Shown: positions 1 to 53,396 of the stretch, in pieces
Position numbering within the stretch: position 1 is the stretch's first letter
How the letters are laid out: each line of letters begins with the position of its first letter
NCBI GenBank assembly: GCA_964580765.1
Contig: CAZOKW010000003.1
Location: 1-53,396 of the forward strand
Origin: an uncultured Candidatus Saccharibacteria bacterium
Lineage (GTDB): Bacteria; Patescibacteriota; Minisyncoccia; 2-02-FULL-40-12; IGHO2-12-FULL-4
Length of the DNA stretch: 53,396 nucleotides
Reading direction: 5' to 3'
The notes under the pieces: generated by a model
Told to the model about the DNA's origin: nothing
Databases searched by the model: none
Seen by the model: the letters and a program-made list of their open reading frames with translations, nothing else
Program-made: the position numbers and the translations under genes

Positions 1-61
1 GACATATGGAATCAGCTTACTTGGTTAAGTGATTCCAAGCTATTGGGATATTACGTTTTTA

Positions 62-90
62 TTGACTTATGTCATAAAACAGTTTATAGT
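62..90 (+). promoter_or_regulatory. sigma70-like promoter TTGACT-N17-TATAGT upstream of the moxR-like gene
   Basis: ttgact at 62-67, 17-nt spacer, tatagt at 85-90. SD aaaaggag lies 10 nt before ATGATG at 128. Confidence 0.4.
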
Positions 91-127
91 TGATAGCAGC
101 CATACTGAAGACAAAAAAGGAGAAGAG

Positions 128-838
128 ATGATGCAGACACAGTCCTTTGAAATTCCGTTAAGTCATACGGGCGAAGAGGTCAAAAAACGCATTGAGATTT
201 GCGTAGCGGAACAAATACCGGTCCTGCTGACAGGGGGAACCGGCTTGGGAAAAACCTACTTTCTTTCCCGTTTAGCCAGACAGCACAATCAGCATCTGAC
301 CAAAATAAACCAAGTGGGCTCTTCGGCCGATATGGTTTTAGGGATGCTGGTGGCCACAAATTTCACCACTCGTTGGCAGGATGGACTTTTAACTGACAAG
401 GTCCGGCACGGCGGATGGTTAAGTGTGGAGGAAATTGCCAGATTGGACCAAGAAATACAAGGAAGAATGTTCAGTTTGCTGGACACGGATGACCCGGTCC
501 TTTCTTTGGTAGAAATGGGCGAGAACTTAACTCCCCATCCTGATTTCAGGTTTTTTGCTACCACTAACGAAGGCAGCGAATATTTTGTGCGGGGCATTGA
601 TAAGGCCTTGCGCGACCGATTTTTTGTCCAAGAGTGGGGATTAGATTTCTGGAATCTGGATGTACTGGATGACCAAGTTGGTGTTGGCAAAAGTAATGGC
701 AACAAATTAAGGCAAATGCTAAGCCAAGGAGTGGTTACCCTACGAAAAGTGGTGATAGCCATCCATCTTATCCAAAAAGGATTAGAGCCCCGCCAAGCTT
801 GGACGATCTGCGGCATCAACGCCGCCATGGAGGCCTAG
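128..838 (+). CDS. MoxR/CbbQ/NorQ-like AAA+ ATPase (AAA_5 type)
   Basis: Walker A LLTGGTGLGKT, then FFATTNEG and ALRDRF sensor-like motifs. The ORF is open from 29, but the promoter at 62-90 and the SD before ATG 128 favour 128 as the start. Confidence 0.7.
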   Translation: MMQTQSFEIPLSHTGEEVKKRIEICVAEQIPVLLTGGTGLGKTYFLSRLARQHNQHLTKINQVGSSADMVLGMLVATNFTTRWQDGLLTDKVRHGGWLSVEEIARLDQEIQGRMFSLLDTDDPVLSLVEMGENLTPHPDFRFFATTNEGSEYFVRGIDKALRDRFFVQEWGLDFWNLDVLDDQVGVGKSNGNKLRQMLSQGVVTLRKVVIAIHLIQKGLEPRQAWTICGINAAMEA

Positions 839-839
839 A

Positions 840-2303
840 GTGGACCAAGCCACCCTTCAGAAAAATTTAGAATTTGTCCGGCCGGAAATTGAATGGAAAA
901 CCGTAGACAATCTGCCCCTAGCTGGCGCGCTGGCGGCTGTAAGCGTTGACCTGGGGGTTTGTTGTGTCATGATGGGGCGTATTTTCGGCGACAGCCATGT
1001 GGCTATCCATGAAATCCTGCACGCCAAAGGTTTACCCAAAGAAGACGCGCTGGAAGCGGTGGTTGGTAAATTTCCCCGGATATCCCCGGAAAAAGCCAGG
1101 GGCCTCATCTGGCTTTTGGAAGAACTGCGCGTAGAACGCCTGGTTAAAGAACGGGGCTATTTAATGCCACCAGATCGTTTTGAAAAGGCCAGCAATCTGC
1201 TTTCCGCGGCTATTGTAGAAATTTGGTCCTTGCCAATCCCCATATTATTTCCCTGGCCCGACCAAGCCAGACGTCTGGCCAAGGTGGTAATGTCTTACCA
1301 AGAACTGCCCACTACCCCTCAAAAGGTGGCGGAGTGGATGACAGACGCCCTGCCTAAAGCCTGGGAGGCCTTACAGTTAACCTCCTGGGAAAAATGGCTT
1401 TGGCGGATAACCAATCTATTCTTTAAAATTCTAAACCTTTTCCGACCAACGATTAATCCTTATGATCCTTTGTCGGAGACGGTCTTTAAGTCAAAATTTC
1501 TGGAAGAGGACCTGAAAAACGCTCTGGAAACGAAACAAAAAGAGCGCTCCGAAAGCCCTTTGGAGCAAAAAATCAAAAAACTTGATTTTTTGCCTGGCCA
1601 TTCTTATAAAAAATGGACCTCGTTTCTGTGGCCCGCTCATTCCCCCTGCCCGCCAGACACCCTTTCTATGGAAATTCCCGCTTATCTAACCAAGGCCTTA
1701 CAGGTGGGGCTTAAAAATAAGGAGCGCCGTTATTCTCGAAGCGGCCGGAAGTTAGCGGTCTCGCGCCTCCTCTCTCATGCCCCGCCTTTTGCCAAAGATT
1801 TTCTTCGCACCCAAAAAATTCTTATCTTGTTGGACTTTTCCAACAGTATGCAGAAATGGCTGGAACCAATGCTCCAGGTGGTGGCCGCCATGGCCGTTAG
1901 CACGGATTTTGAGGTGATGGCTTACAGCGCTGATGAGAAGCGATTTATTCTGCATTTAATCTACAGCGACGGGTATTTTTCTCATGCCGTTCACTACCAA
2001 GTTGGCAATGCCGATTGCGCCACGTTTTATCTGGCCAGGCATCTTCAGATAGATTACGATAAAATGATTATCATCGGCGATATGAGATTTAACGGCCCGT
2101 CTCCCTTTGACAAAAATCCTAGCAAACTTTTCTATCAATCCCTTAGTGAACTTAAAGAATTAGTTAAGGGTAAACGCGTTTCAGTAATTAGCCCTCAAAA
2201 AGTACCAGAAGGCATCCATTCTATTTTGGGAAATCGGTCAAGTGTATTTAAAAACAAAGAAGAACTCAAAAAAATACTAGAAACACAAATTCGCGCCTAT
2301 TAA
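840..2303 (+). CDS. VWA-domain protein, CoxE/NorD-like partner of the MoxR ATPase
   Basis: GTG start abuts the ATPase stop. C-terminal half carries ILILLDFSNSM (DxSxS MIDAS-like). The adjacent AAA_5 ATPase is the classical pairing. Confidence 0.6.
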   Translation: MDQATLQKNLEFVRPEIEWKTVDNLPLAGALAAVSVDLGVCCVMMGRIFGDSHVAIHEILHAKGLPKEDALEAVVGKFPRISPEKARGLIWLLEELRVERLVKERGYLMPPDRFEKASNLLSAAIVEIWSLPIPILFPWPDQARRLAKVVMSYQELPTTPQKVAEWMTDALPKAWEALQLTSWEKWLWRITNLFFKILNLFRPTINPYDPLSETVFKSKFLEEDLKNALETKQKERSESPLEQKIKKLDFLPGHSYKKWTSFLWPAHSPCPPDTLSMEIPAYLTKALQVGLKNKERRYSRSGRKLAVSRLLSHAPPFAKDFLRTQKILILLDFSNSMQKWLEPMLQVVAAMAVSTDFEVMAYSADEKRFILHLIYSDGYFSHAVHYQVGNADCATFYLARHLQIDYDKMIIIGDMRFNGPSPFDKNPSKLFYQSLSELKELVKGKRVSVISPQKVPEGIHSILGNRSSVFKNKEELKKILETQIRAY

Positions 2304-2314
2304 GAGAAGTCCTT

Positions 2315-2341
2315 AACCCGAGCTATCGGGTTTTCTTTTTG
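2315..2341 (+). terminator. rho-independent terminator after the VWA gene
   Basis: Hairpin aacccgagctatcgggtt followed by ttttcttttt. Confidence 0.6.
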
Positions 2342-2366
2342 TCCAAAAAATGTTAAATTTACTAGC

Positions 2367-2436
2367 CAGAGGCGTAGTGGGTACAGTTTTTGTTTTAAGA
2401 TATTAAAACGAAAACTATGTACCCCGAAAGCCTCTC
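2367..2436. repeat. family-1 covarying hairpin element, divergent copy, 7 nt upstream of the alaS start
   Basis: ggcgtagtGGGTACAGTTTT ... AAAACTATGTACCCC with an outer agaggc/gcctct stem. The arms match the other family-1 copies with compensatory substitutions. Confidence 0.55.
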
Positions 2437-2442
2437 GCGATT

Positions 2443-4095
2443 ATGACTCATCAAGAAATTAGAAAAAAGTTCATAAACTTCTTCAAAGAAAAAGGGCATG
2501 TGCTGGTGCCGTCTTCTTCGCTTGTTCCGGCTGATCCTTCGGTGCTTTTTACGACCGCCGGCATGCAGCAATTTAAACCATATTACACCGGTGAAGCCGA
2601 CCCGGAAAAAGATTTTGGCTCCAAAAATGTTATCTCAATTCAAAAATGCCTCCGCACCTCCGATATAGACGAGGTGGGGGATGAGTCCCACCTGACCTTT
2701 TTTGAAATGTTGGGAAATTTTTCTTTTGGCGGATACGGGAAAAAAGAAGCTATTCAATATGCTCACGAATTTATTACCAAGGAAATTGGACTGGAGATAG
2801 ATTATGTAACTGTTTTTGAGGGAGATACAGACATATCCGCCGACACAGAGTCAGAAGAAATATGGAAATCATTAGACCCTTCTCTGGAAATTAAAAAATC
2901 GGGCAAGAAAGATAATTTCTGGGGACCGACCGGAGATGCGGGCCCCTGCGGTCCCACTACCGAGATTTATGTGAACGGAGTGGAGGTTTGGAATCTCGTT
3001 TTTAACCAATACTATCAAAACAAAGATAAAACCCTGAACGAGCTCAAAATAAAAGGCATCGATACTGGCATGGGACTAGAGCGTCTGGCCATGGTCTCAC
3101 AAGGCGCACCGAATATCTTTGGATCCGATCTTTTTGCCTTTGGGAAAGAATTGCCAAGGATTATTGCTGATCACGCCAGGGCTATTGCATTTCTTATTTC
3201 TGATGGAGTATTGCCATCAAATAAAGAACAAGGCTACGTTTTACGACGCTTAATACGACGAATCATGGTTAAGAGTGGTGAACATACTGATCTTCGCGAT
3301 TTATTTAATTCAATCATTAGAGAATATAGACCTTTTTATGACAACTTGGATGAAAATAGAATATGGGAGGTATTTCAGACAGAAGCCGAAAAATTTTGGA
3401 AAACAATGGCCAAAGGACTTGGGGAACTCAATAAATTCGAATCCATTGATGCGCCAACTGCCTTTAAACTTTACGAGAGCTATGGTTTGCCCTATGAGAG
3501 CATTAAAGATTCCGGGAAGGCAAAAGATTTGACTCGCGAGAAATTCGACGAAGAATTTAAGAAGCATCAAGAAATTTCTAGAGCGGGAGCGGAAAAAAAA
3601 TTCGGAGGACACGGATTACTTCTAGATACAGGGGAAATTAAGGCGGTCACGGAAGAGGAAGTTAAGATTGTCACCCGCCTGCATACGGCTACCCACCTCT
3701 TGCATGCCTCGTTAAGAAAAATTCTCGGCGAAGAAGTTAAGCAAGCCGGTTCTGATATTACCGCCGAACGACTCCGATTTGATTTTACTTTTCCCAAAAA
3801 ATTAACCCCCGAAGAGCTGGAAAAAGTGGAAGATTTGGTAAACGAGGTGATTAAACAGGACTGGCCTGTTACCAAAGAAGAGATGCCTTATGAAGAAGCT
3901 ATAAAAACCGGGGCTTTGAGTTTTTTCAAACAGAAGTACCCCGAAGTCGTAAGTATTTACTCGGTGGGGGACTTTTCCAAAGAGCTTTGCGGCGGCCCTC
4001 ATGTTTCCCATACCGCCGTCATCGGCCGTTTTAAAATCATTAAGGAGGAAGCAGTTTCCGCCGGCACTCGAAGAATCAGAGCAGTAATATCCTAA
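2443..4095 (+). CDS. alaS: alanyl-tRNA synthetase, compact 550-aa form
   Basis: N-terminal FTTAGMQQFKPYY and GPCGPTTEIY catalytic motifs. Editing-domain HTATHLLH and CGGPHVSHT motifs lie at the C-terminus. No C-Ala domain. Confidence 0.85.
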   Translation: MTHQEIRKKFINFFKEKGHVLVPSSSLVPADPSVLFTTAGMQQFKPYYTGEADPEKDFGSKNVISIQKCLRTSDIDEVGDESHLTFFEMLGNFSFGGYGKKEAIQYAHEFITKEIGLEIDYVTVFEGDTDISADTESEEIWKSLDPSLEIKKSGKKDNFWGPTGDAGPCGPTTEIYVNGVEVWNLVFNQYYQNKDKTLNELKIKGIDTGMGLERLAMVSQGAPNIFGSDLFAFGKELPRIIADHARAIAFLISDGVLPSNKEQGYVLRRLIRRIMVKSGEHTDLRDLFNSIIREYRPFYDNLDENRIWEVFQTEAEKFWKTMAKGLGELNKFESIDAPTAFKLYESYGLPYESIKDSGKAKDLTREKFDEEFKKHQEISRAGAEKKFGGHGLLLDTGEIKAVTEEEVKIVTRLHTATHLLHASLRKILGEEVKQAGSDITAERLRFDFTFPKKLTPEELEKVEDLVNEVIKQDWPVTKEEMPYEEAIKTGALSFFKQKYPEVVSIYSVGDFSKELCGGPHVSHTAVIGRFKIIKEEAVSAGTRRIRAVIS

Positions 4096-4099
4096 TCTT

Positions 4100-4178
4100 G
4101 TTAGAGATCAGGCGGAGTGGGAACACTTTTGTGAGCGCCGTCGAATCAAAAGTATGTTCCCCGGAGCATGATCTCTAA
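4100..4178. repeat. family-1 hairpin element
   Basis: Perfect 12-bp outer inverted repeat tgttagagatca/tgatctctaaca enclosing ggcggagtgggaacactttt...aaaagtatgttccccggagc. Confidence 0.65.
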
Positions 4179-4254
4179 CATATTGTTGACATTTTGGCTT
4201 TGAATCTCTCTCAAAAAGCTATAAACTATAAACTAAGAACTATAAACTTCTTTT

Positions 4255-5868
4255 ATGGGGTCTACTAAGATTATCAATGTCCTCAAAAACGATAATTTCG
4301 AGGATGTTTTGGATGCCTTTCAAAAAACCGAAGCCGAGGAGGTCATCTTTATTTTCCCCAAAAATTCCTTATTGTCCAAGAAAGAACAACATTTCGCCCA
4401 ACTGGCCAGTGAGGCCGAAAAAACCAATAAACAAATCAGCGTCATAACGGCCGACCAAAACATCGAAAATTATGCCGAAAAATATGGCCTGCGGTTTATG
4501 GCCCAGCCGATTAAAAGTAAAAAGACCCCAGTTCTAGCCAAAATTGAGGCTAAGCCTCAATTAGAAGAAGTAGACAATGGACTTGGCGATGAGACAGAGA
4601 ACCACGAGGAACAATTAGCCGAATTGACCATGGCCAGCCCGAGGAAAACTTCCAAAACCGGAACGGCTAACAAGAAATTAGAAAAACTGGAAAGTTTTTG
4701 GGGAGGGTTTAATTTATCCTTGATTAAAAGAGGCGGGGGGCACCATAAATTAAATCTCCTTTTAATTTCTTCGGCTGTGGCCGCACTTCTTTTGACTTTG
4801 TTCATATTTTTAGGAAACGCCCAGATAATTATCAAACCGCAAAAACAAAAAATCCATTTTGAACTACCTGTATCTGTTTCGACCAACCTTGCTAAAACCG
4901 ATGCTATGGCAAACCAAATTCCCGGACAATTTCTGGCTTTTCGGGCCGATGTTTCCAAAGATTTTCCCTCCACCGGCGAAGAGGAGTTGGTCAGAAAAGC
5001 CAGAGGAGAACTTACCGTTTTTAATAATTTTAATTCCGATCCCCAAGGGTTAAGGGCCACCACCCGTTTTGAATCATCAAAAGGTTTAATTTTTAGAACG
5101 CCTCGGGCGATTATCGTCCCCGGAGCCAAACTGGTTAACGGCAAACTCGTTCCCGGCTCAATGACCGTCGAGGTGATTGCCGATAAACCTGGCCAGGAAT
5201 ACAATATTAATGCCGATCGTTTCACCATTCCCGGTTTTGCCGGTACGCCCAAATTTGAAGGTTTTTACGCCGAATCTTCCCAGCCAATGAGCGGGGGAAT
5301 GATTGGCCTCTCTAAAGTGGTAACCGAAAAGGACTTTAATTCGGCTAAGGACCTGGTAACCAAAGAATCCCTGGCCAAATCTCTGGAAAATTTAAAAACT
5401 AAAAAAGGGGAGCTGGAAATTGTTGAACCGATTACCAACAACATTATCTCCCTCAAATCTACGGCAGAAATAGACGATTCCGCCGATGGTTTTGCTATCG
5501 CCGCTACGGCCGAGGCGAAAACAATCGGTTTCTCCAAAGAAGATCTTCTCAAACTGATTGAGGCCTCCCTCAATAAAAACGGCCGTTGGATGCTTTTGGA
5601 AGAAGGTCTGCGGGTAGATTACACAAATATTAAATTTGATTTTGCCAAAAACACCCTAAACTTTACCGCTACGACTACCGGAACAGCGGTGGCCAGAATT
5701 GAAGAAGAAAAAATTATTGACGGCTTACCGGGCTTAAAACAAAACAAAATAGAAAATTACCTTTTAGGCTTTAAAGAAATTGAGTCGGCCCGGGTGATCC
5801 TTTCCCCTTTTTGGGTTAAAAGCATTCCCAAAGACAAACAAGATATACGAATAAAAATCGTCTATTAA
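4255..5868 (+). CDS. hypothetical single-pass membrane protein (537 aa)
   Basis: Long ORF preceded by tataaact repeats. One hydrophobic helix LLLISSAVAALLLTLFIFLG after a roughly 165-aa N-terminal region. No recognisable motifs. Confidence 0.5.
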   Translation: MGSTKIINVLKNDNFEDVLDAFQKTEAEEVIFIFPKNSLLSKKEQHFAQLASEAEKTNKQISVITADQNIENYAEKYGLRFMAQPIKSKKTPVLAKIEAKPQLEEVDNGLGDETENHEEQLAELTMASPRKTSKTGTANKKLEKLESFWGGFNLSLIKRGGGHHKLNLLLISSAVAALLLTLFIFLGNAQIIIKPQKQKIHFELPVSVSTNLAKTDAMANQIPGQFLAFRADVSKDFPSTGEEELVRKARGELTVFNNFNSDPQGLRATTRFESSKGLIFRTPRAIIVPGAKLVNGKLVPGSMTVEVIADKPGQEYNINADRFTIPGFAGTPKFEGFYAESSQPMSGGMIGLSKVVTEKDFNSAKDLVTKESLAKSLENLKTKKGELEIVEPITNNIISLKSTAEIDDSADGFAIAATAEAKTIGFSKEDLLKLIEASLNKNGRWMLLEEGLRVDYTNIKFDFAKNTLNFTATTTGTAVARIEEEKIIDGLPGLKQNKIENYLLGFKEIESARVILSPFWVKSIPKDKQDIRIKIVY

Positions 5869-5931
5869 CGGGGAATTTGACTTTTTATTGCTAATTTGAT
5901 AACATTTCCAAATCTATAGAAAAGCCCTTAT

Positions 5932-6147
5932 TTGCCAGAAAAAGATATAAAACCAAAAACAGGGGGGACGGTTATTGAGGCATTGCCTGATACCACCTTT
6001 AAAGTACGGCTGGAAGACGGTCGGGAGATTTTAGCGTATTTATCAGGAAAAATGCGGATGAATTACATAAAAGTAATGATGGGAGATAGGGTCACTTTAG
6101 AATTAAGTCCGGACGGAACAAGAGGTAGAATTATTTTTAGAGGATGA
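5932..6147 (+). CDS. infA: translation initiation factor IF-1
   Basis: TTG start. S1-like sequence [44 protein letters not shown]...GRIIFR. Confidence 0.85.
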
Positions 6148-6257
6148 AAGTTAGAGCTTCTGTTAAAAAAATCTGTCGAAATTGTAAAATTGTCCGAAGA
6201 AAGGGCAAAATTTTTTGTATTTGTAAGAATAAAAAACATAAACAAAGACAAGGATAA
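6144..6257 (+). CDS. rpmJ: 50S ribosomal protein L36
   Basis: Hand translation gives [37 protein letters not shown] (37 aa). ATGA overlap with the infA stop and TAATG overlap with the rpsM start. Absent from the ORF track because it is under 60 aa. Confidence 0.85.
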
Positions 6258-6643
6258 TGGCACGAATTTCCGGGATGGTCATCCCAGACCATAAAAAAAT
6301 AAATATCGCTCTAACCTACATTTACGGCATCGGGCCTGTTTCCAGCCAACTGATTCTAAAATCGGCTGGCATTAATTCAGATAAAAAGGCCGCCGAATTA
6401 ACGGCCGAAGAAATAAATAAAATCCAAAATATCATTGATAAAAATTTCCAGGTGGGAGGAGAATTAAAACGGGAAATCGCCAAAAATATTCAGCGGCTAA
6501 GAGAAATCGGCTCTTGGCGCGGGATGCGGCATAGCCGCCGGTTGCCGATTCACGGTCGAACCAAAACAAATTCCCGTACCACCAGAGGCAACGTCAGAAA
6601 GACCATGGGCTCCGGACGCAAATCCTCAACCGAAAAGACTTAA
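6257..6643 (+). CDS. rpsM: 30S ribosomal protein S13
   Basis: [26 protein letters not shown]. Confidence 0.9.
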   Translation: MARISGMVIPDHKKINIALTYIYGIGPVSSQLILKSAGINSDKKAAELTAEEINKIQNIIDKNFQVGGELKREIAKNIQRLREIGSWRGMRHSRRLPIHGRTKTNSRTTRGNVRKTMGSGRKSSTEKT

Positions 6644-6651
6644 TTTTATAT

Positions 6652-7098
6652 ATGGGCAAAAAGCGCATAATAACTAAAGCAGAAGTTAAGGAAGAAACTT
6701 CAGCCGAAAAAAGCGGTCCGGTTTCTACTTCCAAAAAAGTGCTGAAACGTCAGGTTCTTAAAGGAATCGCCGCCATTTTTTCTTCTTACAATAATACTAT
6801 TGTTTCCATCACTGATCAGAAAGGGGAAGTGTTGTCCTGGTCTTCGGCCGGCTCGCTGGGATTTAAAGGCGCCAGAAAATCAACCCCTTATGCCGCCACG
6901 ATGGTCGCTAAAGAGGCCTTGGAAAAAGCCAAGAAATTCAATCTGTCTGAATTGGGAATTTCCGTCAAAGGAATCGGACCGGGGCGGGAAGCCGCTATCA
7001 GAGCCCTCGCTGGAACAGGATTGAACATAAACTCTTTGGTAGACAATACGCCTATTCCCCATGGCGGAGTGAGACCGCCTAAGCCGAGGAGAGTTTAA
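6652..7098 (+). CDS. rpsK: 30S ribosomal protein S11
   Basis: GIAAIFSSYNNTIVSITDQKGEVLSWSSAG...TPYAA. Confidence 0.9.
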   Translation: MGKKRIITKAEVKEETSAEKSGPVSTSKKVLKRQVLKGIAAIFSSYNNTIVSITDQKGEVLSWSSAGSLGFKGARKSTPYAATMVAKEALEKAKKFNLSELGISVKGIGPGREAAIRALAGTGLNINSLVDNTPIPHGGVRPPKPRRV

Positions 7099-7182
7099 GA
7101 AAGTTTATAGTCTAGAGTCATTAGTCAATAGAAAGAAATCTTTAAACTATGGCCTCTTGATTATAAACTGTAAACTATTTGT

Positions 7183-7818
7183 ATGGCACGATATACCGGA
7201 CCAAAAGAAAAATTAGAGAGACGCATCGGCACCAAGCTTTTTTTAAAAGGAGAGCGTTCCCTTTCCCCAAAATCAGCGACAGTTAGAAAACCCTATCCGC
7301 CCGGTATGCATGGCAAGGCTAAGTTTAAAAAATTATCGGAATATGGTCTTCAACTGCAATCCAAACAAAAAATTAAATATATTTACCGTCTTTTAGAAAA
7401 GCAGTTTAAGCGTTATGTCAAAGAGGCGATGAAGTCAAAAAAAGAAACTACCGCCCTGCTGATTAAGAACCTAGAAGAACGGCTAGACAATACGGTTTAC
7501 CGTATGGGACTGGCTCAATCCCGGGACCAAGCCCGTCAACTGGTCAACCATGGCCACATTTTGGTGAACAAAGTCAAAACAAATATTCCATCATTTAGAG
7601 TAAAAAAGGGGGACCAGATCAGTATCAGAGAAGGAAGTAAAAATACCAAATATTTTTCCGTTCTTCTGCCGGAGTGGTTCGCCAAACACGAAAGTCCGGA
7701 CTGGATTAAAGTAGAAAAAAACATCATGACAGGAACTATTGAGAAATCACCGGACATCAACAACAGCGGATTGGAATTTAAAGATATTCGGTCAATTATT
7801 GAATATTATTCAAAATAA
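7183..7818 (+). CDS. rpsD: 30S ribosomal protein S4
   Basis: MARYTGPKEKLERRIG... and the S4 domain LVNHGHILVN. Confidence 0.9.
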   Translation: MARYTGPKEKLERRIGTKLFLKGERSLSPKSATVRKPYPPGMHGKAKFKKLSEYGLQLQSKQKIKYIYRLLEKQFKRYVKEAMKSKKETTALLIKNLEERLDNTVYRMGLAQSRDQARQLVNHGHILVNKVKTNIPSFRVKKGDQISIREGSKNTKYFSVLLPEWFAKHESPDWIKVEKNIMTGTIEKSPDINNSGLEFKDIRSIIEYYSK

Positions 7819-7907
7819 AAATAAGTTATAAAGTTCATAAAGTTCATAAAGTAAAAAATTTTGACTTGATGGACTTGATAAACTTTATAACTTGATAAAC
7901 TAATATC

Positions 7908-8804
7908 ATGATTCAACTACCGGAAAAGTTATTAATTTTAAACGAAAAAGGAGATAAAATGACCTTTGAACTCTTACCTTTATATCCCGGTTACGGCATA
8001 ACCGTCGGCAATACTTTAAGAAGAATCCTTTTATCTTCCATAGAAGGCGCGGCCATTACTACCATTAAAATAAAGGGGGTCAGCCACGAATTCGCTACCA
8101 TTGAAGGCGTCTTGGAGAATGTCATTGAGATTATCATGAATATCAAGAAAATCAGATTGAAATCTTTCAACGAAGAACCGATAACTATGGAACTCAAGGT
8201 AAGCGGAGAAAAAGAAGTACTGGCTAAGGACATTAAAACAGGTCCGGATGTGGAGATAACCAACAAGGAACAGCTGATTGCCACTTTGACCAATAAGAAA
8301 GCGGAGTTAGAAATAGAATTAACCGTTGAGAAAGGCATCGGTTATGTACCAATCGAGCAAAGACAAAAAGAAAAAATTTCCGTGGGGACAATTGCCATTG
8401 ACGCCCTTTTCTCCCCCGTTAAAAACGCTAATTTTACTGTGGAAAATATCCGAGTTGGCCAAAGAACCGATTATAATAAGCTGGTATTTGAAGTGGAGAC
8501 AGATGGAATTATTTCACCAAGACAAGCAGTTCGGCAAGGATTGGACATCCTGTTAAAACATCTGGAAGTCATTGCCCAGGGATTGGGCAATGACGGTCAG
8601 GAATTGGCCAATAACGGTCAGGAATTGGGCACTAACAGTAGAGAATTGACCAATAACAGTAGAGAATTGGGCACCCCCGTACTCGCCTCGCCGAAGCCTC
8701 CGGCGGAGCGCGGGCCGGCCTTGACTTCCGTTAAGACGAAGTCCCCGGAGCCAAAAGTGGAGAAAGAGGAAAAGAAAGCGAAAAGAAAATCAAAAGAGAA
8801 ATAA
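7908..8804 (+). CDS. rpoA: RNA polymerase alpha subunit, NTD only plus repeat/lysine-rich tail
   Basis: The NTD reads GYGITVGNTLRRILLSSIEGAAIT. After about residue 225 there is no recognisable alpha-CTD, only 4 x 21-nt tandem repeats and a K/E/P-rich tail. Confidence 0.85.
   Translation: MIQLPEKLLILNEKGDKMTFELLPLYPGYGITVGNTLRRILLSSIEGAAITTIKIKGVSHEFATIEGVLENVIEIIMNIKKIRLKSFNEEPITMELKVSGEKEVLAKDIKTGPDVEITNKEQLIATLTNKKAELEIELTVEKGIGYVPIEQRQKEKISVGTIAIDALFSPVKNANFTVENIRVGQRTDYNKLVFEVETDGIISPRQAVRQGLDILLKHLEVIAQGLGNDGQELANNGQELGTNSRELTNNSRELGTPVLASPKPPAERGPALTSVKTKSPEPKVEKEEKKAKRKSKEK
8590..8673 (+). repeat. 4 x 21-nt in-frame tandem repeat in the rpoA 3' region
   Basis: caatgacggtcaggaattggc / caataacggtcaggaattggg / cactaacagtagagaattgac / caataacagtagagaattggg, encoding NDGQELA, NNGQELG, TNSRELT, NNSRELG. 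Confidence 0.8.
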
Positions 8805-8815
8805 ATTAATAATAG

Positions 8816-8899
8816 CCCTCCTGCGCTAAAGCTTCGGAAGGGCACTTCTTCGCTCTATGAAGAAATGCCTGCCCTGCGAAGCTCCGAAGGAGCGAAGAA
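8816..8899. repeat. family-3 (CCGAAGC) palindromic element in the rpoA-rplQ spacer
   Basis: ccctcctgcgctaaagcttcggaaggg plus the perfect 11-bp inverted repeat cttcttcgctc/gagcgaagaag. Its end gaaggagcgaagaaGTG supplies the SD for the rplQ GTG start. Confidence 0.55.
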
Positions 8900-9250
8900 G
8901 TGAAACACCATAAAAAAGGAAAAACTTTTGGAAGAGTAAGAAAACTGCGTGTGGCTTTAGTGCGGGATTTAATGCGCGCTTTGATAGAAAAAGAAAAAAT
9001 TATCACCACCGAGGCAAAAGCCAAAGCGCTGCGGCCAAAAATCGAAAAAGTTATCACCAGAGGAAAGCAAAAAAATATTTCCAATATAAGATTCCTGTCT
9101 TCGGAACTGGGCATGGGATTGGCCAAAAAAGTTTATGACACCTTATCTCCACGTTATCAAAATAGGGCGGGGGGATATACGAGAATTTTAAAAATAGCTC
9201 CCAGAAAAAGCGATAATTCCCTAATGGCTCTCATTGAATTCGTGAAATAA
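8900..9250 (+). CDS. rplQ: 50S ribosomal protein L17
   Basis: GTG start. GGYTRILKIAPR motif near the C-terminus. Confidence 0.85.
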   Translation: MKHHKKGKTFGRVRKLRVALVRDLMRALIEKEKIITTEAKAKALRPKIEKVITRGKQKNISNIRFLSSELGMGLAKKVYDTLSPRYQNRAGGYTRILKIAPRKSDNSLMALIEFVK

Positions 9251-9262
9251 TAACTAGCACTT

Positions 9263-9601
9263 ATGGAACACCAGATTGACGCCGCCAACCAAATATTCGG
9301 GCGATTAGCCAGTAAAGTGGCCGTAGTTTTGCGCGGAAAAAACAAAGCGTCATTTGATCCCGCTGTGATGCCCAAAGAAAAAGTGACCGTTTTTAATATT
9401 AACAAATTACGCTTCAGCGGAAAAAAAATGGCCCAGAAAGAATATAACCACTACTCCGGATATCCCGGAGGAATAAGAACCCGCTTTCTGGAAGAGGAAT
9501 GGGTCAAAAATCCTTCCAAAATTTTTCAGATGACCGTTTACCAAATGTTGCCTAAAAATAGATTGCGCGATAAAATTATAAAAAACTTAATTGTAAAATA
9601 G
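9263..9601 (+). CDS. rplM: 50S ribosomal protein L13
   Basis: IFGRLASKVAVVLRGKNK... typical L13 N-terminus. Confidence 0.85.
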   Translation: MEHQIDAANQIFGRLASKVAVVLRGKNKASFDPAVMPKEKVTVFNINKLRFSGKKMAQKEYNHYSGYPGGIRTRFLEEEWVKNPSKIFQMTVYQMLPKNRLRDKIIKNLIVK

Positions 9602-9607
9602 TTCAAA

Positions 9608-10123
9608 ATGGTCACAAAAGCCGCTAAAAAAAAGGTAGCAAAAAAGCTGGAGCAAAATCAGATAGCAGCCACAACCAGTCAAAGCGAGAAATACTATGAA
9701 GCGGTCGGCCGCCGCAAAAGCGCTATGGCCAGAGTCAGAATTTACACTAAAAAATCATCTGATTTGTCATTGTCGGAAAGTGAAAATGGAACAGAGAGCA
9801 AAGCCATGATTATCATTAATGATCAAGACCATGCCGATTATTTTCACCATAACGAAGAATTGCAAAACATTGCCGGAGCGCCTCTCAAGAAACTAAAATC
9901 CGTCAACCGTTTCAAGACCACTGTAAAAGTATCCGGCGGCGGAATTCACGGACAAGCCGAAGCGATTCGTCACGGTTTAGCCAGGGCCTTAATACTATTT
10001 GATCCCAATTTTGCTAAAAAACTAAAAAAGTCCGGTTATCTTACCAGGGATTCGCGAGAAAAAGAACGCCGAAAGTATGGATTAAAAAAAGCCCGCAAAG
10101 CCCCGCAGTGGGCCAAACGTTAA
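9608..10123 (+). CDS. rpsI: 30S ribosomal protein S9 with lysine-rich N-terminal extension
   Basis: YYEAVGRRKSAMARVRI, GGGIHGQAEAIRHGLARAL and the C-terminal KKARKAPQWAKR. Confidence 0.85.
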   Translation: MVTKAAKKKVAKKLEQNQIAATTSQSEKYYEAVGRRKSAMARVRIYTKKSSDLSLSESENGTESKAMIIINDQDHADYFHHNEELQNIAGAPLKKLKSVNRFKTTVKVSGGGIHGQAEAIRHGLARALILFDPNFAKKLKKSGYLTRDSREKERRKYGLKKARKAPQWAKR

Positions 10124-10148
10124 AAAAATCCCTCTAGGGATTTTTTTA
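10123..10148. terminator. bidirectional rho-independent terminator between rpsI (+) and the PEGA gene (-)
   Basis: aaaaaaatccctctagggattttttt: a perfect hairpin flanked by an A-run and a T-run. Confidence 0.7.
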
Positions 10149-10228
10149 ACGTTCACATGTCGACATATCGAAATTTAGAAACACCAGCCACTACGGCATA
10201 TCAATTAAAGCCAGGCCGCTTAAATTAC

Positions 10229-11488
10229 TCATTTTATCGTGTAGCGATTGTGAGCATCGCGAGAATCAATTTCAATAACTTCTAACCCTTTTTCTAATTC
10301 CAAAAAGGCATAGTTGCTGTTCTTGTACCAACTTAATCCGCGAATATTTTCAGATACACTGGCCACCATTTCTCTTTCTCCGGCTTTTTTCAGAGGTTGA
10401 TATTCTGTATCTTTAAGCCACTCAATCCAAAACTCATGCCTATTGCGCCAGCCCAGAATAGAATTATCCGGCGAAACAGCAAATCCTTCAGCGTTATTGG
10501 AAAGCAAAATCAGTTCTCCATTTTTTAAAGAATAAAGATGGGAACCGATAAGCGCATAATAAGACCCGTTTTTACTCTCTATTTGTTTAATAACTGGCTT
10601 TACGAAAGAGCCCAGTTCAGCTAAAATCTGTCTATTTTCTCCGTTCCAACCCATTTTTAGTAATTGGCGGGGAGGGTTGGTAACGGCATATACTTCATTT
10701 CCGACAGCCAAAAAGGAGGCCAAATTTTTAGATAGAACAATACTTTTCAAATTATCCACCGAAAAACTGATAAGCTCATTCTTGCCACCGACTGACTGTT
10801 TGGGCGATGGTTTCAAAAAGTAAATCCGGCCGTTGTTTAATGCGGCAGTTCCCAGGTGATATGGCTTGGGAGAACCGATATCGCGAAAAGTTTTTTTATT
10901 CAAATCGAAATAAACAGTTCGGGATGTGTCAAAGGCCAAGGCCTCTTTTCCATTTAAACCCCAGATAATTCCCAAAGTGGCTGGGTCAAAAAGCAAGGAC
11001 TCGCTTTTATAAATAAGCTGGTTACTGTCCATTTCATAAAAACTAAGAGCGTCCTTTCCCAAGTAAGCGGTTTTATGCAATGCCCGGTTAACAAAAAGAA
11101 TATCCGCCTGATCATTCAGAGTCCGCTCAATTTGTCCTTGGCTGAATAAAACAATCCTGGAAAAATCACTGACCAAACCCTCTGCAACTTCAATCTCTTT
11201 TTGCCAAGAGAAATAACCCTCCCTCTGCACTCTGACAGTATAGATACCCGGCAAAAGCTGTTTTTTAGAAAAAGAACCACTCAAAAAAGAAGTATGGCCC
11301 TCCAGTTTATCATTAATAAAAACCTGCGCTTCCGTATTTGATTTTATCACCAAAGAACCAGTTTTAACCAAGCGGTTATTTTGAAAATCATACCGAAAGC
11401 CAAAAGCCAGAGTTAATACTAAAACGCTTAGGCAAATAAAAACAGCCACCGCCCATATAAACAAAATGCGTCTGCTTTGTCTGGTCAT
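10229..11488 (-). CDS. membrane-anchored PEGA-domain protein, probable beta-propeller C-terminal region
   Basis: N-terminal TM helix ILFIWAVAVFICLSVLVLTLAF. PEGA-like segment LVIKSNTEAQVFINDKLEGHTS. The remainder is hydrophilic and repeat-like. Confidence 0.5.
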   Translation of the reverse strand: MTRQSRRILFIWAVAVFICLSVLVLTLAFGFRYDFQNNRLVKTGSLVIKSNTEAQVFINDKLEGHTSFLSGSFSKKQLLPGIYTVRVQREGYFSWQKEIEVAEGLVSDFSRIVLFSQGQIERTLNDQADILFVNRALHKTAYLGKDALSFYEMDSNQLIYKSESLLFDPATLGIIWGLNGKEALAFDTSRTVYFDLNKKTFRDIGSPKPYHLGTAALNNGRIYFLKPSPKQSVGGKNELISFSVDNLKSIVLSKNLASFLAVGNEVYAVTNPPRQLLKMGWNGENRQILAELGSFVKPVIKQIESKNGSYYALIGSHLYSLKNGELILLSNNAEGFAVSPDNSILGWRNRHEFWIEWLKDTEYQPLKKAGEREMVASVSENIRGLSWYKNSNYAFLELEKGLEVIEIDSRDAHNRYTIK

Positions 11489-11490
11489 CT

Positions 11491-11656
11491 TATAGAGGTC
11501 ATCTCAAACCCTCTTTCATTACGAAATTTTAAAAACTTTAAGCGAAAATAATGAAGATTGAGGAAGGATACTAATAGTATTTTGACGAAATCTGAATTAT
11601 TTGTAGCTAAAGTTTTTAAATTGCAGTAGAATATGGGGTTTGAGATGACCTCTACA
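11491..11656. mobile_element. MITE-like element with 21-bp terminal inverted repeats (20/21 match)
   Basis: Left arm tatagaggtcatctcaaaccc at 11491-11511; right arm gggtttgagatgacctctaca at 11636-11656. The left arm starts 3 nt from the start codon of the minus-strand PEGA gene. The right arm is an inverted copy of that gene's 5' end. Confidence 0.45.
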
Positions 11657-11738
11657 CTATTATGCATAAAGTAGAAGTGATTGTAAATCTTGCTTAAACA
11701 CCTGATGGATTATAAACTAGGGACGATAACATCTTATT

Positions 11739-12746
11739 ATGTTTGTAAAAAAGATTGGAATAGATCTGGGCACTACTAATACTTTGGTGTTTGTGCCGAA
11801 AAAAGGAATCGTTATTAACGAACCGTCGGTGGTTTCGATTTCAATTTTAGACAACAAAATAATCGCCGTAGGGAATGAGGCCAAAGAAATGATCGGCCGG
11901 GCGCCGGATAGCATCATTGTTTCCCGTCCGCTTAAAGACGGAGCGATTGCCGACTATCGCGTAACCGAAGCCATGCTCCGGTATTTTATCAGAAAGGCGG
12001 TCGGCAAAATCGGCCTGGTCAAACCGGAAGTGCTTATCTCTGTACCGGCTGGAATTAACTCCACCGAAAGAAGAGCGGTCATTGAAGCCACCATGAACGC
12101 CGGGGCCAAGGCTGCTTATCTGGTCAAGGAACCTGTTTTGGCGGCCATCGGAGCCAAGATAGCCATCAACAGCGCTTCCGGCAACATGATCTTAAATATC
12201 GGCGGGGGAACCGTGGAAGTGGCCATCATCAGCTTGGGAGGGATAGTCAACGCTTCTTCAGCCCGGGTGGGCGGAAACAAAATAGATGAGGCCATCGTTG
12301 ATTACATTAAAAAAAAACACGGCTTGGCCATCGGGAACCGCACCGCCGAATTGATCAAGATCGCCATTGGCAGCGCTATTAAACAAAGTAATGAAGAAAA
12401 AATTAATGTGCGAGGAAGAGATCTGACTACCGGTTACCCCAAAACAGTGGAGATTGGTTCCAATGAAATCACCGAGGCCATGCAAGACCAACTGCGGGAA
12501 ATTATTCAGACCACCAAAAATGTTTTGCAAGATACGCCGCCGGAACTTTGTTCCGATATCATCGATAAAGGCATCGTCATTTCCGGCGGGGGAGCGCTGC
12601 TAAAAAATATCGACACCCTAGTAACTAAAATCACGGGGGTGCCATGCCGAATCGCCGACGACCCCCTTCTCTGTGTGGCCAAAGGCACCGGCGTAGTTTT
12701 AGAAAACTTGGAAGTCTACAAAAGAAATATAATGACGAAAAGATAG
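11739..12746 (+). CDS. mreB: rod-shape determining actin homologue MreB
   Basis: IGIDLGTTNTLVFV..., actin-fold phosphate motifs, ILNIGGGT. Confidence 0.85.
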   Translation: MFVKKIGIDLGTTNTLVFVPKKGIVINEPSVVSISILDNKIIAVGNEAKEMIGRAPDSIIVSRPLKDGAIADYRVTEAMLRYFIRKAVGKIGLVKPEVLISVPAGINSTERRAVIEATMNAGAKAAYLVKEPVLAAIGAKIAINSASGNMILNIGGGTVEVAIISLGGIVNASSARVGGNKIDEAIVDYIKKKHGLAIGNRTAELIKIAIGSAIKQSNEEKINVRGRDLTTGYPKTVEIGSNEITEAMQDQLREIIQTTKNVLQDTPPELCSDIIDKGIVISGGGALLKNIDTLVTKITGVPCRIADDPLLCVAKGTGVVLENLEVYKRNIMTKR

Positions 12747-12750
12747 AGTG

Positions 12751-12972
12751 GTCATAATGCCAAGTACTGCTTTTTCCGGACGCTCACTTTTTTCCGGCGA
12801 AAAAGCTCGCTCATTGTAAGCAGTGGATTCGGAAAGAATTAAAAGATTAATTATATTCTTTCCGTCCAGCTCGCTACTTTTTCCGCATAATTCTGCTGAA
12901 TAGATTGCAAAAGTAGCTCGCGAGCAATCCACCGCTTACAGAGCCTTCAAAAGCAATACTTGGCATTATGAC
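12751..12972. mobile_element. MITE-like element with 24-bp terminal inverted repeats and nested internal palindromes
   Basis: gtcataatgccaagtactgctttt at 12751 and aaaagcaatacttggcattatgac at 12949 (23/24 match). Internal partner pairs ctcattgtaagcagtggattc / gaatccaccgcttacagag. Confidence 0.5.
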
Positions 12973-12982
12973 TTTGATATTG

Positions 12983-13012
12983 CAAACAAAAAAGCGCGGG
13001 GAATCCCCACGC
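12983..13012 (-). terminator. rho-independent terminator after the small minus-strand ORF
   Basis: Minus strand reads gcgtggggattccccgcgc followed by tttttt. Confidence 0.5.
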
Positions 13013-13019
13013 CGCAGTA

Positions 13020-13139
13020 CTACTCTTCATCATCATTCGCCATTTTTTCGAGACTTTCATGGATCTTGGATAGTTTCCAACTGATCATGACAAGCATGTA
13101 AGCAATAAACACCACCAACCCAAAAAATACTGACTCCAT
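13020..13139 (-). CDS. small hydrophobic protein (39 aa)
   Basis: Hand translation MESVFFGLVVFIAYMLVMISWKLSKIHESLEKMANDDEE. Strong SD GGAGGTG 5 nt before the ATG. Terminator immediately downstream. Confidence 0.35.
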   Translation of the reverse strand: MESVFFGLVVFIAYMLVMISWKLSKIHESLEKMANDDEE

Positions 13140-13191
13140 AGGACACCTCCTTCTTTACTTTTAATCATAAACATACAGTTTAGTACTTAAA

Positions 13192-14445
13192 ATGTCAAGT
13201 AATCCCCTGAAAAAAATCGCCTTAGTTCATGACTGGCTTTTGGGATTGGGGGGGGCGGAGAGGACACTGAAGGTTCTGCATGAGATGTTTCCCCAAGCGC
13301 CAATTTATACTTTTTTTTACAACAAAAAATTTACCGATAAATTTTTACCGAACGCTCAAATTAGACCCTCCTTCATCCAGAAAATTTGTAAACTAAAAAC
13401 TATAAACTATAAACTATTCTTGCCCCTTCTGCCCATTGCCGCCGAGTCATTTGATTTAAGCCATTTTAATCTGGTCATCTCATCTTCCATCGCCTTTTCC
13501 AAGGGACTGATTTTGAAACCGAAAACAAAACATATCTGCTATTGCTACAGTCCCACTCGATTTTTGTGGGATTGGCACCAGGAATATTTACTTGGAAACG
13601 GGGTTTCCAAGTTAAATAAAGGATGGGGAGTTAAAATACTTCAACATTTTTTAAGAATCTGGGACCGGCAGTCCGCCAATCGGGTGGACCAGTTTGTGGC
13701 TATTTCCAAAACTGTTCAGCAACGCATTAAAAAATATTACGGACGAGATTCGATTGTAATTTATCCGCCAGTTACCAGAATTGAAAGCAGTGTACTCCCT
13801 CGGGACATTGATTTTCCCAGCGAGAAAATCAATTCACTGTCGGCTATGGATTTTGTCCGAAGTGAGGAAATTATACTTCGTCCAAACCATGCAATCCACA
13901 GCCGACAGTGCCCTCTGGAGTACACTGCTTCCAAATCTGATCTCATACCAAATTATTACTTAATCGTTTCCCGTTTATTCCCACACAAAAACATTGATAT
14001 CGCTATCAGGGCCTTTAACAAATTGGAACTGCCTCTGATAATTATCGGCGCTGGGCCGGAATATGGAAAATTAAAAAAAATAATTGAGAACAAGAATATG
14101 ATAAAATTACTGGGAGAGGTGCCGGATACAGAATTAGGAAACTATTACGCCGATACTAAGGCCTTTATCATGCCACAGGAAGAGGACTTTGGCATGACTC
14201 CATTGGAAGCCATGGCCTTTGGCAAACCGGTTCTGGCCTTGCGAAAAGGAGGGGCGCTGGAGTATGTTTTAGAAGGAATCAATGGAGAATTTTTTGACGA
14301 CCCTCATCCCGCCATTTTAGCCGACGGGGTCCGCCGTTTAAACGAAAATTATAAAAATTACAGCCCTTTAGTCATAAAAAAAACTGCGGAAAGATTTTCA
14401 CGCAGTCGGTTTGAAGAGGAGATAAAAAACATTATTTCAAAATGA
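13192..14445 (+). CDS. GT4-family glycosyltransferase with an in-frame palindromic-element insertion
   Basis: N-terminal ALVHDWLLGLGGAERT glycosyltransferase motif. The 141-bp family-4 element at 13788-13928 is a multiple of 3 and keeps the frame. Confidence 0.7.
   Translation: MSSNPLKKIALVHDWLLGLGGAERTLKVLHEMFPQAPIYTFFYNKKFTDKFLPNAQIRPSFIQKICKLKTINYKLFLPLLPIAAESFDLSHFNLVISSSIAFSKGLILKPKTKHICYCYSPTRFLWDWHQEYLLGNGVSKLNKGWGVKILQHFLRIWDRQSANRVDQFVAISKTVQQRIKKYYGRDSIVIYPPVTRIESSVLPRDIDFPSEKINSLSAMDFVRSEEIILRPNHAIHSRQCPLEYTASKSDLIPNYYLIVSRLFPHKNIDIAIRAFNKLELPLIIIGAGPEYGKLKKIIENKNMIKLLGEVPDTELGNYYADTKAFIMPQEEDFGMTPLEAMAFGKPVLALRKGGALEYVLEGINGEFFDDPHPAILADGVRRLNENYKNYSPLVIKKTAERFSRSRFEEEIKNIISK
13788..13928. 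mobile_element. family-4 palindromic element (TIR gcagNNtact...ccctc) inside the GT4 gene
   Basis: Outer inverted repeat gcagtgtactcc / ggagtacactgc. Inner pair cactgtcggctatggat / atccacagccgacagtg. Core ggattttgtccgaagtga...ttcgtccaaaccatgcaatcc is shared with the copy at 50689-50839. Confidence 0.6.
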
Positions 14446-14537
14446 CATCATTACTTTATTCTGAAACCTCTTTCCAGTACCACCTCAATACCAGTCACGC
14501 AAACAACAATCAAACAAAACCATAAAAAAGTTTCCAT

Positions 14538-15512
14538 ATGTCACCTCGTGTTTTTATAATCATTCTCCAGTACAACCATTCCCAAGACACTATTAAGTGC
14601 CTTGATTCGGTTGGGAAATTGACCTACCCCAACTTTCAAACAGTTGTCGTGGACAATGCTTCTCAAAGTTCTGAAAAAGATAATATCAAGAACTACATAA
14701 AAAGTCAAGGCAACATTGTTTTGCTCGAAAATGAAAAAAATTTGGGATACGCCGGAGGAAATAATACCGGAATAAAATACGCTTTAGCCCATGGCGCGGA
14801 TTATGTTTTCATTTTAAATAACGACACGACTGTTCCGCCGGACTTACTTGAGAAATTGGTAAACGAAGGGGAAAGTGACTCTAAAATTGGAATAGTGGGA
14901 CCGGCCATCAAAGAAGGGGATGGGCGAATCGCTTACTACGGAAAAATCTCCTGGCTCAAAGCAGAACTGAAACATGTCTATGGAAAATCAGCCATACACC
15001 TACTCGAAAATTCCCGAGCGACAAGTCGAGGGTCGAGAGTGGGTGGTATGGCTGATTTTCCCGATCGAGTACGAGTATTAGGGCCGAAAGAATATGTCAT
15101 CGGGGCGGGAATGCTTATCAAAAAAGAGGTACTGGAAAAGATAGATGGTTTTGATGAGGTTTACTTTCTATATTTTGAAGATGCCGACCTCTGTCTGCGC
15201 GCCCAATTAGCCGGTTATAAGCTCAAAATTGCCCCAGAAACAATGATTTATCACCAAGGAGCCGCCAGCACCTCTACTCTTGGCAAACCGCTACTTTTAC
15301 GGTACCATATGAGGAACGCTCTGATTTTTAACTCGCTCAACGCGCCTTGGCCAGTTAAGTTTAGTTTAATCTTCTGGTCCAGCTACATTTTACTGAAAAA
15401 CTTTTTGAAAGTTTTTCTTTTGCCATCCAAAGTAACGGCCGGAGAAGCCATCATTGACGGCGTGCTGGATTTTTATAAAAACAACTACGGAAAAATAAAT
15501 ACTCCCAATTAA
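14538..15512 (+). CDS. GT2-family glycosyltransferase with an in-frame family-2 element insertion
   Basis: VVDNASQ, GYAGGNNTG and EDADLCLRAQLAGYKL motifs. The frame is maintained across the 14985-15058 insert, which encodes KSAIHLLENSRATSRGSRVGGMADF. Confidence 0.75.
   Translation: MSPRVFIIILQYNHSQDTIKCLDSVGKLTYPNFQTVVVDNASQSSEKDNIKNYIKSQGNIVLLENEKNLGYAGGNNTGIKYALAHGADYVFILNNDTTVPPDLLEKLVNEGESDSKIGIVGPAIKEGDGRIAYYGKISWLKAELKHVYGKSAIHLLENSRATSRGSRVGGMADFPDRVRVLGPKEYVIGAGMLIKKEVLEKIDGFDEVYFLYFEDADLCLRAQLAGYKLKIAPETMIYHQGAASTSTLGKPLLLRYHMRNALIFNSLNAPWPVKFSLIFWSSYILLKNFLKVFLLPSKVTAGEAIIDGVLDFYKNNYGKINTPN
14985..15058. mobile_element. family-2 RPE-like palindromic element, copy 1, in-frame in the GT2 gene
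   Basis: aaatcagccatacacc...ctcgaaaattcccgagcgacaagtcgagggtcgagagtgggtgg...tatggctgattt with a terminal 16-bp imperfect inverted repeat. Confidence 0.7.
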
Positions 15513-15520
15513 TTAAATTG

Positions 15521-15691
15521 CTAGCTTTCGTTCAAATATGACCGATTGGCTGCAAATTACCGAAGCGGAGTGAAAATTTGGCCGGTAGATTAAAATTCGG
15601 TCCGACTCTTGGAGGGGTACTGAATTTTAGTCGGCAAATTGAGCAAAGCGAGGATAATTTGTCCAAGAGGACATCTTGAAAAGAGAGCTGG
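15521..15691 (+). ncRNA. candidate structured element SE, copy 1, upstream of the GT4 gene
   Basis: Near-identical to 34399-34589 over about 160 nt (ttcaaatatgNNcgattgg...ggaggggtactgaattttagtcggcaaattga...gcgaggataatttgtccaagagg.catcttgaaaagaga). It ends 17 nt before the ATG at 15709. Confidence 0.4.
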
Positions 15692-15708
15692 CAATTTAAT
15701 TAAAAAAT

Positions 15709-16875
15709 ATGTTAAGAATTGGTATAGAGTGCCATGCTCTAGAGGCAAATCGTTGGGGAGTGGGGCACCACTTAGCAAAACTGCTTGAAGAAATTTCTAT
15801 AAAATCTGAACTCGCCAACGAGTTCAGATTTTATCTTTACTTTAAAGGTCGTATTCCTGACGATTCTTACCTTAATAACCCCATCTTTGTAAAAAGAATT
15901 TTAAAACTACCCCTCATTAGTCCATCTTTTAACATTTTTTTTCATTTTCTTTTGCCCCTGGTCTACTTCAGAGACCATCTGCAAGCGGTCTTTTTTGCCG
16001 GTTTTATGTTGCCGGCATTTTTTCTGGGAAAATCATTGGTTCTTCTGACTAGCGACGTCTACTACGAATACACTCAAGGCCAATTGCCATTTCGCTACAA
16101 ATTGAGCTACGCCCTTTTCGCTAATTGGGCCGCTTGGCGCGCCACCAAAATTACCTCTCTATCAAACACGGACAAAGAGGAAATAGTAAAGATGTTTAAA
16201 ATTGCTCCTGAAAAAATCTCAGTCAATTATTTAGGGGTTGACCAAAAGCAGGTGGTTACCTCCCTTTTGCAGTTCGTCGGCGACGAGTCCGACGCAAAAA
16301 AGGGAGGTAACCACCTGCCTTTAAATTATCTTTTGTATGTTGGTCAAGCTTTTCCCCGAAGGAGAGCCAAGGAAACTATTCAATCCTTTGCTATTTTAGC
16401 TCCTAAGTATCCTGATTTAAAATTAATTCTGGTCGGCCAAGATAAATACAATCCGCCCGTTCTGCAAAATTTAGTTAAAGAAACAAACCAAAAACTCGGC
16501 GGGGAAAGAATAATTTATCATGGTTACATAGAAAACGACGATGAACTGCAAAAACTGATGGCCGGAGCAAAATTATTTATTTATCTATCGTCTTCCGAGG
16601 CCTTTGGTATTCCACCCCTGGAAGCACTAGCCGCCGGCGTTCCTCCGATAGTTAAAGACAACGACCTGAATCATGAACTTTATGAAGGCCATGCTTTTTA
16701 TGTGAAAGATGAAAAAGACCCGGTACAAATTGCCCTTGCTCTGGAAAAAGCTCTGACCGATATCGTCCGCCGTCAAGAAATTATTCAAAATTCAGAAAAA
16801 GTAATTTCAAAGTTCAACTGGAAAAATCACGCCGAAAAATTCCTTGAGACCATGAGAGAAATAGTAAAAAATTAA
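15709..16875 (+). CDS. GT4/GT1-family glycosyltransferase
   Basis: C-terminal EAFGIPPLEALAAGVPPIV retaining-GT motif. Confidence 0.7.
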   Translation: MLRIGIECHALEANRWGVGHHLAKLLEEISIKSELANEFRFYLYFKGRIPDDSYLNNPIFVKRILKLPLISPSFNIFFHFLLPLVYFRDHLQAVFFAGFMLPAFFLGKSLVLLTSDVYYEYTQGQLPFRYKLSYALFANWAAWRATKITSLSNTDKEEIVKMFKIAPEKISVNYLGVDQKQVVTSLLQFVGDESDAKKGGNHLPLNYLLYVGQAFPRRRAKETIQSFAILAPKYPDLKLILVGQDKYNPPVLQNLVKETNQKLGGERIIYHGYIENDDELQKLMAGAKLFIYLSSSEAFGIPPLEALAAGVPPIVKDNDLNHELYEGHAFYVKDEKDPVQIALALEKALTDIVRRQEIIQNSEKVISKFNWKNHAEKFLETMREIVKN

Positions 16876-18749
16876 TGCGAGAGGCTCCGGTGGACATACT
16901 TTTGTTCGACGGCGCTACAGGGATTCCGCAACGGGCCACTGCAGACATTGTGGCTACCGTTGCGGAACCTTCCATGCGACACAAAAGTGTCCCCACTCCG
17001 CCTCTGGTAAATATGTTTAAACACTTTGATACTCTTAAAAAACCAGTTAATGTCATCTTCCTAGTCCAAATTGTGGTCGTCTTTTTGGTGGCCTTCGGTG
17101 TCTGGCCAAGAACACTGATAATTCCTTTGACGGCCTTAATCGCCATTTTTATTTTACGAGCCGATTTGGAAACATCCGCTTCTTTTTTTATCCGCTCCAT
17201 ACCACTTTTCGTGGCCATTCCTTTTACCTCTTATTTTGATTCTTTCAATATCTGGCGAATCGCCGGGGGATTGATTTTTTTGAAATGGTTTTATCAATCG
17301 TACAAAGAAAGGATAAGAATAGCGGGCAAATCAGCCATACACCTACTCGAAAATTCCCGAGGAGATTCTATGGGCGGGCTAAAGCACCGCCCACCAGAAA
17401 CTTCTCCTGACAGCGACAGTCGAGGGTCGAGAGTGGGTGGTATGGCTGATTTGCTAGTCATAAAAATTAAAAAATATCCTTTAGCGTCTTTGTTAACGAC
17501 TTTTCTTTTACTTTCCACCCTATCCCTTCTAGCCGCCGAAGATATTTTTACTGGAATCAAAAGAATAATTTATTTAATCAATTTGAGTTTAGTTCCTCTA
17601 GTCGTTTACGACTTGATTAAAAAAAAACCCGCCCTCATCAAAAAGTTCTTAGATAGCATTTTGATTTCTGGAGTAATCGTGGCCGGAGTCGGCATCACCC
17701 AGTTAGTCAGCGCTTACTTAATGCCTTTGGGCGCTTTTCTGGATTTTTGGGGAGGTACGGTTCAGCTTGGCTTTTATGGCTCACAGTGGTCCAGTATCGC
17801 TTTAGAAGGGAACACTTGGTTTGCCTACTTCGGCGACCAACTATCTTTGCGAATTTTTTCAACTTTTACGGACTCTCACTCTTTTCCGGTTTACCTTTTA
17901 ATGACAATTCCAGCTCTCTTGGCTTTAGCTAAACTCACTTGGAAACGGGGTTTCCAAGTGAGTGGAATCGTTCTCCTTGTCTTGTATCTTCTGATTATCC
18001 TAAGCGGCACCCGAGGAATATGGTTAGCCGTTTTAGGACCTTTACTGGCTTGGCCGGTTTTAGTTAATTTTCTAAAAAGGGATGGGGGGAGTTTAGAAAA
18101 AAGTTTGTTAAAAAAACTCGGATTGCTCCTTTTGCCATTTTTTCTTCTTTTCGCCGCCGCTTTTCCTATTATGGGCTCGGACCAATTCTGGGTTGAAAAA
18201 GAAAATAATCAAATTCTGGCCAAACGGATTCGTTCCGTTCTCGATTTGAACGAGACATCAAATAGTGGACGGGTAGAAATCTGGAAAAAAACGGTCAAAT
18301 CAATTATTCACCGTCCGCTCCTGGGGGTGGGGATTGGTAACTTTCCAACTGTTCTTTCTCAGCATACTGACTTGGCCAAAGCCGGCTCTTCTGCGCATAA
18401 TCTCTATCTCCATATTGCCGCCGAAATCGGCCTAGTCGGGCTTTTAGCCGCTTTAGGTATTTTGTTCATAATTTTAAAAAGAAGTTGGGATGTTTTCCGA
18501 AGAGCCAATCAGCCACACCCCCACTCGAAAATTCCCGAGCGAGGAGTCGGGGGTCGAGAGTGGGTCGGTGTGGCTGATTGGCTCACTATTAAAACCTACG
18601 CTGCCGCTTTTGTCCTTTACAGTTTGTGGGTTTTGTTTTACTCTTTAACGGATGCGATAATGTTTGACGAGCGCGTTTTTCTCGTTTTTGCCATTAATTC
18701 AGCCGTTATTTTAGGTCTATATAAAACAAAATCCGCCTTAGCGGATTAA
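16875..18749 (+). CDS. O-antigen ligase (Wzy_C)-like polytopic membrane protein, with two in-frame family-2 element insertions
   Basis: Many TM helices. HNLYLHIAAEIGLVGLL Wzy_C-like motif. The start is uncertain because the first 40 codons overlap a family-1 remnant. Confidence 0.6.
   Translation: MREAPVDILLFDGATGIPQRATADIVATVAEPSMRHKSVPTPPLVNMFKHFDTLKKPVNVIFLVQIVVVFLVAFGVWPRTLIIPLTALIAIFILRADLETSASFFIRSIPLFVAIPFTSYFDSFNIWRIAGGLIFLKWFYQSYKERIRIAGKSAIHLLENSRGDSMGGLKHRPPETSPDSDSRGSRVGGMADLLVIKIKKYPLASLLTTFLLLSTLSLLAAEDIFTGIKRIIYLINLSLVPLVVYDLIKKKPALIKKFLDSILISGVIVAGVGITQLVSAYLMPLGAFLDFWGGTVQLGFYGSQWSSIALEGNTWFAYFGDQLSLRIFSTFTDSHSFPVYLLMTIPALLALAKLTWKRGFQVSGIVLLVLYLLIILSGTRGIWLAVLGPLLAWPVLVNFLKRDGGSLEKSLLKKLGLLLLPFFLLFAAAFPIMGSDQFWVEKENNQILAKRIRSVLDLNETSNSGRVEIWKKTVKSIIHRPLLGVGIGNFPTVLSQHTDLAKAGSSAHNLYLHIAAEIGLVGLLAALGILFIILKRSWDVFRRANQPHPHSKIPERGVGGREWVGVADWLTIKTYAAAFVLYSLWVLFYSLTDAIMFDERVFLVFAINSAVILGLYKTKSALAD
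16878..16918. repeat. truncated family-1 hairpin element (half copy, minus orientation)
   Basis: gaggctccggtggacatacttttgttcgacggcgct matches the left half of the reverse-oriented copy at 36301-36380. Confidence 0.4.
17328..17452. mobile_element. family-2 RPE-like element, copy 2, with a 50-nt internal insertion
   Basis: Same termini aaatcagccatacacc / ggtatggctgattt. The extra internal hairpin is gggcgggctaaagcaccgccc. It is in-frame in the ligase gene. Confidence 0.65.
18505..18581. mobile_element. family-2 RPE-like element, copy 3
   Basis: ccaatcagccacacc / ggtgtggctgattgg is a perfect 15-bp terminal stem with paired compensatory changes (atac to acac, gtat to gtgt). It is read in a different frame from copy 2 within the same ligase gene. 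Confidence 0.65.
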
Positions 18750-18764
18750 GCAAAACATATCAAA

Positions 18765-19022
18765 CTAGCAAGAACGAACAACATTTCTAAAATAACCGTA
18801 TTGACTAAAAGACGATTGCACTTTTGAAATCTTATTTTTCTTTACTAAATTGTCAAGCGCTAATTGTATTTCTTGATCATTTGCAAAGATCAATTTATCT
18901 CTCAATAACGCACCTATGAAATCCAAGGTGGGGTCGCCGCTAGTAGCCAATAGACCGAATATTTCTTCTTCCAGTTCCATCTTTCCAATATCCTTTTTTC
19001 CAACTATAACTTTCCAAGCCAT
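18765..19022 (-). CDS. hypothetical small protein (85 aa)
   Basis: Start assigned at the MAWKV ATG, which has AAGGAG 9 nt upstream. The ORF-track start at 19103 lacks an RBS. Confidence 0.35.
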   Translation of the reverse strand: MAWKVIVGKKDIGKMELEEEIFGLLATSGDPTLDFIGALLRDKLIFANDQEIQLALDNLVKKNKISKVQSSFSQYGYFRNVVRSC

Positions 19023-19090
19023 TAGCCATTTCTCCTTTTGACACAATATCTGTAAAGAACTTTCCCTAATAAAATCATTTAAAACCAAAA

Positions 19091-20143
19091 ATGTCAACTC
19101 CACTGGTTACAATTAATTTAGTCGTTCTCAACGGTAAAAAATATGTCCGCCATTGTTTGAAGGCGGTGCAAGAGCAAACTTATCAGAATCTGGAAGTAAA
19201 TGTTTTTGATAATGGTTCCACCGATGGCACCAAAGAGATAATCCAAAATTGGAAATTGGAAATTGGAAATTGGAAATTGATTAATTTTATAGAAAGTAAA
19301 ATTAATCTCGGCACTTGGCCAGGGCAGGAAAAAGCGATGGAATCCTCACGAGGAAAATATATCGTGGCCCTTTCGGTAGATGTCTTAATGGAACCCACCG
19401 CGATTGAGAAAGCAGTAGTGGTTTTGGAAAAAGACGAAAGCATTGGCGCTCTGGAAGCCAAAATTTTACAATACACAATTGAGGCTAAGCCTCAATTTGA
19501 AGAAGGGGAGATTGTCAAAACAAATCTCATTGACACAATCGGTTTTCAAATTTTCCGCTCCAGAAGGATAACTAATTTGGGCCATGGAGAAGAAGATAGA
19601 GGACAATACAACCAAGAAAAAGAAATTTTTGCTGTAGAAGGAGCAGCGCCCGTTTTGCGAAAATCCGCTCTGGAAGAAATGCGGGTCTTGGGGGAAATAG
19701 CCGACCGGGAAATGTTTTGGTATGGAGATGACTTGGACTTGGCCTGGCGGATGAGATTGTTTGGCTGGAAACAAGTTTACAGCCCGGAAGTGGTGATGTA
19801 TCATGACCGTTCTACCACTAAAGGGGTAAGCCGAGGATGGAAAGATTATCTCTTCAGAGTGGGAGATAGAAAGAAAATTCCTACTTTAAAAAAGCGCCTG
19901 GACTGGCGGAATAAACGGCTGGCCAGAATAAAAAATGACCATTGGCAAAACGCGCTGAAAGACCTTTGGCCTATCGCTTGGCGAGAGCTCCGCGAATTGG
20001 GATATATTGCTCTTTTTGAACCGGCGGTTTTGCTGGAAATCCCCAAACTAATTCGCCTCCTTCCGCGCACTCTTAAAAAAAGGAAGGTGATAATGGCCCG
20101 AGCCAAAGTCGGCCCTAAAGAAATGAGTAAATGGTTTTTATGA
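19091..20143 (+). CDS. GT2-family glycosyltransferase containing a heptanucleotide tandem repeat
   Basis: VFDNGSTDGT and YGDDLDLAWR motifs. (ggaaatt)n at 19233-19268 lies inside the coding region. Confidence 0.7.
   Translation: MSTPLVTINLVVLNGKKYVRHCLKAVQEQTYQNLEVNVFDNGSTDGTKEIIQNWKLEIGNWKLINFIESKINLGTWPGQEKAMESSRGKYIVALSVDVLMEPTAIEKAVVVLEKDESIGALEAKILQYTIEAKPQFEEGEIVKTNLIDTIGFQIFRSRRITNLGHGEEDRGQYNQEKEIFAVEGAAPVLRKSALEEMRVLGEIADREMFWYGDDLDLAWRMRLFGWKQVYSPEVVMYHDRSTTKGVSRGWKDYLFRVGDRKKIPTLKKRLDWRNKRLARIKNDHWQNALKDLWPIAWRELRELGYIALFEPAVLLEIPKLIRLLPRTLKKRKVIMARAKVGPKEMSKWFL
19233..19268 (+). repeat. heptanucleotide simple-sequence repeat, 4 perfect GGAAATT units (about 5 AAATTGG-like units)
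   Basis: aaaattggaaattggaaattggaaattggaaattga. The unit length is not a multiple of 3, so a one-unit change would shift the GT2 frame. Confidence 0.75.
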
Positions 20144-21138
20144 ACAGAAAAAAGAAAATTATATTAATAGCCGGTATGATGATTTTTCTTTACACTATTT
20201 CTACTCTCGGAAAAAGCTCCCGTGTCATCACGGCCGAAAATCCACCCTGGTGGCAAAAAGTCGGCTTATTTTTAAACTTCGGCCTACCCATCTCTTCTTC
20301 TCGGGAGCAAAAAGAAATCCTGGACAAAAACTTCCCCTTACCAACGGAAGAAGAAAATCGCTGGGATGTTTTGATCCTGGGCATTCGGGGATCTGAAGAT
20401 CCGGATGGCGGACTGTTAAGCGACAGTATCTTGCTTTTCAGTTTAAACAAAGAAACGGGAAAATCGGGTTTAACTTCCATCCCGCGAGATATTTACGCGG
20501 AAATGCCCGGATTAGCTAAAGGAAAAGTAAATGAAATTTACGAAAAGGGGATAGCCCGCCGAAAAGCACTTGATTTTTCTAAAGAAGCCTTTTCCCGTTT
20601 AACCGCAATCTACATAGACAATGTGATTATTTTTGATTTCAAGGCCTTTAGGGAAATTGTTGATGCTTTAGAAGGAATAGATCTCAATCTTAAAAAACCA
20701 TTTGAAGAAAAAAACCAATGGGGCTATGAATTTTCTTTGCCAGTCGGTCCAAACCATCTCAACGGCCAAGAAGCCCTTTACTTTGTCCGCTCCCGCTACA
20801 GCACCAGTGATTTTGACCGGTCTTTGCGCCAACAACAAGTTATTTTGGCCATAAAAAATAAAGCGTTCAGCGCCGGAATTTTAAGCAATCCGCTTAAACT
20901 CGGACCTCTTTTAAAAAGCGTCACTAAAAATATCATGACTGACCTGAATATTTTTGACACCGGCCATCTGATTAAATTAGCCAACTCTTTCAACCCCAAA
21001 GAAAATGAGCCGGCTCTCGGCCATCTTTCCACTAATAATATTCTTGACCAGACCTTTCAAGACGATATTTATATTCTCCGGCCGAAAAATAACGACTGGC
21101 AGTTATTCCGAAAGTATTTTAAGGATATATTAAATTAG
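20131..21138 (+). CDS. LytR-CpsA-Psr (LCP) family cell-envelope glycopolymer ligase
   Basis: N-terminal TM helix. DSILLFSLNKETGKSGLTSIPRDIY and NEIYEKG are LCP hallmarks. Confidence 0.7.
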   Translation: MVFMNRKKKIILIAGMMIFLYTISTLGKSSRVITAENPPWWQKVGLFLNFGLPISSSREQKEILDKNFPLPTEEENRWDVLILGIRGSEDPDGGLLSDSILLFSLNKETGKSGLTSIPRDIYAEMPGLAKGKVNEIYEKGIARRKALDFSKEAFSRLTAIYIDNVIIFDFKAFREIVDALEGIDLNLKKPFEEKNQWGYEFSLPVGPNHLNGQEALYFVRSRYSTSDFDRSLRQQQVILAIKNKAFSAGILSNPLKLGPLLKSVTKNIMTDLNIFDTGHLIKLANSFNPKENEPALGHLSTNNILDQTFQDDIYILRPKNNDWQLFRKYFKDILN

Positions 21139-21143
21139 CTATC

Positions 21144-21213
21144 AAGAGGCGGAGGGGAACACTTTTTTTGAGCGCCGTCGAATAAAAAAGTATGTTCACC
21201 AGAGCCTCTGGCG
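21144..21213. repeat. family-1 hairpin element
   Basis: aagaggcggaggggaacactttttttgagcgccgtcgaataaaaaagtatgttcaccagagcctctgg. It is the reverse complement of the copy at 36301-36380. Confidence 0.65.
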
Positions 21214-21218
21214 AGTAT

Positions 21219-22049
21219 ATGACTTTATCAATTATCATCGTTCACTATAAAAATCTTGAGCTTTTAAAATTGTGCCTCAAATCCATCCGAGAGACACTGC
21301 CACTGGAAAATTTAACCTATGAAACATTGGTGATTGATTCGTATGCCCAACCGGAAACCGGAGCGGTCTTATTCGAAAACTTTCCCGAAACAAAATATTT
21401 TCCTTTCAAAAAAAATATCGGCTATGCCGTTGGGGTCAACAGTGGGTTTAAAAATTCCTCCGGCCAATATTGTCTGATCTTAAACCCTGATATTGTTGTC
21501 ACTAAGGGGGCTATCTCTAAAATGCTTGAGCATCTGCAAAATCATCCGGAAGTGGGCCTGCTCGGGCCGCGCCTCCTTGGTTTCAACGGAGAAATCCAAA
21601 ATTCCCGCTTTCGGTTTTATCGCCCCTGGACCATCGCCTGCCGCCGGACATTTTTAGGAAAAAATATTTTAGGCCAAAAAGAACTAAGCCGTTTCAACTT
21701 GGCCAACCTCAATCCTTTAGATCAAATTTATCCCGATTGGATTATGGGTTCAGCCATACTGACTAGACGAGAAACCGTAGAGAAAGTAGGGCCAATGGAT
21801 GAAAGATTTTTTTTGTATTTTGAGGATGTTGACTGGGCCAGAAGATTTTGGGAAAATGGCTTTAAGGTGCTGTATTTTCCTGAAGCAGTCATGCTTCATT
21901 ATCACCAACGCAGTTCCCGAGCCGGATTTGATTTTTTAGATTTTTTCCTGCGCCGGGAAACTCGCTGGCACATTGCCAGTGGCCTAAAATATTTTCTAAA
22001 GCACGGCTGGCGCTATCGGTCAGGAGAAGAACTATATCATGCCAAATAA
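21219..22049 (+). CDS. GT2-family glycosyltransferase
   Basis: Start placed at ATG 21219 (MTLSIIIVHYKN...). The ORF-track start at 21192 lies inside the family-1 hairpin. DXD-type YFEDVDWARR motif. Confidence 0.7.
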   Translation: MTLSIIIVHYKNLELLKLCLKSIRETLPLENLTYETLVIDSYAQPETGAVLFENFPETKYFPFKKNIGYAVGVNSGFKNSSGQYCLILNPDIVVTKGAISKMLEHLQNHPEVGLLGPRLLGFNGEIQNSRFRFYRPWTIACRRTFLGKNILGQKELSRFNLANLNPLDQIYPDWIMGSAILTRRETVEKVGPMDERFFLYFEDVDWARRFWENGFKVLYFPEAVMLHYHQRSSRAGFDFLDFFLRRETRWHIASGLKYFLKHGWRYRSGEELYHAK

Positions 22050-23265
22050 TTTAACACGACGAATCTTGCTAGTAGTTTTAATTGCCGCTCTTTTGGGGAT
22101 TGGTTTTTACAGCGGGGCCAAATTTGAAAAATTTAAAATAAATCAGTCGGTCAACAATGTTGCTACTCAAATTATCAACAAAAACAATAGCCAACCATCC
22201 TCGATTGATTTTGGTCTGTTTTGGACGGTTTTACAAAAACTGGAAGAAAAATTTGTCGATCAAGACAAGCTTACCGACAAAAGTAAATTAGTTTATGGAG
22301 CCATTGCGGGAATGGTTGAGGCGGCTGGAGATCCCTACACCGTTTTTTTGGAGCCGGTGGAAAGCAAAAAGTTTGAAGAACAAATTAACGGTTCATTCGG
22401 CGGAATCGGCATAGAAATCGGCATGCGCAAAAATCTGCTGACCGTGATTACCCCCATCAAAAATACTCCAGCTGAAAAAGCCGGAATTTTGACGGGCGAC
22501 ATCATCATTAAGATTAACGACAAAGATGCCACCAACTTAAAAATAGACGAGGCCGTTACCCAAATCAGAGGCAAGAAAGGCACGGCCGTAAAATTAAGCA
22601 TCCAAAGAGCCGGTCTTAAGGAATCAAAGGACTTCTCCATTGTCCGGGATGAAATTAAAGTGCCCACTGTTGAATGGAAATTACTGGACGGAAACATCGC
22701 CCATCTGCAAATATTTAGTTTCAACCGTAACACCGAAAAGGATTTTAACGGAATCGCCAAAGAAATTCTGGCTTCCAAAGCTGATCGGATAATTTTAGAC
22801 CTCCGCAATAATCCGGGAGGAATTTTGGACTCCGCCATCAATATTGCCAGCTGGTTTCTAGATTCCAACCAAACCGTCGTCATTGAAAAATTTGCCGACG
22901 GCACGGAGACCGCCCTCCGCACCACCAAATCAGCTGAACTAAAAAAATACCCCATCGTCATCGTTACTAACAACGGCTCCGCTTCCGCCTCGGAAATTTT
23001 GGCCGGGGCTCTGCGCGACAACCGCGGCGCAAAAATAATCGGAGAAACTTCTTTTGGAAAAGGGTCGGTTCAGGAATTGGTAGAATTTCCCACCGCCTCC
23101 GGCAAAGCCACTCTGAAAGTAACCATCGCTAAATGGTTTACTCCCAGTGGTATTTCTATCAGCGACAACGGCATCAAACCGGACATTGAAGTCAAACGCA
23201 CTCCGGAAGATATAGAAAAAAATCTCGACCCGCAGTTAGACAAAGCCAAAGAAGTTATAAAATAA
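22039..23265 (+). CDS. ctpA: S41 family C-terminal processing peptidase
   Basis: PDZ segment GIGIEIG...GDIIIKIN. S41 catalytic region ILDLRNNPGG, NGSASASEILAGAL, GETSFGKG. Confidence 0.8.
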   Translation: MPNNLTRRILLVVLIAALLGIGFYSGAKFEKFKINQSVNNVATQIINKNNSQPSSIDFGLFWTVLQKLEEKFVDQDKLTDKSKLVYGAIAGMVEAAGDPYTVFLEPVESKKFEEQINGSFGGIGIEIGMRKNLLTVITPIKNTPAEKAGILTGDIIIKINDKDATNLKIDEAVTQIRGKKGTAVKLSIQRAGLKESKDFSIVRDEIKVPTVEWKLLDGNIAHLQIFSFNRNTEKDFNGIAKEILASKADRIILDLRNNPGGILDSAINIASWFLDSNQTVVIEKFADGTETALRTTKSAELKKYPIVIVTNNGSASASEILAGALRDNRGAKIIGETSFGKGSVQELVEFPTASGKATLKVTIAKWFTPSGISISDNGIKPDIEVKRTPEDIEKNLDPQLDKAKEVIK

Positions 23266-23353
23266 CAAGGGTAAGCGTTTTATTTGCCTTAAATACTAAA
23301 TCATGTTATGGTCTTGTTAAATTTGGATTCTTTAAAAACTTGGGGAAAGATTT

Positions 23354-23599
23354 ATGAAAGAACAAGAAAAACCAAAAATAAAGATGTTTTTGGATATCCC
23401 AAATGCCGCTGAATTGACAGGATTCTCTATTCGTCAATTCCAAAGAATTATTGAGGAAGACCATGTTCCCATTTTTCAAATCAAAAAAAAGTTTTTTATC
23501 CTCGGTCGAGATTTCGAGTTATGGAAGCAGTCTAAAAAACCCAGACATCTTGAAACCCTAAAAAAATTACGGAAATCGAGAAGACCGCGTCTTTACTAA
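23354..23599 (+). CDS. excisionase/AlpA-type HTH DNA-binding protein
   Basis: LDIPNAAELTGFSIRQFQRII...IPIFQIKKKFFILGRDFELW fits the HTH_17/Xis-like pattern. Basic C-terminal tail. Confidence 0.5.
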   Translation: MKEQEKPKIKMFLDIPNAAELTGFSIRQFQRIIEEDHVPIFQIKKKFFILGRDFELWKQSKKPRHLETLKKLRKSRRPRLY

Positions 23600-23602
23600 A
23601 AC

Positions 23603-23628
23603 TACCTGGATTTATCCGGGTTTTTTGT
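23603..23628 (+). terminator. rho-independent terminator
   Basis: Stem cctgga/tccggg, loop ttta, followed by tttttt. Confidence 0.45.
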
Positions 23629-23669
23629 TTTGACAGTATCGATTAGTTTTGTTATCATAATTAAACTTT

Positions 23670-24122
23670 ATGGCTAAGGTAATCTTTCTCCAAAACATCA
23701 GGAATGTGGCTCAAGTAGGGGATATTAAAAATGTGGCGGACGGATATGCCCGTAATTTTTTGTTACCAAGAAAGTTGGCGGTTTTGGCTACGAACAACTC
23801 TCTTAAAATGGCTGAACAGCTCAAACAAAAAAGAGCGCTGGAAACACAAAAAGAAGAAGGGGTGATTATAGAGTTGATTGAGAAACTAACTAACTACACT
23901 TTAAATATTGAAAGAGCAGCTAACGAGGACGGAACCCTCTACGACGGATTGGATTCAGCCGAAATATCCGGCTATTTAAAAAAAGAACATTTTCTGATAG
24001 AGCCCGAGCAAATCAATCTGGAAGCGTCTCTAAAAAAAGTGGGGGTTTACGAAATAGAAATTGAGTTCTCTAAAGATAAAAAAGTAACTCTGAAAATAGA
24101 AATTAAAAAACTGGCCGACTAG
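23670..24122 (+). CDS. rplI: 50S ribosomal protein L9
   Basis: MAKVIFLQNIRNVAQVGDIKNVADGYARNFLLPRKLA. Confidence 0.85.
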   Translation: MAKVIFLQNIRNVAQVGDIKNVADGYARNFLLPRKLAVLATNNSLKMAEQLKQKRALETQKEEGVIIELIEKLTNYTLNIERAANEDGTLYDGLDSAEISGYLKKEHFLIEPEQINLEASLKKVGVYEIEIEFSKDKKVTLKIEIKKLAD

Positions 24123-24135
24123 CCAGTTTTCTAAA

Positions 24136-24197
24136 GCCGACTCATAATACTCGTCGGCATCTCATCTTTTATTTTGCCCCTTCGGGGCTTTTTTTGT
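24136..24197 (+). terminator. tandem two-hairpin terminator module after rplI
   Basis: Hairpin gccgactcataatactcgtcggc, then atctcatcttttatttt, then hairpin gccccttcggggc followed by tttttttg. The same module is found inverted after ndh. Confidence 0.6.
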
Positions 24198-24238
24198 CGT
24201 AGCGCAGACAGCGGACTGTCTGCATCTCAACTTTCAAG

Positions 24239-24535
24239 TTACCCTTTCAGGGTTTTCTCGTTGTAGATAACACTGACAATTTTAACCAAACGGCGGTGGC
24301 CGTTAAATTTGAGCATCCTTTTGGTGGTAAATTTAATCTGGCCGTTTCGCACAGCATAAATAGTATCGTCCTTGCCAAGCCGCGCGCCTGTTCCTGGAAC
24401 AACTTTAGTACCCCGCTGGCGAATAATTATATTGCCGACTCTGGCCTTTTGTCCCCCGGACAATTTTACCCCCAAGTATTTGGGTCGGGAATCTTTACCG
24501 TATTTTCCGGCTCCTATTGCTTTTGTATGTGCCAT
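24239..24535 (-). CDS. rpmA: 50S ribosomal protein L27
   Basis: MAHTKAIGAGKYGKDSRPKYLGVK...GNIIIRQRGTK. Confidence 0.9.
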   Translation of the reverse strand: MAHTKAIGAGKYGKDSRPKYLGVKLSGGQKARVGNIIIRQRGTKVVPGTGARLGKDDTIYAVRNGQIKFTTKRMLKFNGHRRLVKIVSVIYNEKTLKG

Positions 24536-24549
24536 AGATAGGTTATAAC

Positions 24550-24993
24550 TTGAGTAAACTGGAAAGTTCTATTAGAATGTTGTTTATTAAAGACATGTTA
24601 TCAAAATTATTGGAATTTATCAAGTCCAAGCAGGCGGAGGTGGTTTTGGCCATAGGGGTTGTTTTAATAGCCATAATTGCCTTTGAAAGCGGGAAAATAT
24701 CGGCCCTGCGCCGATTCAACGATCCGTTGGAAATAAAATACGCTCCGGCCTCGCCGGCCGGCGGACCGGCCGCCATAACTAATCCGGATTCCGGCACAAA
24801 AACAAATCCCCAAACAAGCCAAAGCCCTCAAAAACTAGATCTGCGTGTCGTCGCCTCAAAAAATTCCACCTTATATCATTTTCTCTGGTGCTCCGGAGCG
24901 CAAAAAATAAAAGAAGAAAACAAAATAACTTTTGCCACCGAGCAGGAGGCGCAAAGCAGGGGATATGAGCTTGCTTCTAATTGCCGAAAATAG
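24550..24993 (+). CDS. hypothetical membrane-anchored protein with an Ada-Zn-like C-terminal motif
   Basis: TM helix VVLAIGVVLIAIIAF, a P/T/S-rich linker, then LYHFLWCSGAQKIKEENKITFATEQEAQSRGYELASNC. Confidence 0.4.
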   Translation: MSKLESSIRMLFIKDMLSKLLEFIKSKQAEVVLAIGVVLIAIIAFESGKISALRRFNDPLEIKYAPASPAGGPAAITNPDSGTKTNPQTSQSPQKLDLRVVASKNSTLYHFLWCSGAQKIKEENKITFATEQEAQSRGYELASNCRK

Positions 24994-25032
24994 TATCTTA
25001 AGTTCCAGAACATTAAATAAAGGAGAGAGCAA

Positions 25033-25518
25033 ATGAACGGAAGAGCCGTAATTAAAACAAACGATCCTAACCTGACAAAGTTAAGCGAGGAACTGATAAA
25101 CAGCGGGGTAATTCAAGTAGTGGGGCAAGTGGCACCTGATACCTGTTGGCTCGATAGCACTCGCTGTCCTTATGGCTACCCCGAAGGAACTTTTGAAAAA
25201 CGACCGGTATCCTGTTTTATGGGAGATGGCGGATGTGGAAAATTGAATGACCATAAATCGGACATAGTAAAATTCTCCGGCAACTTAATTGAAGCGGAGT
25301 CCGAGCCCAAACTTCGAGAAGTTTTTGATAGGTTTGGCATAACTTTATCTAGTGAACTTGTCATGCTGGCGGATGGAGGGGAATATGAAATATCAGAATT
25401 GGAAAAAACGATCTTGGTTGCCGCGGCGAATATTATTGAAAGAGAGGAAAAGAACGAAGACAGAGCGCCGATTGACAATAAAATTATCAGAAGAAAAGAT
25501 TTTGAAGCAGAGTTATAA
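25033..25518 (+). CDS. hypothetical Cys-rich protein
   Basis: 161-aa ORF with CWLDSTRCPYG and CFMGDGGCGK cysteine clusters. No recognisable family. Confidence 0.4.
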   Translation: MNGRAVIKTNDPNLTKLSEELINSGVIQVVGQVAPDTCWLDSTRCPYGYPEGTFEKRPVSCFMGDGGCGKLNDHKSDIVKFSGNLIEAESEPKLREVFDRFGITLSSELVMLADGGEYEISELEKTILVAAANIIEREEKNEDRAPIDNKIIRRKDFEAEL

Positions 25519-25546
25519 TTTGCCAAGCCCTGAAAGGGCTTTTTAT

Positions 25547-26344
25547 TTATCTTATCCGGCTCAACCAGAATTGGTTTTCCCACTCCCAAAGAGTTTTGCA
25601 AGCCAAAAAAGCGGAAAAATCATGATTCTGACCGGGCAATTCTTTCAGCTCCGCTTCTCCGACCATTTCACTCCATTGGTGTTGGCAATTTTTTCCTTTG
25701 CCCTCCGAAGCTTTACTGTGTCCGTCCGAAGCGCTTCGCGAAGGAGGAGCGTAGGAGGGGACTCTTATCTTAGGTGTACCGCCCTTCAAACGCAAAGTAG
25801 CCGGACAATTTAAGCATTTATGGTGCTGGTCCAAACGCAATATCCAGCGGGTCATAGAAGAGGGAAGGCCATTTTCTATCAAGGCCTCCACATAAGCAGC
25901 GGTCTGGATGCCATAATCCCTATAAATGGAATAGGAAGTTTTAATATCTAAAACTCCAAGTTGGCCGTTCACTTCCGCCAAGACATCCAAAGTGCCGGAG
26001 TAGCGGTGCTTTTTACTGACTAATCTTTCCTCGATCTGTTTGGCCGAGACCTGGTTGTGATTTAGAAAATTCATAAAAGCGTCAATAACCGGGCGGATGT
26101 TTTCCGGAATGACCGGCTGCCGGCCGCTTAAAATCGCCTCAACCGTTTCGTGAATTAAAGTTCCTTCTTCCGCCGATTTAGCCTTCATCGCTTCCCCGGC
26201 TTCAAAACTTTCCTGCTCCGCATAAAATTTATAAAGCCCCGGCTTAGCTTTCATGGAAACAATTTGAGTAACCCGCGGATACCAAAAACCATCAATGGTA
26301 TAACCGGAAGCCATCTTAAAATCTTCTAGAGTCCGATAAAACAT
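25547..26344 (-). CDS. PD-(D/E)XK nuclease, Cas4/RecB-exonuclease-like, with an embedded family-3 element
   Basis: GTLDVL...LGVLDIKTS...YGIQTAAY (D, EXK and QxxxY motifs). C-terminal Cys cluster HHKCLNCP...C, interrupted by the element at 25700-25760 that encodes APPSRSASDGHSKASEG. Confidence 0.55.
   Translation of the reverse strand: MFYRTLEDFKMASGYTIDGFWYPRVTQIVSMKAKPGLYKFYAEQESFEAGEAMKAKSAEEGTLIHETVEAILSGRQPVIPENIRPVIDAFMNFLNHNQVSAKQIEERLVSKKHRYSGTLDVLAEVNGQLGVLDIKTSYSIYRDYGIQTAAYVEALIENGLPSSMTRWILRLDQHHKCLNCPATLRLKGGTPKIRVPSYAPPSRSASDGHSKASEGKGKNCQHQWSEMVGEAELKELPGQNHDFSAFLACKTLWEWENQFWLSRIR
25700..25760. mobile_element. family-3 (CCGAAGC) palindromic element inside the Cas4-like gene
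   Basis: gccctccgaagctttactgtgtccgtccgaagcgcttcgcgaaggaggagcgtaggagggg. The central cgaagcgcttcg is a perfect palindrome. It matches 32380-32439. Confidence 0.65.
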
Positions 26345-26406
26345 AATTGAAAAAATTTTAACATAGTGTATAGTTTTTAAAAAGCACCTTAAAAATATGG
26401 GGGATA

Positions 26407-28077
26407 GTGATGATAAGTATTAGCCAGTTATTTTTGGAGAAATTGAGCTGGGGTGGGATGGCTTACCAATATCAACCGGCCATGGTCTTTTTAAAAAAAG
26501 ACGGAGTGGAAATTGAGTACACCTGGTTTGACTACAAAGAGAAAACTCTACAGGCAATGGAGGGCCTAAAAGGACGCGGCCTAAAAGCGGGGGAGTTTGT
26601 AGCCATAATTGCGTTGAATCTTCCCGAGTCATTTTTTGCCATGCTCGGCGCCATTCTAATGAGAGCAGTTCCCGTACCGATCAATGTGATGCTCCTGAAA
26701 GAAAAGGAACAAAAGGAATTAAAAAAGATTTTGGATGATTGTAAACCAGGATTAGTTTTAGGAAACGGATGTTTAAAAAAACTGCTGCCTGAATATTGCA
26801 TTCCCATTGAACAAATAATCTCGGAAGGAGTAGAAAAAATTGCCGGAAAACCTTATGGAAAAAATGTTAATCCGGCTCCCCGCCAAATAGCCATCCCCAT
26901 TGACGAACGAGATCCTCAAGAGATGCTCATCATGCCCTACACTTCGGGCACTTCCGGCCAGCCCAAAGGAGTAATGCTAAGCACTGAAGCCGTCCTTGAT
27001 CGAGTGGCTGCTATTAATGATGCATTAGAAACGATAAAAAACGGCAGGGTTTTGTCTTATCTGCCCCTAGGCCATATTTCCGAACTGGTAGCCACATTTT
27101 TCGGACAAATCTACAAAGGTTACACCATTTATTTCACCGAATACATTGAGGAAATGGTCCGGGATCGAGAAAAGTTTAGGAAAGCCTTTCCGGAAATTTT
27201 ACGACAGGTCCAGCCAACTACTTTTCTGGCCGTACCAAAGGTCTGGATCAATTTTCAAAAAGAAATCCAGAAAAAGATGAACGGGATTGTTCCGCGCGTC
27301 CTAAAACGACTCAAAACGGGTAGAAAACTCCTCATTAAACTGGTGAAGAAAGAACTGGGTTTCATCAACACTCGCATTTTCATCAGCGCCGGTGCGCCGA
27401 TCGATCAAAGCATCATAGAATTTTTCAAAAATCTGGAAATCAATATAGACGACATTTATGGCCAGACTGAAGCTAGTGGGCCGGTCTTAATTAACGGCCA
27501 ACCAATTGGCAATATCCGGGTAATGATCAACTACCACCAAGGCAAAGAAGAAATTTTAGTGCAAGGCAAAAGTTTAATGCTTGGCTACTATAACAATCTG
27601 GAAGCCACTCTCCAAGCCATCGAAAATCTTAATGGCAGTGGAGAACTGGTTTACCACACCGGAGACGCCGGAATCTGGGGAAAAGGACTGGCCCAATTAA
27701 TTTACGCTGGCCGACTGGATGATGGGTTTAAATTAGCCAACGGGGAATTTGTTTCCGCCCCCAAACTTTACGAACTGGAAAATAGACTTAAAAAAATAGA
27801 AGATGTAGAAGAAGCCATCATCTGTGGAGAGGGGAAACCCTTTTTGGTAGCTTTAATTTTCACTAATGGGGATTTTCTACAAAGTTGCACCTTATTTCGC
27901 ACCAAAATCATTAAAAATATCAAAGAACATCTTATTGAGAAAGGGGAGGGTATTTATAAAGTAAAATTTTTTGAACTTCTGGATAAAGATGGGCTGGAGC
28001 TTACCCCAACCATGAAAGTAAGAAGAAAACTAGTCATCAAAAAATTCCAAGAAGTTATTGACCGATTGACCACCTGA
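26407..28077 (+). CDS. AMP-dependent synthetase/ligase (acyl-CoA synthetase-like)
   Basis: YTSGTSGQPKGVMLS AMP-binding motif, then YGQTE, then a C-terminal lysine region. Confidence 0.75.
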   Translation: MMISISQLFLEKLSWGGMAYQYQPAMVFLKKDGVEIEYTWFDYKEKTLQAMEGLKGRGLKAGEFVAIIALNLPESFFAMLGAILMRAVPVPINVMLLKEKEQKELKKILDDCKPGLVLGNGCLKKLLPEYCIPIEQIISEGVEKIAGKPYGKNVNPAPRQIAIPIDERDPQEMLIMPYTSGTSGQPKGVMLSTEAVLDRVAAINDALETIKNGRVLSYLPLGHISELVATFFGQIYKGYTIYFTEYIEEMVRDREKFRKAFPEILRQVQPTTFLAVPKVWINFQKEIQKKMNGIVPRVLKRLKTGRKLLIKLVKKELGFINTRIFISAGAPIDQSIIEFFKNLEINIDDIYGQTEASGPVLINGQPIGNIRVMINYHQGKEEILVQGKSLMLGYYNNLEATLQAIENLNGSGELVYHTGDAGIWGKGLAQLIYAGRLDDGFKLANGEFVSAPKLYELENRLKKIEDVEEAIICGEGKPFLVALIFTNGDFLQSCTLFRTKIIKNIKEHLIEKGEGIYKVKFFELLDKDGLELTPTMKVRRKLVIKKFQEVIDRLTT

Positions 28078-28091
28078 CTTCAAGAAGCTTA

Positions 28092-28112
28092 AAGCCGAAA
28101 TTCGGCTTTTTT
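28092..28112 (+). terminator. rho-independent terminator
   Basis: aagccgaaattcggctttttt. Confidence 0.65.
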
Positions 28113-28187
28113 AGTTATAGGGGATAAAGGAGTTTAAAATATGGACTAGGACGCACAATATACATTTTACGACCTACTATCCTTTTA

Positions 28188-28577
28188 CTAAAACCGGCTG
28201 GTCAATATATCTAATAGAACTTTAAAGATGCCCAGGGTAGTATTTAGGGTGGTAATGATCAGCCGGATGAAAAGGGCCAGCACGGCTTTGGCGCTAGAAC
28301 CGATATCATTGGAAGAGAATCCCTCCGTATTGGTCAAATCGCTAAAAGACAGCCCCTTAGGGTCGCTCTTGATGAACTTGGTAACATCAATAGGACTAAA
28401 CTGAAGAGGATTTTGGTTGAAGATGGACTTTGTAGCTTTATCCAAAGGACCAGCTGGATCGTCAAGAGAGTAGGCCCCGGCCGGACCGGCCGGAGAAGAA
28501 AAAAAAGACAAAACAAAAAATAAAATATAAATTATAAAAAATATCCTTCTTCTCAAATATAACAAAATTATACTCAT
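28188..28577 (-). CDS. hypothetical secreted or membrane small protein (possible pilin-like)
   Basis: N-terminal signal-like hydrophobic stretch ending AGPAGA. C-terminal hydrophobic helix AVLALFIRLIITTLNTTLGIFKVLL. Confidence 0.4.
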   Translation of the reverse strand: MSIILLYLRRRIFFIIYILFFVLSFFSSPAGPAGAYSLDDPAGPLDKATKSIFNQNPLQFSPIDVTKFIKSDPKGLSFSDLTNTEGFSSNDIGSSAKAVLALFIRLIITTLNTTLGIFKVLLDILTSRF

Positions 28578-28635
28578 CCCTGTCTTAACTTGACAACATT
28601 AATAAACTTATGTCAAGTGAGTTATCCACAACTGG

Positions 28636-28697
28636 GAAGCCCCAACGGGGCGAAATTAAAAGGTGAGATGCCGACGAGTCTTACGAGCCGGCGCCGC
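28636..28697 (-). terminator. two-hairpin terminator module after ndh, the same family as 24136-24197
   Basis: Minus strand reads gccggctcgtaagactcgtcggc, atctcacctttt, aatttc, gccccgttggggc. Confidence 0.45.
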
Positions 28698-28736
28698 AGG
28701 CCAATTCATGAGACCTTTCTCCCCCGTTCCATGCCT

Positions 28737-29975
28737 CTAATCATTTTTACCAAACACTGAAATCTCCTCACTTAACAAAGAAACCGCTTTAGAGACCGGC
28801 AAAATCGACAAGAAATACCTAAAGTCAACCAACTCCCGCGCCACCCATCCCCAAAATCCGGAAATGGTCAGCCGTTTAGTCAAATGAGCGACGGCAAACT
28901 TCCCTCCCACTGGAGCGATCCAAACATTGTAAAACGGCTGATACGATTTAAGCTGTTTATTTTTAATCAAACGCTCAATATTTTCTGCCACGACCTTTCC
29001 TTCATCCACCGCCACATAAGCTAAGCCGGGAATGGGCTTTTTGGTGGCTTCATCAACAAAAACTGTATTATCCCCCAGGCCAAAAACATCAGCCCACCCC
29101 TCGGCTTGCAAAAAATTATTGACGAGCATTTTACCTTTCTCATCCAACCTTAGTCCAAAAATATTTTTCAAAAACGAAGAAGCGCGGATACCCGCCGCCC
29201 AGATGATAAAGTCCGCTTCATGTTTTTGTCCGCCATCAATTTGCACAAAATTAGAACCGACTTCGGTAATCTTACTGTTCTCCAAAATTTCTATTTTTAG
29301 ATTGGTCAATCTTTTTCGAATTATTCCTCTTTCTTTTTCCGAAATCATCGGCAAGATCTGTGGAGCGGCTTCAACTATTTTAATATTGTAGCCGACAGTC
29401 TTGGTTTTCTGTAAATTTCCGGCCAAAGAGGCCAGTTCCGCCGCCAATTCAATACCGTTAAATCCCCCGCCGGCCACTATAAACCCGACCGGTGAAGAAC
29501 GCCGTCCTTCCTTGGCCACTTGAAAAGCTTCGTTTACTTTTTGATTCAAAAAGAGCGCTTCGTCTAAGTTCTTAAACTTGTAGGCATATTCCGAAACGCC
29601 CGGAATACCGAAAGTGTCCGTCTCCGCTCCTAGACCCAAAACCAAATAGTCATAAGCGAAAATTCTCCCCCCTCCGGAAGCAGCTTCTTTTTTTTCTAAG
29701 TCAATCCCGGTAATGGCCGCCTGAACAAAATTGACTTTAGTCCCCTCAAAAATATCGGCATAGGGGATATTAACGGTTCGTCTCAATTCCACATGATAAC
29801 GGTCAGCCCACTTCCCCACCGCCGAACCGACTTCATAGAGAGCGGGCAAGAAAAGGTGGGAATTATTCTTATCCACCAAAACAATCTCCGCTTCCTTAGT
29901 GGAAAGTTTCTTGTCTAAATCCAAAGCCGTTCTGATTCCCCCAAAACCACCCCCTATTATAAGCACCTTTTTCAT
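28737..29975 (-). CDS. ndh: type II NADH dehydrogenase (NDH-2), FAD-dependent oxidoreductase
   Basis: N-terminal KKVLIIGGGFGG dinucleotide fold, plus a second GxGxxG at IVAGGGFNGIELAAEL. Confidence 0.8.
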   Translation of the reverse strand: MKKVLIIGGGFGGIRTALDLDKKLSTKEAEIVLVDKNNSHLFLPALYEVGSAVGKWADRYHVELRRTVNIPYADIFEGTKVNFVQAAITGIDLEKKEAASGGGRIFAYDYLVLGLGAETDTFGIPGVSEYAYKFKNLDEALFLNQKVNEAFQVAKEGRRSSPVGFIVAGGGFNGIELAAELASLAGNLQKTKTVGYNIKIVEAAPQILPMISEKERGIIRKRLTNLKIEILENSKITEVGSNFVQIDGGQKHEADFIIWAAGIRASSFLKNIFGLRLDEKGKMLVNNFLQAEGWADVFGLGDNTVFVDEATKKPIPGLAYVAVDEGKVVAENIERLIKNKQLKSYQPFYNVWIAPVGGKFAVAHLTKRLTISGFWGWVARELVDFRYFLSILPVSKAVSLLSEEISVFGKND

Positions 29976-30065
29976 AATATTTATTTTTATTCCCCTCCCC
30001 CGCCGATAATTAAAATTTGTTTCACAAATTTAGTTCATCAAGAACATTATAACCTTATAACTCTT

Positions 30066-31397
30066 TTATAGGTAATCTAATGGATTTATTGAACCTTCAA
30101 AATAGTTAAAATATAACTGGCCGTTTTTTTCGTTGATATAAGTAAAGAAATCTTTATAAACACTTAGATGTAAATGGGAGCCGGTGGAATTTCCGGTAGA
30201 CCCCTCATAACCGATAACATCACTGGCCGTAACCGCCAAACCATTAACCAAACCGGAAGGAGCGCGCAGATGAGCGTAAACACTGACCAATCCGCCATTG
30301 TGCCGCACAGCCACCCAATGGCCGAAACCATCGTTAAACCCGCTGGCCAAAATATTTCCGGCGGCCATCGGATGAATGGCCGTACCATAACCGCCCGCCA
30401 AATCAATCCCGTTATGAGGAGCGCCACCATAAGGTTTTCGTCTGGAACGGGCATAAGCGGTATATCCGTAACCTTGGGTAATGTGATATTCATCTTCCGG
30501 CCATTGAAAAATTTTAGTTCCCCGCGGAGGAACCGCATCAGCCGTCACATGTACGATAAAAGCCCCAGACTGCAAGGCCTGATCTTCCAAATTCTTTAAT
30601 TCCGCGAAAAACTCCGCTTCTTTCTTCTCCGTTTCCGCCAGTAATTTTTGATACTCCGCCTCCTGCCCCTTGGTCCTGACCAAAAGATTGTTCTTGTTCG
30701 ATTTGGTGCCGCTTAAAGCCACCTGCTGATTCTTCTGTGAATTATTCAACTTTTCCAAATCCTGTTTTTTTATTTCCAGTTCGGTCTTATTTTCTTCCAG
30801 TTCTTGGCGTTCGTTTTTTAAAACAGTAATGGCGGCCAACAAACTCTTGTTTAAATTATCGGCCTGCTTGGCTTGATCCAAAAAATCGGAAAGGTGGTTA
30901 TTTTTCAACAAAATAGCCAGCCAGTTTTCCCGGTCGTTTTGATACATCATTTTCAGTAAACTGCCCACCGTATCTTGACGATTTTTGATCTTTTCGTGCC
31001 GGTCAAAAATTTTATCGCGCAAATCCCCGATTACCAACTGTGTAGAGGAAATCTTATTTCCGGTTATTCTGACTTCCGTTTCCAACCGGCTGATCTGATT
31101 GGTCAAAACGCTTATTTCTTTTTGTAAACTAGTCGCCTCCTTTTGCTTGCCGGAAACAACTTTTTTATATTCATCTGATTTCTTTTGCAGTTCTTCCAAC
31201 TGTTTTCTCAAGTCCAATATTTTCTGATTGACATCTTCCGCCGCCAATCCAGATCCGGAATAAAAAAAGAAAGAGAAGAAAACGACCAGGCAAATCAGCC
31301 ATACACCTACCTGAAAACTCCCGAGCGACAAGTCGAGGGTCGAAGGTAGGTTGTATTGCTGATTTGCTAAAAATTTACTTTTGAATTGCTTTTTCAA
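30066..31397 (-). CDS. M23 family metallopeptidase with coiled-coil region (EnvC-like)
   Basis: Long coiled-coil. C-terminal HNGIDLA...GSTGNSTGSHLHLSV M23 motifs. The N-terminal 35 codons are encoded by the family-2 element copy at 31292-31365. Confidence 0.7.
   Translation of the reverse strand: MKKQFKSKFLANQQYNLPSTLDLSLGSFQVGVWLICLVVFFSFFFYSGSGLAAEDVNQKILDLRKQLEELQKKSDEYKKVVSGKQKEATSLQKEISVLTNQISRLETEVRITGNKISSTQLVIGDLRDKIFDRHEKIKNRQDTVGSLLKMMYQNDRENWLAILLKNNHLSDFLDQAKQADNLNKSLLAAITVLKNERQELEENKTELEIKKQDLEKLNNSQKNQQVALSGTKSNKNNLLVRTKGQEAEYQKLLAETEKKEAEFFAELKNLEDQALQSGAFIVHVTADAVPPRGTKIFQWPEDEYHITQGYGYTAYARSRRKPYGGAPHNGIDLAGGYGTAIHPMAAGNILASGFNDGFGHWVAVRHNGGLVSVYAHLRAPSGLVNGLAVTASDVIGYEGSTGNSTGSHLHLSVYKDFFTYINEKNGQLYFNYFEGSINPLDYL
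31292..31365. mobile_element. family-2 RPE-like element, copy 4, antisense within the 5' end of the M23 peptidase gene
   Basis: aaatcagccatacacctacc...cccgagcgacaagtcgagggtcgaaggtaggttgtattgctgattt. Confidence 0.6.
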
Positions 31398-32835
31398 TTC
31401 TAGTAAGTGTTTTATCTCGTCCTAATATACCCATAATCTGCACCGGATCGGGAGAAAACTTCTCTCCGCTTAAAGCCACCCGCAAAGGCCAATAAACCGC
31501 CCCTCTGTCTCCGCCGAATTCTTTTTCGGCCAATTGATCCAACTCGGAACGAATATATTTCTCATCAAAAATCTCCCACTCAGTTTTGCTTTCCAAAATT
31601 TCTTTAGCTAATTCTAGGGCCTTTTTTGCCCCCTCCTTATCCGATTTTTTCCAGACCAGTAAATCAGATTCGTACTCCGGCTCGACAAAGAAAAACTTAA
31701 ATTCTTTAACCTGCTCAAAATGTTCTAATCGCTCCCGCAACATCGGCGCTATTTTGATAATTTTTTCATTGGCCTGCTCTCCAAAATATTTTTCCACAAA
31801 GTGTTTGGCTGCTTCGGCCAGTCCCTCGTCGTTGAACATTTTAATATACTGCGAGTTAACCCAGTTTAATTTTTTGATATCAAAAATCGCTCCGCTTTGA
31901 TGAACTTTTTCTAAACTAAACTGCTCAATAATTTCATTCTTGGTTAGTATCTCTCTGTCTCCCTCCGAACTCCACCCCAACGCCGCCAAAAAATTCACCA
32001 TGGCCTCCGGCAGATAACCAGACTCTTTGTAAAAAGAAAAATCAGTTGATCCGTGTCGTTTGGAAAGCTTGGAACGGTCCGCCCCCAAAAGCAAAGGCAA
32101 ATGGGCAAATTGTGGGACCGGCGCTCCCAACGCTTCGAAAATTAGAATTTGTTTGGGAGTGTTGGAAATGTGGTCTTCGCCACGAATGACATGACTTATT
32201 TGCATTTCATAGTCGTCCACCGCCACGGCAAAATTGTAGAGCGGAGTTTGCAGGTTTTTCGCCAAACTCAAATCCCCCACCACTTTCTGCTCAAACTCAA
32301 TATGACCCCGAACCGCGTCTTCAAAATGAATAATTCTGGTCGAATTTTCATCTACCGCCAATCTAATGATCCCTGGCTTGCCCTCCGAAGCTTTACTGTG
32401 TCCGTCCGAAGCGCTTCGCGAAGGAGGAGCGAAGGAGGGATATTTATGTTCGCAAATATGGCGTGGCGCTTCTTTTTTGGTCATCTGCTCCTCTTTTTCT
32501 TTATTTAGTTCCTCAATGGAGTGATAGCACCAAAAGGCCTTTTTCTCTTCCAAAAGTTTTTGTAAATATTTTTCATAGAGGGCCGACCGTTCACTGGAAC
32601 GATAAAACTCATCCCATTTTAAACCCAGCCACTCCAAACCGGACATGATGCTTTTCTCAAATTCGGATCTTGATCTTTCCTTGTCGGTATCCTCAATTCG
32701 TAAAATAAATTCACCGCCATGGTGGCGGGCAAAAAGCCAATTATACAAAGCCGATTGAGCTGTGCCCACATGTAAATTCCCCGTCGGCGAAGGCGCCACC
32801 CTAGTCCGAATTTTTAGCTTTTGAACTTTAGTCAT
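31375..32835 (-). CDS. gltX: glutamyl-tRNA synthetase with an in-frame family-3 element insertion
   Basis: RVAPSPTGNLHVGTAQSALYNWLFARHHGG and KLSKRHG class-I motifs. The insert EHKYPSFAPPSRSASDGHSKASEGK precedes the conserved PGIIRLAV. Confidence 0.85.
   Translation of the reverse strand: MTKVQKLKIRTRVAPSPTGNLHVGTAQSALYNWLFARHHGGEFILRIEDTDKERSRSEFEKSIMSGLEWLGLKWDEFYRSSERSALYEKYLQKLLEEKKAFWCYHSIEELNKEKEEQMTKKEAPRHICEHKYPSFAPPSRSASDGHSKASEGKPGIIRLAVDENSTRIIHFEDAVRGHIEFEQKVVGDLSLAKNLQTPLYNFAVAVDDYEMQISHVIRGEDHISNTPKQILIFEALGAPVPQFAHLPLLLGADRSKLSKRHGSTDFSFYKESGYLPEAMVNFLAALGWSSEGDREILTKNEIIEQFSLEKVHQSGAIFDIKKLNWVNSQYIKMFNDEGLAEAAKHFVEKYFGEQANEKIIKIAPMLRERLEHFEQVKEFKFFFVEPEYESDLLVWKKSDKEGAKKALELAKEILESKTEWEIFDEKYIRSELDQLAEKEFGGDRGAVYWPLRVALSGEKFSPDPVQIMGILGRDKTLTRIEKAIQK
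32380..32439. mobile_element. family-3 (CCGAAGC) element inside gltX
   Basis: gccctccgaagctttactgtgtccgtccgaagcgcttcgcgaaggaggagcgaaggaggg, differing at 1 of 60 positions from 25700-25759. Confidence 0.7.
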
Positions 32836-32903
32836 ATTAAAATATTAACATATTTTTATGACTATCCTCAATACTTAATATTTGTGATAATTTAAAGGTA
32901 TAG

Positions 32904-33536
32904 ATGTATGTAATTGAGGTCATCCCCCTTGTCGCTATTCAGCGCAATCAAAAACGGATTTATAGCTTTTTCCATGCCGAAAACCTTCCGGCCGGAAGTT
33001 TGGTGGAGGTGCTTGTTAGTGGTAAAAAAACAAAAGCCGTTGCTATAAATTCCCAAAGTATAAAATACCTTAAAATCCGGCTCAAAAAAGAGGCCGATTT
33101 TGAATTAAAGCCGATTATTAAAGTTCTAAACAAAAACCCTGCTCCGAATTTTGACATCGCTCTTTGGTTTCCGGCCCCAAAAATTAAAGAGAAAAAAACA
33201 AAAGAACGACCGAGCGAAGAGCGAGGAAGTGGTGAGCCCAGCAGGGCGAATCCAGAGAAAGTTGAAAACTTGTTAAACGGTTACTTAGAAAAACTGGCCG
33301 AAAGAAAAGTGGCCAGCAAAGCTAAAAACTACATGCAGGAAACGGCCGAGGAATATCTTAAATATATTGATTGGGAGAATGATTCGTTTGAGGAAGACAT
33401 GCGCCTCTTCTGGATATCGGCCTCAAATTACTATAAAAGGCATACACATCACGATTTTGTAAAAATTTTGGAATGGGTAAAGAAAAAGGACTCCTTAAGC
33501 CCGAAACAAGTGGCTAAACTGTTCAACAAAGAATAA
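32904..33536 (+). CDS. hypothetical protein with a PriA N-terminal (3' DNA-binding)-like domain, no helicase domains
   Basis: VIEVIPLVAIQRNQKRIYSFFHAENLPAGSLVEVLVSGKKTKAVAI resembles the PriA N-terminus. It occupies the priA position upstream of def-fmt. Confidence 0.4.
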   Translation: MYVIEVIPLVAIQRNQKRIYSFFHAENLPAGSLVEVLVSGKKTKAVAINSQSIKYLKIRLKKEADFELKPIIKVLNKNPAPNFDIALWFPAPKIKEKKTKERPSEERGSGEPSRANPEKVENLLNGYLEKLAERKVASKAKNYMQETAEEYLKYIDWENDSFEEDMRLFWISASNYYKRHTHHDFVKILEWVKKKDSLSPKQVAKLFNKE

Positions 33537-33555
33537 AAAAGGTATATTAAGCGCG

Positions 33556-34002
33556 ATGGACATCATTAAAGAACCGAATCAAATACTGCATCAAAAACTG
33601 GCGGAAGTGCCGGAGATTTCGGCTGGAATAAAAGAACTTATTGCAGAAATGAGAATAAAAATGGTGGAAGCACAAGGAGTAGGACTGGCCGCTAATCAGG
33701 TTGGAGAAAATTTGCAGATTTTTGTGATTGATAAAAAACTAGCTGAAGAAAACAAAGTTCCCGATACCTTCATCAATCCGGAAGTCAGCGAATATTCCCG
33801 TGAACAAGAGGAAATGGAAGAAGGGTGTTTGTCGCTTCCCGAATATTTTATCTCCATATCTCGTTCTAAAAAGATAAAAATAAAAGCCATGGATGAGAAC
33901 GGTAAAAAGATCCGTTTTAAGGCCAAAGGATTTTTGGCCAGAGTTTTACAGCACGAAACCGATCATCTAAATGGTCTATTAATTAAAGATAGGGTGAGCT
34001 AG
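33556..34002 (+). CDS. def: peptide deformylase
   Basis: GVGLAANQVG, EGCLSLPE and QHETDHLNG motifs. Confidence 0.85.
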   Translation: MDIIKEPNQILHQKLAEVPEISAGIKELIAEMRIKMVEAQGVGLAANQVGENLQIFVIDKKLAEENKVPDTFINPEVSEYSREQEEMEEGCLSLPEYFISISRSKKIKIKAMDENGKKIRFKAKGFLARVLQHETDHLNGLLIKDRVS

Positions 34003-34014
34003 TGCCAACAAAAT

Positions 34015-34338
34015 ATGATTACTTATGAAGACTTCAAAAAATTAGAATTGCGTGTGGCCAAAATAATAGAAGCGGAAAGAGTAGAAGGATCGGAGAAACT
34101 TTTGAAATTAAAACTGGATTTAGGCGAGCCGGAACCCAGGCAAGTCATCGCCGGCATCGGCAAAAATTATGAGCCCGAAAAACTAATTGGCCAAGAAATT
34201 ATTATTGTGGCCAATTTGGAACCAAAACAATTAATAGGACTGGAAAGCAACGGCATGCTTTTGGCCGCCGACAGCATCAACGGCCCGGTAATTTTAATAC
34301 CGGAAAAAGAAGTCGAACCGGGCGCAATTATAAAGTAG
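34015..34338 (+). CDS. tRNA-binding (CsaA/EMAP/MetRS-C-like) domain protein
   Basis: LELRVAKIIEAERVEGSEKLLKLKLDLGE...RQVIAGIG is a typical OB-fold tRNA-binding domain. Confidence 0.7.
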   Translation: MITYEDFKKLELRVAKIIEAERVEGSEKLLKLKLDLGEPEPRQVIAGIGKNYEPEKLIGQEIIIVANLEPKQLIGLESNGMLLAADSINGPVILIPEKEVEPGAIIK

Positions 34339-34398
34339 AGGGGAAGAAATTGGCTGGCATTGCTTTTGAAAGTGCTGCGCTTTAATTATTTTAAGCAA

Positions 34399-34589
34399 AG
34401 TACCCACCCATCTTTTTTCAAATATGGTCGATTGGTTGCAAATTACCGAAGCGGAGTGAAAATTTGGCCGGTAGATTAAAATTCGGTCCGACTCTTGGAG
34501 GGGTACTGAATTTTAGTCGGCAAATTGAACGGAGCGAGGATAATTTGTCCAAGAGGGCATCTTGAAAAGAGAGGGGTGGGGACGGAGCT
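34399..34589 (+). ncRNA. candidate structured element SE, copy 2, upstream of fmt
   Basis: About 95% identical to copy 1. The 5' end gtacccacccatcttttttcaa is complementary to the 3' end cttgaaaagagaggggtggggac. It ends 9 nt before the fmt ATG. Confidence 0.4.
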
Positions 34590-34597
34590 GAAAACAA

Positions 34598-35488
34598 ATG
34601 AAAATTATTTTCTTTGGAACTTTTCAGTACGCCGTTCCGGCTTTGGAACGGTTAATTAAGGCCGGCTATGAGATTGTGGCCGTTGTCACTAACCCCGATT
34701 CTTTTCAGGGAAGAAAGAAAGAATTGGTGGCCAGTCCCGTCAAACTCGCCGCCCAGCAATACGGCTTAACTGTTTTTCAGCCTCCCAGTTTGAAAATTGG
34801 AAAATTAGAAAATTATTTGGAAATTGAAAATTTTAAATTGAAAATTAAATCCGCCGATCTGGGCATCGTCGTAGCCTACAGCAAAATAATCCCAAAAGAA
34901 ATTTTGGGATTATTTCCTAAAGGTGTTTTGAACATTCACCCCTCTCTCCTGCCCCTTTACCGGGGTCCCTCCCCTATTCAGTCGGCTATTTTAAACGGAG
35001 AAAAAGAAACGGGAGTAACCATTATGCAAATTGACGAAGAAGTGGATCACGGGGCCATTTTATCTCAAGCCAAATATGTAATTCCTCCCGAAGCGCTCCA
35101 CCCCCAAATTGCCATGGAAATTTTCCAGTTAGGAGCAGAACTTTTAATTAAAACTATCCCCGATTGGCTGGCTGGAAAAATCATCCCCCAGCCCCAAGAA
35201 CACACTTGTGCCACTTTTACTAAAAAATTCTCCTGGGAAAACGGGCGAATTGATTGGAATCAGCCGGCGGAAAAAATATATAACCAAATCCGCGCCCTCA
35301 ATCCTGAACCCGGCACCTGGACCACTTGGAAACGGGGTTTCCAAGTGAAAATCTTGAAAATATTAAAAGCCGAAATCGGAGAGGATGGAAAAGTACTTCC
35401 TCAAGAAGTCCAACCGGAAGGCAAAAAAGCCATGCCTTTCCAAGATTTCCTCCGTGGAGTTGGCCAAAAAGAACTGGATTTTAAATAG
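34598..35488 (+). CDS. fmt: methionyl-tRNA formyltransferase
   Basis: IIFFGT and HPSLLPLYRGPSPIQ SLLP-type motifs. There is a low-complexity AT-rich insertion LKIGKLENYLEIENFKLKIKS at 34795-34860. Confidence 0.85.
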   Translation: MKIIFFGTFQYAVPALERLIKAGYEIVAVVTNPDSFQGRKKELVASPVKLAAQQYGLTVFQPPSLKIGKLENYLEIENFKLKIKSADLGIVVAYSKIIPKEILGLFPKGVLNIHPSLLPLYRGPSPIQSAILNGEKETGVTIMQIDEEVDHGAILSQAKYVIPPEALHPQIAMEIFQLGAELLIKTIPDWLAGKIIPQPQEHTCATFTKKFSWENGRIDWNQPAEKIYNQIRALNPEPGTWTTWKRGFQVKILKILKAEIGEDGKVLPQEVQPEGKKAMPFQDFLRGVGQKELDFK

Positions 35489-35512
35489 AAAACTTGCTAT
35501 TGTAAAAATCTA

Positions 35513-36301
35513 ATGACTGAAAAATCACCGGACCTGCCCTTCCGAAGCTCCGATTTATCCTTCGAAACTTTAGTGAAGGAGGAAGGAGCGAAGGAGGGAA
35601 AAATATTGGAAGTTAAGGACTTGGCTGTCTCTTTTGACAGTTTTAATGTTTTTCATGACATCTCTTTTGAACTGGCCCGCGGAGAAGTGATGGCGGTAGT
35701 CGGACCGAACGGCTCCGGAAAGACGGTTTTATTCCGGGCGCTTTTGAAATTAATTCGTTATCAAGGCGCGGTAATCTGGAACAAGGACATCAAGATTGGC
35801 TATGTGCCCCAAAAACTTTTTGTGGATAGCCAATTCCCCGTCAGCGTCGGTGACTTTTTTAAATTCAAAACTAAATCCAAGGAAGCCATGACAGAGGCCC
35901 TAAATTCCGTTGGTTTCAGCGAAGATTTTGAACATCTCAAACATCATGTCTTAAACAAAAAGTTAGGAGCGCTTTCTGGAGGACAACTCCAAAGAGTCCT
36001 GATTGCCTGGAGCATCATCAACAAGCCGGACATCCTTCTTTTTGACGAACCGACTTCCGGTATCGATATCGGCGGAGAAGAAACTATTTACAACCTCCTG
36101 CACAAACTCCAAGCCAGTTCCCACTTAGCGCTCATTTTAATTTCGCACGACCTGAATATTGTTTACAAATATGCCGATAAGGTTTTATGCCTTAACAAAG
36201 AAGCAATTTGCTACGGCCCCCCGCATGAAGTATTAAATACTGCCAATTTAAGCCAGCTCTACGGAGGAGAAACAAAATTTTACGAACACAAACATGAGTA
36301 G
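35513..36301 (+). CDS. ABC transporter ATP-binding protein (ZnuC/MntB-like)
   Basis: Walker A GPNGSGKT, signature LSGGQLQRV, Walker B LLFDEPTSGID. The first 30 codons are a family-3 element. An alternative TTG start at 35606 has AGGAGG 8 nt upstream, supplied by the element. Confidence 0.75.
   Translation: MTEKSPDLPFRSSDLSFETLVKEEGAKEGKILEVKDLAVSFDSFNVFHDISFELARGEVMAVVGPNGSGKTVLFRALLKLIRYQGAVIWNKDIKIGYVPQKLFVDSQFPVSVGDFFKFKTKSKEAMTEALNSVGFSEDFEHLKHHVLNKKLGALSGGQLQRVLIAWSIINKPDILLFDEPTSGIDIGGEETIYNLLHKLQASSHLALILISHDLNIVYKYADKVLCLNKEAICYGPPHEVLNTANLSQLYGGETKFYEHKHE
35535..35598. mobile_element. family-3 (CCGAAGC) element at the 5' end of the ABC ATPase gene
   Basis: gcccttccgaagctccgatttatccttcgaaactttagtgaaggaggaaggagcgaaggaggg. 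Confidence 0.55.
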
Positions 36302-36380
36302 ATTGGATTGTAGGCTCCGGTGAACATACTTTTTTATTCGACGGTGCTCAAAAAAAAGTGTTCCCCTCCGCCTCCAATCC
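36301..36380. repeat. family-1 hairpin element (reverse orientation) between the ABC ATPase and permease genes
   Basis: gattggattgtaggctccggtgaacatacttttttattcgacggtgctcaaaaaaaagtgttcccctccgcctccaatcc. It is the reverse complement of 21144-21213, with a copy-specific outer stem. Confidence 0.65.
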
Positions 36381-36394
36381 ATCTTTAAATTTTT

Positions 36395-37159
36395 ATGCCC
36401 CCCTTAATTTTATCTTTAATCGTCGGTGGATTTGTCGGATTGGCCTCCGGCTATTTGGGTTCTCTGATGGTCCTAAGAAGAATGTCGCTGGTGGGCGATG
36501 CTCTCTCTCATGTCGCTCTGCCGGGTTTGGCTCTCGGCCTTTTGTGGAATTTTAATCCTTTTTTTGGGGCCTTCGGCGCCTTGGTTTTGGCCATAACTTT
36601 GATTTGGCTGATAGAAAACCGTACTAAACTTTCCACTGAAACACTGGTCGGTATCTTTTTTACCCTAAGCTTGGCCATCGGTTTAATTATCACTCCCGAA
36701 CCAGAATTGCTGGAGGCCCTTTTTGGAAATATTTCCCAAACCGCTTTACGGGAAACCATTTTAGCTGTTATTTTTTCACTAATCGCCATTGTGGCCGTCC
36801 ACAAAATTTACCATCGCCTGGTTCTGGGAACTATTTCTAACGATTTGGCCAGTTCAGTCGGCATCCGTACTAAAAAAATTGATTTTATTTTCCTCTTGAT
36901 TGTCGCTTTGATCGTCGCTCTGGGAATTAAAATAGTCGGCACCCTTTTAATGGGCGCCCTGGTGATTATCCCCGCCGCTTCTGCCAAAAACCTAGCCCAT
37001 AATCTTTCCGCTTATGGCGGACTAAGCGCCTTATTCGGCCTCATTAGCGCCGCTGGAGGGGTTTATCTTGCCTCTCTCCTTCACTTCTCCCCCGGCCCCA
37101 TCGTCGTCCTCGCCAGCGCCGCTATCTTTTTCGTTTCATTGATTTTTAGAAAGAGTTAG
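36395..37159 (+). CDS. ABC-3 family metal transporter permease (ZnuB-like)
   Basis: Eight or so TM helices. MSLVGDALSHVALPGLALG is the typical ZnuB/MntC motif. Confidence 0.75.
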   Translation: MPPLILSLIVGGFVGLASGYLGSLMVLRRMSLVGDALSHVALPGLALGLLWNFNPFFGAFGALVLAITLIWLIENRTKLSTETLVGIFFTLSLAIGLIITPEPELLEALFGNISQTALRETILAVIFSLIAIVAVHKIYHRLVLGTISNDLASSVGIRTKKIDFIFLLIVALIVALGIKIVGTLLMGALVIIPAASAKNLAHNLSAYGGLSALFGLISAAGGVYLASLLHFSPGPIVVLASAAIFFVSLIFRKS

Positions 37160-37177
37160 ATATAATAGTTCTTGCTT

Positions 37178-37750
37178 ATGGCCTTAGGAATGAATGACTT
37201 AAAAGCGGGGGTTTTTTTTATTTACGAGGGACAGCCCTATGTGGTTTTGGAAACCCATCATTTAAAAATGCAACAGCGCCGGCCGACTTTGCAGACCAAG
37301 TTTAAAAACATGCTCAATGGAAAAACATATGAACGGAACTTTCAGCAGTCCGATGTTTTTGAAGAAGCTGATATTGTCCGCCAAAATGTAAAGTTTTTGT
37401 ACAGCCACCGGGAAGAATACTGGTTCTCTTACGAAAAAGATCCCGGCCAGCGGTTTAAACTAGATCGAGGAATGATCGGCGAAGTGGTTAAGTATTTAAA
37501 AGCCAACACCATCTTAAGCGCTGTTTTGTTTAATCAAAAAATTATCAATGTGGAACTGCCGGTTAAAATGGATTTTAAAGTAATCGAGGCCCCTCCGGCC
37601 ATCCGCGGAGACACCGCCCAAGGCGGAGTAAAACAGGTCAAAATAGAGACCGGCACCCTCGTCAATGTCCCCCTCTTTATCAACGAAGGCGATGTGATTC
37701 GCTTAAACACCCAAAGCGGGGATTATGTCGAAAGAGTAGATAAGAAGTGA
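37178..37750 (+). CDS. efp: elongation factor P
   Basis: Start taken at the ATG of MALGMNDLKAGVFF. KOW-like N-terminus, then OB domains. Confidence 0.85.
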   Translation: MALGMNDLKAGVFFIYEGQPYVVLETHHLKMQQRRPTLQTKFKNMLNGKTYERNFQQSDVFEEADIVRQNVKFLYSHREEYWFSYEKDPGQRFKLDRGMIGEVVKYLKANTILSAVLFNQKIINVELPVKMDFKVIEAPPAIRGDTAQGGVKQVKIETGTLVNVPLFINEGDVIRLNTQSGDYVERVDKK

Positions 37751-37824
37751 TACCCTCTCGAGAGCTTGTCTGCTGGGAGCAGACAAGCGGTGAACATCCC
37801 CGCTCGGCCTCTGGCCAATTATTG

Positions 37825-38409
37825 TTAGATTACTTTTTTGCGTCTAAGAAATAACAAAGACAAAAGCGGGACAAAAGACCAGATAAAAGAGGCCGGCGGC
37901 CAAGCTAAATATTTCCTTATTACGGGATAGGAATTAAAAATAGAGTTATCAAAAGGAGGCGCATAAGAAATAATAATTGACAGCCAAAAGATTCCTTGCA
38001 GAATACTTAAGAAGAGAATAGTCATCGGCGGGGATTCTTGTAAAGACATCTTCGGTCTTAAAATCGAGCGGTTCAAGATCAAAACGGAAATGATGAAGAA
38101 AATTACAAAAATCAGGAGACGGGCCCAAAATATGGCCGGCAGGTTTAGAAAATCGCCAAAAAATTTAGCCAGTTCCAGCCGATAAATAAAGGTTGATTCC
38201 AGAAAAGCGGAAATATAAGTGGCCAATAGAGCCAGAACGATCTTGGTTTTACCAAAACTCAAAGCAATCAAAAAGATCACCAAAAGAAAAAACAAGAAAA
38301 ACAAACTGCCGCCACTGGTGACAGTTGAACTCATCAGGCCGTCCAGCCCGCTGAAATTTTTAGAAAAACTTCCGACAGAAGATAGGATTTTGATTAAAAA
38401 TTCCTGCAT
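37825..38409 (-). CDS. hypothetical polytopic membrane protein (CvpA-like topology)
   Basis: Four or more hydrophobic helices. Last gene of the minus-strand heat-shock operon. Confidence 0.45.
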   Translation of the reverse strand: MQEFLIKILSSVGSFSKNFSGLDGLMSSTVTSGGSLFFLFFLLVIFLIALSFGKTKIVLALLATYISAFLESTFIYRLELAKFFGDFLNLPAIFWARLLIFVIFFIISVLILNRSILRPKMSLQESPPMTILFLSILQGIFWLSIIISYAPPFDNSIFNSYPVIRKYLAWPPASFIWSFVPLLSLLFLRRKKVI

Positions 38410-38411
38410 TT

Positions 38412-38945
38412 TTAAACTTCGTCGTGAAAAACAACTTTAACAAATAAATCTCCGCCGGGAGCATGACCCTCGTTGTTTATCTGCAAAACAGCGCCGGCGA
38501 CAGTATCTTTGGGAATTTTTATTTCCACTCGCCGAGAAGCCGGTACCCTCCCCGCCCCGTTACATTTTAAACAATTAGGCGTCCGGAGAGTATTTTTATC
38601 CCGGCATTGCGAGCAAAAAATATACCGCTGATACTCCAAATAAACATACCCGCCTTGCCGGGCCTTTTGAGTACTGACCGGTAAATCCAAAAAAATGTCC
38701 CTCCCCTCTTTAAGGTCCTCTGGATTTTGGGATAGTTTTATCTGGCCGGTCGCACTGATAATATTTTTAAGGGCCGTTTGAAAAATTTCCGTGAAATTTT
38801 CCGGCAGCAGGCCTTCGGAATCATCAAAATCCAAATCTAAACCTTCAAGATTTTTTTCCGGAGTGACCGCCGTGCCAATCAAACTTCCCTGCCCTATTTT
38901 AGAAATGTCCAGTCCGTCAAAACTTTTGTCGTCTTTATTTGTCAT
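38412..38945 (-). CDS. DnaJ C-terminal-like protein (Cys-rich zinc-finger plus CTD, no J domain)
   Basis: CSQC...CLKCNGAG CxxCxG repeats and VEIKIPKDTVAGAVLQINNEGHAPGGDLFVKV match the DnaJ zinc-finger and CTD. No HPD-bearing J domain was seen. Confidence 0.55.
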   Translation of the reverse strand: MTNKDDKSFDGLDISKIGQGSLIGTAVTPEKNLEGLDLDFDDSEGLLPENFTEIFQTALKNIISATGQIKLSQNPEDLKEGRDIFLDLPVSTQKARQGGYVYLEYQRYIFCSQCRDKNTLRTPNCLKCNGAGRVPASRRVEIKIPKDTVAGAVLQINNEGHAPGGDLFVKVVFHDEV

Positions 38946-38956
38946 CTTGCTGTTGG

Positions 38957-39790
38957 TTAAAAATTAATTACATCCGCCTCTTTAGAGGCCTTTTCTATTT
39001 TTATGACTTTCAAGACCTTTAAGAACCAGAATAGGAACAAAGTCATCGCTACGGCCAGCCAGATAAATATCGTGCTTAATCCTTGCAGGATCAAAAACAA
39101 GCTAAAAGCGAAAATGGGGGGTAAGAAAACAAAATAAGGATTCAGAAAATTGGTAATCTGGCTAAGCACTGTTTCGGTGGCTTGGGCTCTTAAACTCGGA
39201 TTGGCTATCTCCAGATTTTCACTGACATAACTGCCCACCACCACTTGCACCGTTTTACGGACCGCGCCAGGCAATTCTTTTTTTTGGGCCGCCGCCTGCA
39301 CACCGCTGCTCAAAAAATATCCAAAGGAAATCAAAATTAAAACAGAGGTAATCAACCGCCGCAATCCCGGATCAACGGTTAATTTCAGATTGATTCGCAA
39401 ATGATTATTTTTTTCTCCCTGAATAATCTTGCGGGCGTAGAGTTGAAAGAAAAGAGCAATGGCCACTCCTCCCCAAGTAATAATATTGGTCGGATTAAAC
39501 AAAAGGGCAAAGATAATCAAATTCAAACCCATCACCAACCAAGTCGCCCATTGATCCAGCAATAGAAAAGAAAGCGCCAACAGGCCAGCCAACAGACAAA
39601 GCAACACCAACGGCCACAGCCATGTCTCCACGGCTTGAATCCGCCAGCCGGCGGACATCGGCCCTTCAATTAATGGCTTGGTCACCAACCAAAAAACCAG
39701 AGCCGCCACCGTCGTCACCGCCAAGAGAATTATTTGTTTGAGCATGCTAGATTTTCTTACTGAACAAAGTGAAGTTAGAAACATCTGCAC
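38957..39790 (-). CDS. hypothetical polytopic membrane protein
   Basis: Six or more TM helices. Located between the DnaJ-CTD-like gene and clpB. Confidence 0.45.
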   Translation of the reverse strand: MQMFLTSLCSVRKSSMLKQIILLAVTTVAALVFWLVTKPLIEGPMSAGWRIQAVETWLWPLVLLCLLAGLLALSFLLLDQWATWLVMGLNLIIFALLFNPTNIITWGGVAIALFFQLYARKIIQGEKNNHLRINLKLTVDPGLRRLITSVLILISFGYFLSSGVQAAAQKKELPGAVRKTVQVVVGSYVSENLEIANPSLRAQATETVLSQITNFLNPYFVFLPPIFAFSLFLILQGLSTIFIWLAVAMTLFLFWFLKVLKVIKIEKASKEADVINF

Positions 39791-39884
39791 CCAGCTCTTT
39801 CTAAGCTACCCACGACTAATAACTTGGACAGATTAATTCTGTTACATATTCTTCTTTTTGTGGATACTTTAGAAAGAGCTGGGT
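39789..39884. mobile_element. MITE-like element with 17-bp inverted repeats
   Basis: acccagctctttctaag at 39789 and ttagaaagagctgggt at 39869 (16/17 match), about 60 bp apart. Confidence 0.4.
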
Positions 39885-39939
39885 AACTATTTGTTATCGT
39901 ACTCGTCTCGCTAAGCTCGACTGCGTACGGACAAATAAG

Positions 39940-42624
39940 TTACTTAAATACTACAATAAATATCCCATCTTTGAAATCCACATTTATCACCGTTCCCCGC
40001 GCCGGCTTCTCCCGCAAGATCTCATCGGAGATGCGGTTCTCAATTTGTTTTTGGATTATCCTGCGCAACTCCCGCGCTCCAAAATGAGGGTCATATCCTT
40101 CTTCGGCAATTTTAGCGACGGCCTCCGGACTGATCTTTAAATCATAACCGGATTTATTTAAGCGGGATTGCAAAAATCCTAATTGCAATTTTACTATTTC
40201 GGCGATCTGTTCTCTGGGTAAACCGTGGAAAACAATAATTTCATCCAAACGGTTTAAAAACTCCGGCCGGAAATACTTTTTAAGCTCATCTTTAAGTTTG
40301 ACCCGCAAGTCCTCGTAAGCCATCTGTTTCTTTTCTTCTTTGTCCAGTTCGTGCTGAATAATATCAGAACCGACATTACTGGTGGCGATAATAATAGTAT
40401 TGGTAAAATCAACTACCCGGCCCTGCCCGTCGGTCAGTCGTCCGTCCTCCAAAACCTGCAAAAGGACATTAAAAATATCCGGATGGGCTTTTTCAATTTC
40501 ATCCAACAGAACGATAGAGTGGGGACGGCGGCGGACCGCTTCGGTCAACTGTCCCCCTTCTTCAAACCCCACATAGCCTGGAGGAGCGCCGATCAACCGC
40601 GCCACATTGTGCCTCTCCATATATTCCGACATATCCAGCCGAATCATGGCCTCCTGATTTCCGAACATCACCTGCGCTAAAGAACGGGATAATTCCGTCT
40701 TGCCCACTCCGGTCGGACCTAAAAATATAAAAGAAGCGATGGGACGATGCGGATCGCCCAAGCCCGCCCGGGACCGACGAATAGCGCTGGCCACCGCTTT
40801 GATGGCCTCTTCTTGTCCGATCACCCGCAAAGACAACTTTTTCTCCAGATTCAAAAGTTTTTCCCGCTCTTCTTCGGTTAGTTCACTGACCGGAATGCCA
40901 GTTAATTTGGAAACAACCTCCGCAATGGCATGCTCGTTCACCACCGGAATACTTCGGCCGATTGATTCCTGCCATTGGTCAAAAAGCTGTTCCCTCTTTT
41001 TTTCCAATTCACCAATCTCTTTTTTAATTTTATCCGCTTCTTTTATTTTCTTGGCTCGCTGGGCCGCTTCTAACTCTTTTTTAAGAGAATGGATATTTTC
41101 ATCCAATTCCCGTACCTCCTGCGGTTCGGAGGTAGATTGAATCCGCACCCGCGCCGCCGCCTGATCCATCAGGTCAATGGCTTTATCCGGCAAAAAACGA
41201 GAAGTAATATAACGATCGGAAAGCTCCGCCGCCGCCGCCAGCGCTTCGTCTAAAATCTTGATCCGGTGATGTGATTCATAACGATCCCGCAAACCGCGCA
41301 AAATTTCAACGGCCTGTCCTACGGTCGGTTCTGGTATGACAATCGGCTGGAATCTTCTTTCCAGCGCCTGGTCTTTCTCAATGTATTTTTTGTATTCTTT
41401 TAAAGTAGTAGCCCCCACCACATGCAGTTCACCTCGGGCCAAAGATGGTTTGAAAATATTAGCCGCGTCCATCCCCGATTCCCCGCCGGAACCGGTGCCG
41501 ACTAAAAGATGCAATTCATCTATAAAAATTATTAAGTTATCCCGATTAGCTTTTATTTCTTCAATGATAACCTTGAGCCGTTCTTCCAAATCACCCCGAA
41601 AACGGGTACCGGACATAATGGCCGCCAAATCCAGTTCCGCTAATCTTTTTCCAAACAATGACTCCGGCACACTGCCGGAAACAATGCGTTGCGCTAATCC
41701 CTCCACGATAGCGGTCTTACCAACCCCCGGCTCCCCGATTAGCACCGGATTGTTTTTGGTGCGGCGGGACAAAATTTCCACCGCCGTTTCAATTTCTTTA
41801 GACCGGCCAATAACCGGGTCCAGTTTCCCTTCCCTAGCCAACTGGGTCAGATCGCGGGAAAATTTGTCTAAAGTAGGCGTATTCATTTTAATAACACTCT
41901 CCGCTTTGCCCATCCCCACTTTTTTGATGATTTTCTGGCGCAAAGGGCCGGCATCGGCCAGACCATATCTTTTCAAAAGCTGACTGGCCAATCCCTCGCC
42001 TTCTTTAATCAAGGCCAGAACTAAATGTTCCGGGCCGATGTAATTGTGATTCAAAGCGCGAGCTTCGTCCAAAGACAGATCAAAAACCCTTTTCAAGCGG
42101 GGAGAATATTCTAATTCCTGTGGCACAGTTGTGCCCTTGATCATATTATCTTTGATCTCTTTTTCCAGTGATTTAACATCAATTTTTAACTGCTTCAGAA
42201 CGCCGGCCACGATCTCGTTTTGCAACAAACTAAACAAAAGATGCTCCGTATCGATCATGGCATGCCTGCTATCTTGGGCGAACTCCGCCGCCCGGTCTAA
42301 AATACCGTTGGCCTCATCGGAAAGATAATCTGTGAAATCCACTCTTTCTTCCGAGGGAGCGCGCATTTGGCCGGGCAAACCAAGTCCCTCCAATCCACTA
42401 CCACCCAGACCACCGCCCTGACCGCTTCCGCCACCTCCAAAAATATCTCCAAAAAGACCGCCAAAGATGTCATTTAAATTGCCGAACTCCCGGCCACTGG
42501 AACGACCCTGGGTCTTATTGGCGCACTGCTGGCAAATATCCTTAACCTGTTTGACGCCATTTTTTATAATGCTGATTTTGCCGCTCGCCCTATTCTTCTT
42601 ACAAATATCGCAAATATTATTCAT
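39940..42624 (-). CDS. clpB: ClpB/ClpC-type Hsp100 chaperone ATPase with an N-terminal ClpX-like C4 zinc ribbon and a Gly/Phe-rich linker
   Basis: Two AAA+ modules (GEPGVGKTAIVEGLA and FLGPTGVGKTELSRSLA), a coiled-coil M-domain, a Clp_N-like segment and GAPPGYVGFEEGG. The N-terminus CDICKK-x21-CQQC followed by DIFGGLFGDIFGGGGSGQGGG is unusual. Confidence 0.85.
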   Translation of the reverse strand: MNNICDICKKNRASGKISIIKNGVKQVKDICQQCANKTQGRSSGREFGNLNDIFGGLFGDIFGGGGSGQGGGLGGSGLEGLGLPGQMRAPSEERVDFTDYLSDEANGILDRAAEFAQDSRHAMIDTEHLLFSLLQNEIVAGVLKQLKIDVKSLEKEIKDNMIKGTTVPQELEYSPRLKRVFDLSLDEARALNHNYIGPEHLVLALIKEGEGLASQLLKRYGLADAGPLRQKIIKKVGMGKAESVIKMNTPTLDKFSRDLTQLAREGKLDPVIGRSKEIETAVEILSRRTKNNPVLIGEPGVGKTAIVEGLAQRIVSGSVPESLFGKRLAELDLAAIMSGTRFRGDLEERLKVIIEEIKANRDNLIIFIDELHLLVGTGSGGESGMDAANIFKPSLARGELHVVGATTLKEYKKYIEKDQALERRFQPIVIPEPTVGQAVEILRGLRDRYESHHRIKILDEALAAAAELSDRYITSRFLPDKAIDLMDQAAARVRIQSTSEPQEVRELDENIHSLKKELEAAQRAKKIKEADKIKKEIGELEKKREQLFDQWQESIGRSIPVVNEHAIAEVVSKLTGIPVSELTEEEREKLLNLEKKLSLRVIGQEEAIKAVASAIRRSRAGLGDPHRPIASFIFLGPTGVGKTELSRSLAQVMFGNQEAMIRLDMSEYMERHNVARLIGAPPGYVGFEEGGQLTEAVRRRPHSIVLLDEIEKAHPDIFNVLLQVLEDGRLTDGQGRVVDFTNTIIIATSNVGSDIIQHELDKEEKKQMAYEDLRVKLKDELKKYFRPEFLNRLDEIIVFHGLPREQIAEIVKLQLGFLQSRLNKSGYDLKISPEAVAKIAEEGYDPHFGARELRRIIQKQIENRISDEILREKPARGTVINVDFKDGIFIVVFK

Positions 42625-42737
42625 GTTTGCTTCGCAAACTAGTTTATAAAGTTCGTAAAGTTCTTCAAGTTTATCAAGTAAGATTCTTTTTCAACTTCTT
42701 TACTTTATAAACTTGATGGACTTTATAACTTGATAAA

Positions 42738-43493
42738 CTAATTTAACTCGTTCATTTTTTTTGTTATGTATTTTAACAAAGATAGATTTCTGTGATAAGC
42801 CATGCGCATCGGCCCAATGACGGCCGAGACACCTTCATGCCCCTCCGGCAACGGATAGCGGGCAATAATTATGGCCTCTTTTTGAGTATGCTTATGGGGA
42901 TTTTCCCGGCCAATATAGACCACTAATTCTTTGGGGCCTTGTCCCAAAAACTGACTGAAATAATTTTCAAATTCATCAAAGATATTTCCAAAACCGAAAA
43001 AGTCATCCCTCTCCCTCGCCTCGCTGGAGCTCCGGCGAAGCGGGTCGAACTCCGGCGATTCCAAAATATTGGAAAACCCCATGCGATAAAATTCGTTGGT
43101 GTCGGCAAGACCGCTAATCACAAAATCATCCACCAGGTTAGACATGGTTTTGGCCAAACCGGAACTGATGGCATGCGCTTCACGGGGAGAATGCTCAATG
43201 GCCCGGTCAATCGCTCGGCGGTCCTGCGCCGGCAAGTCGCCGGTTTTTTCTTTTTCCTGAAGCAATTTATCCACAAAAAAACGGTAGGCCTTGTCGGTTG
43301 GCACCCGCCCGGCGGAAGTATGGGGCTGGCGAAGATAACCATCCTTTTCCAATCCCATCATCTCCGCCCGCAAAGTGGCCGGACTGCAGTCAAACCCGCA
43401 TTTTTCCGCCAAAAAACTTGAGCTGATTGGTTCGGCCTTTTTGACATATTCTTTAATTAAGACCTGGAGTATTTCCTCCTGCCTGGAAGTCAT
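42738..43493 (-). CDS. hrcA: heat-inducible transcription repressor HrcA
   Basis: N-terminal winged-helix ILQVLIKEYVKKAEPISSSFLAEKCGFDCSPATLRAEMMGLEKDGYL. Sits directly upstream of clpB. Confidence 0.85.
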   Translation of the reverse strand: MTSRQEEILQVLIKEYVKKAEPISSSFLAEKCGFDCSPATLRAEMMGLEKDGYLRQPHTSAGRVPTDKAYRFFVDKLLQEKEKTGDLPAQDRRAIDRAIEHSPREAHAISSGLAKTMSNLVDDFVISGLADTNEFYRMGFSNILESPEFDPLRRSSSEARERDDFFGFGNIFDEFENYFSQFLGQGPKELVVYIGRENPHKHTQKEAIIIARYPLPEGHEGVSAVIGPMRMAYHRNLSLLKYITKKMNELN

Positions 43494-43517
43494 TTTACTC
43501 TCATTATATCCCTATGA

Positions 43518-43544
43518 TTAGCAGTGTCAAGCCGAGAGTGCTAA
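43518..43544. promoter_or_regulatory. CIRCE-like operator (HrcA site) upstream of hrcA
   Basis: TTAGCAGTG-N9-GAGTGCTAA against the consensus TTAGCACTC-N9-GAGTGCTAA (2 mismatches in the left arm). A second TAGCACTC ... GAGTGCCAA pair with a 45-nt hairpin-forming spacer lies at 43564-43627. Confidence 0.6.
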
Positions 43545-43694
43545 TCATAAAACTAGCACTCTCAAGCCTGCCCCGTAGGGTCGCGAAAGCGACTCCTTCG
43601 GGGTCAAGAGTGCCAACATTTTAATTCCTCTTGACTCAAGTGTTAGAAGATGGTATCGTTGTCCAAAGTTTGTTTTCTTTTAAAAGGAGCTGTC

Positions 43695-43988
43695 ATGCGA
43701 CCTAAAATCATTGAAACTGATAGCCGAGTTTACAGCAAGCCCACTATGTGTTTGGATTGTCATCTGGTTGTGAATATGTCTCACGAACAAAACACTGATC
43801 CAGTTAAAGGGGCCTGGCAGTGTCCTAAATGTGGACATCAATATAAATTTGCTCACTGGAAGATTAAGAATAGAAAAGGAAAAAATGAACCGACACCGGA
43901 ACCAGAGACAGAAAATAAAAAAGGGGCGACATTCTTACCAAACTGGTCGGACGCACTCTCCCAAAGTCAAAATTATAAAAGAAAATAG
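43695..43988 (+). CDS. hypothetical zinc-ribbon protein
   Basis: Start at the MRPKIIE ATG, which has AAGGAG upstream. CLDCH...CPKCGH is a C4 zinc ribbon. Basic C-terminal tail. Confidence 0.4.
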   Translation: MRPKIIETDSRVYSKPTMCLDCHLVVNMSHEQNTDPVKGAWQCPKCGHQYKFAHWKIKNRKGKNEPTPEPETENKKGATFLPNWSDALSQSQNYKRK

Positions 43989-43992
43989 AACG

Positions 43993-44021
43993 AAATCCCG
44001 GGATAACCCTAGGATTTTTTT
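43993..44021 (+). terminator. rho-independent terminator
   Basis: aaatcccgggataaccctaggattttttt. Confidence 0.45.
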
Positions 44022-44049
44022 ATTAATAAGAAAGTGTTAAAATTTTAGG

Positions 44050-45303
44050 GTGGGCAAACTCAAAAAATTTTGGCGGTGGATGGGGCCTGGCCTGATCACC
44101 GGCGCGGTGGACGATGACCCCTCCGGTATCGCCACTTACTCCATCGCCGGAGCTAAAGCCGGTTTTTCTGTTTTGTGGACCATGCTTTATAGTTTGCCGA
44201 TGATGATTGCTCTGCAAGAAATGAGCGGGCGCATCGGACTGACTTCCCGTTGCGGTTTGGCCGGCAACCTCAAGCGCTACTATCCTAAACAGCTTTTGGT
44301 TATTTTCGCGGCCTTAATCGTCGTAGCTAATGTCTTTAACATCGGCGCTGATATCTCCGGCATGGCCGCCGCGATTAATCTTCTTTTGCCTAATTCTCAT
44401 CAACTAATTTCCATAATTTTGGTCACCGGAGTTATTTTTCTGACGGTAGTCATGCCTTATCGCAAAATGGTTCTGATTTTTAAGTGGCTCTCGCTTTCTT
44501 TGGGAGCATACATCATCGCCGGACTAATCGCCGTTAACAACTGGCCAGTCGTATTTTTAAAAACCCTTGTCCCCCACCTGGAATTTAATAAGGACTTTTT
44601 TATCCTGCTTCTGGCCATTCTTGGCACAACCATCTCTCCCTATCTTCCGGTCTGGCAGGCCAACGAAGAAGCGGAAGAAAAAAAGCTTGACGGCCAAGTC
44701 ACTCGCATCTGCAAATTCAGAACGGTAGCCGGCAAAGAACTTTCCCATGCGAATAAAGAAGACATTTTTGGCATGTTTTTCTCCAACCTCATCGGATTTT
44801 TTATCATCGCCCTGACCGGTTCGGTGATTTTCGGCGCCGGATTGCAAAACATCGAGACAATCAAAGAAGCCGCCGAAGCGCTCCGCCCTTTAGCCGGGCC
44901 TTACGCCTACTGGTTATTTGCTTTTGGCTTGATTAGCGCCGGCTTGTTGGCCATCCCCATTTTGGCCGGCTCAGCCGCCTATGTTATATCCGAGGCCTTT
45001 GGCTGGGAAGCCAGTTTGGACAAGCCATTCAATAAAGCGAAAGGGTTTTATTTAGTAATAATTATTGCTACCGTTTTGGGACTGGGAATCACCTATTTAG
45101 GCATCAGCCCCATCAAGGCCTTGTTTTATACGGCTATTCTTCACGGATTGGTGGGACCGGTGCTGATTGGCGCCCTTATTCACATGTCCAACAATCCCAA
45201 AATTGTCGGCCCAAATAAAAGTAGCCACCTGAATAATTTCTTCGCTTATACTGCTATGGTTCTGCTAACAGTCGGAGCGGTATTTTTCTTTACTACTTTG
45301 TGA
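44050..45303 (+). CDS. mntH: NRAMP-family divalent cation transporter (MntH-like, variant DPSG motif)
   Basis: GPGLITGAVDDDPSGIATYS stands where the canonical motif is DPGN. Eleven or so TM helices. Confidence 0.7.
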   Translation: MGKLKKFWRWMGPGLITGAVDDDPSGIATYSIAGAKAGFSVLWTMLYSLPMMIALQEMSGRIGLTSRCGLAGNLKRYYPKQLLVIFAALIVVANVFNIGADISGMAAAINLLLPNSHQLISIILVTGVIFLTVVMPYRKMVLIFKWLSLSLGAYIIAGLIAVNNWPVVFLKTLVPHLEFNKDFFILLLAILGTTISPYLPVWQANEEAEEKKLDGQVTRICKFRTVAGKELSHANKEDIFGMFFSNLIGFFIIALTGSVIFGAGLQNIETIKEAAEALRPLAGPYAYWLFAFGLISAGLLAIPILAGSAAYVISEAFGWEASLDKPFNKAKGFYLVIIIATVLGLGITYLGISPIKALFYTAILHGLVGPVLIGALIHMSNNPKIVGPNKSSHLNNFFAYTAMVLLTVGAVFFFTTL

Positions 45304-46739
45304 TGAAAATCTACAACACTCTAACCAAACAAAAAGAAGAGTTCATTCCGCGAGAAGGCAAAAAAATTAAAATGTTTGTCTGCGGACCGACCGTTTATGA
45401 TTACATCCACATCGGCAACGCCCGCTCGTTTGTTTTTTTTGATGTGGTGGCTAAATACCTCCGCCACAGCGGATACGAGGTGGAATACATCCAAAATATC
45501 ACGGATATTGATAACAAGATTATTGAGCGCGCCCAAGAAGAAAACATCAATCCGTTGGAATATGCCAAGAAATACAGCGAAATTTTCCAAGAAGATATGC
45601 GGTCTTTGGGAGTTACTTCTCCGGAATATAAAAACGCCACTGACCATATTCCGGAAGTTATAAAACAGGTCCAAACTTTGCTGGACAAAGGCAACGCCTA
45701 TATAATTGATAACGACCCCGAACCACAACAAGTTGGCTACGGGGCAGGCGGTATATATTTTGATTTATCAACTTTCCCCGACTATGGAAAACTTTCCGGC
45801 CGAACTGCCAAGATGGCCGACGACGCCGTCAGCCGGATAGATGAAAATGACCAAAAAAGAAATAAAGGTGACTTTTGCTTATGGAAAATATCCAAACCTG
45901 GAGAACCATCCTGGGAAACTGAACTTGGGAAAGGCAGACCGGGATGGCATATCGAAGACACCGCCATTACCGAAAAATATTTCGGTCCGCAATATGACCT
46001 GCACGGCGGAGGGCAGGATTTAATCTTCCCCCACCACGAAGCGGAAATCGCTCAACAAGAATCCGCCTCCGGCCTAAAACCTTTTGTAAAATACTGGATG
46101 CACAGCGGATTTCTGGTTAATAAAGAAAAAAAAATGTCCAAGTCGTTGGGAAATTTTTTGACTCTGAACGAAGCCCTAAAAAATTATTCCCCTGAAACCC
46201 TCCGCTTTTATTTCCTAAGTGCCCACTACCGCTCCCCGCTTGATTTCAGCGAAGAAATTCTCAAACAAGCCGAAGCGGCGGTAGCTAGGCTCGGAGAATT
46301 TAAATATAAAATAAAAATCATAGCCGAAACAGAAGAGAAAGGTGGAATTATTTCGGATGATACTTTCAATAAATTTTTCAACGATTTAACAAAAAACTTT
46401 CAAGAAGGAATGAACGATGATTTCAATACACCCAAAGCTTTGGCTAGTTTATTTCAAGCTGTTAAGAACTGGCATCTTATTTCAAGCGGCGGGGTTATAT
46501 CAAAAGACAGAGCCAAGGAAATAATAACCATTCTTGCAGAAATAAACCAAATTCTTGGAGTAATCCCAGAGAAAGTTATTAAAATCAGCAAAAAGATGGA
46601 GAACTTAATCGAAGAAAGAGAAAAAGCCCGGGAAACAAAGGACTTCGCCGTCGCCGACCAACTCCGTTCCCAAATTGAATCTCTCGGCTATCAAATCGAC
46701 GACACGATTTATGGGCCTTTGGTGAAGAAAAAGGGATAA
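45300..46739 (+). CDS. cysS: cysteinyl-tRNA synthetase
   Basis: CGPTVYDYIHIGNAR (HIGN) and KMSKSLGN (KMSKS) motifs. Confidence 0.9.
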   Translation: MMKIYNTLTKQKEEFIPREGKKIKMFVCGPTVYDYIHIGNARSFVFFDVVAKYLRHSGYEVEYIQNITDIDNKIIERAQEENINPLEYAKKYSEIFQEDMRSLGVTSPEYKNATDHIPEVIKQVQTLLDKGNAYIIDNDPEPQQVGYGAGGIYFDLSTFPDYGKLSGRTAKMADDAVSRIDENDQKRNKGDFCLWKISKPGEPSWETELGKGRPGWHIEDTAITEKYFGPQYDLHGGGQDLIFPHHEAEIAQQESASGLKPFVKYWMHSGFLVNKEKKMSKSLGNFLTLNEALKNYSPETLRFYFLSAHYRSPLDFSEEILKQAEAAVARLGEFKYKIKIIAETEEKGGIISDDTFNKFFNDLTKNFQEGMNDDFNTPKALASLFQAVKNWHLISSGGVISKDRAKEIITILAEINQILGVIPEKVIKISKKMENLIEEREKARETKDFAVADQLRSQIESLGYQIDDTIYGPLVKKKG

Positions 46740-46751
46740 AAAAGCCCAGGA

Positions 46752-46782
46752 GGTCATGAGTGAAATGTTTCACCTCACGACC
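46752..46782. terminator. hairpin between the convergent cysS and flotillin genes
   Basis: ggtcatgagtgaaatgtttcacctcacgacc, about a 14-bp stem with one mismatch. Confidence 0.4.
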
Positions 46783-46802
46783 CCCATGGGTTAGGACTAC
46801 GA

Positions 46803-48812
46803 CTAGGTGTCTGTGGAAACAACAACCTCGCCGTTAGTTGGTTGCCCCGGAATCACGGCAGGAACCGTGGACTCTGGAATTGAAGCCGGCTTCATGTGTT
46901 TCAGAAAGCCGAACATCCCAGCACTGATGGCCGCCATTGGATCTGTTCCGCCGGCTCCACCTTGAACAAGAATGTCGGGAACGAATCGTGTCGCACTTCT
47001 TACGAGCGCGTTCACAACGTTCACTATCGCCGTCCCTTCGGCACCAAGAGCAGCAACCTGCTCCTTGTATCCCAGGGCCTGAGCTAGACCAGTGGCCTCG
47101 ATTTCGACGGCCTTGGCACGGCCGACCTCTCTGAGATAAGTGGCTTCGCCCCTGGCCGTCTCAACCCTGGCATTGGCCTTATTCTTTTCGATTGTGATCT
47201 CGACCTCTGAAGTGGCCAGATCTTTCTGCTTGTCGGCGAGACCCGTCGCTTTCTCCATATCAAGACGCTTTTCCTGAGATTCCTTCTGCTTTTCGAAGGT
47301 CTTGATCTCCTGATTTGCAATCTCACGTTCCTGGAGAACAACGACGATATCCGGAGGGAGGACGACATCCTGAATGTAGACACCGCGCGTCTCCACATTG
47401 TATTTTTGAATCTGCTCAGCAATGTACGCCTGAGCCGTTACCTGAACTTCAGCACGCTTCTCGATGAAATCGATTGCTCCCATGCCCTGGAGCTGGTCGC
47501 GGAAGTAGTTGCCGACGACCGCCTGCAGAACTTCGTTGACAAGGTTCTGCATTGTGCCAACCATGGAGATGACTTTGGGAGCCATCTTGTCGGCCACATG
47601 GATCTGAACCTGAAGGTCGATCTTGAAGACGAACCCTTCCTTCGATTTGGCTTCAATCTGGCTCAAACCCTTGTCCAGGTTATGTGCCTGGGAAGTGGCC
47701 GCAGCCCAATTGAGAGTCAAGATCGCCGTAGGAACGACCTCCGCAGAGTAGATCCGCGGATTGATGGCGTACTTGCCTGTGCGCAAAGGTTCCTGCCAGA
47801 TACCGCGATGACCCGGCTTAACGATCGAACCAAATTTGAACTCTGCGCCGGATGTGTCCTCGGTGGGCAGACCGACCGCGGCCTTGATAACCGCCACTTC
47901 GCCCTGCTTCACGACGAGCATCGGCACGGTCTCTACCCTAACGAGGTAAGGATTGACTGTGTACGCGCCGTAGAGAAGCGGGTCGTGCTGAAGACCGATC
48001 TTGCCGCCGTTGTCCAGAAAGGCCTGGAAGTCCTGGTAGTTGTTGTGGAGGTTGTTCTTATTACCGATGAGCACATCGGCAATATCCGAATCGCTCTTGT
48101 GCTCATCCTCCATCTTTTTTACATCATCAAAACGGCCAAGACGCCCGGCCATATCACCAGATGCGAGTGGGTCACCCTCGTTGGTGGTCACAATCCCCAC
48201 CATATCGATGGTCTTTCCGTCATCGCGTCTCGGCTCAATCAATGTCAGCTTCAGGTCTTCCGACTTGACACCAAAGTGTTCGGGACCGAACCTCCCATCA
48301 CGATATTGCTCGTTCACAGGCAACCCGAATTGCTTGCTTTTGGTCATGACGAGAAATGCGATGGGGTGAAGAGGCAGAAGTGCACCAGGAGGTAGCACGG
48401 GACGCTGAACGCCCTGCTGACCACCGTTTTCGAGAAATATCCGTAGGTCGGTGAATTGACCAAATTCAGATTTGTAGATGGCGGACTTGGCCCCTGTCGG
48501 TAACGGGCCGCCAATCTGCGACACAACGAGGCCAATCTCTCCCGGGGGAATCTGTACCCAAGGATGCCTTTCTACTTTGTAAAGGGGCCAAAGTTTGAAC
48601 GGAATGCCTGACATGAGCAGGTCGGCTTGGTAGCCGGACTCGCCGGTCAGGGAAATAGGCCCCGAGGATGTCTTCGTCTTGCCAAAACGCTTGGTAACAA
48701 GACCGACCTGGTCGGGGCCTATCTTGTGAAATGACATTGCAACGGTAAAAATGACCGCCACTGCCACCACAAGAAATGGTGAGTACCAAATCCACGAAAT
48801 CAAAGTTTCCAT
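46803..48812 (-). CDS. flotillin/SPFH-domain protein with EA-repeat coiled-coil; GC-rich (about 60%) gene
   Basis: N-terminal TM helix, SPFH domain, long E/A/Q-rich coiled-coil (EVQVTAQAYIAEQIQKYN...). A 60-nt sample at 47041-47100 is 62% GC against about 40% for the window. Confidence 0.75.
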   Translation of the reverse strand: METLISWIWYSPFLVVAVAVIFTVAMSFHKIGPDQVGLVTKRFGKTKTSSGPISLTGESGYQADLLMSGIPFKLWPLYKVERHPWVQIPPGEIGLVVSQIGGPLPTGAKSAIYKSEFGQFTDLRIFLENGGQQGVQRPVLPPGALLPLHPIAFLVMTKSKQFGLPVNEQYRDGRFGPEHFGVKSEDLKLTLIEPRRDDGKTIDMVGIVTTNEGDPLASGDMAGRLGRFDDVKKMEDEHKSDSDIADVLIGNKNNLHNNYQDFQAFLDNGGKIGLQHDPLLYGAYTVNPYLVRVETVPMLVVKQGEVAVIKAAVGLPTEDTSGAEFKFGSIVKPGHRGIWQEPLRTGKYAINPRIYSAEVVPTAILTLNWAAATSQAHNLDKGLSQIEAKSKEGFVFKIDLQVQIHVADKMAPKVISMVGTMQNLVNEVLQAVVGNYFRDQLQGMGAIDFIEKRAEVQVTAQAYIAEQIQKYNVETRGVYIQDVVLPPDIVVVLQEREIANQEIKTFEKQKESQEKRLDMEKATGLADKQKDLATSEVEITIEKNKANARVETARGEATYLREVGRAKAVEIEATGLAQALGYKEQVAALGAEGTAIVNVVNALVRSATRFVPDILVQGGAGGTDPMAAISAGMFGFLKHMKPASIPESTVPAVIPGQPTNGEVVVSTDT

Positions 48813-48887
48813 ACACTTCTCTTTCTACTATTTAAGGCATAGCTGCCATTTGAATTGTTTACGAACTAGGACCAATTGATGTTGAAT

Positions 48888-48918
48888 AGTATACTATATT
48901 ACTAATAAACTTGTCAAG
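48888..48918 (-). promoter_or_regulatory. sigma70-like promoter TTGACA-N19-TATACT for the flotillin gene
   Basis: Minus strand reads ttgacaagtttattagtaatatagtatact, about 75 nt upstream of the start at 48812. Confidence 0.4.
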
Positions 48919-48961
48919 ACCAGGTAGAAAATCGTCATTACTCCACATCTTATCCCCTTTT

Positions 48962-48985
48962 AAATTCCGTTGTGCGGAATTTTTT
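48962..48985 (+). terminator. rho-independent terminator-like hairpin
   Basis: aattccgttgtgcggaatt followed by ttttt. Confidence 0.4.
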
Positions 48986-49032
48986 ATTATAATGAGGCGA
49001 CCCATTAGAGTGCTTAAAGAATTTCAAGCGCA

Positions 49033-49291
49033 GTCCCACCCACCTTCTTTTCAAATATGAGCTCGCCGGCATAAATAAACGAAGATTTCTGAAATCAAGC
49101 CGGTAATAAAAATTGGGTCCGATGGTTTCGAGGGGTACTGAATTTTTGTCGGCTTGATGCGGTTAAAGTGAATTGTTTCACTTTAACCCCGAATTTTAGT
49201 CCGAGCTCCTGCGAGGACGTTAGGAAATTCGGAAAACCTTTTTATTGGCACGGCGAGTGATTCTTGAAAAGAGGTGGGTGGGGACGGAGCG
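49033..49291 (+). ncRNA. candidate structured element SE, copy 3 (divergent, with an extra internal hairpin), upstream of dnaB
   Basis: Shares ttcaaatatg, gccgg, ggtccga...gaggggtactgaatttt.gtcggc, gcgagga and cttgaaaagagg with copies 1 and 2. The 5' end gtcccacccaccttcttttcaa pairs with the 3' end cttgaaaagaggtgggtggggac. The inserted perfect hairpin is gttaaagtga/tcactttaac. Confidence 0.4.
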
Positions 49292-49318
49292 ATTTAGTTT
49301 CAATACTATCCAAACAAC

Positions 49319-50683
49319 ATGCCACAAAAGACCTCACAAATTTTTAATAACAGCCAGCTACCTCCGCAGAACATTGAAGCCGAGAAATCCACTCTCGGAG
49401 CTATTTTGTTGGATAAAGAAGCCCTCAACCAAGTGGTTGACTTTCTCCGTCCGGAAGATTTCTATAATCGCGCCCACCAGTTGATTTTCGGCGGCATGGC
49501 CGCGCTTTTCGAAAAAAGAGAGCCGATTGACCTTTTAAGTTTATCCAACAAACTGGACGAAATGGGGCAGTTAGAAGCCATCGGGGGAACCGGCTATCTC
49601 ACCTCGCTAATCAATACCGTTCCGAGTTCCTCTCACATCCTTCACTACGCCAAAATAGTGGAAAGAAAAAAGATTCTGCGGGACTTGATTGACTCGGCCC
49701 ATCACATTATCGGCCTAAGCAATCAAGAGGAAGAAGAAATTGATATTATTTTAGACCAGGCCGAACAAAAGTTATTTTCCATTTCCCAAAAATCAACCCC
49801 CTCAACTTTTGCCCACATCGGCGGCCCGATCATCAAAGAGGCCTTTGAACGCATTGATCGCCTGCACAAAGGCGACGGCAAACTACGCGGACATTCTACC
49901 GGTTTTTACGATCTGGATGGCTATTTGGGCGGCCTGCAAAAGTCCGACTTAATCGTTTTAGCCGCTCGTCCCTCTTTGGGTAAAACCAGTTTGGCTTTAG
50001 ATATTGCCAAACATGTTGCCCAGCACGAAAAAGTACCGGTTGGCATTTTCAGCATAGAAATGGCCAAAGAACAGATCGTGGACCGTTTGATCTGCGCCGA
50101 AGCCAACATCAATTTATGGAAACTGCGCACCGGCCGTTTGTCTTCGGAGGGAGACGGTAATGATTTTGAAAAAGTGGCCGTCGCCCTGGACCGCCTCGCT
50201 CAAGCCCCCATTTTCATTGATGATGTCCCCTCGCCCACTATTTTACAGATGCGCACCATGGCCCGCCGTTTACAAGCCGAACACGGTCTGGGTTTGCTGG
50301 TGGTTGATTACTTGCAGCTCATCCGGCCCACCAGAGCATCCGACAGCGAGGTCCAACAGGTGACGGAAATTTCCCGCAATCTTAAAGCCCTGGCCAAAGA
50401 GTTGAATATACCCATTCTGGCCGTTTCCCAGCTTTCCCGTAATTCCGAAATGCGCACTGACCAGCGGCCGAAGTTATCTGACCTGCGTTCTTCCGGCAGT
50501 ATTGAACAGGACGCCGATGTGGTGCTCTTGATCTACCGCGAGGATAAAGTTAAAAAAGATACCGAAAAAAAAGGGATTGCCGAAATTATGATTGAAAAAC
50601 ATCGCAACGGCCCTACCGGTAAAGTAGAGTTGTTTTTCGACGAAGAGAGCGTCTCGTTTAAAAATCTGGCTAAAGGGATATAA
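49319..50683 (+). CDS. dnaB: replicative DNA helicase
   Basis: N-terminal NIEAEKSTLGAILLD, Walker A AARPSLGKTSLALDIA, and the RecA-like C-terminal domain. Confidence 0.9.
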   Translation: MPQKTSQIFNNSQLPPQNIEAEKSTLGAILLDKEALNQVVDFLRPEDFYNRAHQLIFGGMAALFEKREPIDLLSLSNKLDEMGQLEAIGGTGYLTSLINTVPSSSHILHYAKIVERKKILRDLIDSAHHIIGLSNQEEEEIDIILDQAEQKLFSISQKSTPSTFAHIGGPIIKEAFERIDRLHKGDGKLRGHSTGFYDLDGYLGGLQKSDLIVLAARPSLGKTSLALDIAKHVAQHEKVPVGIFSIEMAKEQIVDRLICAEANINLWKLRTGRLSSEGDGNDFEKVAVALDRLAQAPIFIDDVPSPTILQMRTMARRLQAEHGLGLLVVDYLQLIRPTRASDSEVQQVTEISRNLKALAKELNIPILAVSQLSRNSEMRTDQRPKLSDLRSSGSIEQDADVVLLIYREDKVKKDTEKKGIAEIMIEKHRNGPTGKVELFFDEESVSFKNLAKGI

Positions 50684-50688
50684 GTTTC

Positions 50689-50839
50689 GCAGATACTGCC
50701 CTCTTCAGTACGCTCACTCCGCCAGCGTCTCCGTTCGCTCGCGGCGTCTGGGGATTTTGTCCGAATTGAAAGAGATTAATTATAATTCGTCCAAACCATG
50801 CAATCCCCATCCTTAGCGACTTCAGAGGGCAGTATCTGC
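50689..50839. mobile_element. family-4 palindromic element (TIR gcagatactgccctcttcag / cttcagagggcagtatctgc) in the dnaB-recR spacer
   Basis: 16-20-bp terminal inverted repeats. Core ggattttgtccgaattga...ttcgtccaaaccatgcaatcc is shared with 13788-13928. Confidence 0.6.
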
Positions 50840-50855
50840 TACGCTATAAATAACT

Positions 50856-51467
50856 ATGTCATCCAAATTTAAAAAGGCCGTCGAATATATCGCCAAACTG
50901 CAAGGCATCGGGCCGCGGCAAGCCACCCGCATCGCTCTGGCGGTTTTGAACTGGCCCAAAGAGGAAATCGCCAGATTTTCCGAAGTAATCTTTAACCTTT
51001 CCGAAGGAGTGAGCCTTTGCCAAGAATGCTTCAACTTCAGTGAGGACAAAACCTGCCGTCTCTGCTCCGATCCCAAAAGAGAACATGGTAAAATCTGCGT
51101 GGTGGAGAAAATCACCGACTTGGAAGCCATTGAAAAAACTGGCTTGTATCGGGGAGTTTACCATGTCTTGGGTGGAGCGATTAATCCTTTGGAAGGTTCT
51201 TTGCCGCAAAATTTGAAAATCAAAGAGTTGGAAAACAGAATTAAAAATCGGCTAGCCGACTACACCAACGGCTCTAAAGAGGAGTTGGAAATTATTATCG
51301 CCACCAATCCCCAGACCACCGGAGAAACTACGGCTTTGTACTTGGAAGAAGTTTTGAAGCCAATAGGGATAAAAATAACCCGCCTGGCCAAAGGTCTGGC
51401 CAGCGGGTCCACTCTAGAATACGCCGATGCGGCTACTCTGCATCATGCTTTTAAGAACCGGAAGTAA
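50856..51467 (+). CDS. recR: recombination protein RecR
   Basis: LQGIGPRQATRIA HhH, C4 zinc finger CQECFNFSEDKTCRLC, Toprim domain. Confidence 0.9.
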   Translation: MSSKFKKAVEYIAKLQGIGPRQATRIALAVLNWPKEEIARFSEVIFNLSEGVSLCQECFNFSEDKTCRLCSDPKREHGKICVVEKITDLEAIEKTGLYRGVYHVLGGAINPLEGSLPQNLKIKELENRIKNRLADYTNGSKEELEIIIATNPQTTGETTALYLEEVLKPIGIKITRLAKGLASGSTLEYADAATLHHAFKNRK

Positions 51468-51564
51468 TAGCTATATCCCCATTTGCCTCTTTTCAAGATT
51501 CCCTCGAGAGTAAATCCTAGTTTGATTTCGTCATAAAGCCTTATAAAAATCAGGTACCTGGAGG

Positions 51565-51727
51565 GCTTACTGATATTACACTCCTTCGGGACGCTGTGAG
51601 CTTGTGGATTGCTCGGTTGGTTGGAGTATAATTTTCTTACTCCAGCCAAATCCACAGGCGAACGGCGAGTGGGGGCCGCTCGCTGGAAAGCGGCATAACG
51701 ACCCGAGGGAGTGTAATATCAGTAAGC
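51565..51727. ncRNA. candidate structured ncRNA or MITE with a 26-bp closing stem
   Basis: gcttactgatattacactccttcggg pairs with cccgagggagtgtaatatcagtaagc (one U-G). Internal stems gcttgtggatt/aatccacaggc, ttggagta/tactccag and gcgag/ctcgc, plus cgctGGAAagcg. It lies in the convergent recR/rplU spacer. Confidence 0.35.
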
Positions 51728-51745
51728 TCAATTAAAAATCACCCT

Positions 51746-52066
51746 TTAAACGGTGATTTTTAGTATTTCTACTTTAGTTTCTGGCTGGCGATGGCCCTTC
51801 TTCTTTTTGTATCTGGTTTTAGAGTGGTACTTAAAAACAATCTTTTTATCGGCTCTCTGATGAGCTAATACTTTAGCCCTGACTTTGGCTCCTTCCACTA
51901 AGGGCTGGCCAATTTGGGCATTTTCCGGCGAAGCATTCCCCACTAGTAAAACCTCCGCAAAATCAAACTCCTCCCCCTCTGGAGTAGTTATTTTTTCAAT
52001 CAAAAGCTTGTCCCCCTCCGAGACCCTGTACTGTTTGCCCCCTGTTTTAATAACGGCAAAAGACAT
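51746..52066 (-). CDS. rplU: 50S ribosomal protein L21
   Basis: MSFAVIKTGGKQYRVSEGDKLLIEKI. Confidence 0.85.
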   Translation of the reverse strand: MSFAVIKTGGKQYRVSEGDKLLIEKITTPEGEEFDFAEVLLVGNASPENAQIGQPLVEGAKVRAKVLAHQRADKKIVFKYHSKTRYKKKKGHRQPETKVEILKITV

Positions 52067-52117
52067 GATTTAGAGATGATATCAAAATAAATGGAAAATG
52101 TCCAATTTCTAAGACGC

Positions 52118-52181
52118 AAAAAAAAAGACCCCCGAACGAAGTTGCGAGGGCACACAGCGTGCCTCTACTTCGTACGGGGTC
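52118..52181 (-). terminator. rho-independent terminator after the Clp-D2-like gene
   Basis: Minus strand reads gaccccgtacgaagtagaggcacgctgtgtgccctcgcaacttcgttcggggg followed by tctttttttttgcg. Confidence 0.6.
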
Positions 52182-52198
52182 AATCACGGAAACGGTCG

Positions 52199-53314
52199 CT
52201 ATCTCCCTGGTGCCGCAGAAAAGGTCTGCGACTCCTGTTCCTTCGAGAAAGTGAGCTTATCGCTCGACGGAGCCAGGTCGATCTTGATCACATCACCCAG
52301 GCCGATCTGACCTGTCGCGATCAGATTCGACAACGGATAGACGAAGTGCCGTTCGATGGCGCGTTTTAAATGACGCGCACCATACTTCAGGTCGGTACCT
52401 TCGCGAAGGAGAAATTCTTTCGCCTCAGCCATGCATCGGAAATAAAACCTAATGTCCAACGAAGACGCCATGATGCGGTTCTGAACTTCATTCAGCTCGA
52501 TGTCCAGCACCTGCCTCAGGTCTTGATGGTTGAGCGTTCGGAAAACAACTACCTTATCGAGTCTGTTCATGAACTCGGGCGAGAACTTGCGTTTCGCCAC
52601 CTCGAGAGCGGTATGGTACATCTTCCGGTCAATCGATTCGAGGTTCGATGCGTCGGTGCGCACACCGGAAGTAAAGCCGATTCCTCCGCTGAGCATTTCG
52701 CTCATCTCGACGGCTCCGAGATTCGAGGTCATGAACACAACGCATCGCGACAGATCGACTTTGCGATTATCGCCCAGCGTCAATGTCGCCTTATCGAGGA
52801 TGCCCAGCAGGAGCTGCCACAGGGCCTCGTTTGCCTTCTCGATCTCGTCAAACAGGACGAAGGTCATTCGGCAACGATCGGTTTGATGCTGGTCGATCGC
52901 CTCCTGCGTCAGCAAAGGCGGAGTCTCACGGTGTCCGAGATAGCCCGGAGGGGAGCCGATCAATTTTGCGATTTCGTGGCTGTGCTGGAATTCGGCACAG
53001 TCAAGTTTTACAAAAGCCCGGGGGCTGCCGAAGAGAATCTCTGCAGAGGCCTCTACCACTCTTGTTTTACCTGAACCCGTTGGACCCAGAAAAAGCAGGT
53101 TACCGATCGGACGGCCCGGTACCGCCATGCCGGCCAGATAGATTTGATACATGTTCACAATTCTGCGAACCGCTCGATCCTGGCCGACGATCTTGCCCGA
53201 AAGACGGCGTTCGAAGTCGAGAACTTCCGAACTTCTTATTTCAGGATCGAGGAGTACCTCTTTTTGCGTTTGGGGCTTCATAAGCCCTCCTTTCTTAGTT
53301 ATTTGGGGCTTCAT
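52199..53314 (-). CDS. stand-alone Hsp100 D2-like AAA+ ATPase (ClpB C-terminal module homologue); GC-rich gene
   Basis: VGQDRAVRRIVN, FLGPTGSGKT and LIGSPPGYLGH...VLFDEIEKA...VFMTSNLG match the ClpA/B D2 module. Visibly GC-rich by eye (not counted). Two tandem start sites. Confidence 0.7.
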   Translation of the reverse strand: MKPQITKKGGLMKPQTQKEVLLDPEIRSSEVLDFERRLSGKIVGQDRAVRRIVNMYQIYLAGMAVPGRPIGNLLFLGPTGSGKTRVVEASAEILFGSPRAFVKLDCAEFQHSHEIAKLIGSPPGYLGHRETPPLLTQEAIDQHQTDRCRMTFVLFDEIEKANEALWQLLLGILDKATLTLGDNRKVDLSRCVVFMTSNLGAVEMSEMLSGGIGFTSGVRTDASNLESIDRKMYHTALEVAKRKFSPEFMNRLDKVVVFRTLNHQDLRQVLDIELNEVQNRIMASSLDIRFYFRCMAEAKEFLLREGTDLKYGARHLKRAIERHFVYPLSNLIATGQIGLGDVIKIDLAPSSDKLTFSKEQESQTFSAAPGR

Positions 53315-53336
53315 AAGCCCTCCTTTCTTAGTTATT
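53271..53336. repeat. perfect 2 x 33-bp tandem duplication covering the RBS and start codon of the Clp-D2-like gene
   Basis: tggggcttcataagccctcctttcttagttatt occurs twice. On the minus strand each unit carries AAGGAGGG followed by ATG, giving in-frame starts at 53314 and 53281. Confidence 0.8.
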
Positions 53337-53396
53337 TGAAGTTAATTGTTAAAAGGGTTTTTAAACCCTGACTTTCTTACTTATATTATACTAAAT

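Follow-up and report, generated by a model that had tools for sequence, protein, structure and literature searches.

Family-1 hairpins in a Parcubacteria genome: copies of a probable mobile palindromic element

Palindromic hairpins recur in five spacers between the genes of a 53,396-nucleotide stretch of DNA (hereafter referred to as the window), and their arms differ between the copies by changes that preserve pairing. It may be asked whether such covariation denotes an RNA structure selected by the host, as proposed in a preliminary description of this DNA, or a mobile DNA element. In bacteria of the Candidate Phyla Radiation (CPR), genomes do not exceed about 1 Mb and are regarded as streamlined; in the present case, 53 kb of a supposedly streamlined CPR genome holds five hairpins of this family (hereafter family 1) along with at least three other palindromic families. 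Full-text literature searches gave no relevant account of palindromic elements or of MITEs in CPR/Patescibacteria. The analysis described below suggests that family 1 is probably a non-autonomous mobile palindromic DNA element of the MITE/RPE/REPIN kind, confined to a narrow Parcubacteria clade. The window derives from the Parcubacteria MAG Gr01-1014_44, and the carriers of the family are ultra-small bacteria of groundwater.

Copies, anatomy and pairing of family 1

A covariance model built from the copies and run with filters off identified exactly five copies in the window (Table 1), with E-values of 1e-18 to 1e-14, at the five dispersed loci given in the preliminary description; those loci were right, but the model element reaches a few bases beyond the earlier coordinates in each copy. 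The element is strongly polar, scoring about 70-80 bits on one strand versus 22 bits or less on the other, and the next-best matches in the window are the reverse strands of the same five loci. Copy 3, earlier described as a half copy at 16878-16918, is actually a full copy with its other arm at 16980-17005. Its loop contains a nested 62-nt hairpin, for which no second copy was found in the window or in the relatives' DNA examined. The covariance-model scan advised in the preliminary description covered the window and the loci of relatives (denoted here by L numbers); the latter yielded 10 further copies (62-80 bits with the same model), giving a total of 15 copies, not mutually independent, at nine distinct loci. 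No match at E<=0.01 was obtained in a control scan of 714 kb of unrelated genomes, even though control loci carry the family-1 loop motif by chance, and none was found in the phage or plasmid sequence collections. Rfam 15 gave no family match in the window at the gathering score and, at E<=1, nothing relevant around copies 1 and 2 or in L108; identity with a curated RNA family was rejected for want of a relevant match.

Table 1. Positions of the family-1 copies and of associated features in the window
Feature	Coordinates	Strand	Score or basis
Terminator-like hairpin and T-run after the gene upstream of alaS, separate from copy 1	2315..2332	+	
Extended -10-like box TGtTAAATT upstream of alaS	2351..2359	+	read from sequence
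Copy 1 (B subtype)	2362..2442	+	79.8 bits; DNA fold z -6.9
Copy 2 (A subtype, loop GAGCGCCGTCGAA)	4099..4180	+	79.3 bits
Copy 3 (A subtype, inverted)	16873..17011	-	64.6 bits
62-nt hairpin GGATTCCGCAACGG...CCGTTGCGGAACC nested in the loop of copy 3	16918..16979	.	comparison with the loops of copies 2 and 5; folds
Copy 4 (A subtype)	21139..21216	+	80.2 bits
Copy 5 (A subtype, inverted)	36300..36384	-	71.1 bits

The family-1 element is 70-80 nt long, has no ORF of its own and consists of inverted arms with the ends CCAGAGGC...GCCTCT(n)G. One hairpin design is shared by all the five window copies. Their earlier recognition as REP-like dispersed palindromic repeats is supported. A basal module is conserved and polar, with a 5' half of the form (TA)nCCAGAGGC - GGAGT - GGGAAC - AC and a 3' half of the form GT - AT bulge - GTTCCC - CGGA - GCCTCTnGnGAT(TA) 3'. 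The apical hairpin is variable and swapped between the subtypes A, B and L109, and this variable part always pairs. The palindrome is imperfect, with a purine-rich internal loop (GNAG opposite CGRA) and a 2-nt bulge, both conserved; neither arm is self-complementary and the whole element forms a single long hairpin. Ahead of the middle stem, copy 1 and L115 have the motif GTAG, L111 and L116 have GCAG, and the A subtype has GGAG. Other hairpins can nest in the family-1 loop, as in copy 3, and in L112 a half copy is followed by a full copy. The DNA fold of each window copy, on either strand, has a z-score of -2.5 to -7.4 against dinucleotide shuffles, with 0-6 of 200 shuffles per copy folding as well, and the RNA folds of the hairpins are very stable (-20 to -37 kcal/mol).

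The arms of copy 1 read GGGTAC-AG...CT-AT-GTACCC and are joined to an AT-rich apical stem of 12 bp. Against the GGGAAC-AC/GT-AT-GTTCCC of the others they differ by paired compensatory changes, and the A to T/T to A and C to G/G to C pairs reported earlier for this copy are real. Three B-subtype relatives of copy 1 occur at a different locus (L111, L115 and L116), and the middle stem of copy 3 has a further compensated pair (A-T to G-C). Across the 15 copies, one stem position is A-T in 8, T-A in 4, G-C in 2 and T.T in 1, and another is G-C in 10 and C-G in 5 with zero mismatches; the observed covariation was reached by none of the 500 shuffles in an automated count, and slid controls were far lower. 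Differences between the subtypes keep pairing, while private changes of single copies mostly break pairs, as with the disruptive T.T in L108, C.A in L115 and A.C in L111. In L116, an AT added exactly opposite the AT bulge results in a perfect stem. Private outer stems had been described as perfect throughout; that of copy 2 (TGTTAGAGATCA/TGATCTCTAACA) is so over 12 bp, but that of copy 5 (ggattgtagg/cctccaatcc) has one mismatch. Each arm of copy 2 also has a 5-nt insertion, and the two match. Mobile REPINs are already described as commonly having compensatory changes across their hairpins (PMC3116915), and covariation therefore does not discriminate between a mobile element and a host RNA.

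Insertion sites and copies within genes

As the preliminary description had it, all the five window copies are flanked by co-directional (+) genes. Two of them are inverted relative to the other three, and none lies in a gene. The sites are A/T-rich gene boundaries, either stop/start junctions or the gap between promoter and ATG. Copy 1 occupies the space between a conserved extended -10 box, a putative promoter, and the alaS ATG (2443), with the hairpin ending 5-7 nt before the ATG, in agreement with the 7 nt given earlier. Copy 2 starts 4 nt past the alaS stop codon, copy 3 separates the GT1 stop (16875) from the true Wzy start (17013), copy 4 the LytR_cpsA_psr stop (21138) from the GT2 start (21219) and copy 5 the ABC ATPase stop (36301) from the ABC-3 permease start (36395). 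Gene calls in the window are distorted, with one Wzy ORF extended through a copy and one GT1 ORF ending inside one.

Copies 1 and 2 are absent in L109/L110, where AlaS is 81% identical. At the empty site of copy 1 the -10 box, conserved there as TGtTAGATT, lies directly before the alaS ATG; judged by this comparison, copy 1 is a lineage-specific insertion between the box and the start codon and not an ancestral leader. The gap between alaS and the next gene is 50 nt at the empty site of copy 2 in L109 versus 159 nt in the window. Stop and start codons abut or overlap at the empty sites of copy 3 in L026 and L112, and the junction of copy 4 holds a copy in L111 but none in L115 and L116. Family 1 is missing from the syntenic outgroups L120, L121 and L124 (65 kb), in which the gene junctions are tight, and no insertion polymorphism was observed within the species, L118 and L119 being identical to the window there. 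Relative to the empty orthologous sites, the family-1 copies are insertions.

TA is found on both sides, at constant spacing, in five intergenic copies (copies 1, 3 and 4, L111:13567 and L109:12577), and a single TA at the empty sites of the copy-4 junction ('...TA TGACTTT' in L115/L116) and of the copy-3 junction ('GTAA TA AATG' in L112), in relatives that are 20-30% diverged in DNA; copy 5 and some of the copies in coding sequence lack the flank pattern. Insertion may occur at a TA dinucleotide that becomes duplicated, but the flanking TA could instead belong to the element's own termini. Intergenic copies across the genomes have no orientation preference relative to transcription. Three subtypes fill the GT1/Wzy junction in five genomes, each time in the same orientation, which is odd for random insertion. 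Family-1 copies from different genomes are 84-94% identical, against only 50-74% for the third codon positions of these genomes; such identity despite near-saturated synonymous sites needs continuing activity, horizontal spread or real constraint.

Five of the 15 copies lie inside coding sequence, in intact Wzy_C (O-antigen-ligase) ORFs of relatives (L026, L111, L112 twice and L116). They are in-frame, use all the three sense reading frames and fall in loop-coding parts of this membrane-protein gene, of which orthologues without the insert exist. Being kept in-frame, these copies appear to be translated.

These sites bear upon the possibility that the hairpins are host-selected RNA, transcribed within operons and stabilising upstream mRNA, serving as processing sites or attenuating downstream genes, for example by occlusion of the alaS start. 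Preserved pairing, very stable RNA folds, the location of the window copies within co-directional gene strings, the closeness of copy 1 to the alaS ATG, the better conservation of the elements than of synonymous sites in the host genes and the filling of the same junctions in several species are all consistent with such a role. However, the sites are empty in close relatives, outgroups with the same operons have no copies, a strongly polar element is found in both orientations, copies are in-frame in coding sequence of relatives and private changes disrupt pairs; these observations oppose the step taken earlier from covariation to a host-selected RNA element and, together with the lack of an Rfam match, render it quite improbable. 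No family-1 copy was flagged as an intrinsic terminator (GC-rich stem and T-run) on the transcribed (+) strand, and identity with a terminator or attenuator was rejected on the basis of this missing signature and of the absence of copies from these genes in relatives. There is no sign here of a dedicated RNA regulator, and a role as mRNA stabiliser or alaS attenuator is unsupported.

It could also be supposed that no transposition took place, the hairpins having grown and been corrected in place by quasi-palindrome template switching and been homogenised by gene conversion, which would account for the shared sequence. The AT placed exactly opposite the bulge in L116, the private self-complementary outer extensions of copies 2 and 5, the matching insertions in copy 2 and the different subtypes in the same orientation at one junction would suit such a process. 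It cannot, however, explain the clean empty sites or the same 70-80-nt sequence at unrelated loci in different genomes (alaS, a glycosyltransferase cluster, an ABC transporter, the mreB region and inside Wzy), and the arms, at about 20 nt, give little length for gene conversion by recombination. Growth in place is regarded as highly improbable.

Probable mode of spread

If family 1 spreads as a mobile palindromic element, only the copies that keep their fold, or matched ends, would serve as sources for new copies, so that subtype-defining changes would be compensated and private changes in settled copies would not. Effects on the host, such as those of the alaS-leader hairpin and of hairpins between cistrons, would be by-products and not the reason for the existence of the element. 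No transposase was identified in the window, nor did any of the genes called across about 150 kb of the relatives' loci encode one, and no autonomous element with family-1 ends was found in the window or those loci. Given mobility, the presumed TA duplication fits an IS630/Tc1-like transposase supplied in trans, which is put forward as a tentative but reasonable candidate, while the main alternative, in which an HUH/RAYT-like enzyme moves the hairpin as a single strand, is a lesser possibility.

In a REP/REPIN-type system, a folded single strand would be moved by a single-copy HUH tyrosine transposase (RAYT-like), and the element would persist through vertical inheritance, selected for recognition by the enzyme. 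Several features are in favour: the entire element folds and not the ends alone, the variable apical part is always paired, the purine-rich internal loop and 2-nt bulge are conserved, GTAG stands immediately 5' of the middle stem in B-subtype copies, the conservation across species resembles that of REPIN populations, and compensatory changes are described for REPINs (PMC3116915). Such a system is nevertheless unlikely, as copies occur inside genes whereas REPs are overwhelmingly extragenic, the arms are not themselves palindromes and do not form a REP doublet, GTAG is not conserved (GGAG in the A subtype) and no Y1 transposase was seen in the window or the relatives' loci examined. In addition, TA on both flanks resembles a target duplication, which HUH transposition is not known to make.

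Other palindromic families and known systems

The window contains at least three other palindromic families. Three of these have in-frame copies in genes such as gltX, fmt and glycosyltransferases, and in-frame palindromes occur in the O-antigen ligase as well, which is a further point in favour of mobility. Frequent in-frame palindromic insertion has so far been treated as a peculiarity of Rickettsia. It is conceivable, if rather doubtful, that family 1 and these families are long-lived hairpin replicators under purifying selection in ultra-small CPR genomes, a suggestion drawn from the 84-94% identity across species, the junction filled in one orientation in five genomes and the conserved purine loop and bulge. 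This could imply a dedicated recognition enzyme or a use by the host, such as intercistronic punctuation, and possibly a systematic remodelling of protein loops, including those of the essential enzymes GluRS and Fmt. Gene calls in CPR MAGs become inflated or distorted through such elements, which also give rise to spurious signals of 'conserved RNA structure' and alter proteins and leaders, and related genomes with filled and empty sites could help explain how transposase-less palindromic elements move.

Family 1 probably belongs to a known kind, the MITE/RPE/REPIN-like mobile palindromes. Like MITEs, it is short and non-coding, has terminal inverted repeats and occurs as dispersed copies with presence/absence differences between genomes. 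Rickettsia palindromic elements (RPEs) are short palindromes without a transposase of their own that lie between genes or in-frame in unrelated genes, adding a peptide segment; such in-frame insertion is their hallmark (PMC10969869). Family 1 likewise occupies spacers as well as reading frames (Wzy in four relatives, the five copies leaving the ORF intact) in a small-genome bacterium; it differs in its length (about 70-80 nt versus about 100-150 nt), in being intergenic at all the five window sites, in its TA-flank signature and in the use of three reading frames in place of one conserved peptide. RPE membership was rejected, there being no sequence homology and the host belonging to the Patescibacteria/Parcubacteria and not to Rickettsia of the Alphaproteobacteria; family 1 only works like an RPE. 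As in REPs and REPINs, imperfect palindromes are scattered over gene ends in either orientation, are conserved over long times and form hairpins with conserved ends, a variable spacer and common compensatory changes (PMC3116915). REPs are, however, essentially extragenic, while a third of the family-1 copies (5/15) lie in coding sequence, and a REPIN is a doublet of two palindromic REPs, while the arms of family 1 are not self-complementary. Further differences are the lack of a conserved GTAG, the apparent TA duplication and the absence of a RAYT from the DNA examined.

The Correia/NEMIS elements of Neisseria and the RUP elements of pneumococcus duplicate a TA target and are mobilised by an IS630-type transposase. 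Similar to family 1, they are small, have terminal inverted repeats, fold into hairpins and insert near gene starts and ends, sometimes into genes and, as bacterial MITEs do, into one another, with side effects on expression (PMC10969869). Family 1 differs in its shorter length, in having an interior that is also constrained to pair and in having no known related insertion sequence. Very small hairpin-forming dispersed repeats of about 20-30 nt, often nested in one another, were reportedly described in cyanobacteria by Elhai and colleagues in 2008. They are like family 1 in their hairpins and nesting, but are much shorter and belong to another phylum.

Detection, fold and covariation of the family-1 elements

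The hairpin sequences reported in the preliminary description were found to be present at all five loci of the window. The covariance-model scan proposed there, performed with filters off using a model first built from these copies and then rebuilt from 15 copies, gave exactly five matches in the window (80.2, 79.8, 79.3, 71.1 and 64.6 bits), the next-best matches (at most 22 bits) being these loci read on the other strand. Thus, family 1 is a real repeat family with a defined polarity. The model found no match in 714 kb of unrelated genomes, and weak matches at 13245-13309 of the window and 13726-13795 of L109 (L numbers denote contigs from other assemblies, compared with the window) were rejected as chance, lying within the conserved N-terminal motif of a GT4 glycosyltransferase. 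An assembly artefact was rejected, since copies are present in assemblies made independently (NCBI, ENA, JGI and Logan).

The shared sequence reads, in one orientation, CCAGAGGC-GGAGT-GGGAAC-AC-TTTT[loop]AAAA-GT-AT-GTTCCC-CGGA-GCCTCTnG, with element ends CCAGAGGCGGAG...GCCTCT. Every copy has one fold design, in which an outer stem of 6-8 bp is followed by an internal loop with 4-5 nt on each side, a middle stem of 6 bp, a bulge of 2 nt (AT or TT) in the 3' arm and an inner stem with a variable tip; folded as DNA, the window copies have z-scores between -2.5 and -7.4 relative to dinucleotide shuffles, whichever strand is taken. All copies share conserved basal arms, a conserved bulge and a conserved purine-rich internal loop (GNAG facing CGRA), and the apical part varies with the subtype: TTTT-GTGAGCGCCGTCGAA-AAAA in subtype A (copies 2-5), an AT-rich stem of 12 bp in subtype B (copy 1 included) and CAGTCACTTTT-TGC-AAAAGTGACTG in the L109 type. 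The structure is modular and nested. Copy 3, earlier taken for a half copy (16878-16918), has its second arm beyond a 62-nt hairpin held in its loop. Copies 2 and 5 carry private self-complementary outer extensions, and the outer stem of copy 5, previously described as perfectly complementary, has one mismatch.

The compensatory changes claimed for copy 1 are correct, and copy 3 contributes one more compensated pair (A-T to G-C). In the hand-checked pair table, one position of the middle stem is A-T in eight copies, T-A in four, G-C in two and T.T in one; the pair adjoining the T/A run is G-C in ten and C-G in five, with no mismatches; and a further position is G-C in seven or a recurrent G.A in six. 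By an automated count on a structure-fitted alignment, 85.6% of the cells are paired, as against 77% in shuffles and 30-54% with slid partners, and two-sided changes occur at 11 pairs; on the same structure-fitted alignment none of 500 shuffles reached the observed covariation. The compensated differences are those separating the subtypes, while private changes of single copies mostly break pairs (T.T in L108; C.A and two apical mismatches in L115; A.C in L111), the remainder giving G.T, and in L116 an inserted AT faces the bulge exactly. Such a pattern would be expected if new copies arise only from those whose fold is intact. On the consensus strand, G.T and A.C mismatches number about 7 and 3, counted over few, non-independent copies.

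Distribution in relatives, empty sites and coding copies

In AlaS, the window matches the MAG 'Parcubacteria group bacterium Gr01-1014_44' at 100% identity; identity falls to 80-81% in the next relatives and then to about 70% in Yanofskybacteria. A look-up with ribosomal protein S11 returned the same strain only, in contigs L118/L119 (ENA ERZ27284378 and NCBI GCA_007376105.1, contig VMFO01000017.1), which share 10-14 kb with the window and differ from it solely by C/T at 3480, within the alaS gene; the three do not differ in copies 1 and 2, and no polymorphism of the copies within the species was seen. AlaS, which in the window has only 550 aa (catalytic domain and second additional domain), is of similar length, about 540-600 aa, in all the relatives found.

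A loop-anchored pattern used to scan a genome collection was too loose, nearly all its matches being chance, and L026 was the only real one among the matches listed; a stricter pattern in a metagenome scan gave one further contig, L108. With relatives' contigs fetched through homologues of AlaS and the O-antigen ligase (Wzy_C), ten more copies were identified at 62-78 bits: one each in L026, L108, L109 (the same as in L110), L115 and L116, two in L112 and three in L111. Two decayed copies were also found (L116:3505 and L117:715-790). L026 belongs to JAUSHA01 and L111 to GCA_030695705.1. About 65 kb of syntenic outgroup DNA (L120 and L121 from Yanofskybacteria, and L124, whose Wzy is 55% identical) lacks the family, which is limited to a narrow clade. 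Collections of viral contigs, plasmids and phages gave no match, and six-frame translations of the elements gave no scored match to the protein database, matches of 22 residues being too short for its size.

Comparison with relatives reveals that the copies are insertions relative to empty sites. In L109 and L110 the alaS ATG directly follows an extended -10-like box (...TGTTAGATTTATCACCAATGACTCAT), and in the window the same box (TGTTAAATT) is followed by an 80-nt element and then the ATG. The distance from alaS to the next gene is 50 nt in L109 and 159 nt in the window, where copy 2 lies. At the copy 3 site of L026 and L112, the stop codon of GT1 touches or overlaps the start of Wzy (TAATG and TAATAAATG); at that of copy 4, LytR and GT2 either overlap or have 11 nt between them in L115 and L116, L111 being filled. 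The outgroups have tight junctions at these insertion sites. Five intergenic copies (1, 3 and 4 of the window, L111:13567 and L109:12577) show TA at constant spacing beyond both ends (TA-n-CCAGAGGC ... GCCTCT-n5-6-TA) and the empty sites a single TA (...GAAT TA TGACTTT in L116, ...AAAA TA TGACTTT in L115 and GTAA TA AATG in L112). The TA flanks are therefore likely to be a target duplication, a grading set by the 20-30% divergence of the relatives' DNA. The 'empty' LytR-GT2 junction of L116 (6945-6975) reads AAATAACCGAATTATG, which resembles the element termini …TATCC / GAGATT… without the hairpin; the junction sequence, in which AACCGAATTATG occurs, may be the footprint left by an excision or a deletion.

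The GT1-Wzy junction is filled in five genomes, by three subtypes in constant orientation, and empty in two. The B-subtype copies at this junction in L111, L115 and L116 are 89-94% identical to one another and 84-90% to copy 1 at its different locus; the neighbouring GT1 gene shows 72-84% DNA identity between the compared genomes, and only 50-74% at third codon positions. The high identity and the shared junction may reflect repeated, site-specific insertion in recent times, horizontal spread between populations that co-occur, or a real constraint.

Five copies lie inside intact Wzy ORFs (one in L026, one in L111, two in L112 and the decayed one in L116). In L026, whose intact ORF has 550 aa, the element is in a loop flanked by hydrophobic segments, and L112 has a full copy immediately after a 5' half copy. 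Close orthologues, when aligned, have variable insertions at three loops, and the same loops of the window's Wzy hold another palindromic family; in-frame insertions at the three loops give the clade's Wzy_C proteins lengths of 526-600 aa. Each of the element's three sense frames is used, and the downstream frame is kept in five of five copies (chance about (1/3)^5), which argues that these copies are translated rather than removed. Intron-like RNA removal was rejected, since all five copies keep the frame and are free of stops, for which there would be no need were they spliced out. Gene callers were misled in two cases, the N-terminus of P0122 being extended through a junction copy and the GT1 ORF of L111 terminating at a stop codon within a copy.

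RNA role or mobile element

The suggestion that the hairpins are selected by the host as mRNA stabilisers, processing sites or attenuators accords poorly with these data: despite their strong polarity the copies are oriented differently relative to transcription (1, 2 and 4 as against 3 and 5), relatives have no copies at the same genes, and a part of the copies lies within coding sequence. No copy has a terminator signature on its transcribed strand, a separate terminator-like hairpin being present upstream of copy 1, and Rfam gave no match to the family at gathering or E-value thresholds. An independent small-RNA gene was rejected on inconsistent promoter and terminator signals, both orientations and the copies in genes, and a bulge-helix-bulge motif or kink-turn on unfit loop geometry, judged by inspection. 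To judge by the conserved -10 box, the alaS message would be nearly leaderless without copy 1, and its insertion probably gave the message a structured leader of 80 nt that has no Shine-Dalgarno sequence, which could matter for alaS expression.

RUP and Correia elements provide the analogy for IS630/Tc1-like transposition with TA duplication, by which family 1 would be moved in trans. Alternatively, an HUH enzyme may move the element as a single-stranded hairpin. The window contains no transposase.

With REP/REPIN and TA-flanked MITEs family 1 shares dispersed, nested hairpins, and like the Rickettsia palindromic elements it inserts in-frame (PMC10969869), but it belongs by sequence to none of them, and it departs from REPs in being not solely extragenic and in lacking their doublet structure. 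Searches of full-text literature on palindromic elements or MITEs in CPR/Patescibacteria yielded nothing relevant. Such elements, some of them in-frame within essential genes, are unexpected in streamlined CPR genomes.

Other repeats of the window

The remaining repeats are listed with family 1 in the table. The composite of the 77-nt family and the 46-nt hairpin recurs at L026:2811 and L116:4665. The longer repeat folds as a single long hairpin and has no credible match in Rfam. Different hairpin families seem to have hot spots in common at the junctions: an unrelated palindrome occupies the copy 4 site at L117:5045-5105, and the PEGA-domain gene/mreB spacer, where the window has a palindrome of 160 nt, carries a family-1 variant in L109 (12577-12653; also in L110).

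Repeats and associated features of the window
Feature	Coordinates	Remarks
Family 1, copy 1	2362-2442	
Family 1, copy 2	4099-4180	
Family 1, copy 3	16873-17011	Nested hairpin 16918-16979; second arm 16980-17005
Family 1, copy 4	21139-21216	
Family 1, copy 5	36300-36384	
Terminator-like hairpin	2315-2332	
-10-like box	2351-2359	
alaS	2443-4095	
537-aa ORF after alaS	4255-5868	No Pfam match
Wzy gene	17013-18749	
77-nt palindromic family, AATCAGCCATACACCTACTCGAAAATTCCCGAG...GGGTGGTATGGCTGATT	14982-15058, 17310-17452, 18503-18579, 31289-31365	In-frame in intact GT2, Wzy (twice) and M23 peptidase genes; 46-nt hairpin nested in loop of Wzy copy 17310-17452
62-nt repeat	25698-25759, 32378-32439	Two copies, 98% identical; in-frame in PD-(D/E)XK nuclease-like gene and gltX (glutamyl-tRNA synthetase catalytic domain), encoding PS(Y/F)APPSRSASDGHSKASEGK in both
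Short perfect palindrome, ACTTGGAAACGGGGTTTCCAAGT	13590-13616, 17937-17963, 35324-35350	In-frame in GT4, Wzy and fmt; encodes TWKRGFQV in Wzy and fmt
Longer repeat, ~180-270 nt	15509-15703, 34395-34590, 49012-49294	Upstream of GT1, fmt and dnaB; inverted ends CCCACCCATCTTTTTTCAAATATG / CATCTTGAAAAGAGAGGGGTGGGG
160-nt palindrome	11493-11654	Divergent spacer of 419-aa PEGA-domain gene and mreB
AT-rich direct-repeat arrays, 8-9 nt, TAAAGTTCA, ACTTGATAA, TATAAACT	7818-7904, 42636-42751, 4214-4248, 13381-13415	Spacers before rpoA and between clpB and hrcA; just 3' of copy 2; inside GT4

The first two direct-repeat arrays are mutually inverted copies.

Follow-up and report, generated by a model that had tools for sequence, protein, structure and literature searches.

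A naturally occurring RNA polymerase alpha subunit without an alpha C-terminal domain in Patescibacteria, with a mosaic disordered tail and a conserved lysine-rich end

[quoted passage not shown] The gene (7908..8804, + strand) specifies 298 aa, which comprise the alpha N-terminal domain (alpha-NTD), the portion that dimerises and scaffolds beta and beta', followed by a disordered tail. In the textbook account, UP elements and many transcription activators dock on the alpha-CTD. On balance, we think it probable that this is a naturally CTD-less alpha with a complete NTD and a disordered tail, that such subunits are recurrent in Patescibacteria, and that the basic end of the tail possibly tethers DNA.

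We found the rpoA open reading frame between rpsD and rplQ, in the order infA-rpsM-rpsK-rpsD-rpoA-rplQ-rplM-rpsI, so ORF 7908-8804 occupies the alpha-operon position (rpsM-rpsK-rpsD-rpoA-rplQ); the identical order is found among the Pfam-labelled genes of L206, L085 and L207. The protein passes two equivalog models, NF003519 (281.3 bits; cut-off 277) and TIGR02027 (264.8 bits; cut-off 227.8), and both alignments are confined to residues ~13-234, ending at profile positions 237 of 320 and 218 of 298, respectively. A 100% identical database protein (P0001) is labelled 'Parcubacteria group bacterium Gr01-1014_44', and the ENA contig L206 matches window positions 5959-10804 at 100% identity. The public annotation of P0001 begins at Met18; because the peptide MIQLPEKL is conserved in relatives, we assign the true start to 7908. 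The rplQ gene (L17; 8900..9250, + strand), whose counterparts in L206, L084 and L085 are annotated with PF01196, is immediately 3' of rpoA, 95 nt past the stop, and therefore there is no space for a detached alpha-CTD at this position.

The initial annotation had described a clear N-terminal domain and no recognisable alpha-CTD, and both descriptions held. In residues 1-228 (7908..8591, + strand), Pfam identified the Rpb3/Rpb11-type dimerisation domain (PF01193, residues 24-219, E=1.6e-23) and the RpoA insert domain (PF01000, residues 53-169, E=1.1e-33). The AlphaFold model of this part is confident (pLDDT mostly 70-96 to residue ~230, with the last NTD helix at 204-227), and all solved bacterial alpha chains align to residues ≤232 only. 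We did not find a C-terminal helix-hairpin-helix domain on a flexible linker (alpha-CTD, PF03118) in rpoA. A Pfam search gave no PF03118 match even at E≤10, hhalign of the tail against a Patescibacteria alpha-CTD profile gave a probability of 0.1%, and a six-frame scan of the 53-kb window with a home-made HMM detected no alpha-CTD; searched in these three ways, the tail yielded no divergent CTD of the kind that the initial annotation had allowed for. Across the window and 80 loci, the best score of the six-frame scan in the window or in short-form loci was E~0.4, and the long forms that served as positive control were recovered in 38 of 38 cases at E≤2e-18. Residues 231-298 have pLDDT values of 30-37 and no secondary structure in the AlphaFold model, and thus form a predicted disordered tail of ~70 residues.

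The tail is a mosaic of a genome-specific slippage repeat, an in-frame hairpin-element insertion and a conserved Lys-rich terminus. Tandem Repeats Finder detected an in-frame repeat at 8577..8673 (+ strand; residues 224-256) with a period of 21 nt, 4.6 copies, 83% matches and a score of 106, and its translation (QGLGNDG / QELANNG / QELGTNS / RELTNNS / RELGT) contains the four 7-aa repeats that had been read from the sequence at first, in a shifted register. Repeat unit 1 overlaps the end of the last NTD helix. The native repeat unit is present as one copy in L085 and two copies in L084, relatives that are ~75-81% identical, which indicates that the expansion is specific to this genome; the repeats are a native Q(E/G)LGNNG-coding unit that has been expanded by slippage. 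After the repeats, a GC-rich in-frame insert (8674..8753, + strand) encodes the Pro-rich segment TPVLASPKPPAERGPALTSVKTKSPEP, the linker of the initial annotation; it has the top 60-nt GC content of the entire window (77% compared to a mean of 43.5%) and was not found in L084 or L085. The tail ends in the Lys-rich segment KVEKEEKKAKRKSKEK (8754..8801, + strand), also as annotated, which is the conserved portion of the tail and aligns with EKxxKKxKKKxKK in 22 of 22 relatives, with K289 nearly invariant. There are ~190 nt of extra sequence in the rpoA tail, yet the frame is still open into the basic end. In relatives, the repeat unit occurs once or twice and the GC-rich insert is missing; both the repeats and the Pro-rich segment are therefore genome-specific additions to a pre-existing short disordered tail, and the proposal that the CTD had been replaced by repeats does not stand.

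The comparison with rpoA from relatives that the initial annotation had called for showed that CTD loss is clade-wide. All 120 of the 120 closest database relatives are NTD-only proteins of 203-281 aa, and the 78 species-representative Patescibacteria loci divide into 40 short forms and 38 with a canonical alpha-CTD; CTD loss is thus not a quirk of a single gene. When we considered the nearest 150 clusters at 50% identity, PF03118 was present in 91 and absent in 59, about 20 of which resemble bad gene calls. An NTD-only alpha is the norm in Yanofskybacteria-like Parcubacteria. Within Patescibacteria, CTD-less alpha arose repeatedly, while other lineages retain the canonical alpha-CTD: the short/long trait changed state at least 6 times on 200 of 200 bootstrap neighbour-joining trees, as compared to ~26 times with random labels, and the number of independent losses is approximate because the trees were built by neighbour-joining on a single 218-column domain. 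The long-form lineages (Portnoybacteria, Nomurabacteria, Yonathbacteria, Doudnabacteria, Azambacteria, Staskawiczbacteria and others) have a homologous NTD (46-60% identity), the same operon position and an E/K-rich segment after the NTD; in contrast to the protein of the window, they retain a helix-hairpin-helix alpha-CTD of ~66 aa. An apparent tandem NTD-NTD-CTD fusion in one database protein (P0121) was rejected, since its two halves are identical and it is probably an assembly artefact.

A likely route of loss would be a nonsense mutation (AAA/AAG to TAA/TAG) in the interdomain linker, which is rich in Lys and Glu; this would leave an NTD with a Lys-rich end. In one locus (L083), an in-frame stop interrupts the Lys-rich linker just ahead of a CTD that is itself intact; this stop, which may be a sequencing error, would leave the end '...EEEKKKEESGKK'.

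The basic end is a conserved feature of the short forms. We found a net charge of at least +4 over the last 12 residues in 33 of 41 short forms, as compared to 4 of 45 ORFs in the window, where the other proteins with a basic end are the r-proteins S11 and S9 and the product of ORF 37825-38409. The basic cluster is kept across at least 6 separate short-form groups. Six CTD-less alphas (P0083, P0128, P0194, P0205, P0206 and L079) carry an AT-hook-like terminus, KKRGRPKK, which is present in 0 of 129 CTD-bearing alphas. The tail of the window's protein, KVEKEEKKAKRKSKEK, lacks the Gly-Arg-Pro core with Lys/Arg flanks and in this respect differs from AT-hook tails. Short disordered basic C-terminal segments are found in the AT-hooks of HMGA and in the Lys/Ala/Pro-rich tails of actinobacterial HupB and topoisomerase I. 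The tails described here would be comparable to such AT-hook or histone-H1-like tails, being likewise short, disordered and strongly basic, with a K/R-flanked RGRP in the six CTD-less relatives.

We tentatively suggest from this sequence conservation that the basic end of the flexible tail may touch upstream DNA through non-specific electrostatic contacts and could so act as a minimal substitute for the CTD tether. In some relatives, the basic end may have been sharpened into the AT-hook-like RGRP motif. Extended to the group as a whole, the proposal would be that a large fraction of Patescibacteria lack the alpha-CTD through many independent losses and that the basic tail or AT-hook is a convergent, non-specific tether to A/T-rich upstream DNA; we regard this as a possible but speculative generalisation.

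Alternatively, the alpha-CTD was lost and not replaced; the Lys-rich tail would then be what a stop codon left of an E/K-rich linker, neutral and with no role in DNA binding. The basic tail could be such a remnant because long-form interdomain linkers are E/K-rich as well, with a 12-residue stretch of net charge at least +4 in 9 of 38; the stop in L083 falls inside a linker of this kind, and the tail is disordered and tolerates both repeat expansion and element insertion. However, a basic end is found in a far larger share of short forms than of long-form linkers, is rare among the other proteins of the window, and is maintained over the separate short-form groups; the RGRP terminus is present in six tails and never in long forms, and the frame into the basic end is preserved despite the insertions. 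We consider a neutral leftover possible, though less likely.

A functional alpha-CTD might instead be supplied by a separate gene elsewhere in the genome, as a free protein or bound to RNAP, which would make this one half of a split alpha. The 53 kb analysed here are only part of the genome, and the database does contain short proteins with PF03118 alone; however, no alpha-CTD was present in any frame of the window or of the short-form loci, and a detached alpha-CTD nearby was rejected for the region covered (the window and ±10 kb around the rpoA genes of short-form relatives). We inspected three PF03118-only proteins, and each lies between an rpoA-NTD fragment and rplQ on a low-coverage or fragmented contig, indicating that they are split long-form rpoA genes. 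A search of a large protein database with the CTD profile gave just 36 matches, nearly all on contigs <5 kb, and no stand-alone CTD gene family on long contigs. A split alpha is thus improbable.

It is more improbable still that a frameshift, misassembly or truncation stripped the CTD from a normal rpoA. The sequence does come from a metagenome-assembled genome, and the tail holds repeats and an insert of odd composition; in contrast, the NTD with a basic tail recurs in the 120 closest relatives, which come from many samples, and also in 40 species representatives, rplQ follows the stop so closely with no CTD remnant in any frame, the second assembly record (L206) is identical, and the insertions preserve the reading frame. 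Last, a highly divergent yet intact alpha-CTD, which only the position and length of the tail (~70 aa) would recommend, is rejected as next to impossible by the negative Pfam and hhalign searches and the unstructured AlphaFold model, and half of the tail consists of recent repeats and an inserted element that are missing in relatives.

Truncated alpha is reportedly able to assemble core enzyme and support basal transcription (experiments attributed to Igarashi and Ishihama and to Hayward et al., both of 1991). In E. coli, alpha without its CTD is reported not to support viability when it is the only copy (PMC11434276). In B. subtilis, truncated alpha enters RNAP that binds DNA and elongates, with lower transcription of UP-element and activator-dependent genes (PMC4495994). 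The engineered E. coli alpha(1-235) and B. subtilis RpoA-del have the same domain content as the protein described here, alpha-NTD only, and PDB chains labelled E. coli alpha with 229-242 aa align with rpoA residues 21-222. These constructs are laboratory truncations without a basic tail, whereas here we find a natural, conserved form with a conserved basic tail. Archaeal Rpo3 (RpoD) and eukaryotic Rpb3/AC40 are homologous assembly-platform subunits (PF01193/PF01000) that also have no alpha-CTD-type domain; unlike archaeal Rpo3, the protein of the window is of the bacterial type and is encoded in an r-protein operon, and it scored 31.2 bits against the archaeal subunit D model NF001988, for which the cut-off is 153.

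By analogy with the alpha-CTD of E. coli and B. subtilis, we infer that the polymerase would neither read UP elements via an alpha-CTD nor respond to activators that recruit it through this domain, and that transcription would then depend on contacts between sigma and the promoter and on regulators that act at other sites. Given the absence of the CTD, these organisms probably control transcription unlike textbook bacteria. If the generalisation to Patescibacteria set out above holds, these organisms would have neither UP-element reading nor alpha-CTD-dependent activation of the class I type, and the alpha-CTD would not be universal in bacterial transcription. Recent comparative work regards the alpha-CTD as present in all bacteria (PMC12531629; PMC4495994), and a full-text literature search of incomplete coverage returned no account of natural alpha-CTD loss in CPR/Patescibacteria. 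If a major radiation of bacteria has indeed lost the domain naturally and more than once, a suitable genome and lifestyle would make the alpha-CTD dispensable, the apparatus that remains would be a minimal version of bacterial transcription, and CPR promoters and regulators would be predicted to operate without alpha-CTD contacts. Short and long forms in close lineages offer a ready comparative system, and annotation pipelines and evolutionary analyses based on the alpha-CTD should not presume the domain.

The Pro-rich segment of the tail derives from a dispersed GC-rich hairpin element that was inserted in frame. The core of the element, CTCGCCTCGCCGAAGCCTCCGGCGGAGCGCGGG (8682..8714, + strand), lies within the insert and is read as LASPKPPAERG; a second copy in the window lies inside hrcA (43015..43044, - strand), where it is read as DPLRRSSSEARE, and Pfam confirms the HrcA domain. 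The core motif has 3 matches at two loci in the window, where 0 are expected, and metagenome contigs contain at least 120 exact matches, with 77 distinct copies in differing flanks. The core (~30 nt) folds as a conserved bulged hairpin, so the element is dispersed, multi-copy and has hairpin potential. The conserved hairpin is limited to this core of the GC-rich insert; the ~110-nt segment was rejected as a self-folding palindrome like the spacer elements (z = +0.65 compared to shuffles). The core was also rejected as a known RNA family, since Rfam contains no family matching it.

Stop-free frames of at least 150 aa contain 46 of the 77 copies, and in unrelated metagenome contigs we found the core in frame inside the genes for FtsK, RpoB, TopA, ArgS, MnmA, HsdS and S11 (host proteins identified via Pfam); absence of the insertion from orthologues is shown for rpoA only (L084, L085). 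A G variant at core position 13 is present in 10 of 46 copies inside long ORFs as compared to 1 of 31 outside. We reject this as proof of selection against a TGA stop: a copy with a stop would not have been counted as coding, which makes the argument partly circular, and only the enrichment stands. The element is not a general feature of Patescibacteria, with 0 copies at ≤3 substitutions across 1.25 Mb from named Patescibacteria loci, and a protein comparison with the window did not identify the carriers. Our literature search, with the same incomplete coverage, found nothing on this element. Rickettsia palindromic elements and yeast mitochondrial GC clusters are short dispersed palindromes that are found in frame in protein-coding genes and are translated. 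With copies in frame in rpoA, hrcA, ftsK, rpoB, topA, argS, mnmA, hsdS and rpsK, the hairpin element would resemble the Rickettsia elements; its core is ~30 nt as compared to 100-150 nt for the latter, and the likeness is an analogy only. A translated hairpin element in the tail is a separate lead, towards selfish DNA within essential genes.

Both spacers beside rpoA contain palindromes. A scan for sigma-70 and terminator consensus sequences around rpoA found nothing above shuffled expectation. In the rpoA-rplQ spacer (8805-8899), we found the palindromic element noted in the initial annotation as filling the spacer: a GC-rich element with two hairpins (8815..8901, + strand) and an RNA fold of -35.5 kcal/mol (z = -3.2), which is loosely similar to 25698-25759, 32378-32439 and ~35535-35603. 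The 3' arm (8889-8901) of a 13-bp stem covers the GGAG and the GTG start of rplQ. In relatives, this spacer is 8 nt or 18 nt long, or the genes overlap. In the rpsD-rpoA spacer, an AT-rich palindrome of 9-nt tandem units (7822..7894, + strand; Tandem Repeats Finder) forms an inverted repeat (I9, 86% complementary) with an RNA fold at z = -6.25. A second copy is found in the window at 42636-42751, and the palindrome is absent from L084 and L085 and present at the matching position in L207.

In the window, rpoA is a 298-aa open reading frame on the forward strand (7908–8804) in an alpha operon of standard order (infA-rpsM-rpsK-rpsD-rpoA-rplQ-rplM-rpsI); we place its true start at 7908, not at the annotated Met18, because the N-terminus MIQLPEKL is conserved. 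Pfam recognises an alpha-NTD made up of PF01193 (residues 24–219) and PF01000 (residues 53–169) and no further domain, with RNA_pol_A_CTD unmatched even at E ≤ 10. The protein passes the NCBIfam rpoA equivalog cut-offs, with alignments that stop at residue ~234, and solved bacterial alpha chains all align to residues ≤232 only. The NTD, the score and the synteny place the window protein in the RpoA family, of which it lacks the CTD feature. The archaeal subunit D type was ruled out (31 bits vs a cut-off of 153). In an AlphaFold model from a 23-sequence alignment, the NTD is confident, while residues 231–298 have pLDDT values of 30–37 and no secondary structure; the window RpoA is an alpha-NTD followed by a disordered, basic-ended tail. 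A database protein annotated as 'Parcubacteria group bacterium Gr01-1014_44' (P0001) is 100% identical to it, and an ENA contig is identical to the window across 4.8 kb.

The initial annotation had proposed that this rpoA has no recognisable alpha-CTD, and we found no divergent copy of the domain in the tail. Beyond the negative Pfam result, we built a CTD profile and HMM from Patescibacteria relatives in which the alpha-CTD is kept. Comparison of the tail with this profile gave an hhalign probability of 0.1%. When the HMM was run in six frames over the whole window and 80 related loci (1.27 Mb), all 38 CTDs of long-form genes (NTD plus PF03118) were recovered at E ≤ 2e-18, and the window and short-form loci (NTD only) yielded nothing better than E ~0.4. 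There is no room for a detached domain next to the gene, since rplQ starts 95 nt past the rpoA stop, and an alpha-CTD gene elsewhere in this genome, to which nothing points, is improbable. A profile search of a 5.8-billion-protein collection yielded no more than 36 short proteins with PF03118. Three of these were inspected; they lie on low-coverage or fragmented contigs, and their position, each between an rpoA-NTD fragment and rplQ, identifies them as broken long-form genes. We are highly confident that the CTD loss is true and lineage-wide.

The best 120 database matches (203–281 aa) all carry the two NTD Pfam domains only. A one-genome-per-species scan gave 80 loci, 78 of them evaluable, in which rpoA is short in 40 (232–286 aa) and long, with a canonical helix-hairpin-helix CTD, in 38 (305–347 aa). 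On both counts the loss is clade-wide. Among the nearest 50%-identity cluster representatives, the NTD is present in 150/150 and PF03118 in 91/150; of the 59 without PF03118, 26 have a strongly basic terminal cluster and about 20 look like gene calls broken by a frameshift or truncation. In a neighbour-joining tree of the NTD, several short-form groups are interleaved with long forms: the window with a Yanofskybacteria clade, a Paceibacteria clade, a Nealsonbacteria subgroup that adjoins long-form Nealsonbacteria, a Uhrbacteria-like group and two singletons. Fitch parsimony requires at least six changes in 200/200 bootstrap trees (mode 8–9; ~26 with random labels), counts that rest on a single-domain tree and a simple method. 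We read these changes as repeated loss because regain of the domain is implausible.

Some relatives have unusual alpha genes. In one comparison contig (L083, 3–700), the Lys-rich linker of a long-form rpoA is interrupted by an in-frame stop (...EEEKKKEESGKK*KKGYLEE...), and an intact alpha-CTD reading frame and then rplQ follow directly; either the stop is an error of sequencing, or it captures how a CTD is lost. Two proteins of the representative library are fused alphas with diverged halves, one NTD-NTD-CTD (P0122, 526 aa), a single-chain alpha dimer with one CTD only, and the other NTD-CTD-NTD-CTD (P0185, 664 aa). A further protein, P0121 (569 aa), is probably an assembly artefact, as its halves are identical.

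In an alignment with 22 relatives, the alphas share a common plan of NTD, a short linker that varies and is often acidic, and a conserved Lys-rich terminus, EKxxKKxKKKxKK. We identified the genome-specific parts of the tail by DNA alignment with two relatives (L084 and L085; overall identity about 75–81%). The tandem repeats described in the initial annotation were recovered by Tandem Repeats Finder at 8577–8673 (period 21 nt, 4.6 copies), and the Pro-rich stretch and KVEKEEKKAKRKSKEK end also match its description. The 21-nt unit is present once in L085 and twice in L084, and the repeats are, judging from the alignment, a slippage expansion of a Q(E/G)LGNNG-coding unit that is native to the NTD boundary. 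A GC-rich sequence of ~90 nt in the window rpoA is absent from both relatives and holds the 60 nt of highest GC content in the window (77% vs a mean of 43.5%). Neither the repeats nor this insert break the frame that leads into the basic terminus.

The alpha-NTD alone suffices for core assembly and basal transcription, and UP-element binding and class I activation are roles of the alpha-CTD. By analogy, we infer that the window polymerase would work without UP-element binding and class I activation via the alpha-CTD. The nearest functional parallels are CTD truncations made in the laboratory: in E. coli these are reported to be non-viable as the sole copy (PMC11434276), and in B. subtilis truncated alpha enters RNAP and transcription of genes for ribosome synthesis and secondary carbon sources is lowered (PMC4495994). 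A search of the full-text literature, to the incomplete extent that it is searchable, turned up no account of bacteria that have lost the alpha-CTD naturally.

We tentatively suggest that the basic end of the tail might contact DNA, as a non-specific tether in place of the CTD. Several patterns in the protein sequences favour this role. The net charge of the last 12 residues is at least +4 in 33/41 short forms, and any such stretch occurs in 9/38 long-form linkers; strongly basic ends are found in 4 of the 45 window ORFs (RpoA, ribosomal proteins S11 and S9, and the ORF at 37825–38409); separate short-form groups retain the basic end; and six CTD-less alphas vs 0/129 CTD-bearing alphas have an AT-hook-like terminus, K(K/R)RGRPKK. 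Counting against a tether, the Lys-rich end could be what is left when a stop arises in an E/K-rich linker, with no selection needed: long-form linkers are also E/K-rich, and a single stop in such a linker, as in L083, would leave a Lys-rich end.

The GC-rich insert, which encodes the Pro-rich part of the tail, carries a dispersed GC-rich hairpin core of ~30 nt, CTCGCCTCGCYGRAGC(N)TCCGGCGRAGCGGG, found at two window loci, in the rpoA tail (8682–8714, forward strand) and inside hrcA (43015–43044, reverse strand), where 0 chance matches are expected. Public metagenome contigs, many from groundwater samples, contain at least 120 exact matches (loci L086–L165). The flanks differ for each copy, often lengthening the stem, and nearly all of 77 distinct copies fold into one bulged hairpin, which matched no Rfam family. 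Stop-free frames of at least 150 aa hold 46/77 copies, and all six reading frames are used. Hosts identified by Pfam are FtsK (in the linker between motor and gamma domains), RpoB, topoisomerase I (TopA), two ArgS genes (at different sites), a Mur-ligase/FolC-type enzyme, MnmA, HsdS, the window HrcA and ribosomal protein S11 (L144, 1465–2049, reverse strand), in which two inverted copies lie in a ~60-aa N-terminal extension (...PASPELQRGEPQPPAERGPTKVEKKAKG...) that shares the reading PPAERGP with the window RpoA tail. The core is often inserted in frame, and apparently translated, inside housekeeping genes, and its presence in the alpha tail marks the tail as a permissive, unstructured site. 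Named Patescibacteria loci totalling 1.25 Mb contained no copy, and we found nothing on the element in the full-text literature, as far as this is searchable; in its behaviour it appears analogous to the palindromic elements of Rickettsia and the GC clusters of yeast mitochondria. In one host contig (L133, 2–3799), a 1266-aa frame free of stops encodes RpoB domains (Rpb2_3, Rpb2_6, Rpb2_7) and then directly RpoC domain 1, which suggests a fused rpoB-rpoC gene; the hairpin element sits near the RpoB N-terminus.

Palindromic elements enlarge the spacers on either side of rpoA. The rpsD-rpoA spacer contains an AT-rich palindrome of 9-nt tandem units (7822–7894; AAGTTCATA x3.4, then ACTTGATAA x4.3; RNA fold z = –6.25), with a second copy between a ClpB-like gene and hrcA (42636–42751). 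The palindrome recurs in this spacer in L207 (661–753), a relative whose NTD is ~85% identical, and is missing from two other relatives; it might serve as a regulatory hairpin or an array for protein binding, or be a small mobile element. The rpoA-rplQ spacer holds a GC-rich two-hairpin element (8815–8901; fold z = –3.2), and the 3' arm of its 13-bp stem (8889–8901) covers both GGAG and the initial bases of the GTG at which rplQ starts. At this junction relatives have spacers of 8–18 nt or overlapping genes. The GC-rich element may dampen translation of rplQ or make the 3' end of rpoA more stable, and we speculate that the flanking elements may shift the balance between rpoA and rplQ expression. 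Loose kin of the GC-rich element, likewise GC-rich and imperfect palindromes sharing TGCCCTCCGAAGCT...GGAGCGAAGGAGGG, lie at 25698–25759, 32378–32439 and 35535–35603, the first two with 98% identity. The window also contains a 157-nt direct repeat (15531–15687 and 34417–34573; 96% identity, 18.9 kb apart) with a shorter third match at 49127–49153, and other repeat families at 14982–15058, 18503–18579, 31289–31365 and 17310–17452.

Follow-up and report, generated by a model that had tools for sequence, protein, structure and literature searches.

How did one and the same palindromic sequence come to lie inside unrelated protein-coding genes, among them that of an essential aminoacyl-tRNA synthetase, and does it contribute anything to its hosts? 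The question is raised by a 53,396-nt stretch of DNA (hereafter the window) from an ultra-small groundwater CPR bacterium with a reduced genome (Parcubacteria group bacterium Gr01-1014_44, Yanofskybacteria-like). A sequence-only reading of the window had proposed that a palindromic, selfish-looking family had members lying in frame within gltX and a nuclease gene. Our analysis supports this proposal, and the element is present at all four sites where it had been placed (Table 1).

A family of nested hairpins

The basic unit of the family is of ca. 30 nt and comprises a 4-nt 5′ tag of the YTTR type (CTTG, TTTG or TTTA, and also CCTG), a CCCKCC/GGAGGG stem, a GC/GC stem and a small loop, with GAA facing GAA in an unpaired 3×3 internal loop (GAA×GAA). 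In the 60–66-nt form, one unit with its own tag is nested in the loop of another, giving a double hairpin. The full-length element, as seen in gltX and in the nuclease gene, is of 63 nt including the conserved YTTR prefix and contains the perfect palindrome CGAAGCGCTTCG. The element is very rich in GC, and the host genome has a GC content of 42 %. A covariance model built from an alignment of 11 family members identified exactly five members in the window, with no sixth match below the threshold of E = 0.1. Taken alone, the heptamer CCGAAGC is no more than ca. two-fold enriched in the window (18 found vs. 8 expected), and approximately one third of its matches fall inside family copies.

Table 1. 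Family members, their host or flanking genes and the spacer stem, in window coordinates.
Feature	Position	Strand	Basis or description	Covariance model match
rpoA, upstream of spacer	7908..8804	+		
Short single-hairpin unit, GCCCTTCC GAA GC TTTA GC GCA GGAGGGC	8814..8845	-	E = 3e-5	8814-8845, minus strand, 27.2 bits
Perfect 13-bp stem, 8843-8855 CACTTCTTCGCTC with 8890-8902 GAGCGAAGAAGTG	8843..8902	+	Folding	
Short, partly decayed unit, CCTGCCCTGC GAA GCTCC GAA GGAGC GAA GAAGTG	8868..8902	+	E = 0.02	8868-8904, 16.8 bits
rplQ, ribosomal protein L17	8900..9250	+	GTG start at 8900	
PD-(D/E)XK-like nuclease, host gene	25547..26344	-	Weak PF12705, 20.5 bits, below cut-off	
Full-length 63-nt element in nuclease gene	25697..25759	+	Antisense, frame as in gltX copy	25697-25761, 87.6 bits
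gltX, glutamyl-tRNA synthetase (GluRS), host gene	31375..32835	-	Pfam PF00749 + PF19269, homologues	
Full-length 63-nt element in gltX	32377..32439	+	YTTR tag and nested double hairpin, antisense to gene	32377-32441, 90.9 bits
ZnuC-like ABC transporter ATPase, host gene	35513..36301	+	ZnuC model 172 bits, match from residue 31	
Diverged full-length element in ABC ATPase ORF	35534..35598	+	Sense, in frame, codons 8–29	35534-35600, 45.1 bits

In the family alignment, 95.7 % of the cells are paired and 8 of the 16 pairs are changed on both sides; none of 500 shuffles attained these values, and the slid controls were without exception far lower. The alignment was made to fit the model, and the search patterns in part limited it. 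The folding energy of the element alone was unexceptional with respect to composition-matched shuffles (z = -1.5 as RNA and -0.6 as DNA), so that the structural support comes from covariation.

In-frame copies in gltX and in a nuclease gene

The near-identity of these two copies noticed from the sequence holds for 61 of 62 positions (25698–25759 vs. 32378–32439). Both are antisense to their host gene and are read in the same frame, yielding YPSFAPPSRSASDGHSKASEGKP from gltX and VPSYAPPSRSASDGHSKASEGKG from the nuclease gene, with PS[FY]APPSRSASDGHSKASEGK as the common peptide. In GluRS, the element codes for residues 133–153 (PSFAPPSRSASDGHSKASEGK), an insert of 21 codons and not of the 25 residues initially estimated. 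This insert is absent from all 36 aligned GluRS orthologues, whose corresponding loop holds other sequences, and from the best-matching solved GluRS. No relative offers a clean empty allele of the gltX site, the loop being hypervariable throughout. The AlphaFold2 model of GluRS has a mean pLDDT of 89, and the insert is modeled as a low-confidence coil, with pLDDT below 50 at residues 139–150.

In the nuclease, the insert is situated between the CxxC and CxH motifs, and two orthologues of 74–75 % identity (L065 and L066) have, in net terms, 20 residues fewer at this exact spot, two adjacent codons being different as well. The insert is lineage-specific in both proteins, as had been suspected for GluRS. 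A copy with one mismatch, coding for an identical peptide, occurs in a third, unrelated gene from another MAG.

Copies at the starts of rplQ and of the ABC ATPase gene

The rpoA-rplQ spacer is indeed filled by family copies, but these are two single-hairpin units of ca. 30 nt in opposite orientation, and not one long copy. The spacer is of 95 nt in the window and of 17–18 nt in relatives, in which rplQ starts with ATG, indicating that the whole initiation region of rplQ derives from the element; the last three bases of the second unit are the GTG start codon. In this trivial sense, the element is the source of any initiation signals used here.

The copy in the ABC ATPase gene (peptide LPFRSSDLSFETLVKEEGAKE) falls within the first 30 codons of a long ORF, as had been recognized. 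The gene upstream is fmt and not of the znuA type. Orthologues of this ATPase have short N-termini, with only 5–8 residues ahead of KILEVKDL. The in-frame TTG at 35606, previously considered as a start with a ribosome-binding site donated by the element, lies downstream of the invariant K-I; the reading frame has no stop codon along the element, and it is the sense frame used by the other intragenic sense copies. As, in addition, the ATG at 35513 (MTEKS...) matches the orthologue starts (MAEKHTEK or MSEDKK, followed by KILEVKDL), this ancestral codon is probably the start of the gene.

These two sites nourish the idea that the element is kept for the translation-initiation signals that it gives to downstream genes: a GGAG is found 7 nt ahead of the rplQ GTG, in a spacer made entirely of element sequence, and a GGAGG 8 nt ahead of the TTG. 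This explanation appears unlikely, and the ribosome-binding-site donation first advanced is weak, as Shine-Dalgarno (SD)-like motifs occur at positions -18 to -4 in only 6 of the 50 window genes, vs. a background of 7 %, and in none of the other ribosomal-protein genes of the window. Moreover, both the GGAG and the GTG of rplQ are enclosed, and hence sequestered by pairing, in the perfect 13-bp stem (z = -2.7 as RNA and -3.2 as DNA), while the ABC ATPase gene retains the orthologous ATG. Additionally, 10 of the 14 intragenic copies are antisense, so that their mRNA contains CCUCC instead of GGAGG.

Copies in other genomes and constraints on their frame and length

The covariance model gave a total of 47 matches over the window and 41 loci fetched from other genomes, and no match in ca. 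100 kb of the orthologous loci of relatives, save one short unit in L066. Three of the five copies in the window, and most of the CPR copies found, are inside genes. Other CPR bacteria carry in-frame copies in AspRS, CysRS, MnmA, TatD, trigger factor and Hsp20, with further ones in a small-domain (MTS) methyltransferase, a GT1 glycosyltransferase and a GalT-like protein. The AspRS and CysRS copies, together with a precedent from Rickettsia (PMC3733652), make the presence of the element in an essential aminoacyl-tRNA synthetase less unusual than it had seemed.

All 14 intragenic copies occupy two of the five open frames (P ≤ 3e-5), with net charges of +1 and -2, whereas the unused open frames would have charges of +3 to +6. 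They measure 60 or 63 nt, except in the ABC ATPase gene, where the boundaries of the diverged copy cannot be placed. Three copies that are not part of a long ORF measure 61 and 69 nt.

Units related to the element are found in many phyla as well as in viral contigs, with the GAA×GAA loop conserved and specific (25 viral-contig stretches, vs. 0 and 4 for fully paired controls). Copies in other phyla are often situated immediately 3′ of tRNA or tmRNA genes. At one locus, L011, a copy interrupts a tRNA-like sequence in its D-arm.

The element might alternatively be a functional RNA or DNA structure for a conserved host factor, such as an mRNA-stability, processing or termination hairpin, with the insertions in genes as by-products. 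That both arms and the unpaired loop are conserved across phyla, that copies often lie close to tRNA and tmRNA genes and that the plus strand folds better than the minus strand would agree with such a role. Nevertheless, it appears distinctly unlikely, because no Rfam family matches the element, the hairpins in the window are not followed by a T-run, copy positions differ between close relatives, and both orientations relative to transcription occur.

It is very improbable that the element is a protein-level module, that is, a linker or interaction peptide that was selected for and spread through recombination. Ten proteins do share the frame, with PSFAP and ASEGK as conserved terminal motifs, but these conserved ends are the mere translation of conserved stems, and the middle of the peptide (RSAS, RKAT, PKAT, PEAT, HKAT) varies exactly where the hairpin loop varies. 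Such a module is also contradicted by the base-pair covariation, by copies in the opposite orientation and in non-coding DNA, and by the predicted disorder of the encoded segment.

Hairpin inserts that are bypassed by the ribosome are known from yeast mitochondria, and the split tRNA-like sequence of L011 would need removal of the element if the gene were functional. However, excision from the transcript in an intron-like manner, or bypass, would impose no constraint on frame or length, contrary to the two stop-free frames and the 60 or 63 nt found (ABC copy excepted), and the L011 locus is truncated, with no tRNA called there by ARAGORN; that the element never reaches the protein is thus extremely improbable. 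Finally, an assembly or binning artefact from collapsed or chimeric repeats, an early worry for which we found no support, has a negligible probability, since GluRS (486 aa) and the nuclease (265 aa) are each found, without any change, on three independent contigs of different assemblies (including VMFO01000002.1 from GCA_007376105.1), two further assemblies match window positions 1–13899 and 1–10563 at 99.99 % with an identical rpoA-rplQ spacer, the inserts preserve the reading frame, and related copies exist in many independent MAGs and metagenomes.

Origin and mobility of the element

The element is repeated and structurally covarying, lies in frame, is absent from orthologues and recurs in unrelated genes of other genomes; most likely, it is a non-autonomous selfish palindromic repeat, of the REP or Rickettsia palindromic element type, filtered by selection to tolerable loops. 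Copies would insert in genes and spacers alike. Within genes, selection would purge the insertions unless their length is a multiple of three (60 or 63 nt), and those surviving would be in tolerant surface loops or termini, and in one of two frames, those whose peptide is small, polar and almost without charge (antisense PSFAP..KASEGK and sense LP[SA]EA..GAKEG). Selection would then be the cause of the frame bias, and the element-coded loop is presumably translated, as a floppy loop.

We only tentatively consider that this selfish repeat might move as a single-stranded DNA hairpin by means of a HUH/Y1 (RAYT-like) transposase acting in trans, the gene of which would lie at another place in the genome. 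A precedent exists in the clade, as the RAYT-like Y1 gene of a relative is flanked by, and contains, another REP-like hairpin family, and it is to this family that it is linked, not to that of the 63-nt element. No transposase of any kind was found in the window, including by tblastn, and the element copies showed neither target-site duplications nor a clear target motif. The ends of the element bear neither of the tags (GTAG and CGTC) that characterize the known REP superfamilies.

Comparison with known repeats

Mycobacterial MIRUs and the Correia elements of Neisseria are intercistronic repeats that extend over adjacent start or stop codons, or that contribute promoters, RBS-like sequences or processing sites, and they are analogous to the rplQ situation; unlike them, the element resides in an SD-poor genome and has its SD-like motif sequestered in a stem. 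The MITEs of the host-associated bacterium Coxiella burnetii are likewise small non-autonomous repeats, reported to affect protein and small-RNA evolution (PMC5896051). MITEs are, however, characterized by their terminal inverted repeats and by duplications of the target site, and mostly exceed 100 bp, whereas no duplication was seen for the element, in which the outer stem, of 6 bp, is the sole "terminal repeat".

REP, BIME and REPIN elements, with their RAYT transposases and their GTAG- and CGTC-tagged superfamilies, resemble the element in being imperfect hairpins of 20–40 nt, one end of which has a short unpaired tag; they appear as singles, as clusters and, like the copies between rpoA and rplQ, as inverted dimers, often 3′ of genes (PMC3733652). 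Intragenic REPs coding for 20–30 residues are reported in Opitutus terrae and Rickettsia conorii (PMC3733652), and the clade of the element has the RAYT-like gene mentioned above in a close relative. In contrast, the tag of the element is YTTR (CTTG, TTTA, CCTG), no RAYT is linked to its family, its units are nested in the loops of each other, and most of its copies found in CPR bacteria, including three of the five in the window, are intragenic and not extragenic.

In-frame palindromic repeats in genes have long been known from Rickettsia, where RPE-1 to RPE-8 were described (Ogata et al., 2000, 2002; Claverie and Ogata, 2003; via PMC3733652). RPEs share with the element their dispersal, in frame, in many unrelated genes, including essential ones, the use of usually one frame, the addition of ca. 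20–50 residues in tolerated loops, the presence also in RNA genes and spacers, the lack of a linked transposase and hosts with reduced genomes. The hosts are Alphaproteobacteria in one case and CPR/Patescibacteria in the other, and the likeness described here is one of behaviour. RPE-1 is of roughly 100–150 bp, and the family described here is much shorter (30-nt unit, 63-nt nested form); also unlike RPEs, it is very GC-rich for its genome, has GAA×GAA internal loops, and has related units in many phyla and viral contigs. Gene-invading, translated hairpin repeats, first described in Rickettsia, would therefore now extend to a different bacterial group.

Architecture of the element

The long form of the element reads, on the plus strand and 5′ to 3′, YTTR, CCCTCC GAA GC, TTTA CTGTG TCCGTCC GAA GC GCTTC GC GAA GGAGGA, GC GAA GGAGGG. 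Its outer part comprises a CCCTCC/GGAGGG stem, a 3×3 internal loop (GAA×GAA) and a 2-bp GC/GC stem, and 7-9 nt remain unpaired on the 5′ side between this outer hairpin and the inner one. The inner part has a TCC(G)TCC/GGAGGA stem, followed by another internal loop (G[AU]A×GAA), another GC/GC stem and a loop of 4-5 nt. Additionally, the CTTG/TTTA tag that precedes the outer unit also opens the unpaired stretch ahead of the inner hairpin. We infer that the inner hairpin is a second copy of the unit, the 60-66 nt form being one unit nested within the loop of another.

A covariance model of 11 family members (two window copies plus nine taken from other genomes), given a 16-bp structure set by hand and run with filters off, identified exactly five members in the window (Table) and nothing further below E = 0.1. 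The sequences quoted in the sequence-only reading were all found where it had placed them, and the near-identity that it noticed between the gltX and nuclease copies was recovered by a repeat finder, which scored 25698-25759 against 32378-32439 at 61/62 identical positions. Both copies are indeed antisense to their genes and use the same frame, encoding YPSFAPPSRSASDGHSKASEGKP in the glutamyl-tRNA synthetase (GluRS) and VPSYAPPSRSASDGHSKASEGKG in the nuclease. The rpoA-rplQ spacer does contain family sequence, as that reading held, in the form of two short units in opposite orientation (8814-8845, minus; 8868-8902, plus), a REPIN/BIME-like inverted dimer, instead of a single long copy. The possibility of an assembly artefact is answered by the recurrence of GluRS (486 aa) and of the nuclease (265 aa) in exactly identical form, both with the insert, on three contigs each: the element is real. 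Window positions 1-13899 and 1-10563 are 99.99% identical to two other assemblies, with an identical rpoA-rplQ spacer, and the L17 protein matches at 100% identity its counterpart in Parcubacteria group bacterium Gr01-1014_44 (GCA_007376105.1); the GluRS relatives carry the name Candidatus Yanofskybacteria.

Among 47 model matches, from the window and 41 loci fetched from other genomes, 95.7% of the cells are standard pairs and 8 of the 16 pairs show changes on both sides; the alignment was fitted to the model and the outer arms were fixed by the search patterns, which left free the inner stem and inner loops, where the bulk of the covariation is located. None of 500 shuffles reached the observed values, and slid controls were all far lower. 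The folding energy of the element alone is unremarkable, and thermodynamic z-scores are weak. The centre of the encoded peptide differs among copies (RSAS, RKAT, PKAT, PEAT, HKAT) precisely at the variable hairpin loop, which argues that the nucleic-acid hairpin is the conserved object and the peptide is what selection tolerates.

Table. Host genes, element copies, other repeats and mobile genes in the window and in loci fetched from other genomes (L0xx). Orientation is the strand, or sense/antisense relative to the host gene.
Feature	Location	Orientation	Support or host
gltX ORF, glutamyl-tRNA synthetase	31375-32835	−	Pfam PF00749 3e-100, PF19269
Nuclease ORF, weak PD-(D/E)XK match	25547-26344	−	PF12705, 20.5 bits, below cut-off
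Full-length element in gltX	32377-32441	+	90.9 bits
Full-length element in nuclease gene	25697-25761	+	87.6 bits
Diverged full-length element in ABC ATPase gene	35534-35600	+	45.1 bits
Short single hairpin, rpoA-rplQ spacer	8814-8845	−	27.2 bits
Short single hairpin, rpoA-rplQ spacer	8868-8904	+	16.8 bits
Element in AspRS, within OB fold	L061	antisense	ORF + Pfam
Element in CysRS	L004	sense	ORF + Pfam
Element in MnmA	L009	sense	ORF + Pfam
Element in TatD	L058	antisense	ORF + Pfam
Element in small-domain (MTS) methyltransferase	L059 / L051	antisense	ORF + Pfam
Element in GT1 glycosyltransferase	L060	antisense	ORF + Pfam
Element in GalT-like protein	L045	antisense	ORF + Pfam
Element in trigger factor, probably two copies	L014	antisense	ORF + Pfam
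Element in Hsp20	L019	antisense	ORF + Pfam
Element in 460-aa protein, function not assigned; peptide identical to the window's	L008	antisense	
Element in Saprospiraceae membrane protein	L046	sense	host from ORF reading alone
Second palindromic family	14975-15062, 17325-17455, 18495-18582, 31282-31368		GT2 glycosyltransferase, O-antigen-ligase-like gene (twice), M23 peptidase (antisense)
Perfect palindrome ACTTGGAAACGGGGTTTCCAAGT, 3 copies, all intragenic	13590-13616, 17937-17963, 35324-35350		GT1, O-antigen-ligase-like, fmt
Intergenic repeat of ~160-190 nt with terminal inverted repeats CCCACCCATCTTTTTTCAAATATG ... CATCTTGAAAAGAGAGGGGTGGGG	15509-15703, 34379-34589, 49012-49294, 51466-51506		
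Further dispersed inverted-repeat family	21146-21207, 36312-36374 (also 4110-4133, 16877-16903, 16980-17003)		
RVT_1 reverse transcriptase and LAGLIDADG endonuclease of relatives	L062 9105-9995; L065 16442-16987		
RAYT-like Y1 gene of a Yanofskybacteria relative	L065 13096-13907		NF047646, 28 bits, below cut-off

Copies in genes of other genomes

Pattern scans of genome and metagenome collections, with hosts read from the covering ORFs and confirmed by Pfam, found copies of the same architecture in other candidate-phyla-radiation bacteria, the unrelated host genes outside the window genome numbering at least 10 (Table). Including the three window genes, 10 copies are antisense and encode PSFAP..KASEGK and four are sense and encode LP[SA]EA..GAKEG, with no copy in the remaining three stop-free frames (P ≤ 3e-5 under equal use of all frames). 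Peptides of the frames in use are small and polar, with a net charge of +1 and −2, and those of the unused frames are arginine-rich (+3 to +6). Intragenic copies are 60 or 63 nt long including the tag, with the exception of the diverged ABC ATPase copy, whose ends are not fixable; three copies outside long ORFs measure 61 and 69 nt. No target-site duplication, in the form of a flanking direct repeat, was seen at any of the 13 intragenic copies inspected.

A protein-level census with the five concatenated open-frame peptides against 5.8 billion proteins returned 47 candidates, none with E ≤ 10, and was uninformative because a 20-residue, low-complexity peptide holds too little information for such databases. 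Likewise, phmmer with the 31-aa nuclease segment had no match at E ≤ 0.001 among 1.84 billion representatives. In a Liptonbacteria metagenome-assembled genome (L011, 6822-6927), a 60-nt copy interrupts a tRNA-like sequence in the D-arm, between GCCCCGTTAGCTCAGTTGGTAGA and GCAGGTCCCTCTAGCAA; the stored locus stops short of the gene end, and ARAGORN calls no tRNA there.

Absence of the element from orthologous loci

In GluRS, the insert occupies a loop just past the zinc-motif region, between HICEHKY and PGIIRLAV. The suspected lineage specificity of this insert was borne out: none of the 36 aligned orthologues matches the loop in length or sequence, and the nearest solved structure has a loop ~12 residues shorter. 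The 21-codon segment is confined to the window lineage; since the loop is hypervariable and differs in every relative, none of them offers a clean empty allele for the gltX site. An AlphaFold2 model of GluRS (mean pLDDT 89) renders the insert as coil (pLDDT under 50 for residues 139-150) and would make it a surface loop that the fold can accommodate.

The nuclease orthologues of two relatives (L065 and L066), found through synteny and 74-75% identical, are 20 residues shorter exactly at the insert, a net difference of ~22 extra codons in the window minus two orthologue codons just after the site; the insert is flanked by CxxC and CxH motifs. Orthologues of the ABC ATPase start MSEDK-KILEVKDL and MAEKHTE-KILEVKDL, compared with MTEKS-(24 residues)-KILEVKDL in the window. 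Similarly, the rpoA-rplQ spacer is 95 nt long and followed by a GTG start in the window, as against 17-18 nt and an ATG start in relatives. A model scan of ~100 kb of the relatives' orthologous loci found no family copy except one short unit in L066. The neighbourhoods of the relatives contain mobile genes absent from the window: a reverse transcriptase gene lies next to gltX on its upstream side, and a second gene encodes a LAGLIDADG endonuclease (Table).

Window RpoA has no alpha-CTD match and ~30 more residues in its C-terminal tail than its relatives (8577-8725), arising from a 21-nt tandem repeat (8577-8660) and a stretch of 82% GC (8676-8725). The latter is a weak match to the covariance model and may be a decayed element.

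Translation starts

The initiation region of rplQ is wholly element sequence and its start codon has changed from ATG to GTG; therefore, whatever start signals operate there now belong to the element. The GGAG and the GTG are paired inside a perfect 13-bp stem (8843-8855 with 8890-8902). We rate donation of a ribosome binding site, put forward in the sequence-only reading, as possible for rplQ and as an unlikely explanation for the existence of the family: GGAG or GAGG occurs at −18 to −4 in only 6/50 window genes, compared with 7% of random 15-mers, and the ribosomal-protein genes adjoining rplQ have AT-rich leaders instead of a Shine-Dalgarno (SD) motif. L17 (8900-9250) is called with 99 residues, 17 short, in one public gene set (P0132), likely because the hairpin of the element hides the true start, a GTG; its N-terminus, MKHHKKGKTFG, is kept in relatives.

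The element does lie in the N-terminal codons of the ABC ATPase ORF, for which two starts had been left as candidates. The ATG at 35513 is favoured over the TTG at 35606 because it is the orthologous ATG, the frame is open, the copy is read in the usual sense frame of the family, and an invariant K-I lies upstream of the TTG.

Many window starts are preceded, 10-25 nt upstream, by TATAAACT-like motifs, and 9-nt-periodic TATAAAGTT/ATAAACT arrays are found in front of rpoA and in the clpB-hrcA interval; examples of these features are at 4214-4248, 7135-7169, 7818-7904 and 42636-42751. Together with the scarcity of SD motifs, these sequence features suggest short-leader or leaderless transcripts.

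Probable mode of spread

The element is repeated, structured and in frame, is missing in orthologues, and recurs across unrelated genes and genomes. It would spread as selfish DNA, with purifying selection presumably retaining insertions in genes only when the frame is kept, the loop or terminus is tolerant and the peptide is benign. Two further causes may contribute to the antisense bias: the SD-like GGAGG would be kept out of the mRNA, and the mRNA hairpin may be weakened, with G·U pairs acting on one strand only (folding energies of the strands, −24.6 against −19.1 kcal/mol).

As to the means of spread, our guess is that a trans-acting HUH/Y1 enzyme mobilises the element as a single-stranded hairpin. 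Such a route would fit the short tag at the hairpin ends, the absence of target-site duplication and the nesting of units in loops, as well as the presence in L065 of a RAYT-like gene (REP-associated Y1 transposase) flanked by, and containing, a different REP-like family; nevertheless, neither the window nor the element-bearing loci carry such a gene, and the tag of the element is neither GTAG nor CGTC. Pfam found no transposase among 38 window ORFs, and tblastn with the L065 protein found no Y1 homologue across all loci, with 53 kb of the window genome covered. The L065 gene is located between M23 peptidase and oxidoreductase genes; the hairpins that flank it are ACTGAGAAGTTSAACTTMTCAGT, and two more of these lie in frame within it, encoding LRSSTSKL and LRSSTYQ.

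Membership in the GTAG and CGTC REP superfamilies was rejected on the tag, the 5′ flank being CTTG, TTTG, TTTA or CCTG and the 3′ flank unconserved; GTAG is confined to the inner stem of some copies. The absence of target-site duplication rules out a classical MITE derived from a DDE transposon. An intrinsic terminator was also rejected, a T-run following none of the five window copies; T-runs do follow the hairpin in some copies from other phyla, such as that of locus L052. Lastly, no Rfam family matches the element in the window at gathering score, the only hit being a chance-level dinG RNA (12 bits, E = 6); the search of the whole window (53 kb) returned no tRNA gene and no other family at that score.

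Other repeat families in the window

A second, unrelated palindromic family, AATCAGCCATACACC...GGTATGGCTGATT (77-140 nt), also lies in frame inside genes, and three of its copies translate as GKSAIHLLENSR...SRGSRVGGMAD. The intergenic repeat with terminal inverted repeats precedes a GT1 gene, fmt and dnaB, and two of its copies are 96% identical. A 157-nt repeat (15531-15687 and 34417-34573), considered as a member of the element family, belongs to this terminal-inverted-repeat type instead, and its CCGAAGC is incidental. In the further inverted-repeat family, the copy at 21163-21207 includes the start codon (ATG, 21192) of the GT2 gene that follows it.

Wider distribution

Genome scans gave matches beyond the candidate phyla radiation (CPR), in Saprospiraceae, Flavobacteriia, Verrucomicrobiota, Deltaproteobacteria, Planctomycetota and others. 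A complementary prefix, ccc[t/g], was present in ~38/57 genome-scan matches without being forced by the search, and in the non-CPR phyla a tRNA or tmRNA gene often lies directly upstream of the copy. The short unit, CCCTCCGAAGC-N4-34-GCGAAGGAGGG, occurs in 25 stretches of viral contigs, frequently with more than one copy in a contig and in head-to-head arrangement, as against 0 and 4 for fully complementary control patterns, which argues that the unpaired GAA×GAA loop is a specific, conserved feature. The viral copies were recovered by this pattern only, the long-form pattern having no match in viral contigs; frame use is uninformative in those of high GC content, whose composition leaves several frames open.

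It is conceivable, although we hold it with some doubt, that the window element belongs, as its CPR branch, to a pan-bacterial superfamily of hairpin repeats not described so far, with a 5′ tag of YTG type and an unpaired GAA×GAA internal loop that is strictly conserved, present in CPR, Bacteroidota, Verrucomicrobiota, Deltaproteobacteria, Planctomycetota and (pro)phage contigs. Such a superfamily would be recognised by one conserved enzyme, would insert into itself by nesting and, in CPR, would be colonising core translation genes (GluRS, AspRS, CysRS, MnmA, trigger factor and the L17 initiation region). If so, it would steadily supply the smallest bacterial genomes with new protein loops.

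The genomes of CPR bacteria are among the smallest and most streamlined known, and several putatively selfish hairpin families inside essential genes of a 53-kb window are at odds with simple ideas of genome streamlining. In practice, protein alignments from metagenome-assembled genomes are inflated and distorted by the inserts, as are gene calls and the prediction of start sites. Because the signature of tag, GAA×GAA loop and nesting is sharp and widespread, the family is a good handle for identifying, through phylogenetic profiling, the enzyme that moves RPE/REP-like elements without a linked transposase, a question standing since 2000.

Comparison with known systems

Dispersed near-identical copies in unrelated genes, a hairpin, and frame-preserving inserts missing in orthologues are shared with the Rickettsia palindromic elements (RPEs). 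The behaviour of the element matches that of RPEs and of REPs that lie within genes of Opitutus terrae and R. conorii and code for 20-30 residues (PMC3733652). Compared by description, its length and composition are unlike those of RPE-1 to RPE-8. In the literature searched, neither the sequence strings of the element nor a link between RPEs and CPR or Patescibacteria was found. The element extends to CPR, a huge uncultivated radiation, a phenomenon once regarded as exclusive to Rickettsia.

Follow-up and report, generated by a model that had tools for sequence, protein, structure and literature searches.

Hairpin elements in minimal intergenic spacers of a Yanofskybacteria-like genome: candidate palindromic insertion elements with copy-specific arms

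Results

Three long hairpins in otherwise minimal spacers

The stretch of DNA analysed here (53,396 nucleotides, hereafter the window) belongs to a Candidatus Yanofskybacteria-like bacterium (Parcubacteria, CPR) whose tiny genome is packed with hairpin elements of the kind described below. Three of them, E1, E2 and E3, are the subject of this analysis (Table 1). E1 separates the start codon of a gene for a 419-aa protein (10229-11488, minus strand) from its predicted promoter and begins 5 nt downstream of the predicted -10 box; E2 starts 4 nt past the stop codon of mreB; and E3 occupies the spacer between clpC and the next gene, where it adjoins a smaller hairpin, H39885. Each of the three has been inserted into a spacer that would otherwise be minimal.

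Table 1. Hairpin elements and associated features of the window
Feature	Position	Strand	Description
E1	11493..11654	.	162 nt, near-complete palindrome; arms 11493-11511 / 11636-11654, 19 nt each, perfect
Predicted promoter of 419-aa gene	11659..11687	-	sigma-70-like (TTTACA-17-CATAAT), predicted from consensus match and conservation
E2	12751..12972	+	family G element with additional P4 hairpin; copy-specific outer stem 12751-12774 / 12949-12972 (24-nt arms, 23/24 matching)
Family G match within E2	12769..12954	+	stretch matched by family G covariance models (37.4 bits, 58.4 bits); covariation
I11	13776..13939	+	family G sibling; in-frame insertion in linker of glycosyltransferase ORF 13192-14445
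I13	50689..50839	+	family G sibling; 5 nt past dnaB stop codon; outer-stem subtype that of the L007 copy
I4	51565..51727	-	family G sibling; 18 nt past rplU stop codon
E3	39789..39884	-	nested hairpin; ~60-nt interior private; outer stem and flanks homologous to L028 hairpin; arms 39789-39813 / 39860-39884, 25 nt, 88%, outer 16 perfect plus one G-T
H39885	39885..39945	-	small hairpin element abutting E3; includes clpC stop codon

The inverted repeats noted at these places in a preliminary description are real and far beyond chance: 14 loci in the window have a perfect inverted repeat of 14 nt or more within 300 nt, versus 0.14 expected, and E1, E2 and E3 each form one long hairpin with z-scores of -7.5 to -11.4. 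The full 166 nt at E1 fold as a single hairpin (dG -69.8 kcal/mol, z -11.4), and E2 folds with a branched interior (dG -92, z -9.0). All three sequences are the same in three assemblies (ENA, NCBI and Logan), so an assembly artefact is unlikely. Hairpin elements account for ~40% of the intergenic bases of the window, in agreement with the very high density of palindromic elements remarked upon earlier. Almost 1 kb of hairpin-element sequence falls within ORFs. The absence of an encoded transposase was likewise borne out, the ORFs of E1-E3 being spurious, at most 77 aa long and without homologues; the 60-aa ORF across E1 gave no match in the protein database and the 77-aa ORF of E2 matched only itself.

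Comparison with related loci indicates how the three came to be there. The orthologous site of E1 is without the element in six relatives, E2 is missing in L016 despite 98% MreB identity, and the spacer from clpC to the next gene, 194 nt here, measures 0-25 nt in relatives. E1-E3 are, on this comparative reading, recently acquired non-coding insertions for which the relatives have compact empty sites. At the E1 site, the -10 box of the relatives is ~7 nt from the ATG of the 419-aa gene, which suggests that its mRNA is leaderless in these genomes. The first 20 nt of this gene were thought to be duplicated in inverted orientation by E1, but that resemblance was overstated, just 8 nt being common to the two (AGATGACC / GGTCATCT).

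Termini, flanks and surroundings

The description of E1-E3 as MITE-like is apt insofar as they are non-coding hairpin insertions absent from the orthologous sites of close relatives; it is the classical MITE model that fits poorly. Classical MITEs are defined by TIRs of at least 10-15 bp together with target-site duplications of 2-10 bp (PMC11602168), and according to this model E1-E3 would be deletion derivatives of DDE insertion sequences (IS630/Tc1, IS5 or similar) moved in trans by a TIR-binding transposase. They are indeed small and non-coding, with terminal inverted repeats of sufficient length; a TA/TA flank can be assigned to E1, as in IS630/Tc1-type elements; and the window also has hairpin families with several copies and conserved ends, among them family B, a copy of which is situated within a GT2 ORF. 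However, the possible TA/TA is all that the flanks of E1 offer, and it is uninformative because TA is self-complementary and inseparable from the repeat itself, while target-site duplications were found neither at E2 (flanks GTG and TTT) nor at E3 (flanks TGC and AAC). No transposase is encoded by the Pfam-annotated genes of the window, the 10 kb beyond it or the related loci with annotation. A second copy of a TIR was not found for any of the three in the window and viral contigs, or for E1 in JGI metagenomes: viral contigs gave nothing with the TIRs of E1 and E2 and only four single-arm chance matches with that of E3, and the JGI scan with E1, in a collection apparently without this organism, gave a single one-arm chance match. 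The related loci and the protein databases likewise contained no relatives of E1. Finally, in family G, the family of E2 described below, the termini differ and the interior is kept, the opposite of what transposase-bound TIRs would show. We consider the classical model decidedly unlikely for E1-E3.

Integron attC R''/R' sites (RYYYAAC ... GTTRRRY) are missing from the ends of E1-E3, and the neighbours are housekeeping genes. Rfam had no match to E1-E3 at the gathering threshold, and at relaxed thresholds yielded only chance-level hits to unrelated families (E 0.6 to 9.1). The elements might instead have originated on the spot as local terminator or attenuator hairpins, as the location of E2 and E3 directly 3' of stop codons and the uniqueness of all three TIR sequences in the window could be taken to imply. 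Yet none of the three hairpins has a U-tract after it, E1 is flanked by divergent promoters on one side and a start codon on the other, terminators are far smaller than stems of 160-220 nt, the E2 interior and the E3 stem recur at unrelated loci, and relatives manage with spacers of 0-25 nt; a terminator origin strikes us as extremely improbable. Uniqueness of the TIR had in fact been proposed as the mark of a terminator, a test that would misclassify E2, whose interior recurs while its TIR does not. The sole terminator-like site nearby, at 13013-12993 on the minus strand, belongs to a 39-aa ORF.

E2 belongs to a family with a conserved core and a variable outer stem

The preliminary description also took the three elements to be single-copy, which is true of each TIR sequence in the window but not of the E2 interior, which matches I11, I13 and I4 (nhmmer E=7e-5). 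These four copies define family G in the window; a fifth lies ~200 nt past it, bringing the total in the ~63 kb of genome sequence to five, and more are found in eight other CPR loci. A family G covariance model built without E2 scores E2 at 37.4 bits (E=5e-8) and a wider one at 58.4 bits, and the fifth copy of the same genome is 87% identical to E2 over 53 nt, both having the extra P4. E1 and E3 do not match the family G covariance models.

The family is characterized by J1 (YCGGRAC), P1 (CCAGCGA/TCGCT), covarying P2 and P3 helices, an AACCRWGC loop and a long outer stem that closes the structure, and in E2 these appear as TCCGGAC (J1), CCGGCGA...CTCGCT (P1), GTGGATT/AATCCAC (P2) and a P3 hairpin with an ATTATA loop, to which P4 is added. 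CTCGCT is the 3' strand of P1, and its candidacy as a stand-alone motif was dismissed, there being no window-wide enrichment. The nine full-length copies compared have the same architecture in their MFE folds, with a conserved, covarying core of ~110 nt. In an alignment fitted to the model itself, from which these counts derive, 93% of cells are paired and double changes are seen in 19 of 28 pairs, whereas sliding the partners leaves only 29-44% paired.

The outer stem, which is what had been reported as the TIR of E2, behaves quite differently. It measures 15-25 bp and, apart from a subtype common to I13 and the L007 copy, is different in every copy; the outer 15 nt have a median identity of 47% between copies versus 75% for the core, and most copies nevertheless have 15-20 perfect pairs counted from the termini. 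With an outer stem that is copy-specific, a genome-wide search with the TIR would wrongly call E2 unique. Two observations bear on where the stems come from. At their different sites, the I13 and L007 copies have a common outer stem, so local formation does not account for every stem and some can move along with their element. The stem of the L004 copy (L004a) holds ancestral P-P-V codons (CCGCCAGT), also present in the element-free L009, together with an inverted copy of them on the far side, and this is the one clear case of palindrome growth into host sequence. The notion that outer arms always equal the inverted local flank was rejected as a general rule, given the stem of I13 and L007 and the comparison of H39885 with L091 and L005.

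Family G copies are sited directly past stop codons or in frame within genes. Insertions in the glycosyltransferase linker occur in the window, L004 and L007, in two reading frames and with the ORF staying open; a search with the I11 in-frame peptide gave a single weak match among 1.84 billion representatives. The suggestion that stop-free reading frames are an adaptation was discarded, as they followed no pattern. Co-orientation with the upstream gene is seen in ten of 12 independent copies (10:2), and a tie between orientation and replication was rejected because the skew does not change across the 1 kb that separates I13 (+) from I4 (-). We also rejected a conserved syntenic ncRNA 3' of mreB, since L016, L004, L009 and L013 are without any element there; in L010-L012 this site has hairpins of other kinds, yet L012 and L080 carry family G at it.

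Such regularities raise the alternative that the family G core is a selected structured RNA or protein-binding motif, acting for example in processing or stability at 3' ends or between cistrons, or as an antisense sRNA. P2 and P3 show extensive compensatory variation in genomes as far as Moranbacteria-like lineages, short unpaired motifs (CCAGCGA and AACC(A/G)(T/A)GC) are retained, co-orientation prevails, and at the orthologous glycosyltransferase site the core is conserved better than the gene that hosts it, all of which is in keeping with this alternative. The distribution of the family is nevertheless patchy, with E2 cleanly missing in the closest relatives (L016, L004-L009), and copies are found within coding sequence in two different frames. 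Moreover, 10 of 11 copies have their more stable fold, by 5-18 kcal/mol, on the strand complementary to the co-oriented one, which argues against selection on the mRNA of the upstream gene, although mutation bias could produce this difference too. A selected RNA would also have to go without an Rfam match, and the explanation is silent on E1 and E3. Overall, we think it unlikely.

E3 is a nested composite

E3 occurs once in the ~63 kb of genome sequence, as does E1, and its stem recurs once, in L028; the hairpin there is short, lies between rpoA and rplQ and has the stem and flanks in common with E3, the two stems differing by a compensatory A-T to C-G change. Because stem and flanks recur as a small hairpin at another locus of another genome, E3 is a nested composite. 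The core of the adjoining H39885 is also present in L005, with a different stem, and its left half is present in L091. The latter had suggested that the left arm of H39885 is ancestral sequence, an idea that was abandoned because L005 has the core at another locus; L091 thus holds a truncated element.

Discussion

The explanation that we favour, with somewhat better than even confidence, is that E1, E2 and E3 are non-autonomous hairpin insertion elements of the Rickettsia-palindromic-element kind whose arms have been perfected by template switching. Mobility is suggested by the empty sites and the recurring cores. The cores would spread by means of a trans-acting mechanism whose target is the fold of a nucleic-acid single strand and not the sequence of the termini, and recognition of this type would leave no clear target-site duplications, demand no conserved ends and permit nesting in hairpins. 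Once inserted, intrastrand template switching (quasipalindrome correction) may homogenise the arms and extend them outward into the flanks. Template switching is known to make inverted-repeat arms uniform and to lengthen them (PMC13100816, PMC8794818, PMC7202029), and its action here would result in long, nearly perfect and copy-specific “TIRs”. The “TIRs” of these elements are probably generated secondarily, and, being copy-specific, cause TIR-based MITE finders and terminus-based copy counts to miss or misclassify such elements. Entry of the hairpins into transcripts would be a side effect, E1 supplying the 5' end to an mRNA that was formerly leaderless and E2 and E3 serving as 3' tails or intercistronic hairpins.

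Several known systems share part of this behaviour. Rickettsia palindromic elements (RPEs) were reportedly described by Ogata et al. in 2000, and the elements studied here resemble both them and the QMITE of Coxiella as non-coding palindromic repeats of 100-230 bp that form several families in a reduced genome with no linked transposase; like RPEs, family G is found in frame in coding genes as well as in intergenic DNA. They differ from both in having a CPR host and a conserved interior within a copy-specific outer stem, and they are likened by features, sequence homology not being expected. QMITE insertions are also in frame but have direct repeats of 2-11 nt (PMC5896051), none of which were seen here. 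The likeness to classical bacterial MITEs (Correia/NEMIS, RUP and ERIC) lies in size, terminal inverted repeats, absence of coding capacity and insertion near genes; the difference is that here there are no clear target-site duplications, family G termini are variable and no parent IS was found. REPINs and REP sequences, for their part, are said by Bertels and Rainey (2011) to be mobilised by RAYT (HUH, Y1) transposases. REP arms are 20-40 nt long, conserved between copies and headed by GTAG or CGTC. Family G and its companions are similar in being intergenic hairpin repeats without target-site duplications, often past stop codons and probably recognised as folded single strands; by contrast, their arms are copy-specific, the conserved part is a branched core and the ~63 kb of genome sequence contains no HUH or RAYT gene. 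Quasipalindrome template switching would explain the perfect copy-specific arms, the concerted double changes and the extension of stems into host codons (PMC7202029, PMC8794818, PMC13100816), but it is a mutational process and not an element, and leaves the arrival of conserved cores at new loci unexplained.

Genomes of CPR (Patescibacteria) count as streamlined, yet hairpin elements take up some two-fifths of the intergenic bases of this window. The density of inverted repeats in parcubacterial phyla is the highest among all phyla surveyed (PMC13155455), and we found no published description of what these repeats are; the present results show that at least part of the signal is due to structured insertion elements that form families. 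A bolder proposal, which we put forward tentatively and regard as possible but rather doubtful, is that family G is a previously undescribed structured element of several Parcubacteria lineages that has a dedicated protein partner, moves in folded single-stranded form, lodges within other hairpins, enters housekeeping genes in frame and then grows by taking up inverted copies of host sequence. If true, its lifestyle would be distinct both from that of TIR/transposase MITEs and from that of REP/RAYT systems. A partial parallel exists in sponge mitochondria, where compact genomes have reportedly been invaded repeatedly by unrelated hairpin-forming repeats (PMC2800124), although that setting is organellar. 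In the genome studied here, the elements reshape gene expression signals, as where E1 stands between promoter and start codon in a gene that is apparently leaderless in relatives, and they add peptides to proteins.

Dense palindromic insertions in a housekeeping region

The source organism is a Candidatus Yanofskybacteria-like parcubacterium (CPR). Identical copies of the window's MreB and ClpC are found in GCA_007376105.1 (Parcubacteria group bacterium), ENA ERZ27284378 and Logan SRR8863434, and Yanofskybacteria MAGs were the nearest genomes in a species collection search. The genes are housekeeping ones (ribosomal proteins, rpoA, mreB, glycosyltransferases, clpC, hrcA, dnaB, recR and tRNA synthetases), with no transposase annotated among them. 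NCBI contig VMFO01000002.1 lacks 156 bp (window 16754-16909) that cover the last part of one glycosyltransferase gene and the first part of the one that follows, and is otherwise identical; the cause is a difference between strains or between assemblies.

The long inverted repeats E1, E2 and E3 lie where the preliminary description placed them. At 14 loci in the window, inverted repeats with perfect arms of 14 nt or more lie within 300 nt, against 0.14 in first-order Markov simulations, and on an approximate gene map hairpin and repeat elements make up about 2.0 of the 5.2 kb of intergenic DNA, with another 0.9 kb within ORFs; the high palindromic density claimed earlier is thus borne out. So is the lack of a transposase gene in E1-E3, whose longest internal ORF is 77 aa and whose ORFs have no homologues.

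Coordinates and settings of the hairpin and repeat elements
Feature	Position	Strand	Structure	Setting
E1	11493-11654		perfect 19-nt arms 11493-11511 / 11636-11654; single hairpin over whole 166 nt, -69.8 kcal/mol, z -11.4
E2	12751-12972		24-nt arms 12751-12774 / 12949-12972, 23/24 matching; branched interior, -92 kcal/mol, z -9.0
E3	39789-39884		arms 39789-39813 / 39860-39884	directly adjoined by second hairpin, 39885-39945
I11 (family G)	13776-13939			in frame within glycosyltransferase ORF
I13 (family G)	50689-50839			5 nt past dnaB stop
I4 (family G)	51565-51727	minus		18 nt past rplU stop
Fifth family G copy	L097:9591-9810			same genome, ~200 nt beyond window's right end
Family A	15505-15707; 34390-34600; 48985-49185			intergenic
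Family B	14978-15065; 17325-17452; 18498-18588; 31280-31375		~80-nt hairpin	inside ORFs, frame intact
Family D	7819-7897; 42630-42750		AT-rich palindrome
62-bp repeat	32378-32439; 25698-25759		98% identical	within two unrelated ORFs

Comparison with related loci indicates that all three are insertions. In six relatives (MreB 90-94% identical), a 419-aa gene lies ~100 bp from mreB, and E1 aligns as a clean ~165-bp block that separates a conserved promoter-like stretch from the ATG of this gene. The promoter of the 419-aa gene (TTTACA-17-CATAAT) ends ~7 nt from the ATG in the relatives, which suggests that the mRNA is leaderless there. In the window E1 follows the -10 box after 5 nt; judging from promoter consensus and conservation, the transcript here would thus begin with the E1 hairpin. 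The gene-proximal arm of E1 (11484-11520, minus strand) provides a GAGG and a 5-codon uORF (ATGACCTCTATAAGATGA) whose TGA overlaps the true ATG, and with these translation may have been restored once the insertion had broken up the leaderless start. At the E2 site the window carries ~245 bp more than locus L016 (MreB 98% identical), where a conserved 39-aa ORF has its terminator directly after the mreB stop. This hydrophobic ORF (13020-13139, minus strand) lies between mreB and a glycosyltransferase gene and has a strong terminator of its own (13013-12993); the counterpart at the equivalent position in L016 is ~48 aa long and poorly conserved in sequence. At the E3 site, 194 nt separate the clpC stop from the next gene, which in four relatives (ClpC 86-89% identical) begins 0-25 nt from that stop or overlaps it.

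E2 belongs to a structured family

The interior of E2 shares its architecture with three more window hairpins (I11, I13 and I4) and with a fifth copy, 87% identical to E2 over 53 nt, in which the extra P4 hairpin of E2 is also present. An nhmmer profile built without E2 recovered it at E=7e-5, a covariance model from four other copies scored it at 37.4 bits (E=5e-8), and a broader model of this family, which we call family G, gave 58.4 bits. The label "single-copy" therefore fails for E2. The terminal inverted repeat (TIR) sequences of E1, E2 and E3 each occur once in the window. More copies were found in L004 (two), L007, L012 and L090, with a remnant in L016. Those in L080 and L074 are more distant, and L059 gave a weaker match (E about 0.1); the genomes include Moranbacteria-like ones.

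Family G members consist of a variable outer stem, J1 (YCGGRAC), P1 (CCAGCGA with TCGCT), P2 (GTGGATT/AATCCAC and variants), the P3 hairpin, an unpaired AACC(A/G)(T/A)GC and the return strands. Pairing holds in 93% of alignment cells, and both-sided changes occur at 19 of 28 pairs, against 29-44% pairing when partners are slid; since the alignment was model-fitted and so leans toward the model, this covariation is supportive rather than proof. Ten of 12 independent copies point the same way as the gene upstream. In 10 of 11 copies, however, the complementary strand folds better by 5-18 kcal/mol and forms more G-U pairs, and it could be the active folded strand; the difference could also result from a G-to-A bias on coding strands.

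The inter-domain linker of the glycosyltransferase is a recurrent insertion site (L004:5575-5736, L016:1655-1693, and the linkers of L006, L008 and L017). L016 keeps the left arm and P1 alone; what is left in L006 and L017 is CCAGCGA, and in L008 CTTCGGAC. Such remnants reflect either ancient insertion followed by decay or a gene that was the birthplace of the family.

Outer stems differ from copy to copy

The "TIR" of family G is the least conserved part of the element: median identity among nine copies is 47%, near random, over the outer 15 nt, against 75% in the core, even though most copies form 15-20 perfect pairs inward from the termini. At the orthologous glycosyltransferase site, window and L004 cores are ~95% identical and the outer stems unrelated. 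The L004 stem contains CCGCCAGT, the host gene's conserved P-P-V codons, which are also present in the element-free L009, and an inverted copy, ACTGGCGG, lies on its far side; the palindrome has thus grown into host coding sequence. Intrastrand template switching, which homogenises and expands inverted-repeat arms (PMC13100816, PMC8794818, PMC7202029), could be the source of such growth, and the L004 copy fits it. It does not account for everything: I13 and the L007 copy, which occupy separate loci in two genomes, have a common outer stem, so that an element can also take its stem along.

Hairpin family A likewise combines a conserved core with copy-specific stems: copies 1 and 2 are 95% identical over 157 bp of core, with different outer stems (AATTAATTAAATTGC... 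versus CCCACCCATC...). The copy at 15505-15707 overlaps the GT2 stop codon.

Selfish insertions, probably without a MITE mechanism

Terminators were rejected because no U-tract follows E1, E2 or E3, and because E1 lies upstream of both neighbouring genes. None of the three matched a known RNA family. Textbook MITEs, as defined in PMC11602168, were rejected as well: there is no target-site duplication at E2 or E3 and only an ambiguous TA at E1, family G ends, unlike those of MITEs, are not conserved among copies, and no transposase lies among the genes of the window or the other sequence in reach. The MITE-like interpretation was therefore half right: E1-E3 are indeed selfish palindromic insertions, and such elements are dense here, but they are unlikely to have arisen by a MITE mechanism. 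Short junction microhomologies (AGATGACC at E1, AT[A/T]ATGAC at E2, GCAG at E3) hint faintly at replication-based insertion. At E1 the stretch in common with the adjacent gene is only these 8 nt, not the duplicated first 20 nt previously described.

The closest known kind are the Rickettsia palindromic elements, non-coding palindromic repeats that occur in a reduced genome and can be inserted in frame within genes; the family G copies in the glycosyltransferase linker of three genomes, in two different reading frames, resemble them in this respect. In-frame MITE insertions have been reported in Coxiella (PMC5896051), and a high inverted-repeat density in Parcubacteria has been published at census level (PMC13155455). 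Family G and its behaviour appear to be previously undescribed, as no prior description was found in the literature searched.

Composite and further elements

A counterpart of E3's outer stem and of its two flanks (CGRTAACAAA-AGTTACCCNGCTCTTTCT ... AGAAAGAGCNGGGTGCWGAT) lies in the rpoA-rplQ spacer of L028, where the stem encloses a 10-nt loop and carries one compensatory A-T to C-G change. This recurrence makes E3 a nested composite with a private interior of ~60 nt. The adjoining hairpin has a core in common with an L005 element whose stem differs, and L091 keeps a truncated half of it. E1 had no relatives in 750 kb of related loci, viral contigs, JGI metagenomes or protein databases.

Branched hairpins of 200-260 nt, unrelated in sequence, lie just downstream of mreB in L010 and L011, in L010 with the mreB stop codon in the stem. 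The family G model does not match them, so further element families exist. Family D palindromes (AAGTTATAAAGTTCATAAAGT...) also occur in L006 just after the mreB stop, and one of those in the window fills the spacer between hrcA and clpC, genes that overlap in L090 and L092. The hosts of family B are a GT2 gene, whose copy is also present in L004, a Wzy_C-like gene (twice) and the N-terminus of an M23 peptidase call. The 62-bp repeat lies in GluRS and in a 265-aa ORF that weakly resembles PD-(D/E)XK proteins, and may be one more intragenic insertion element.
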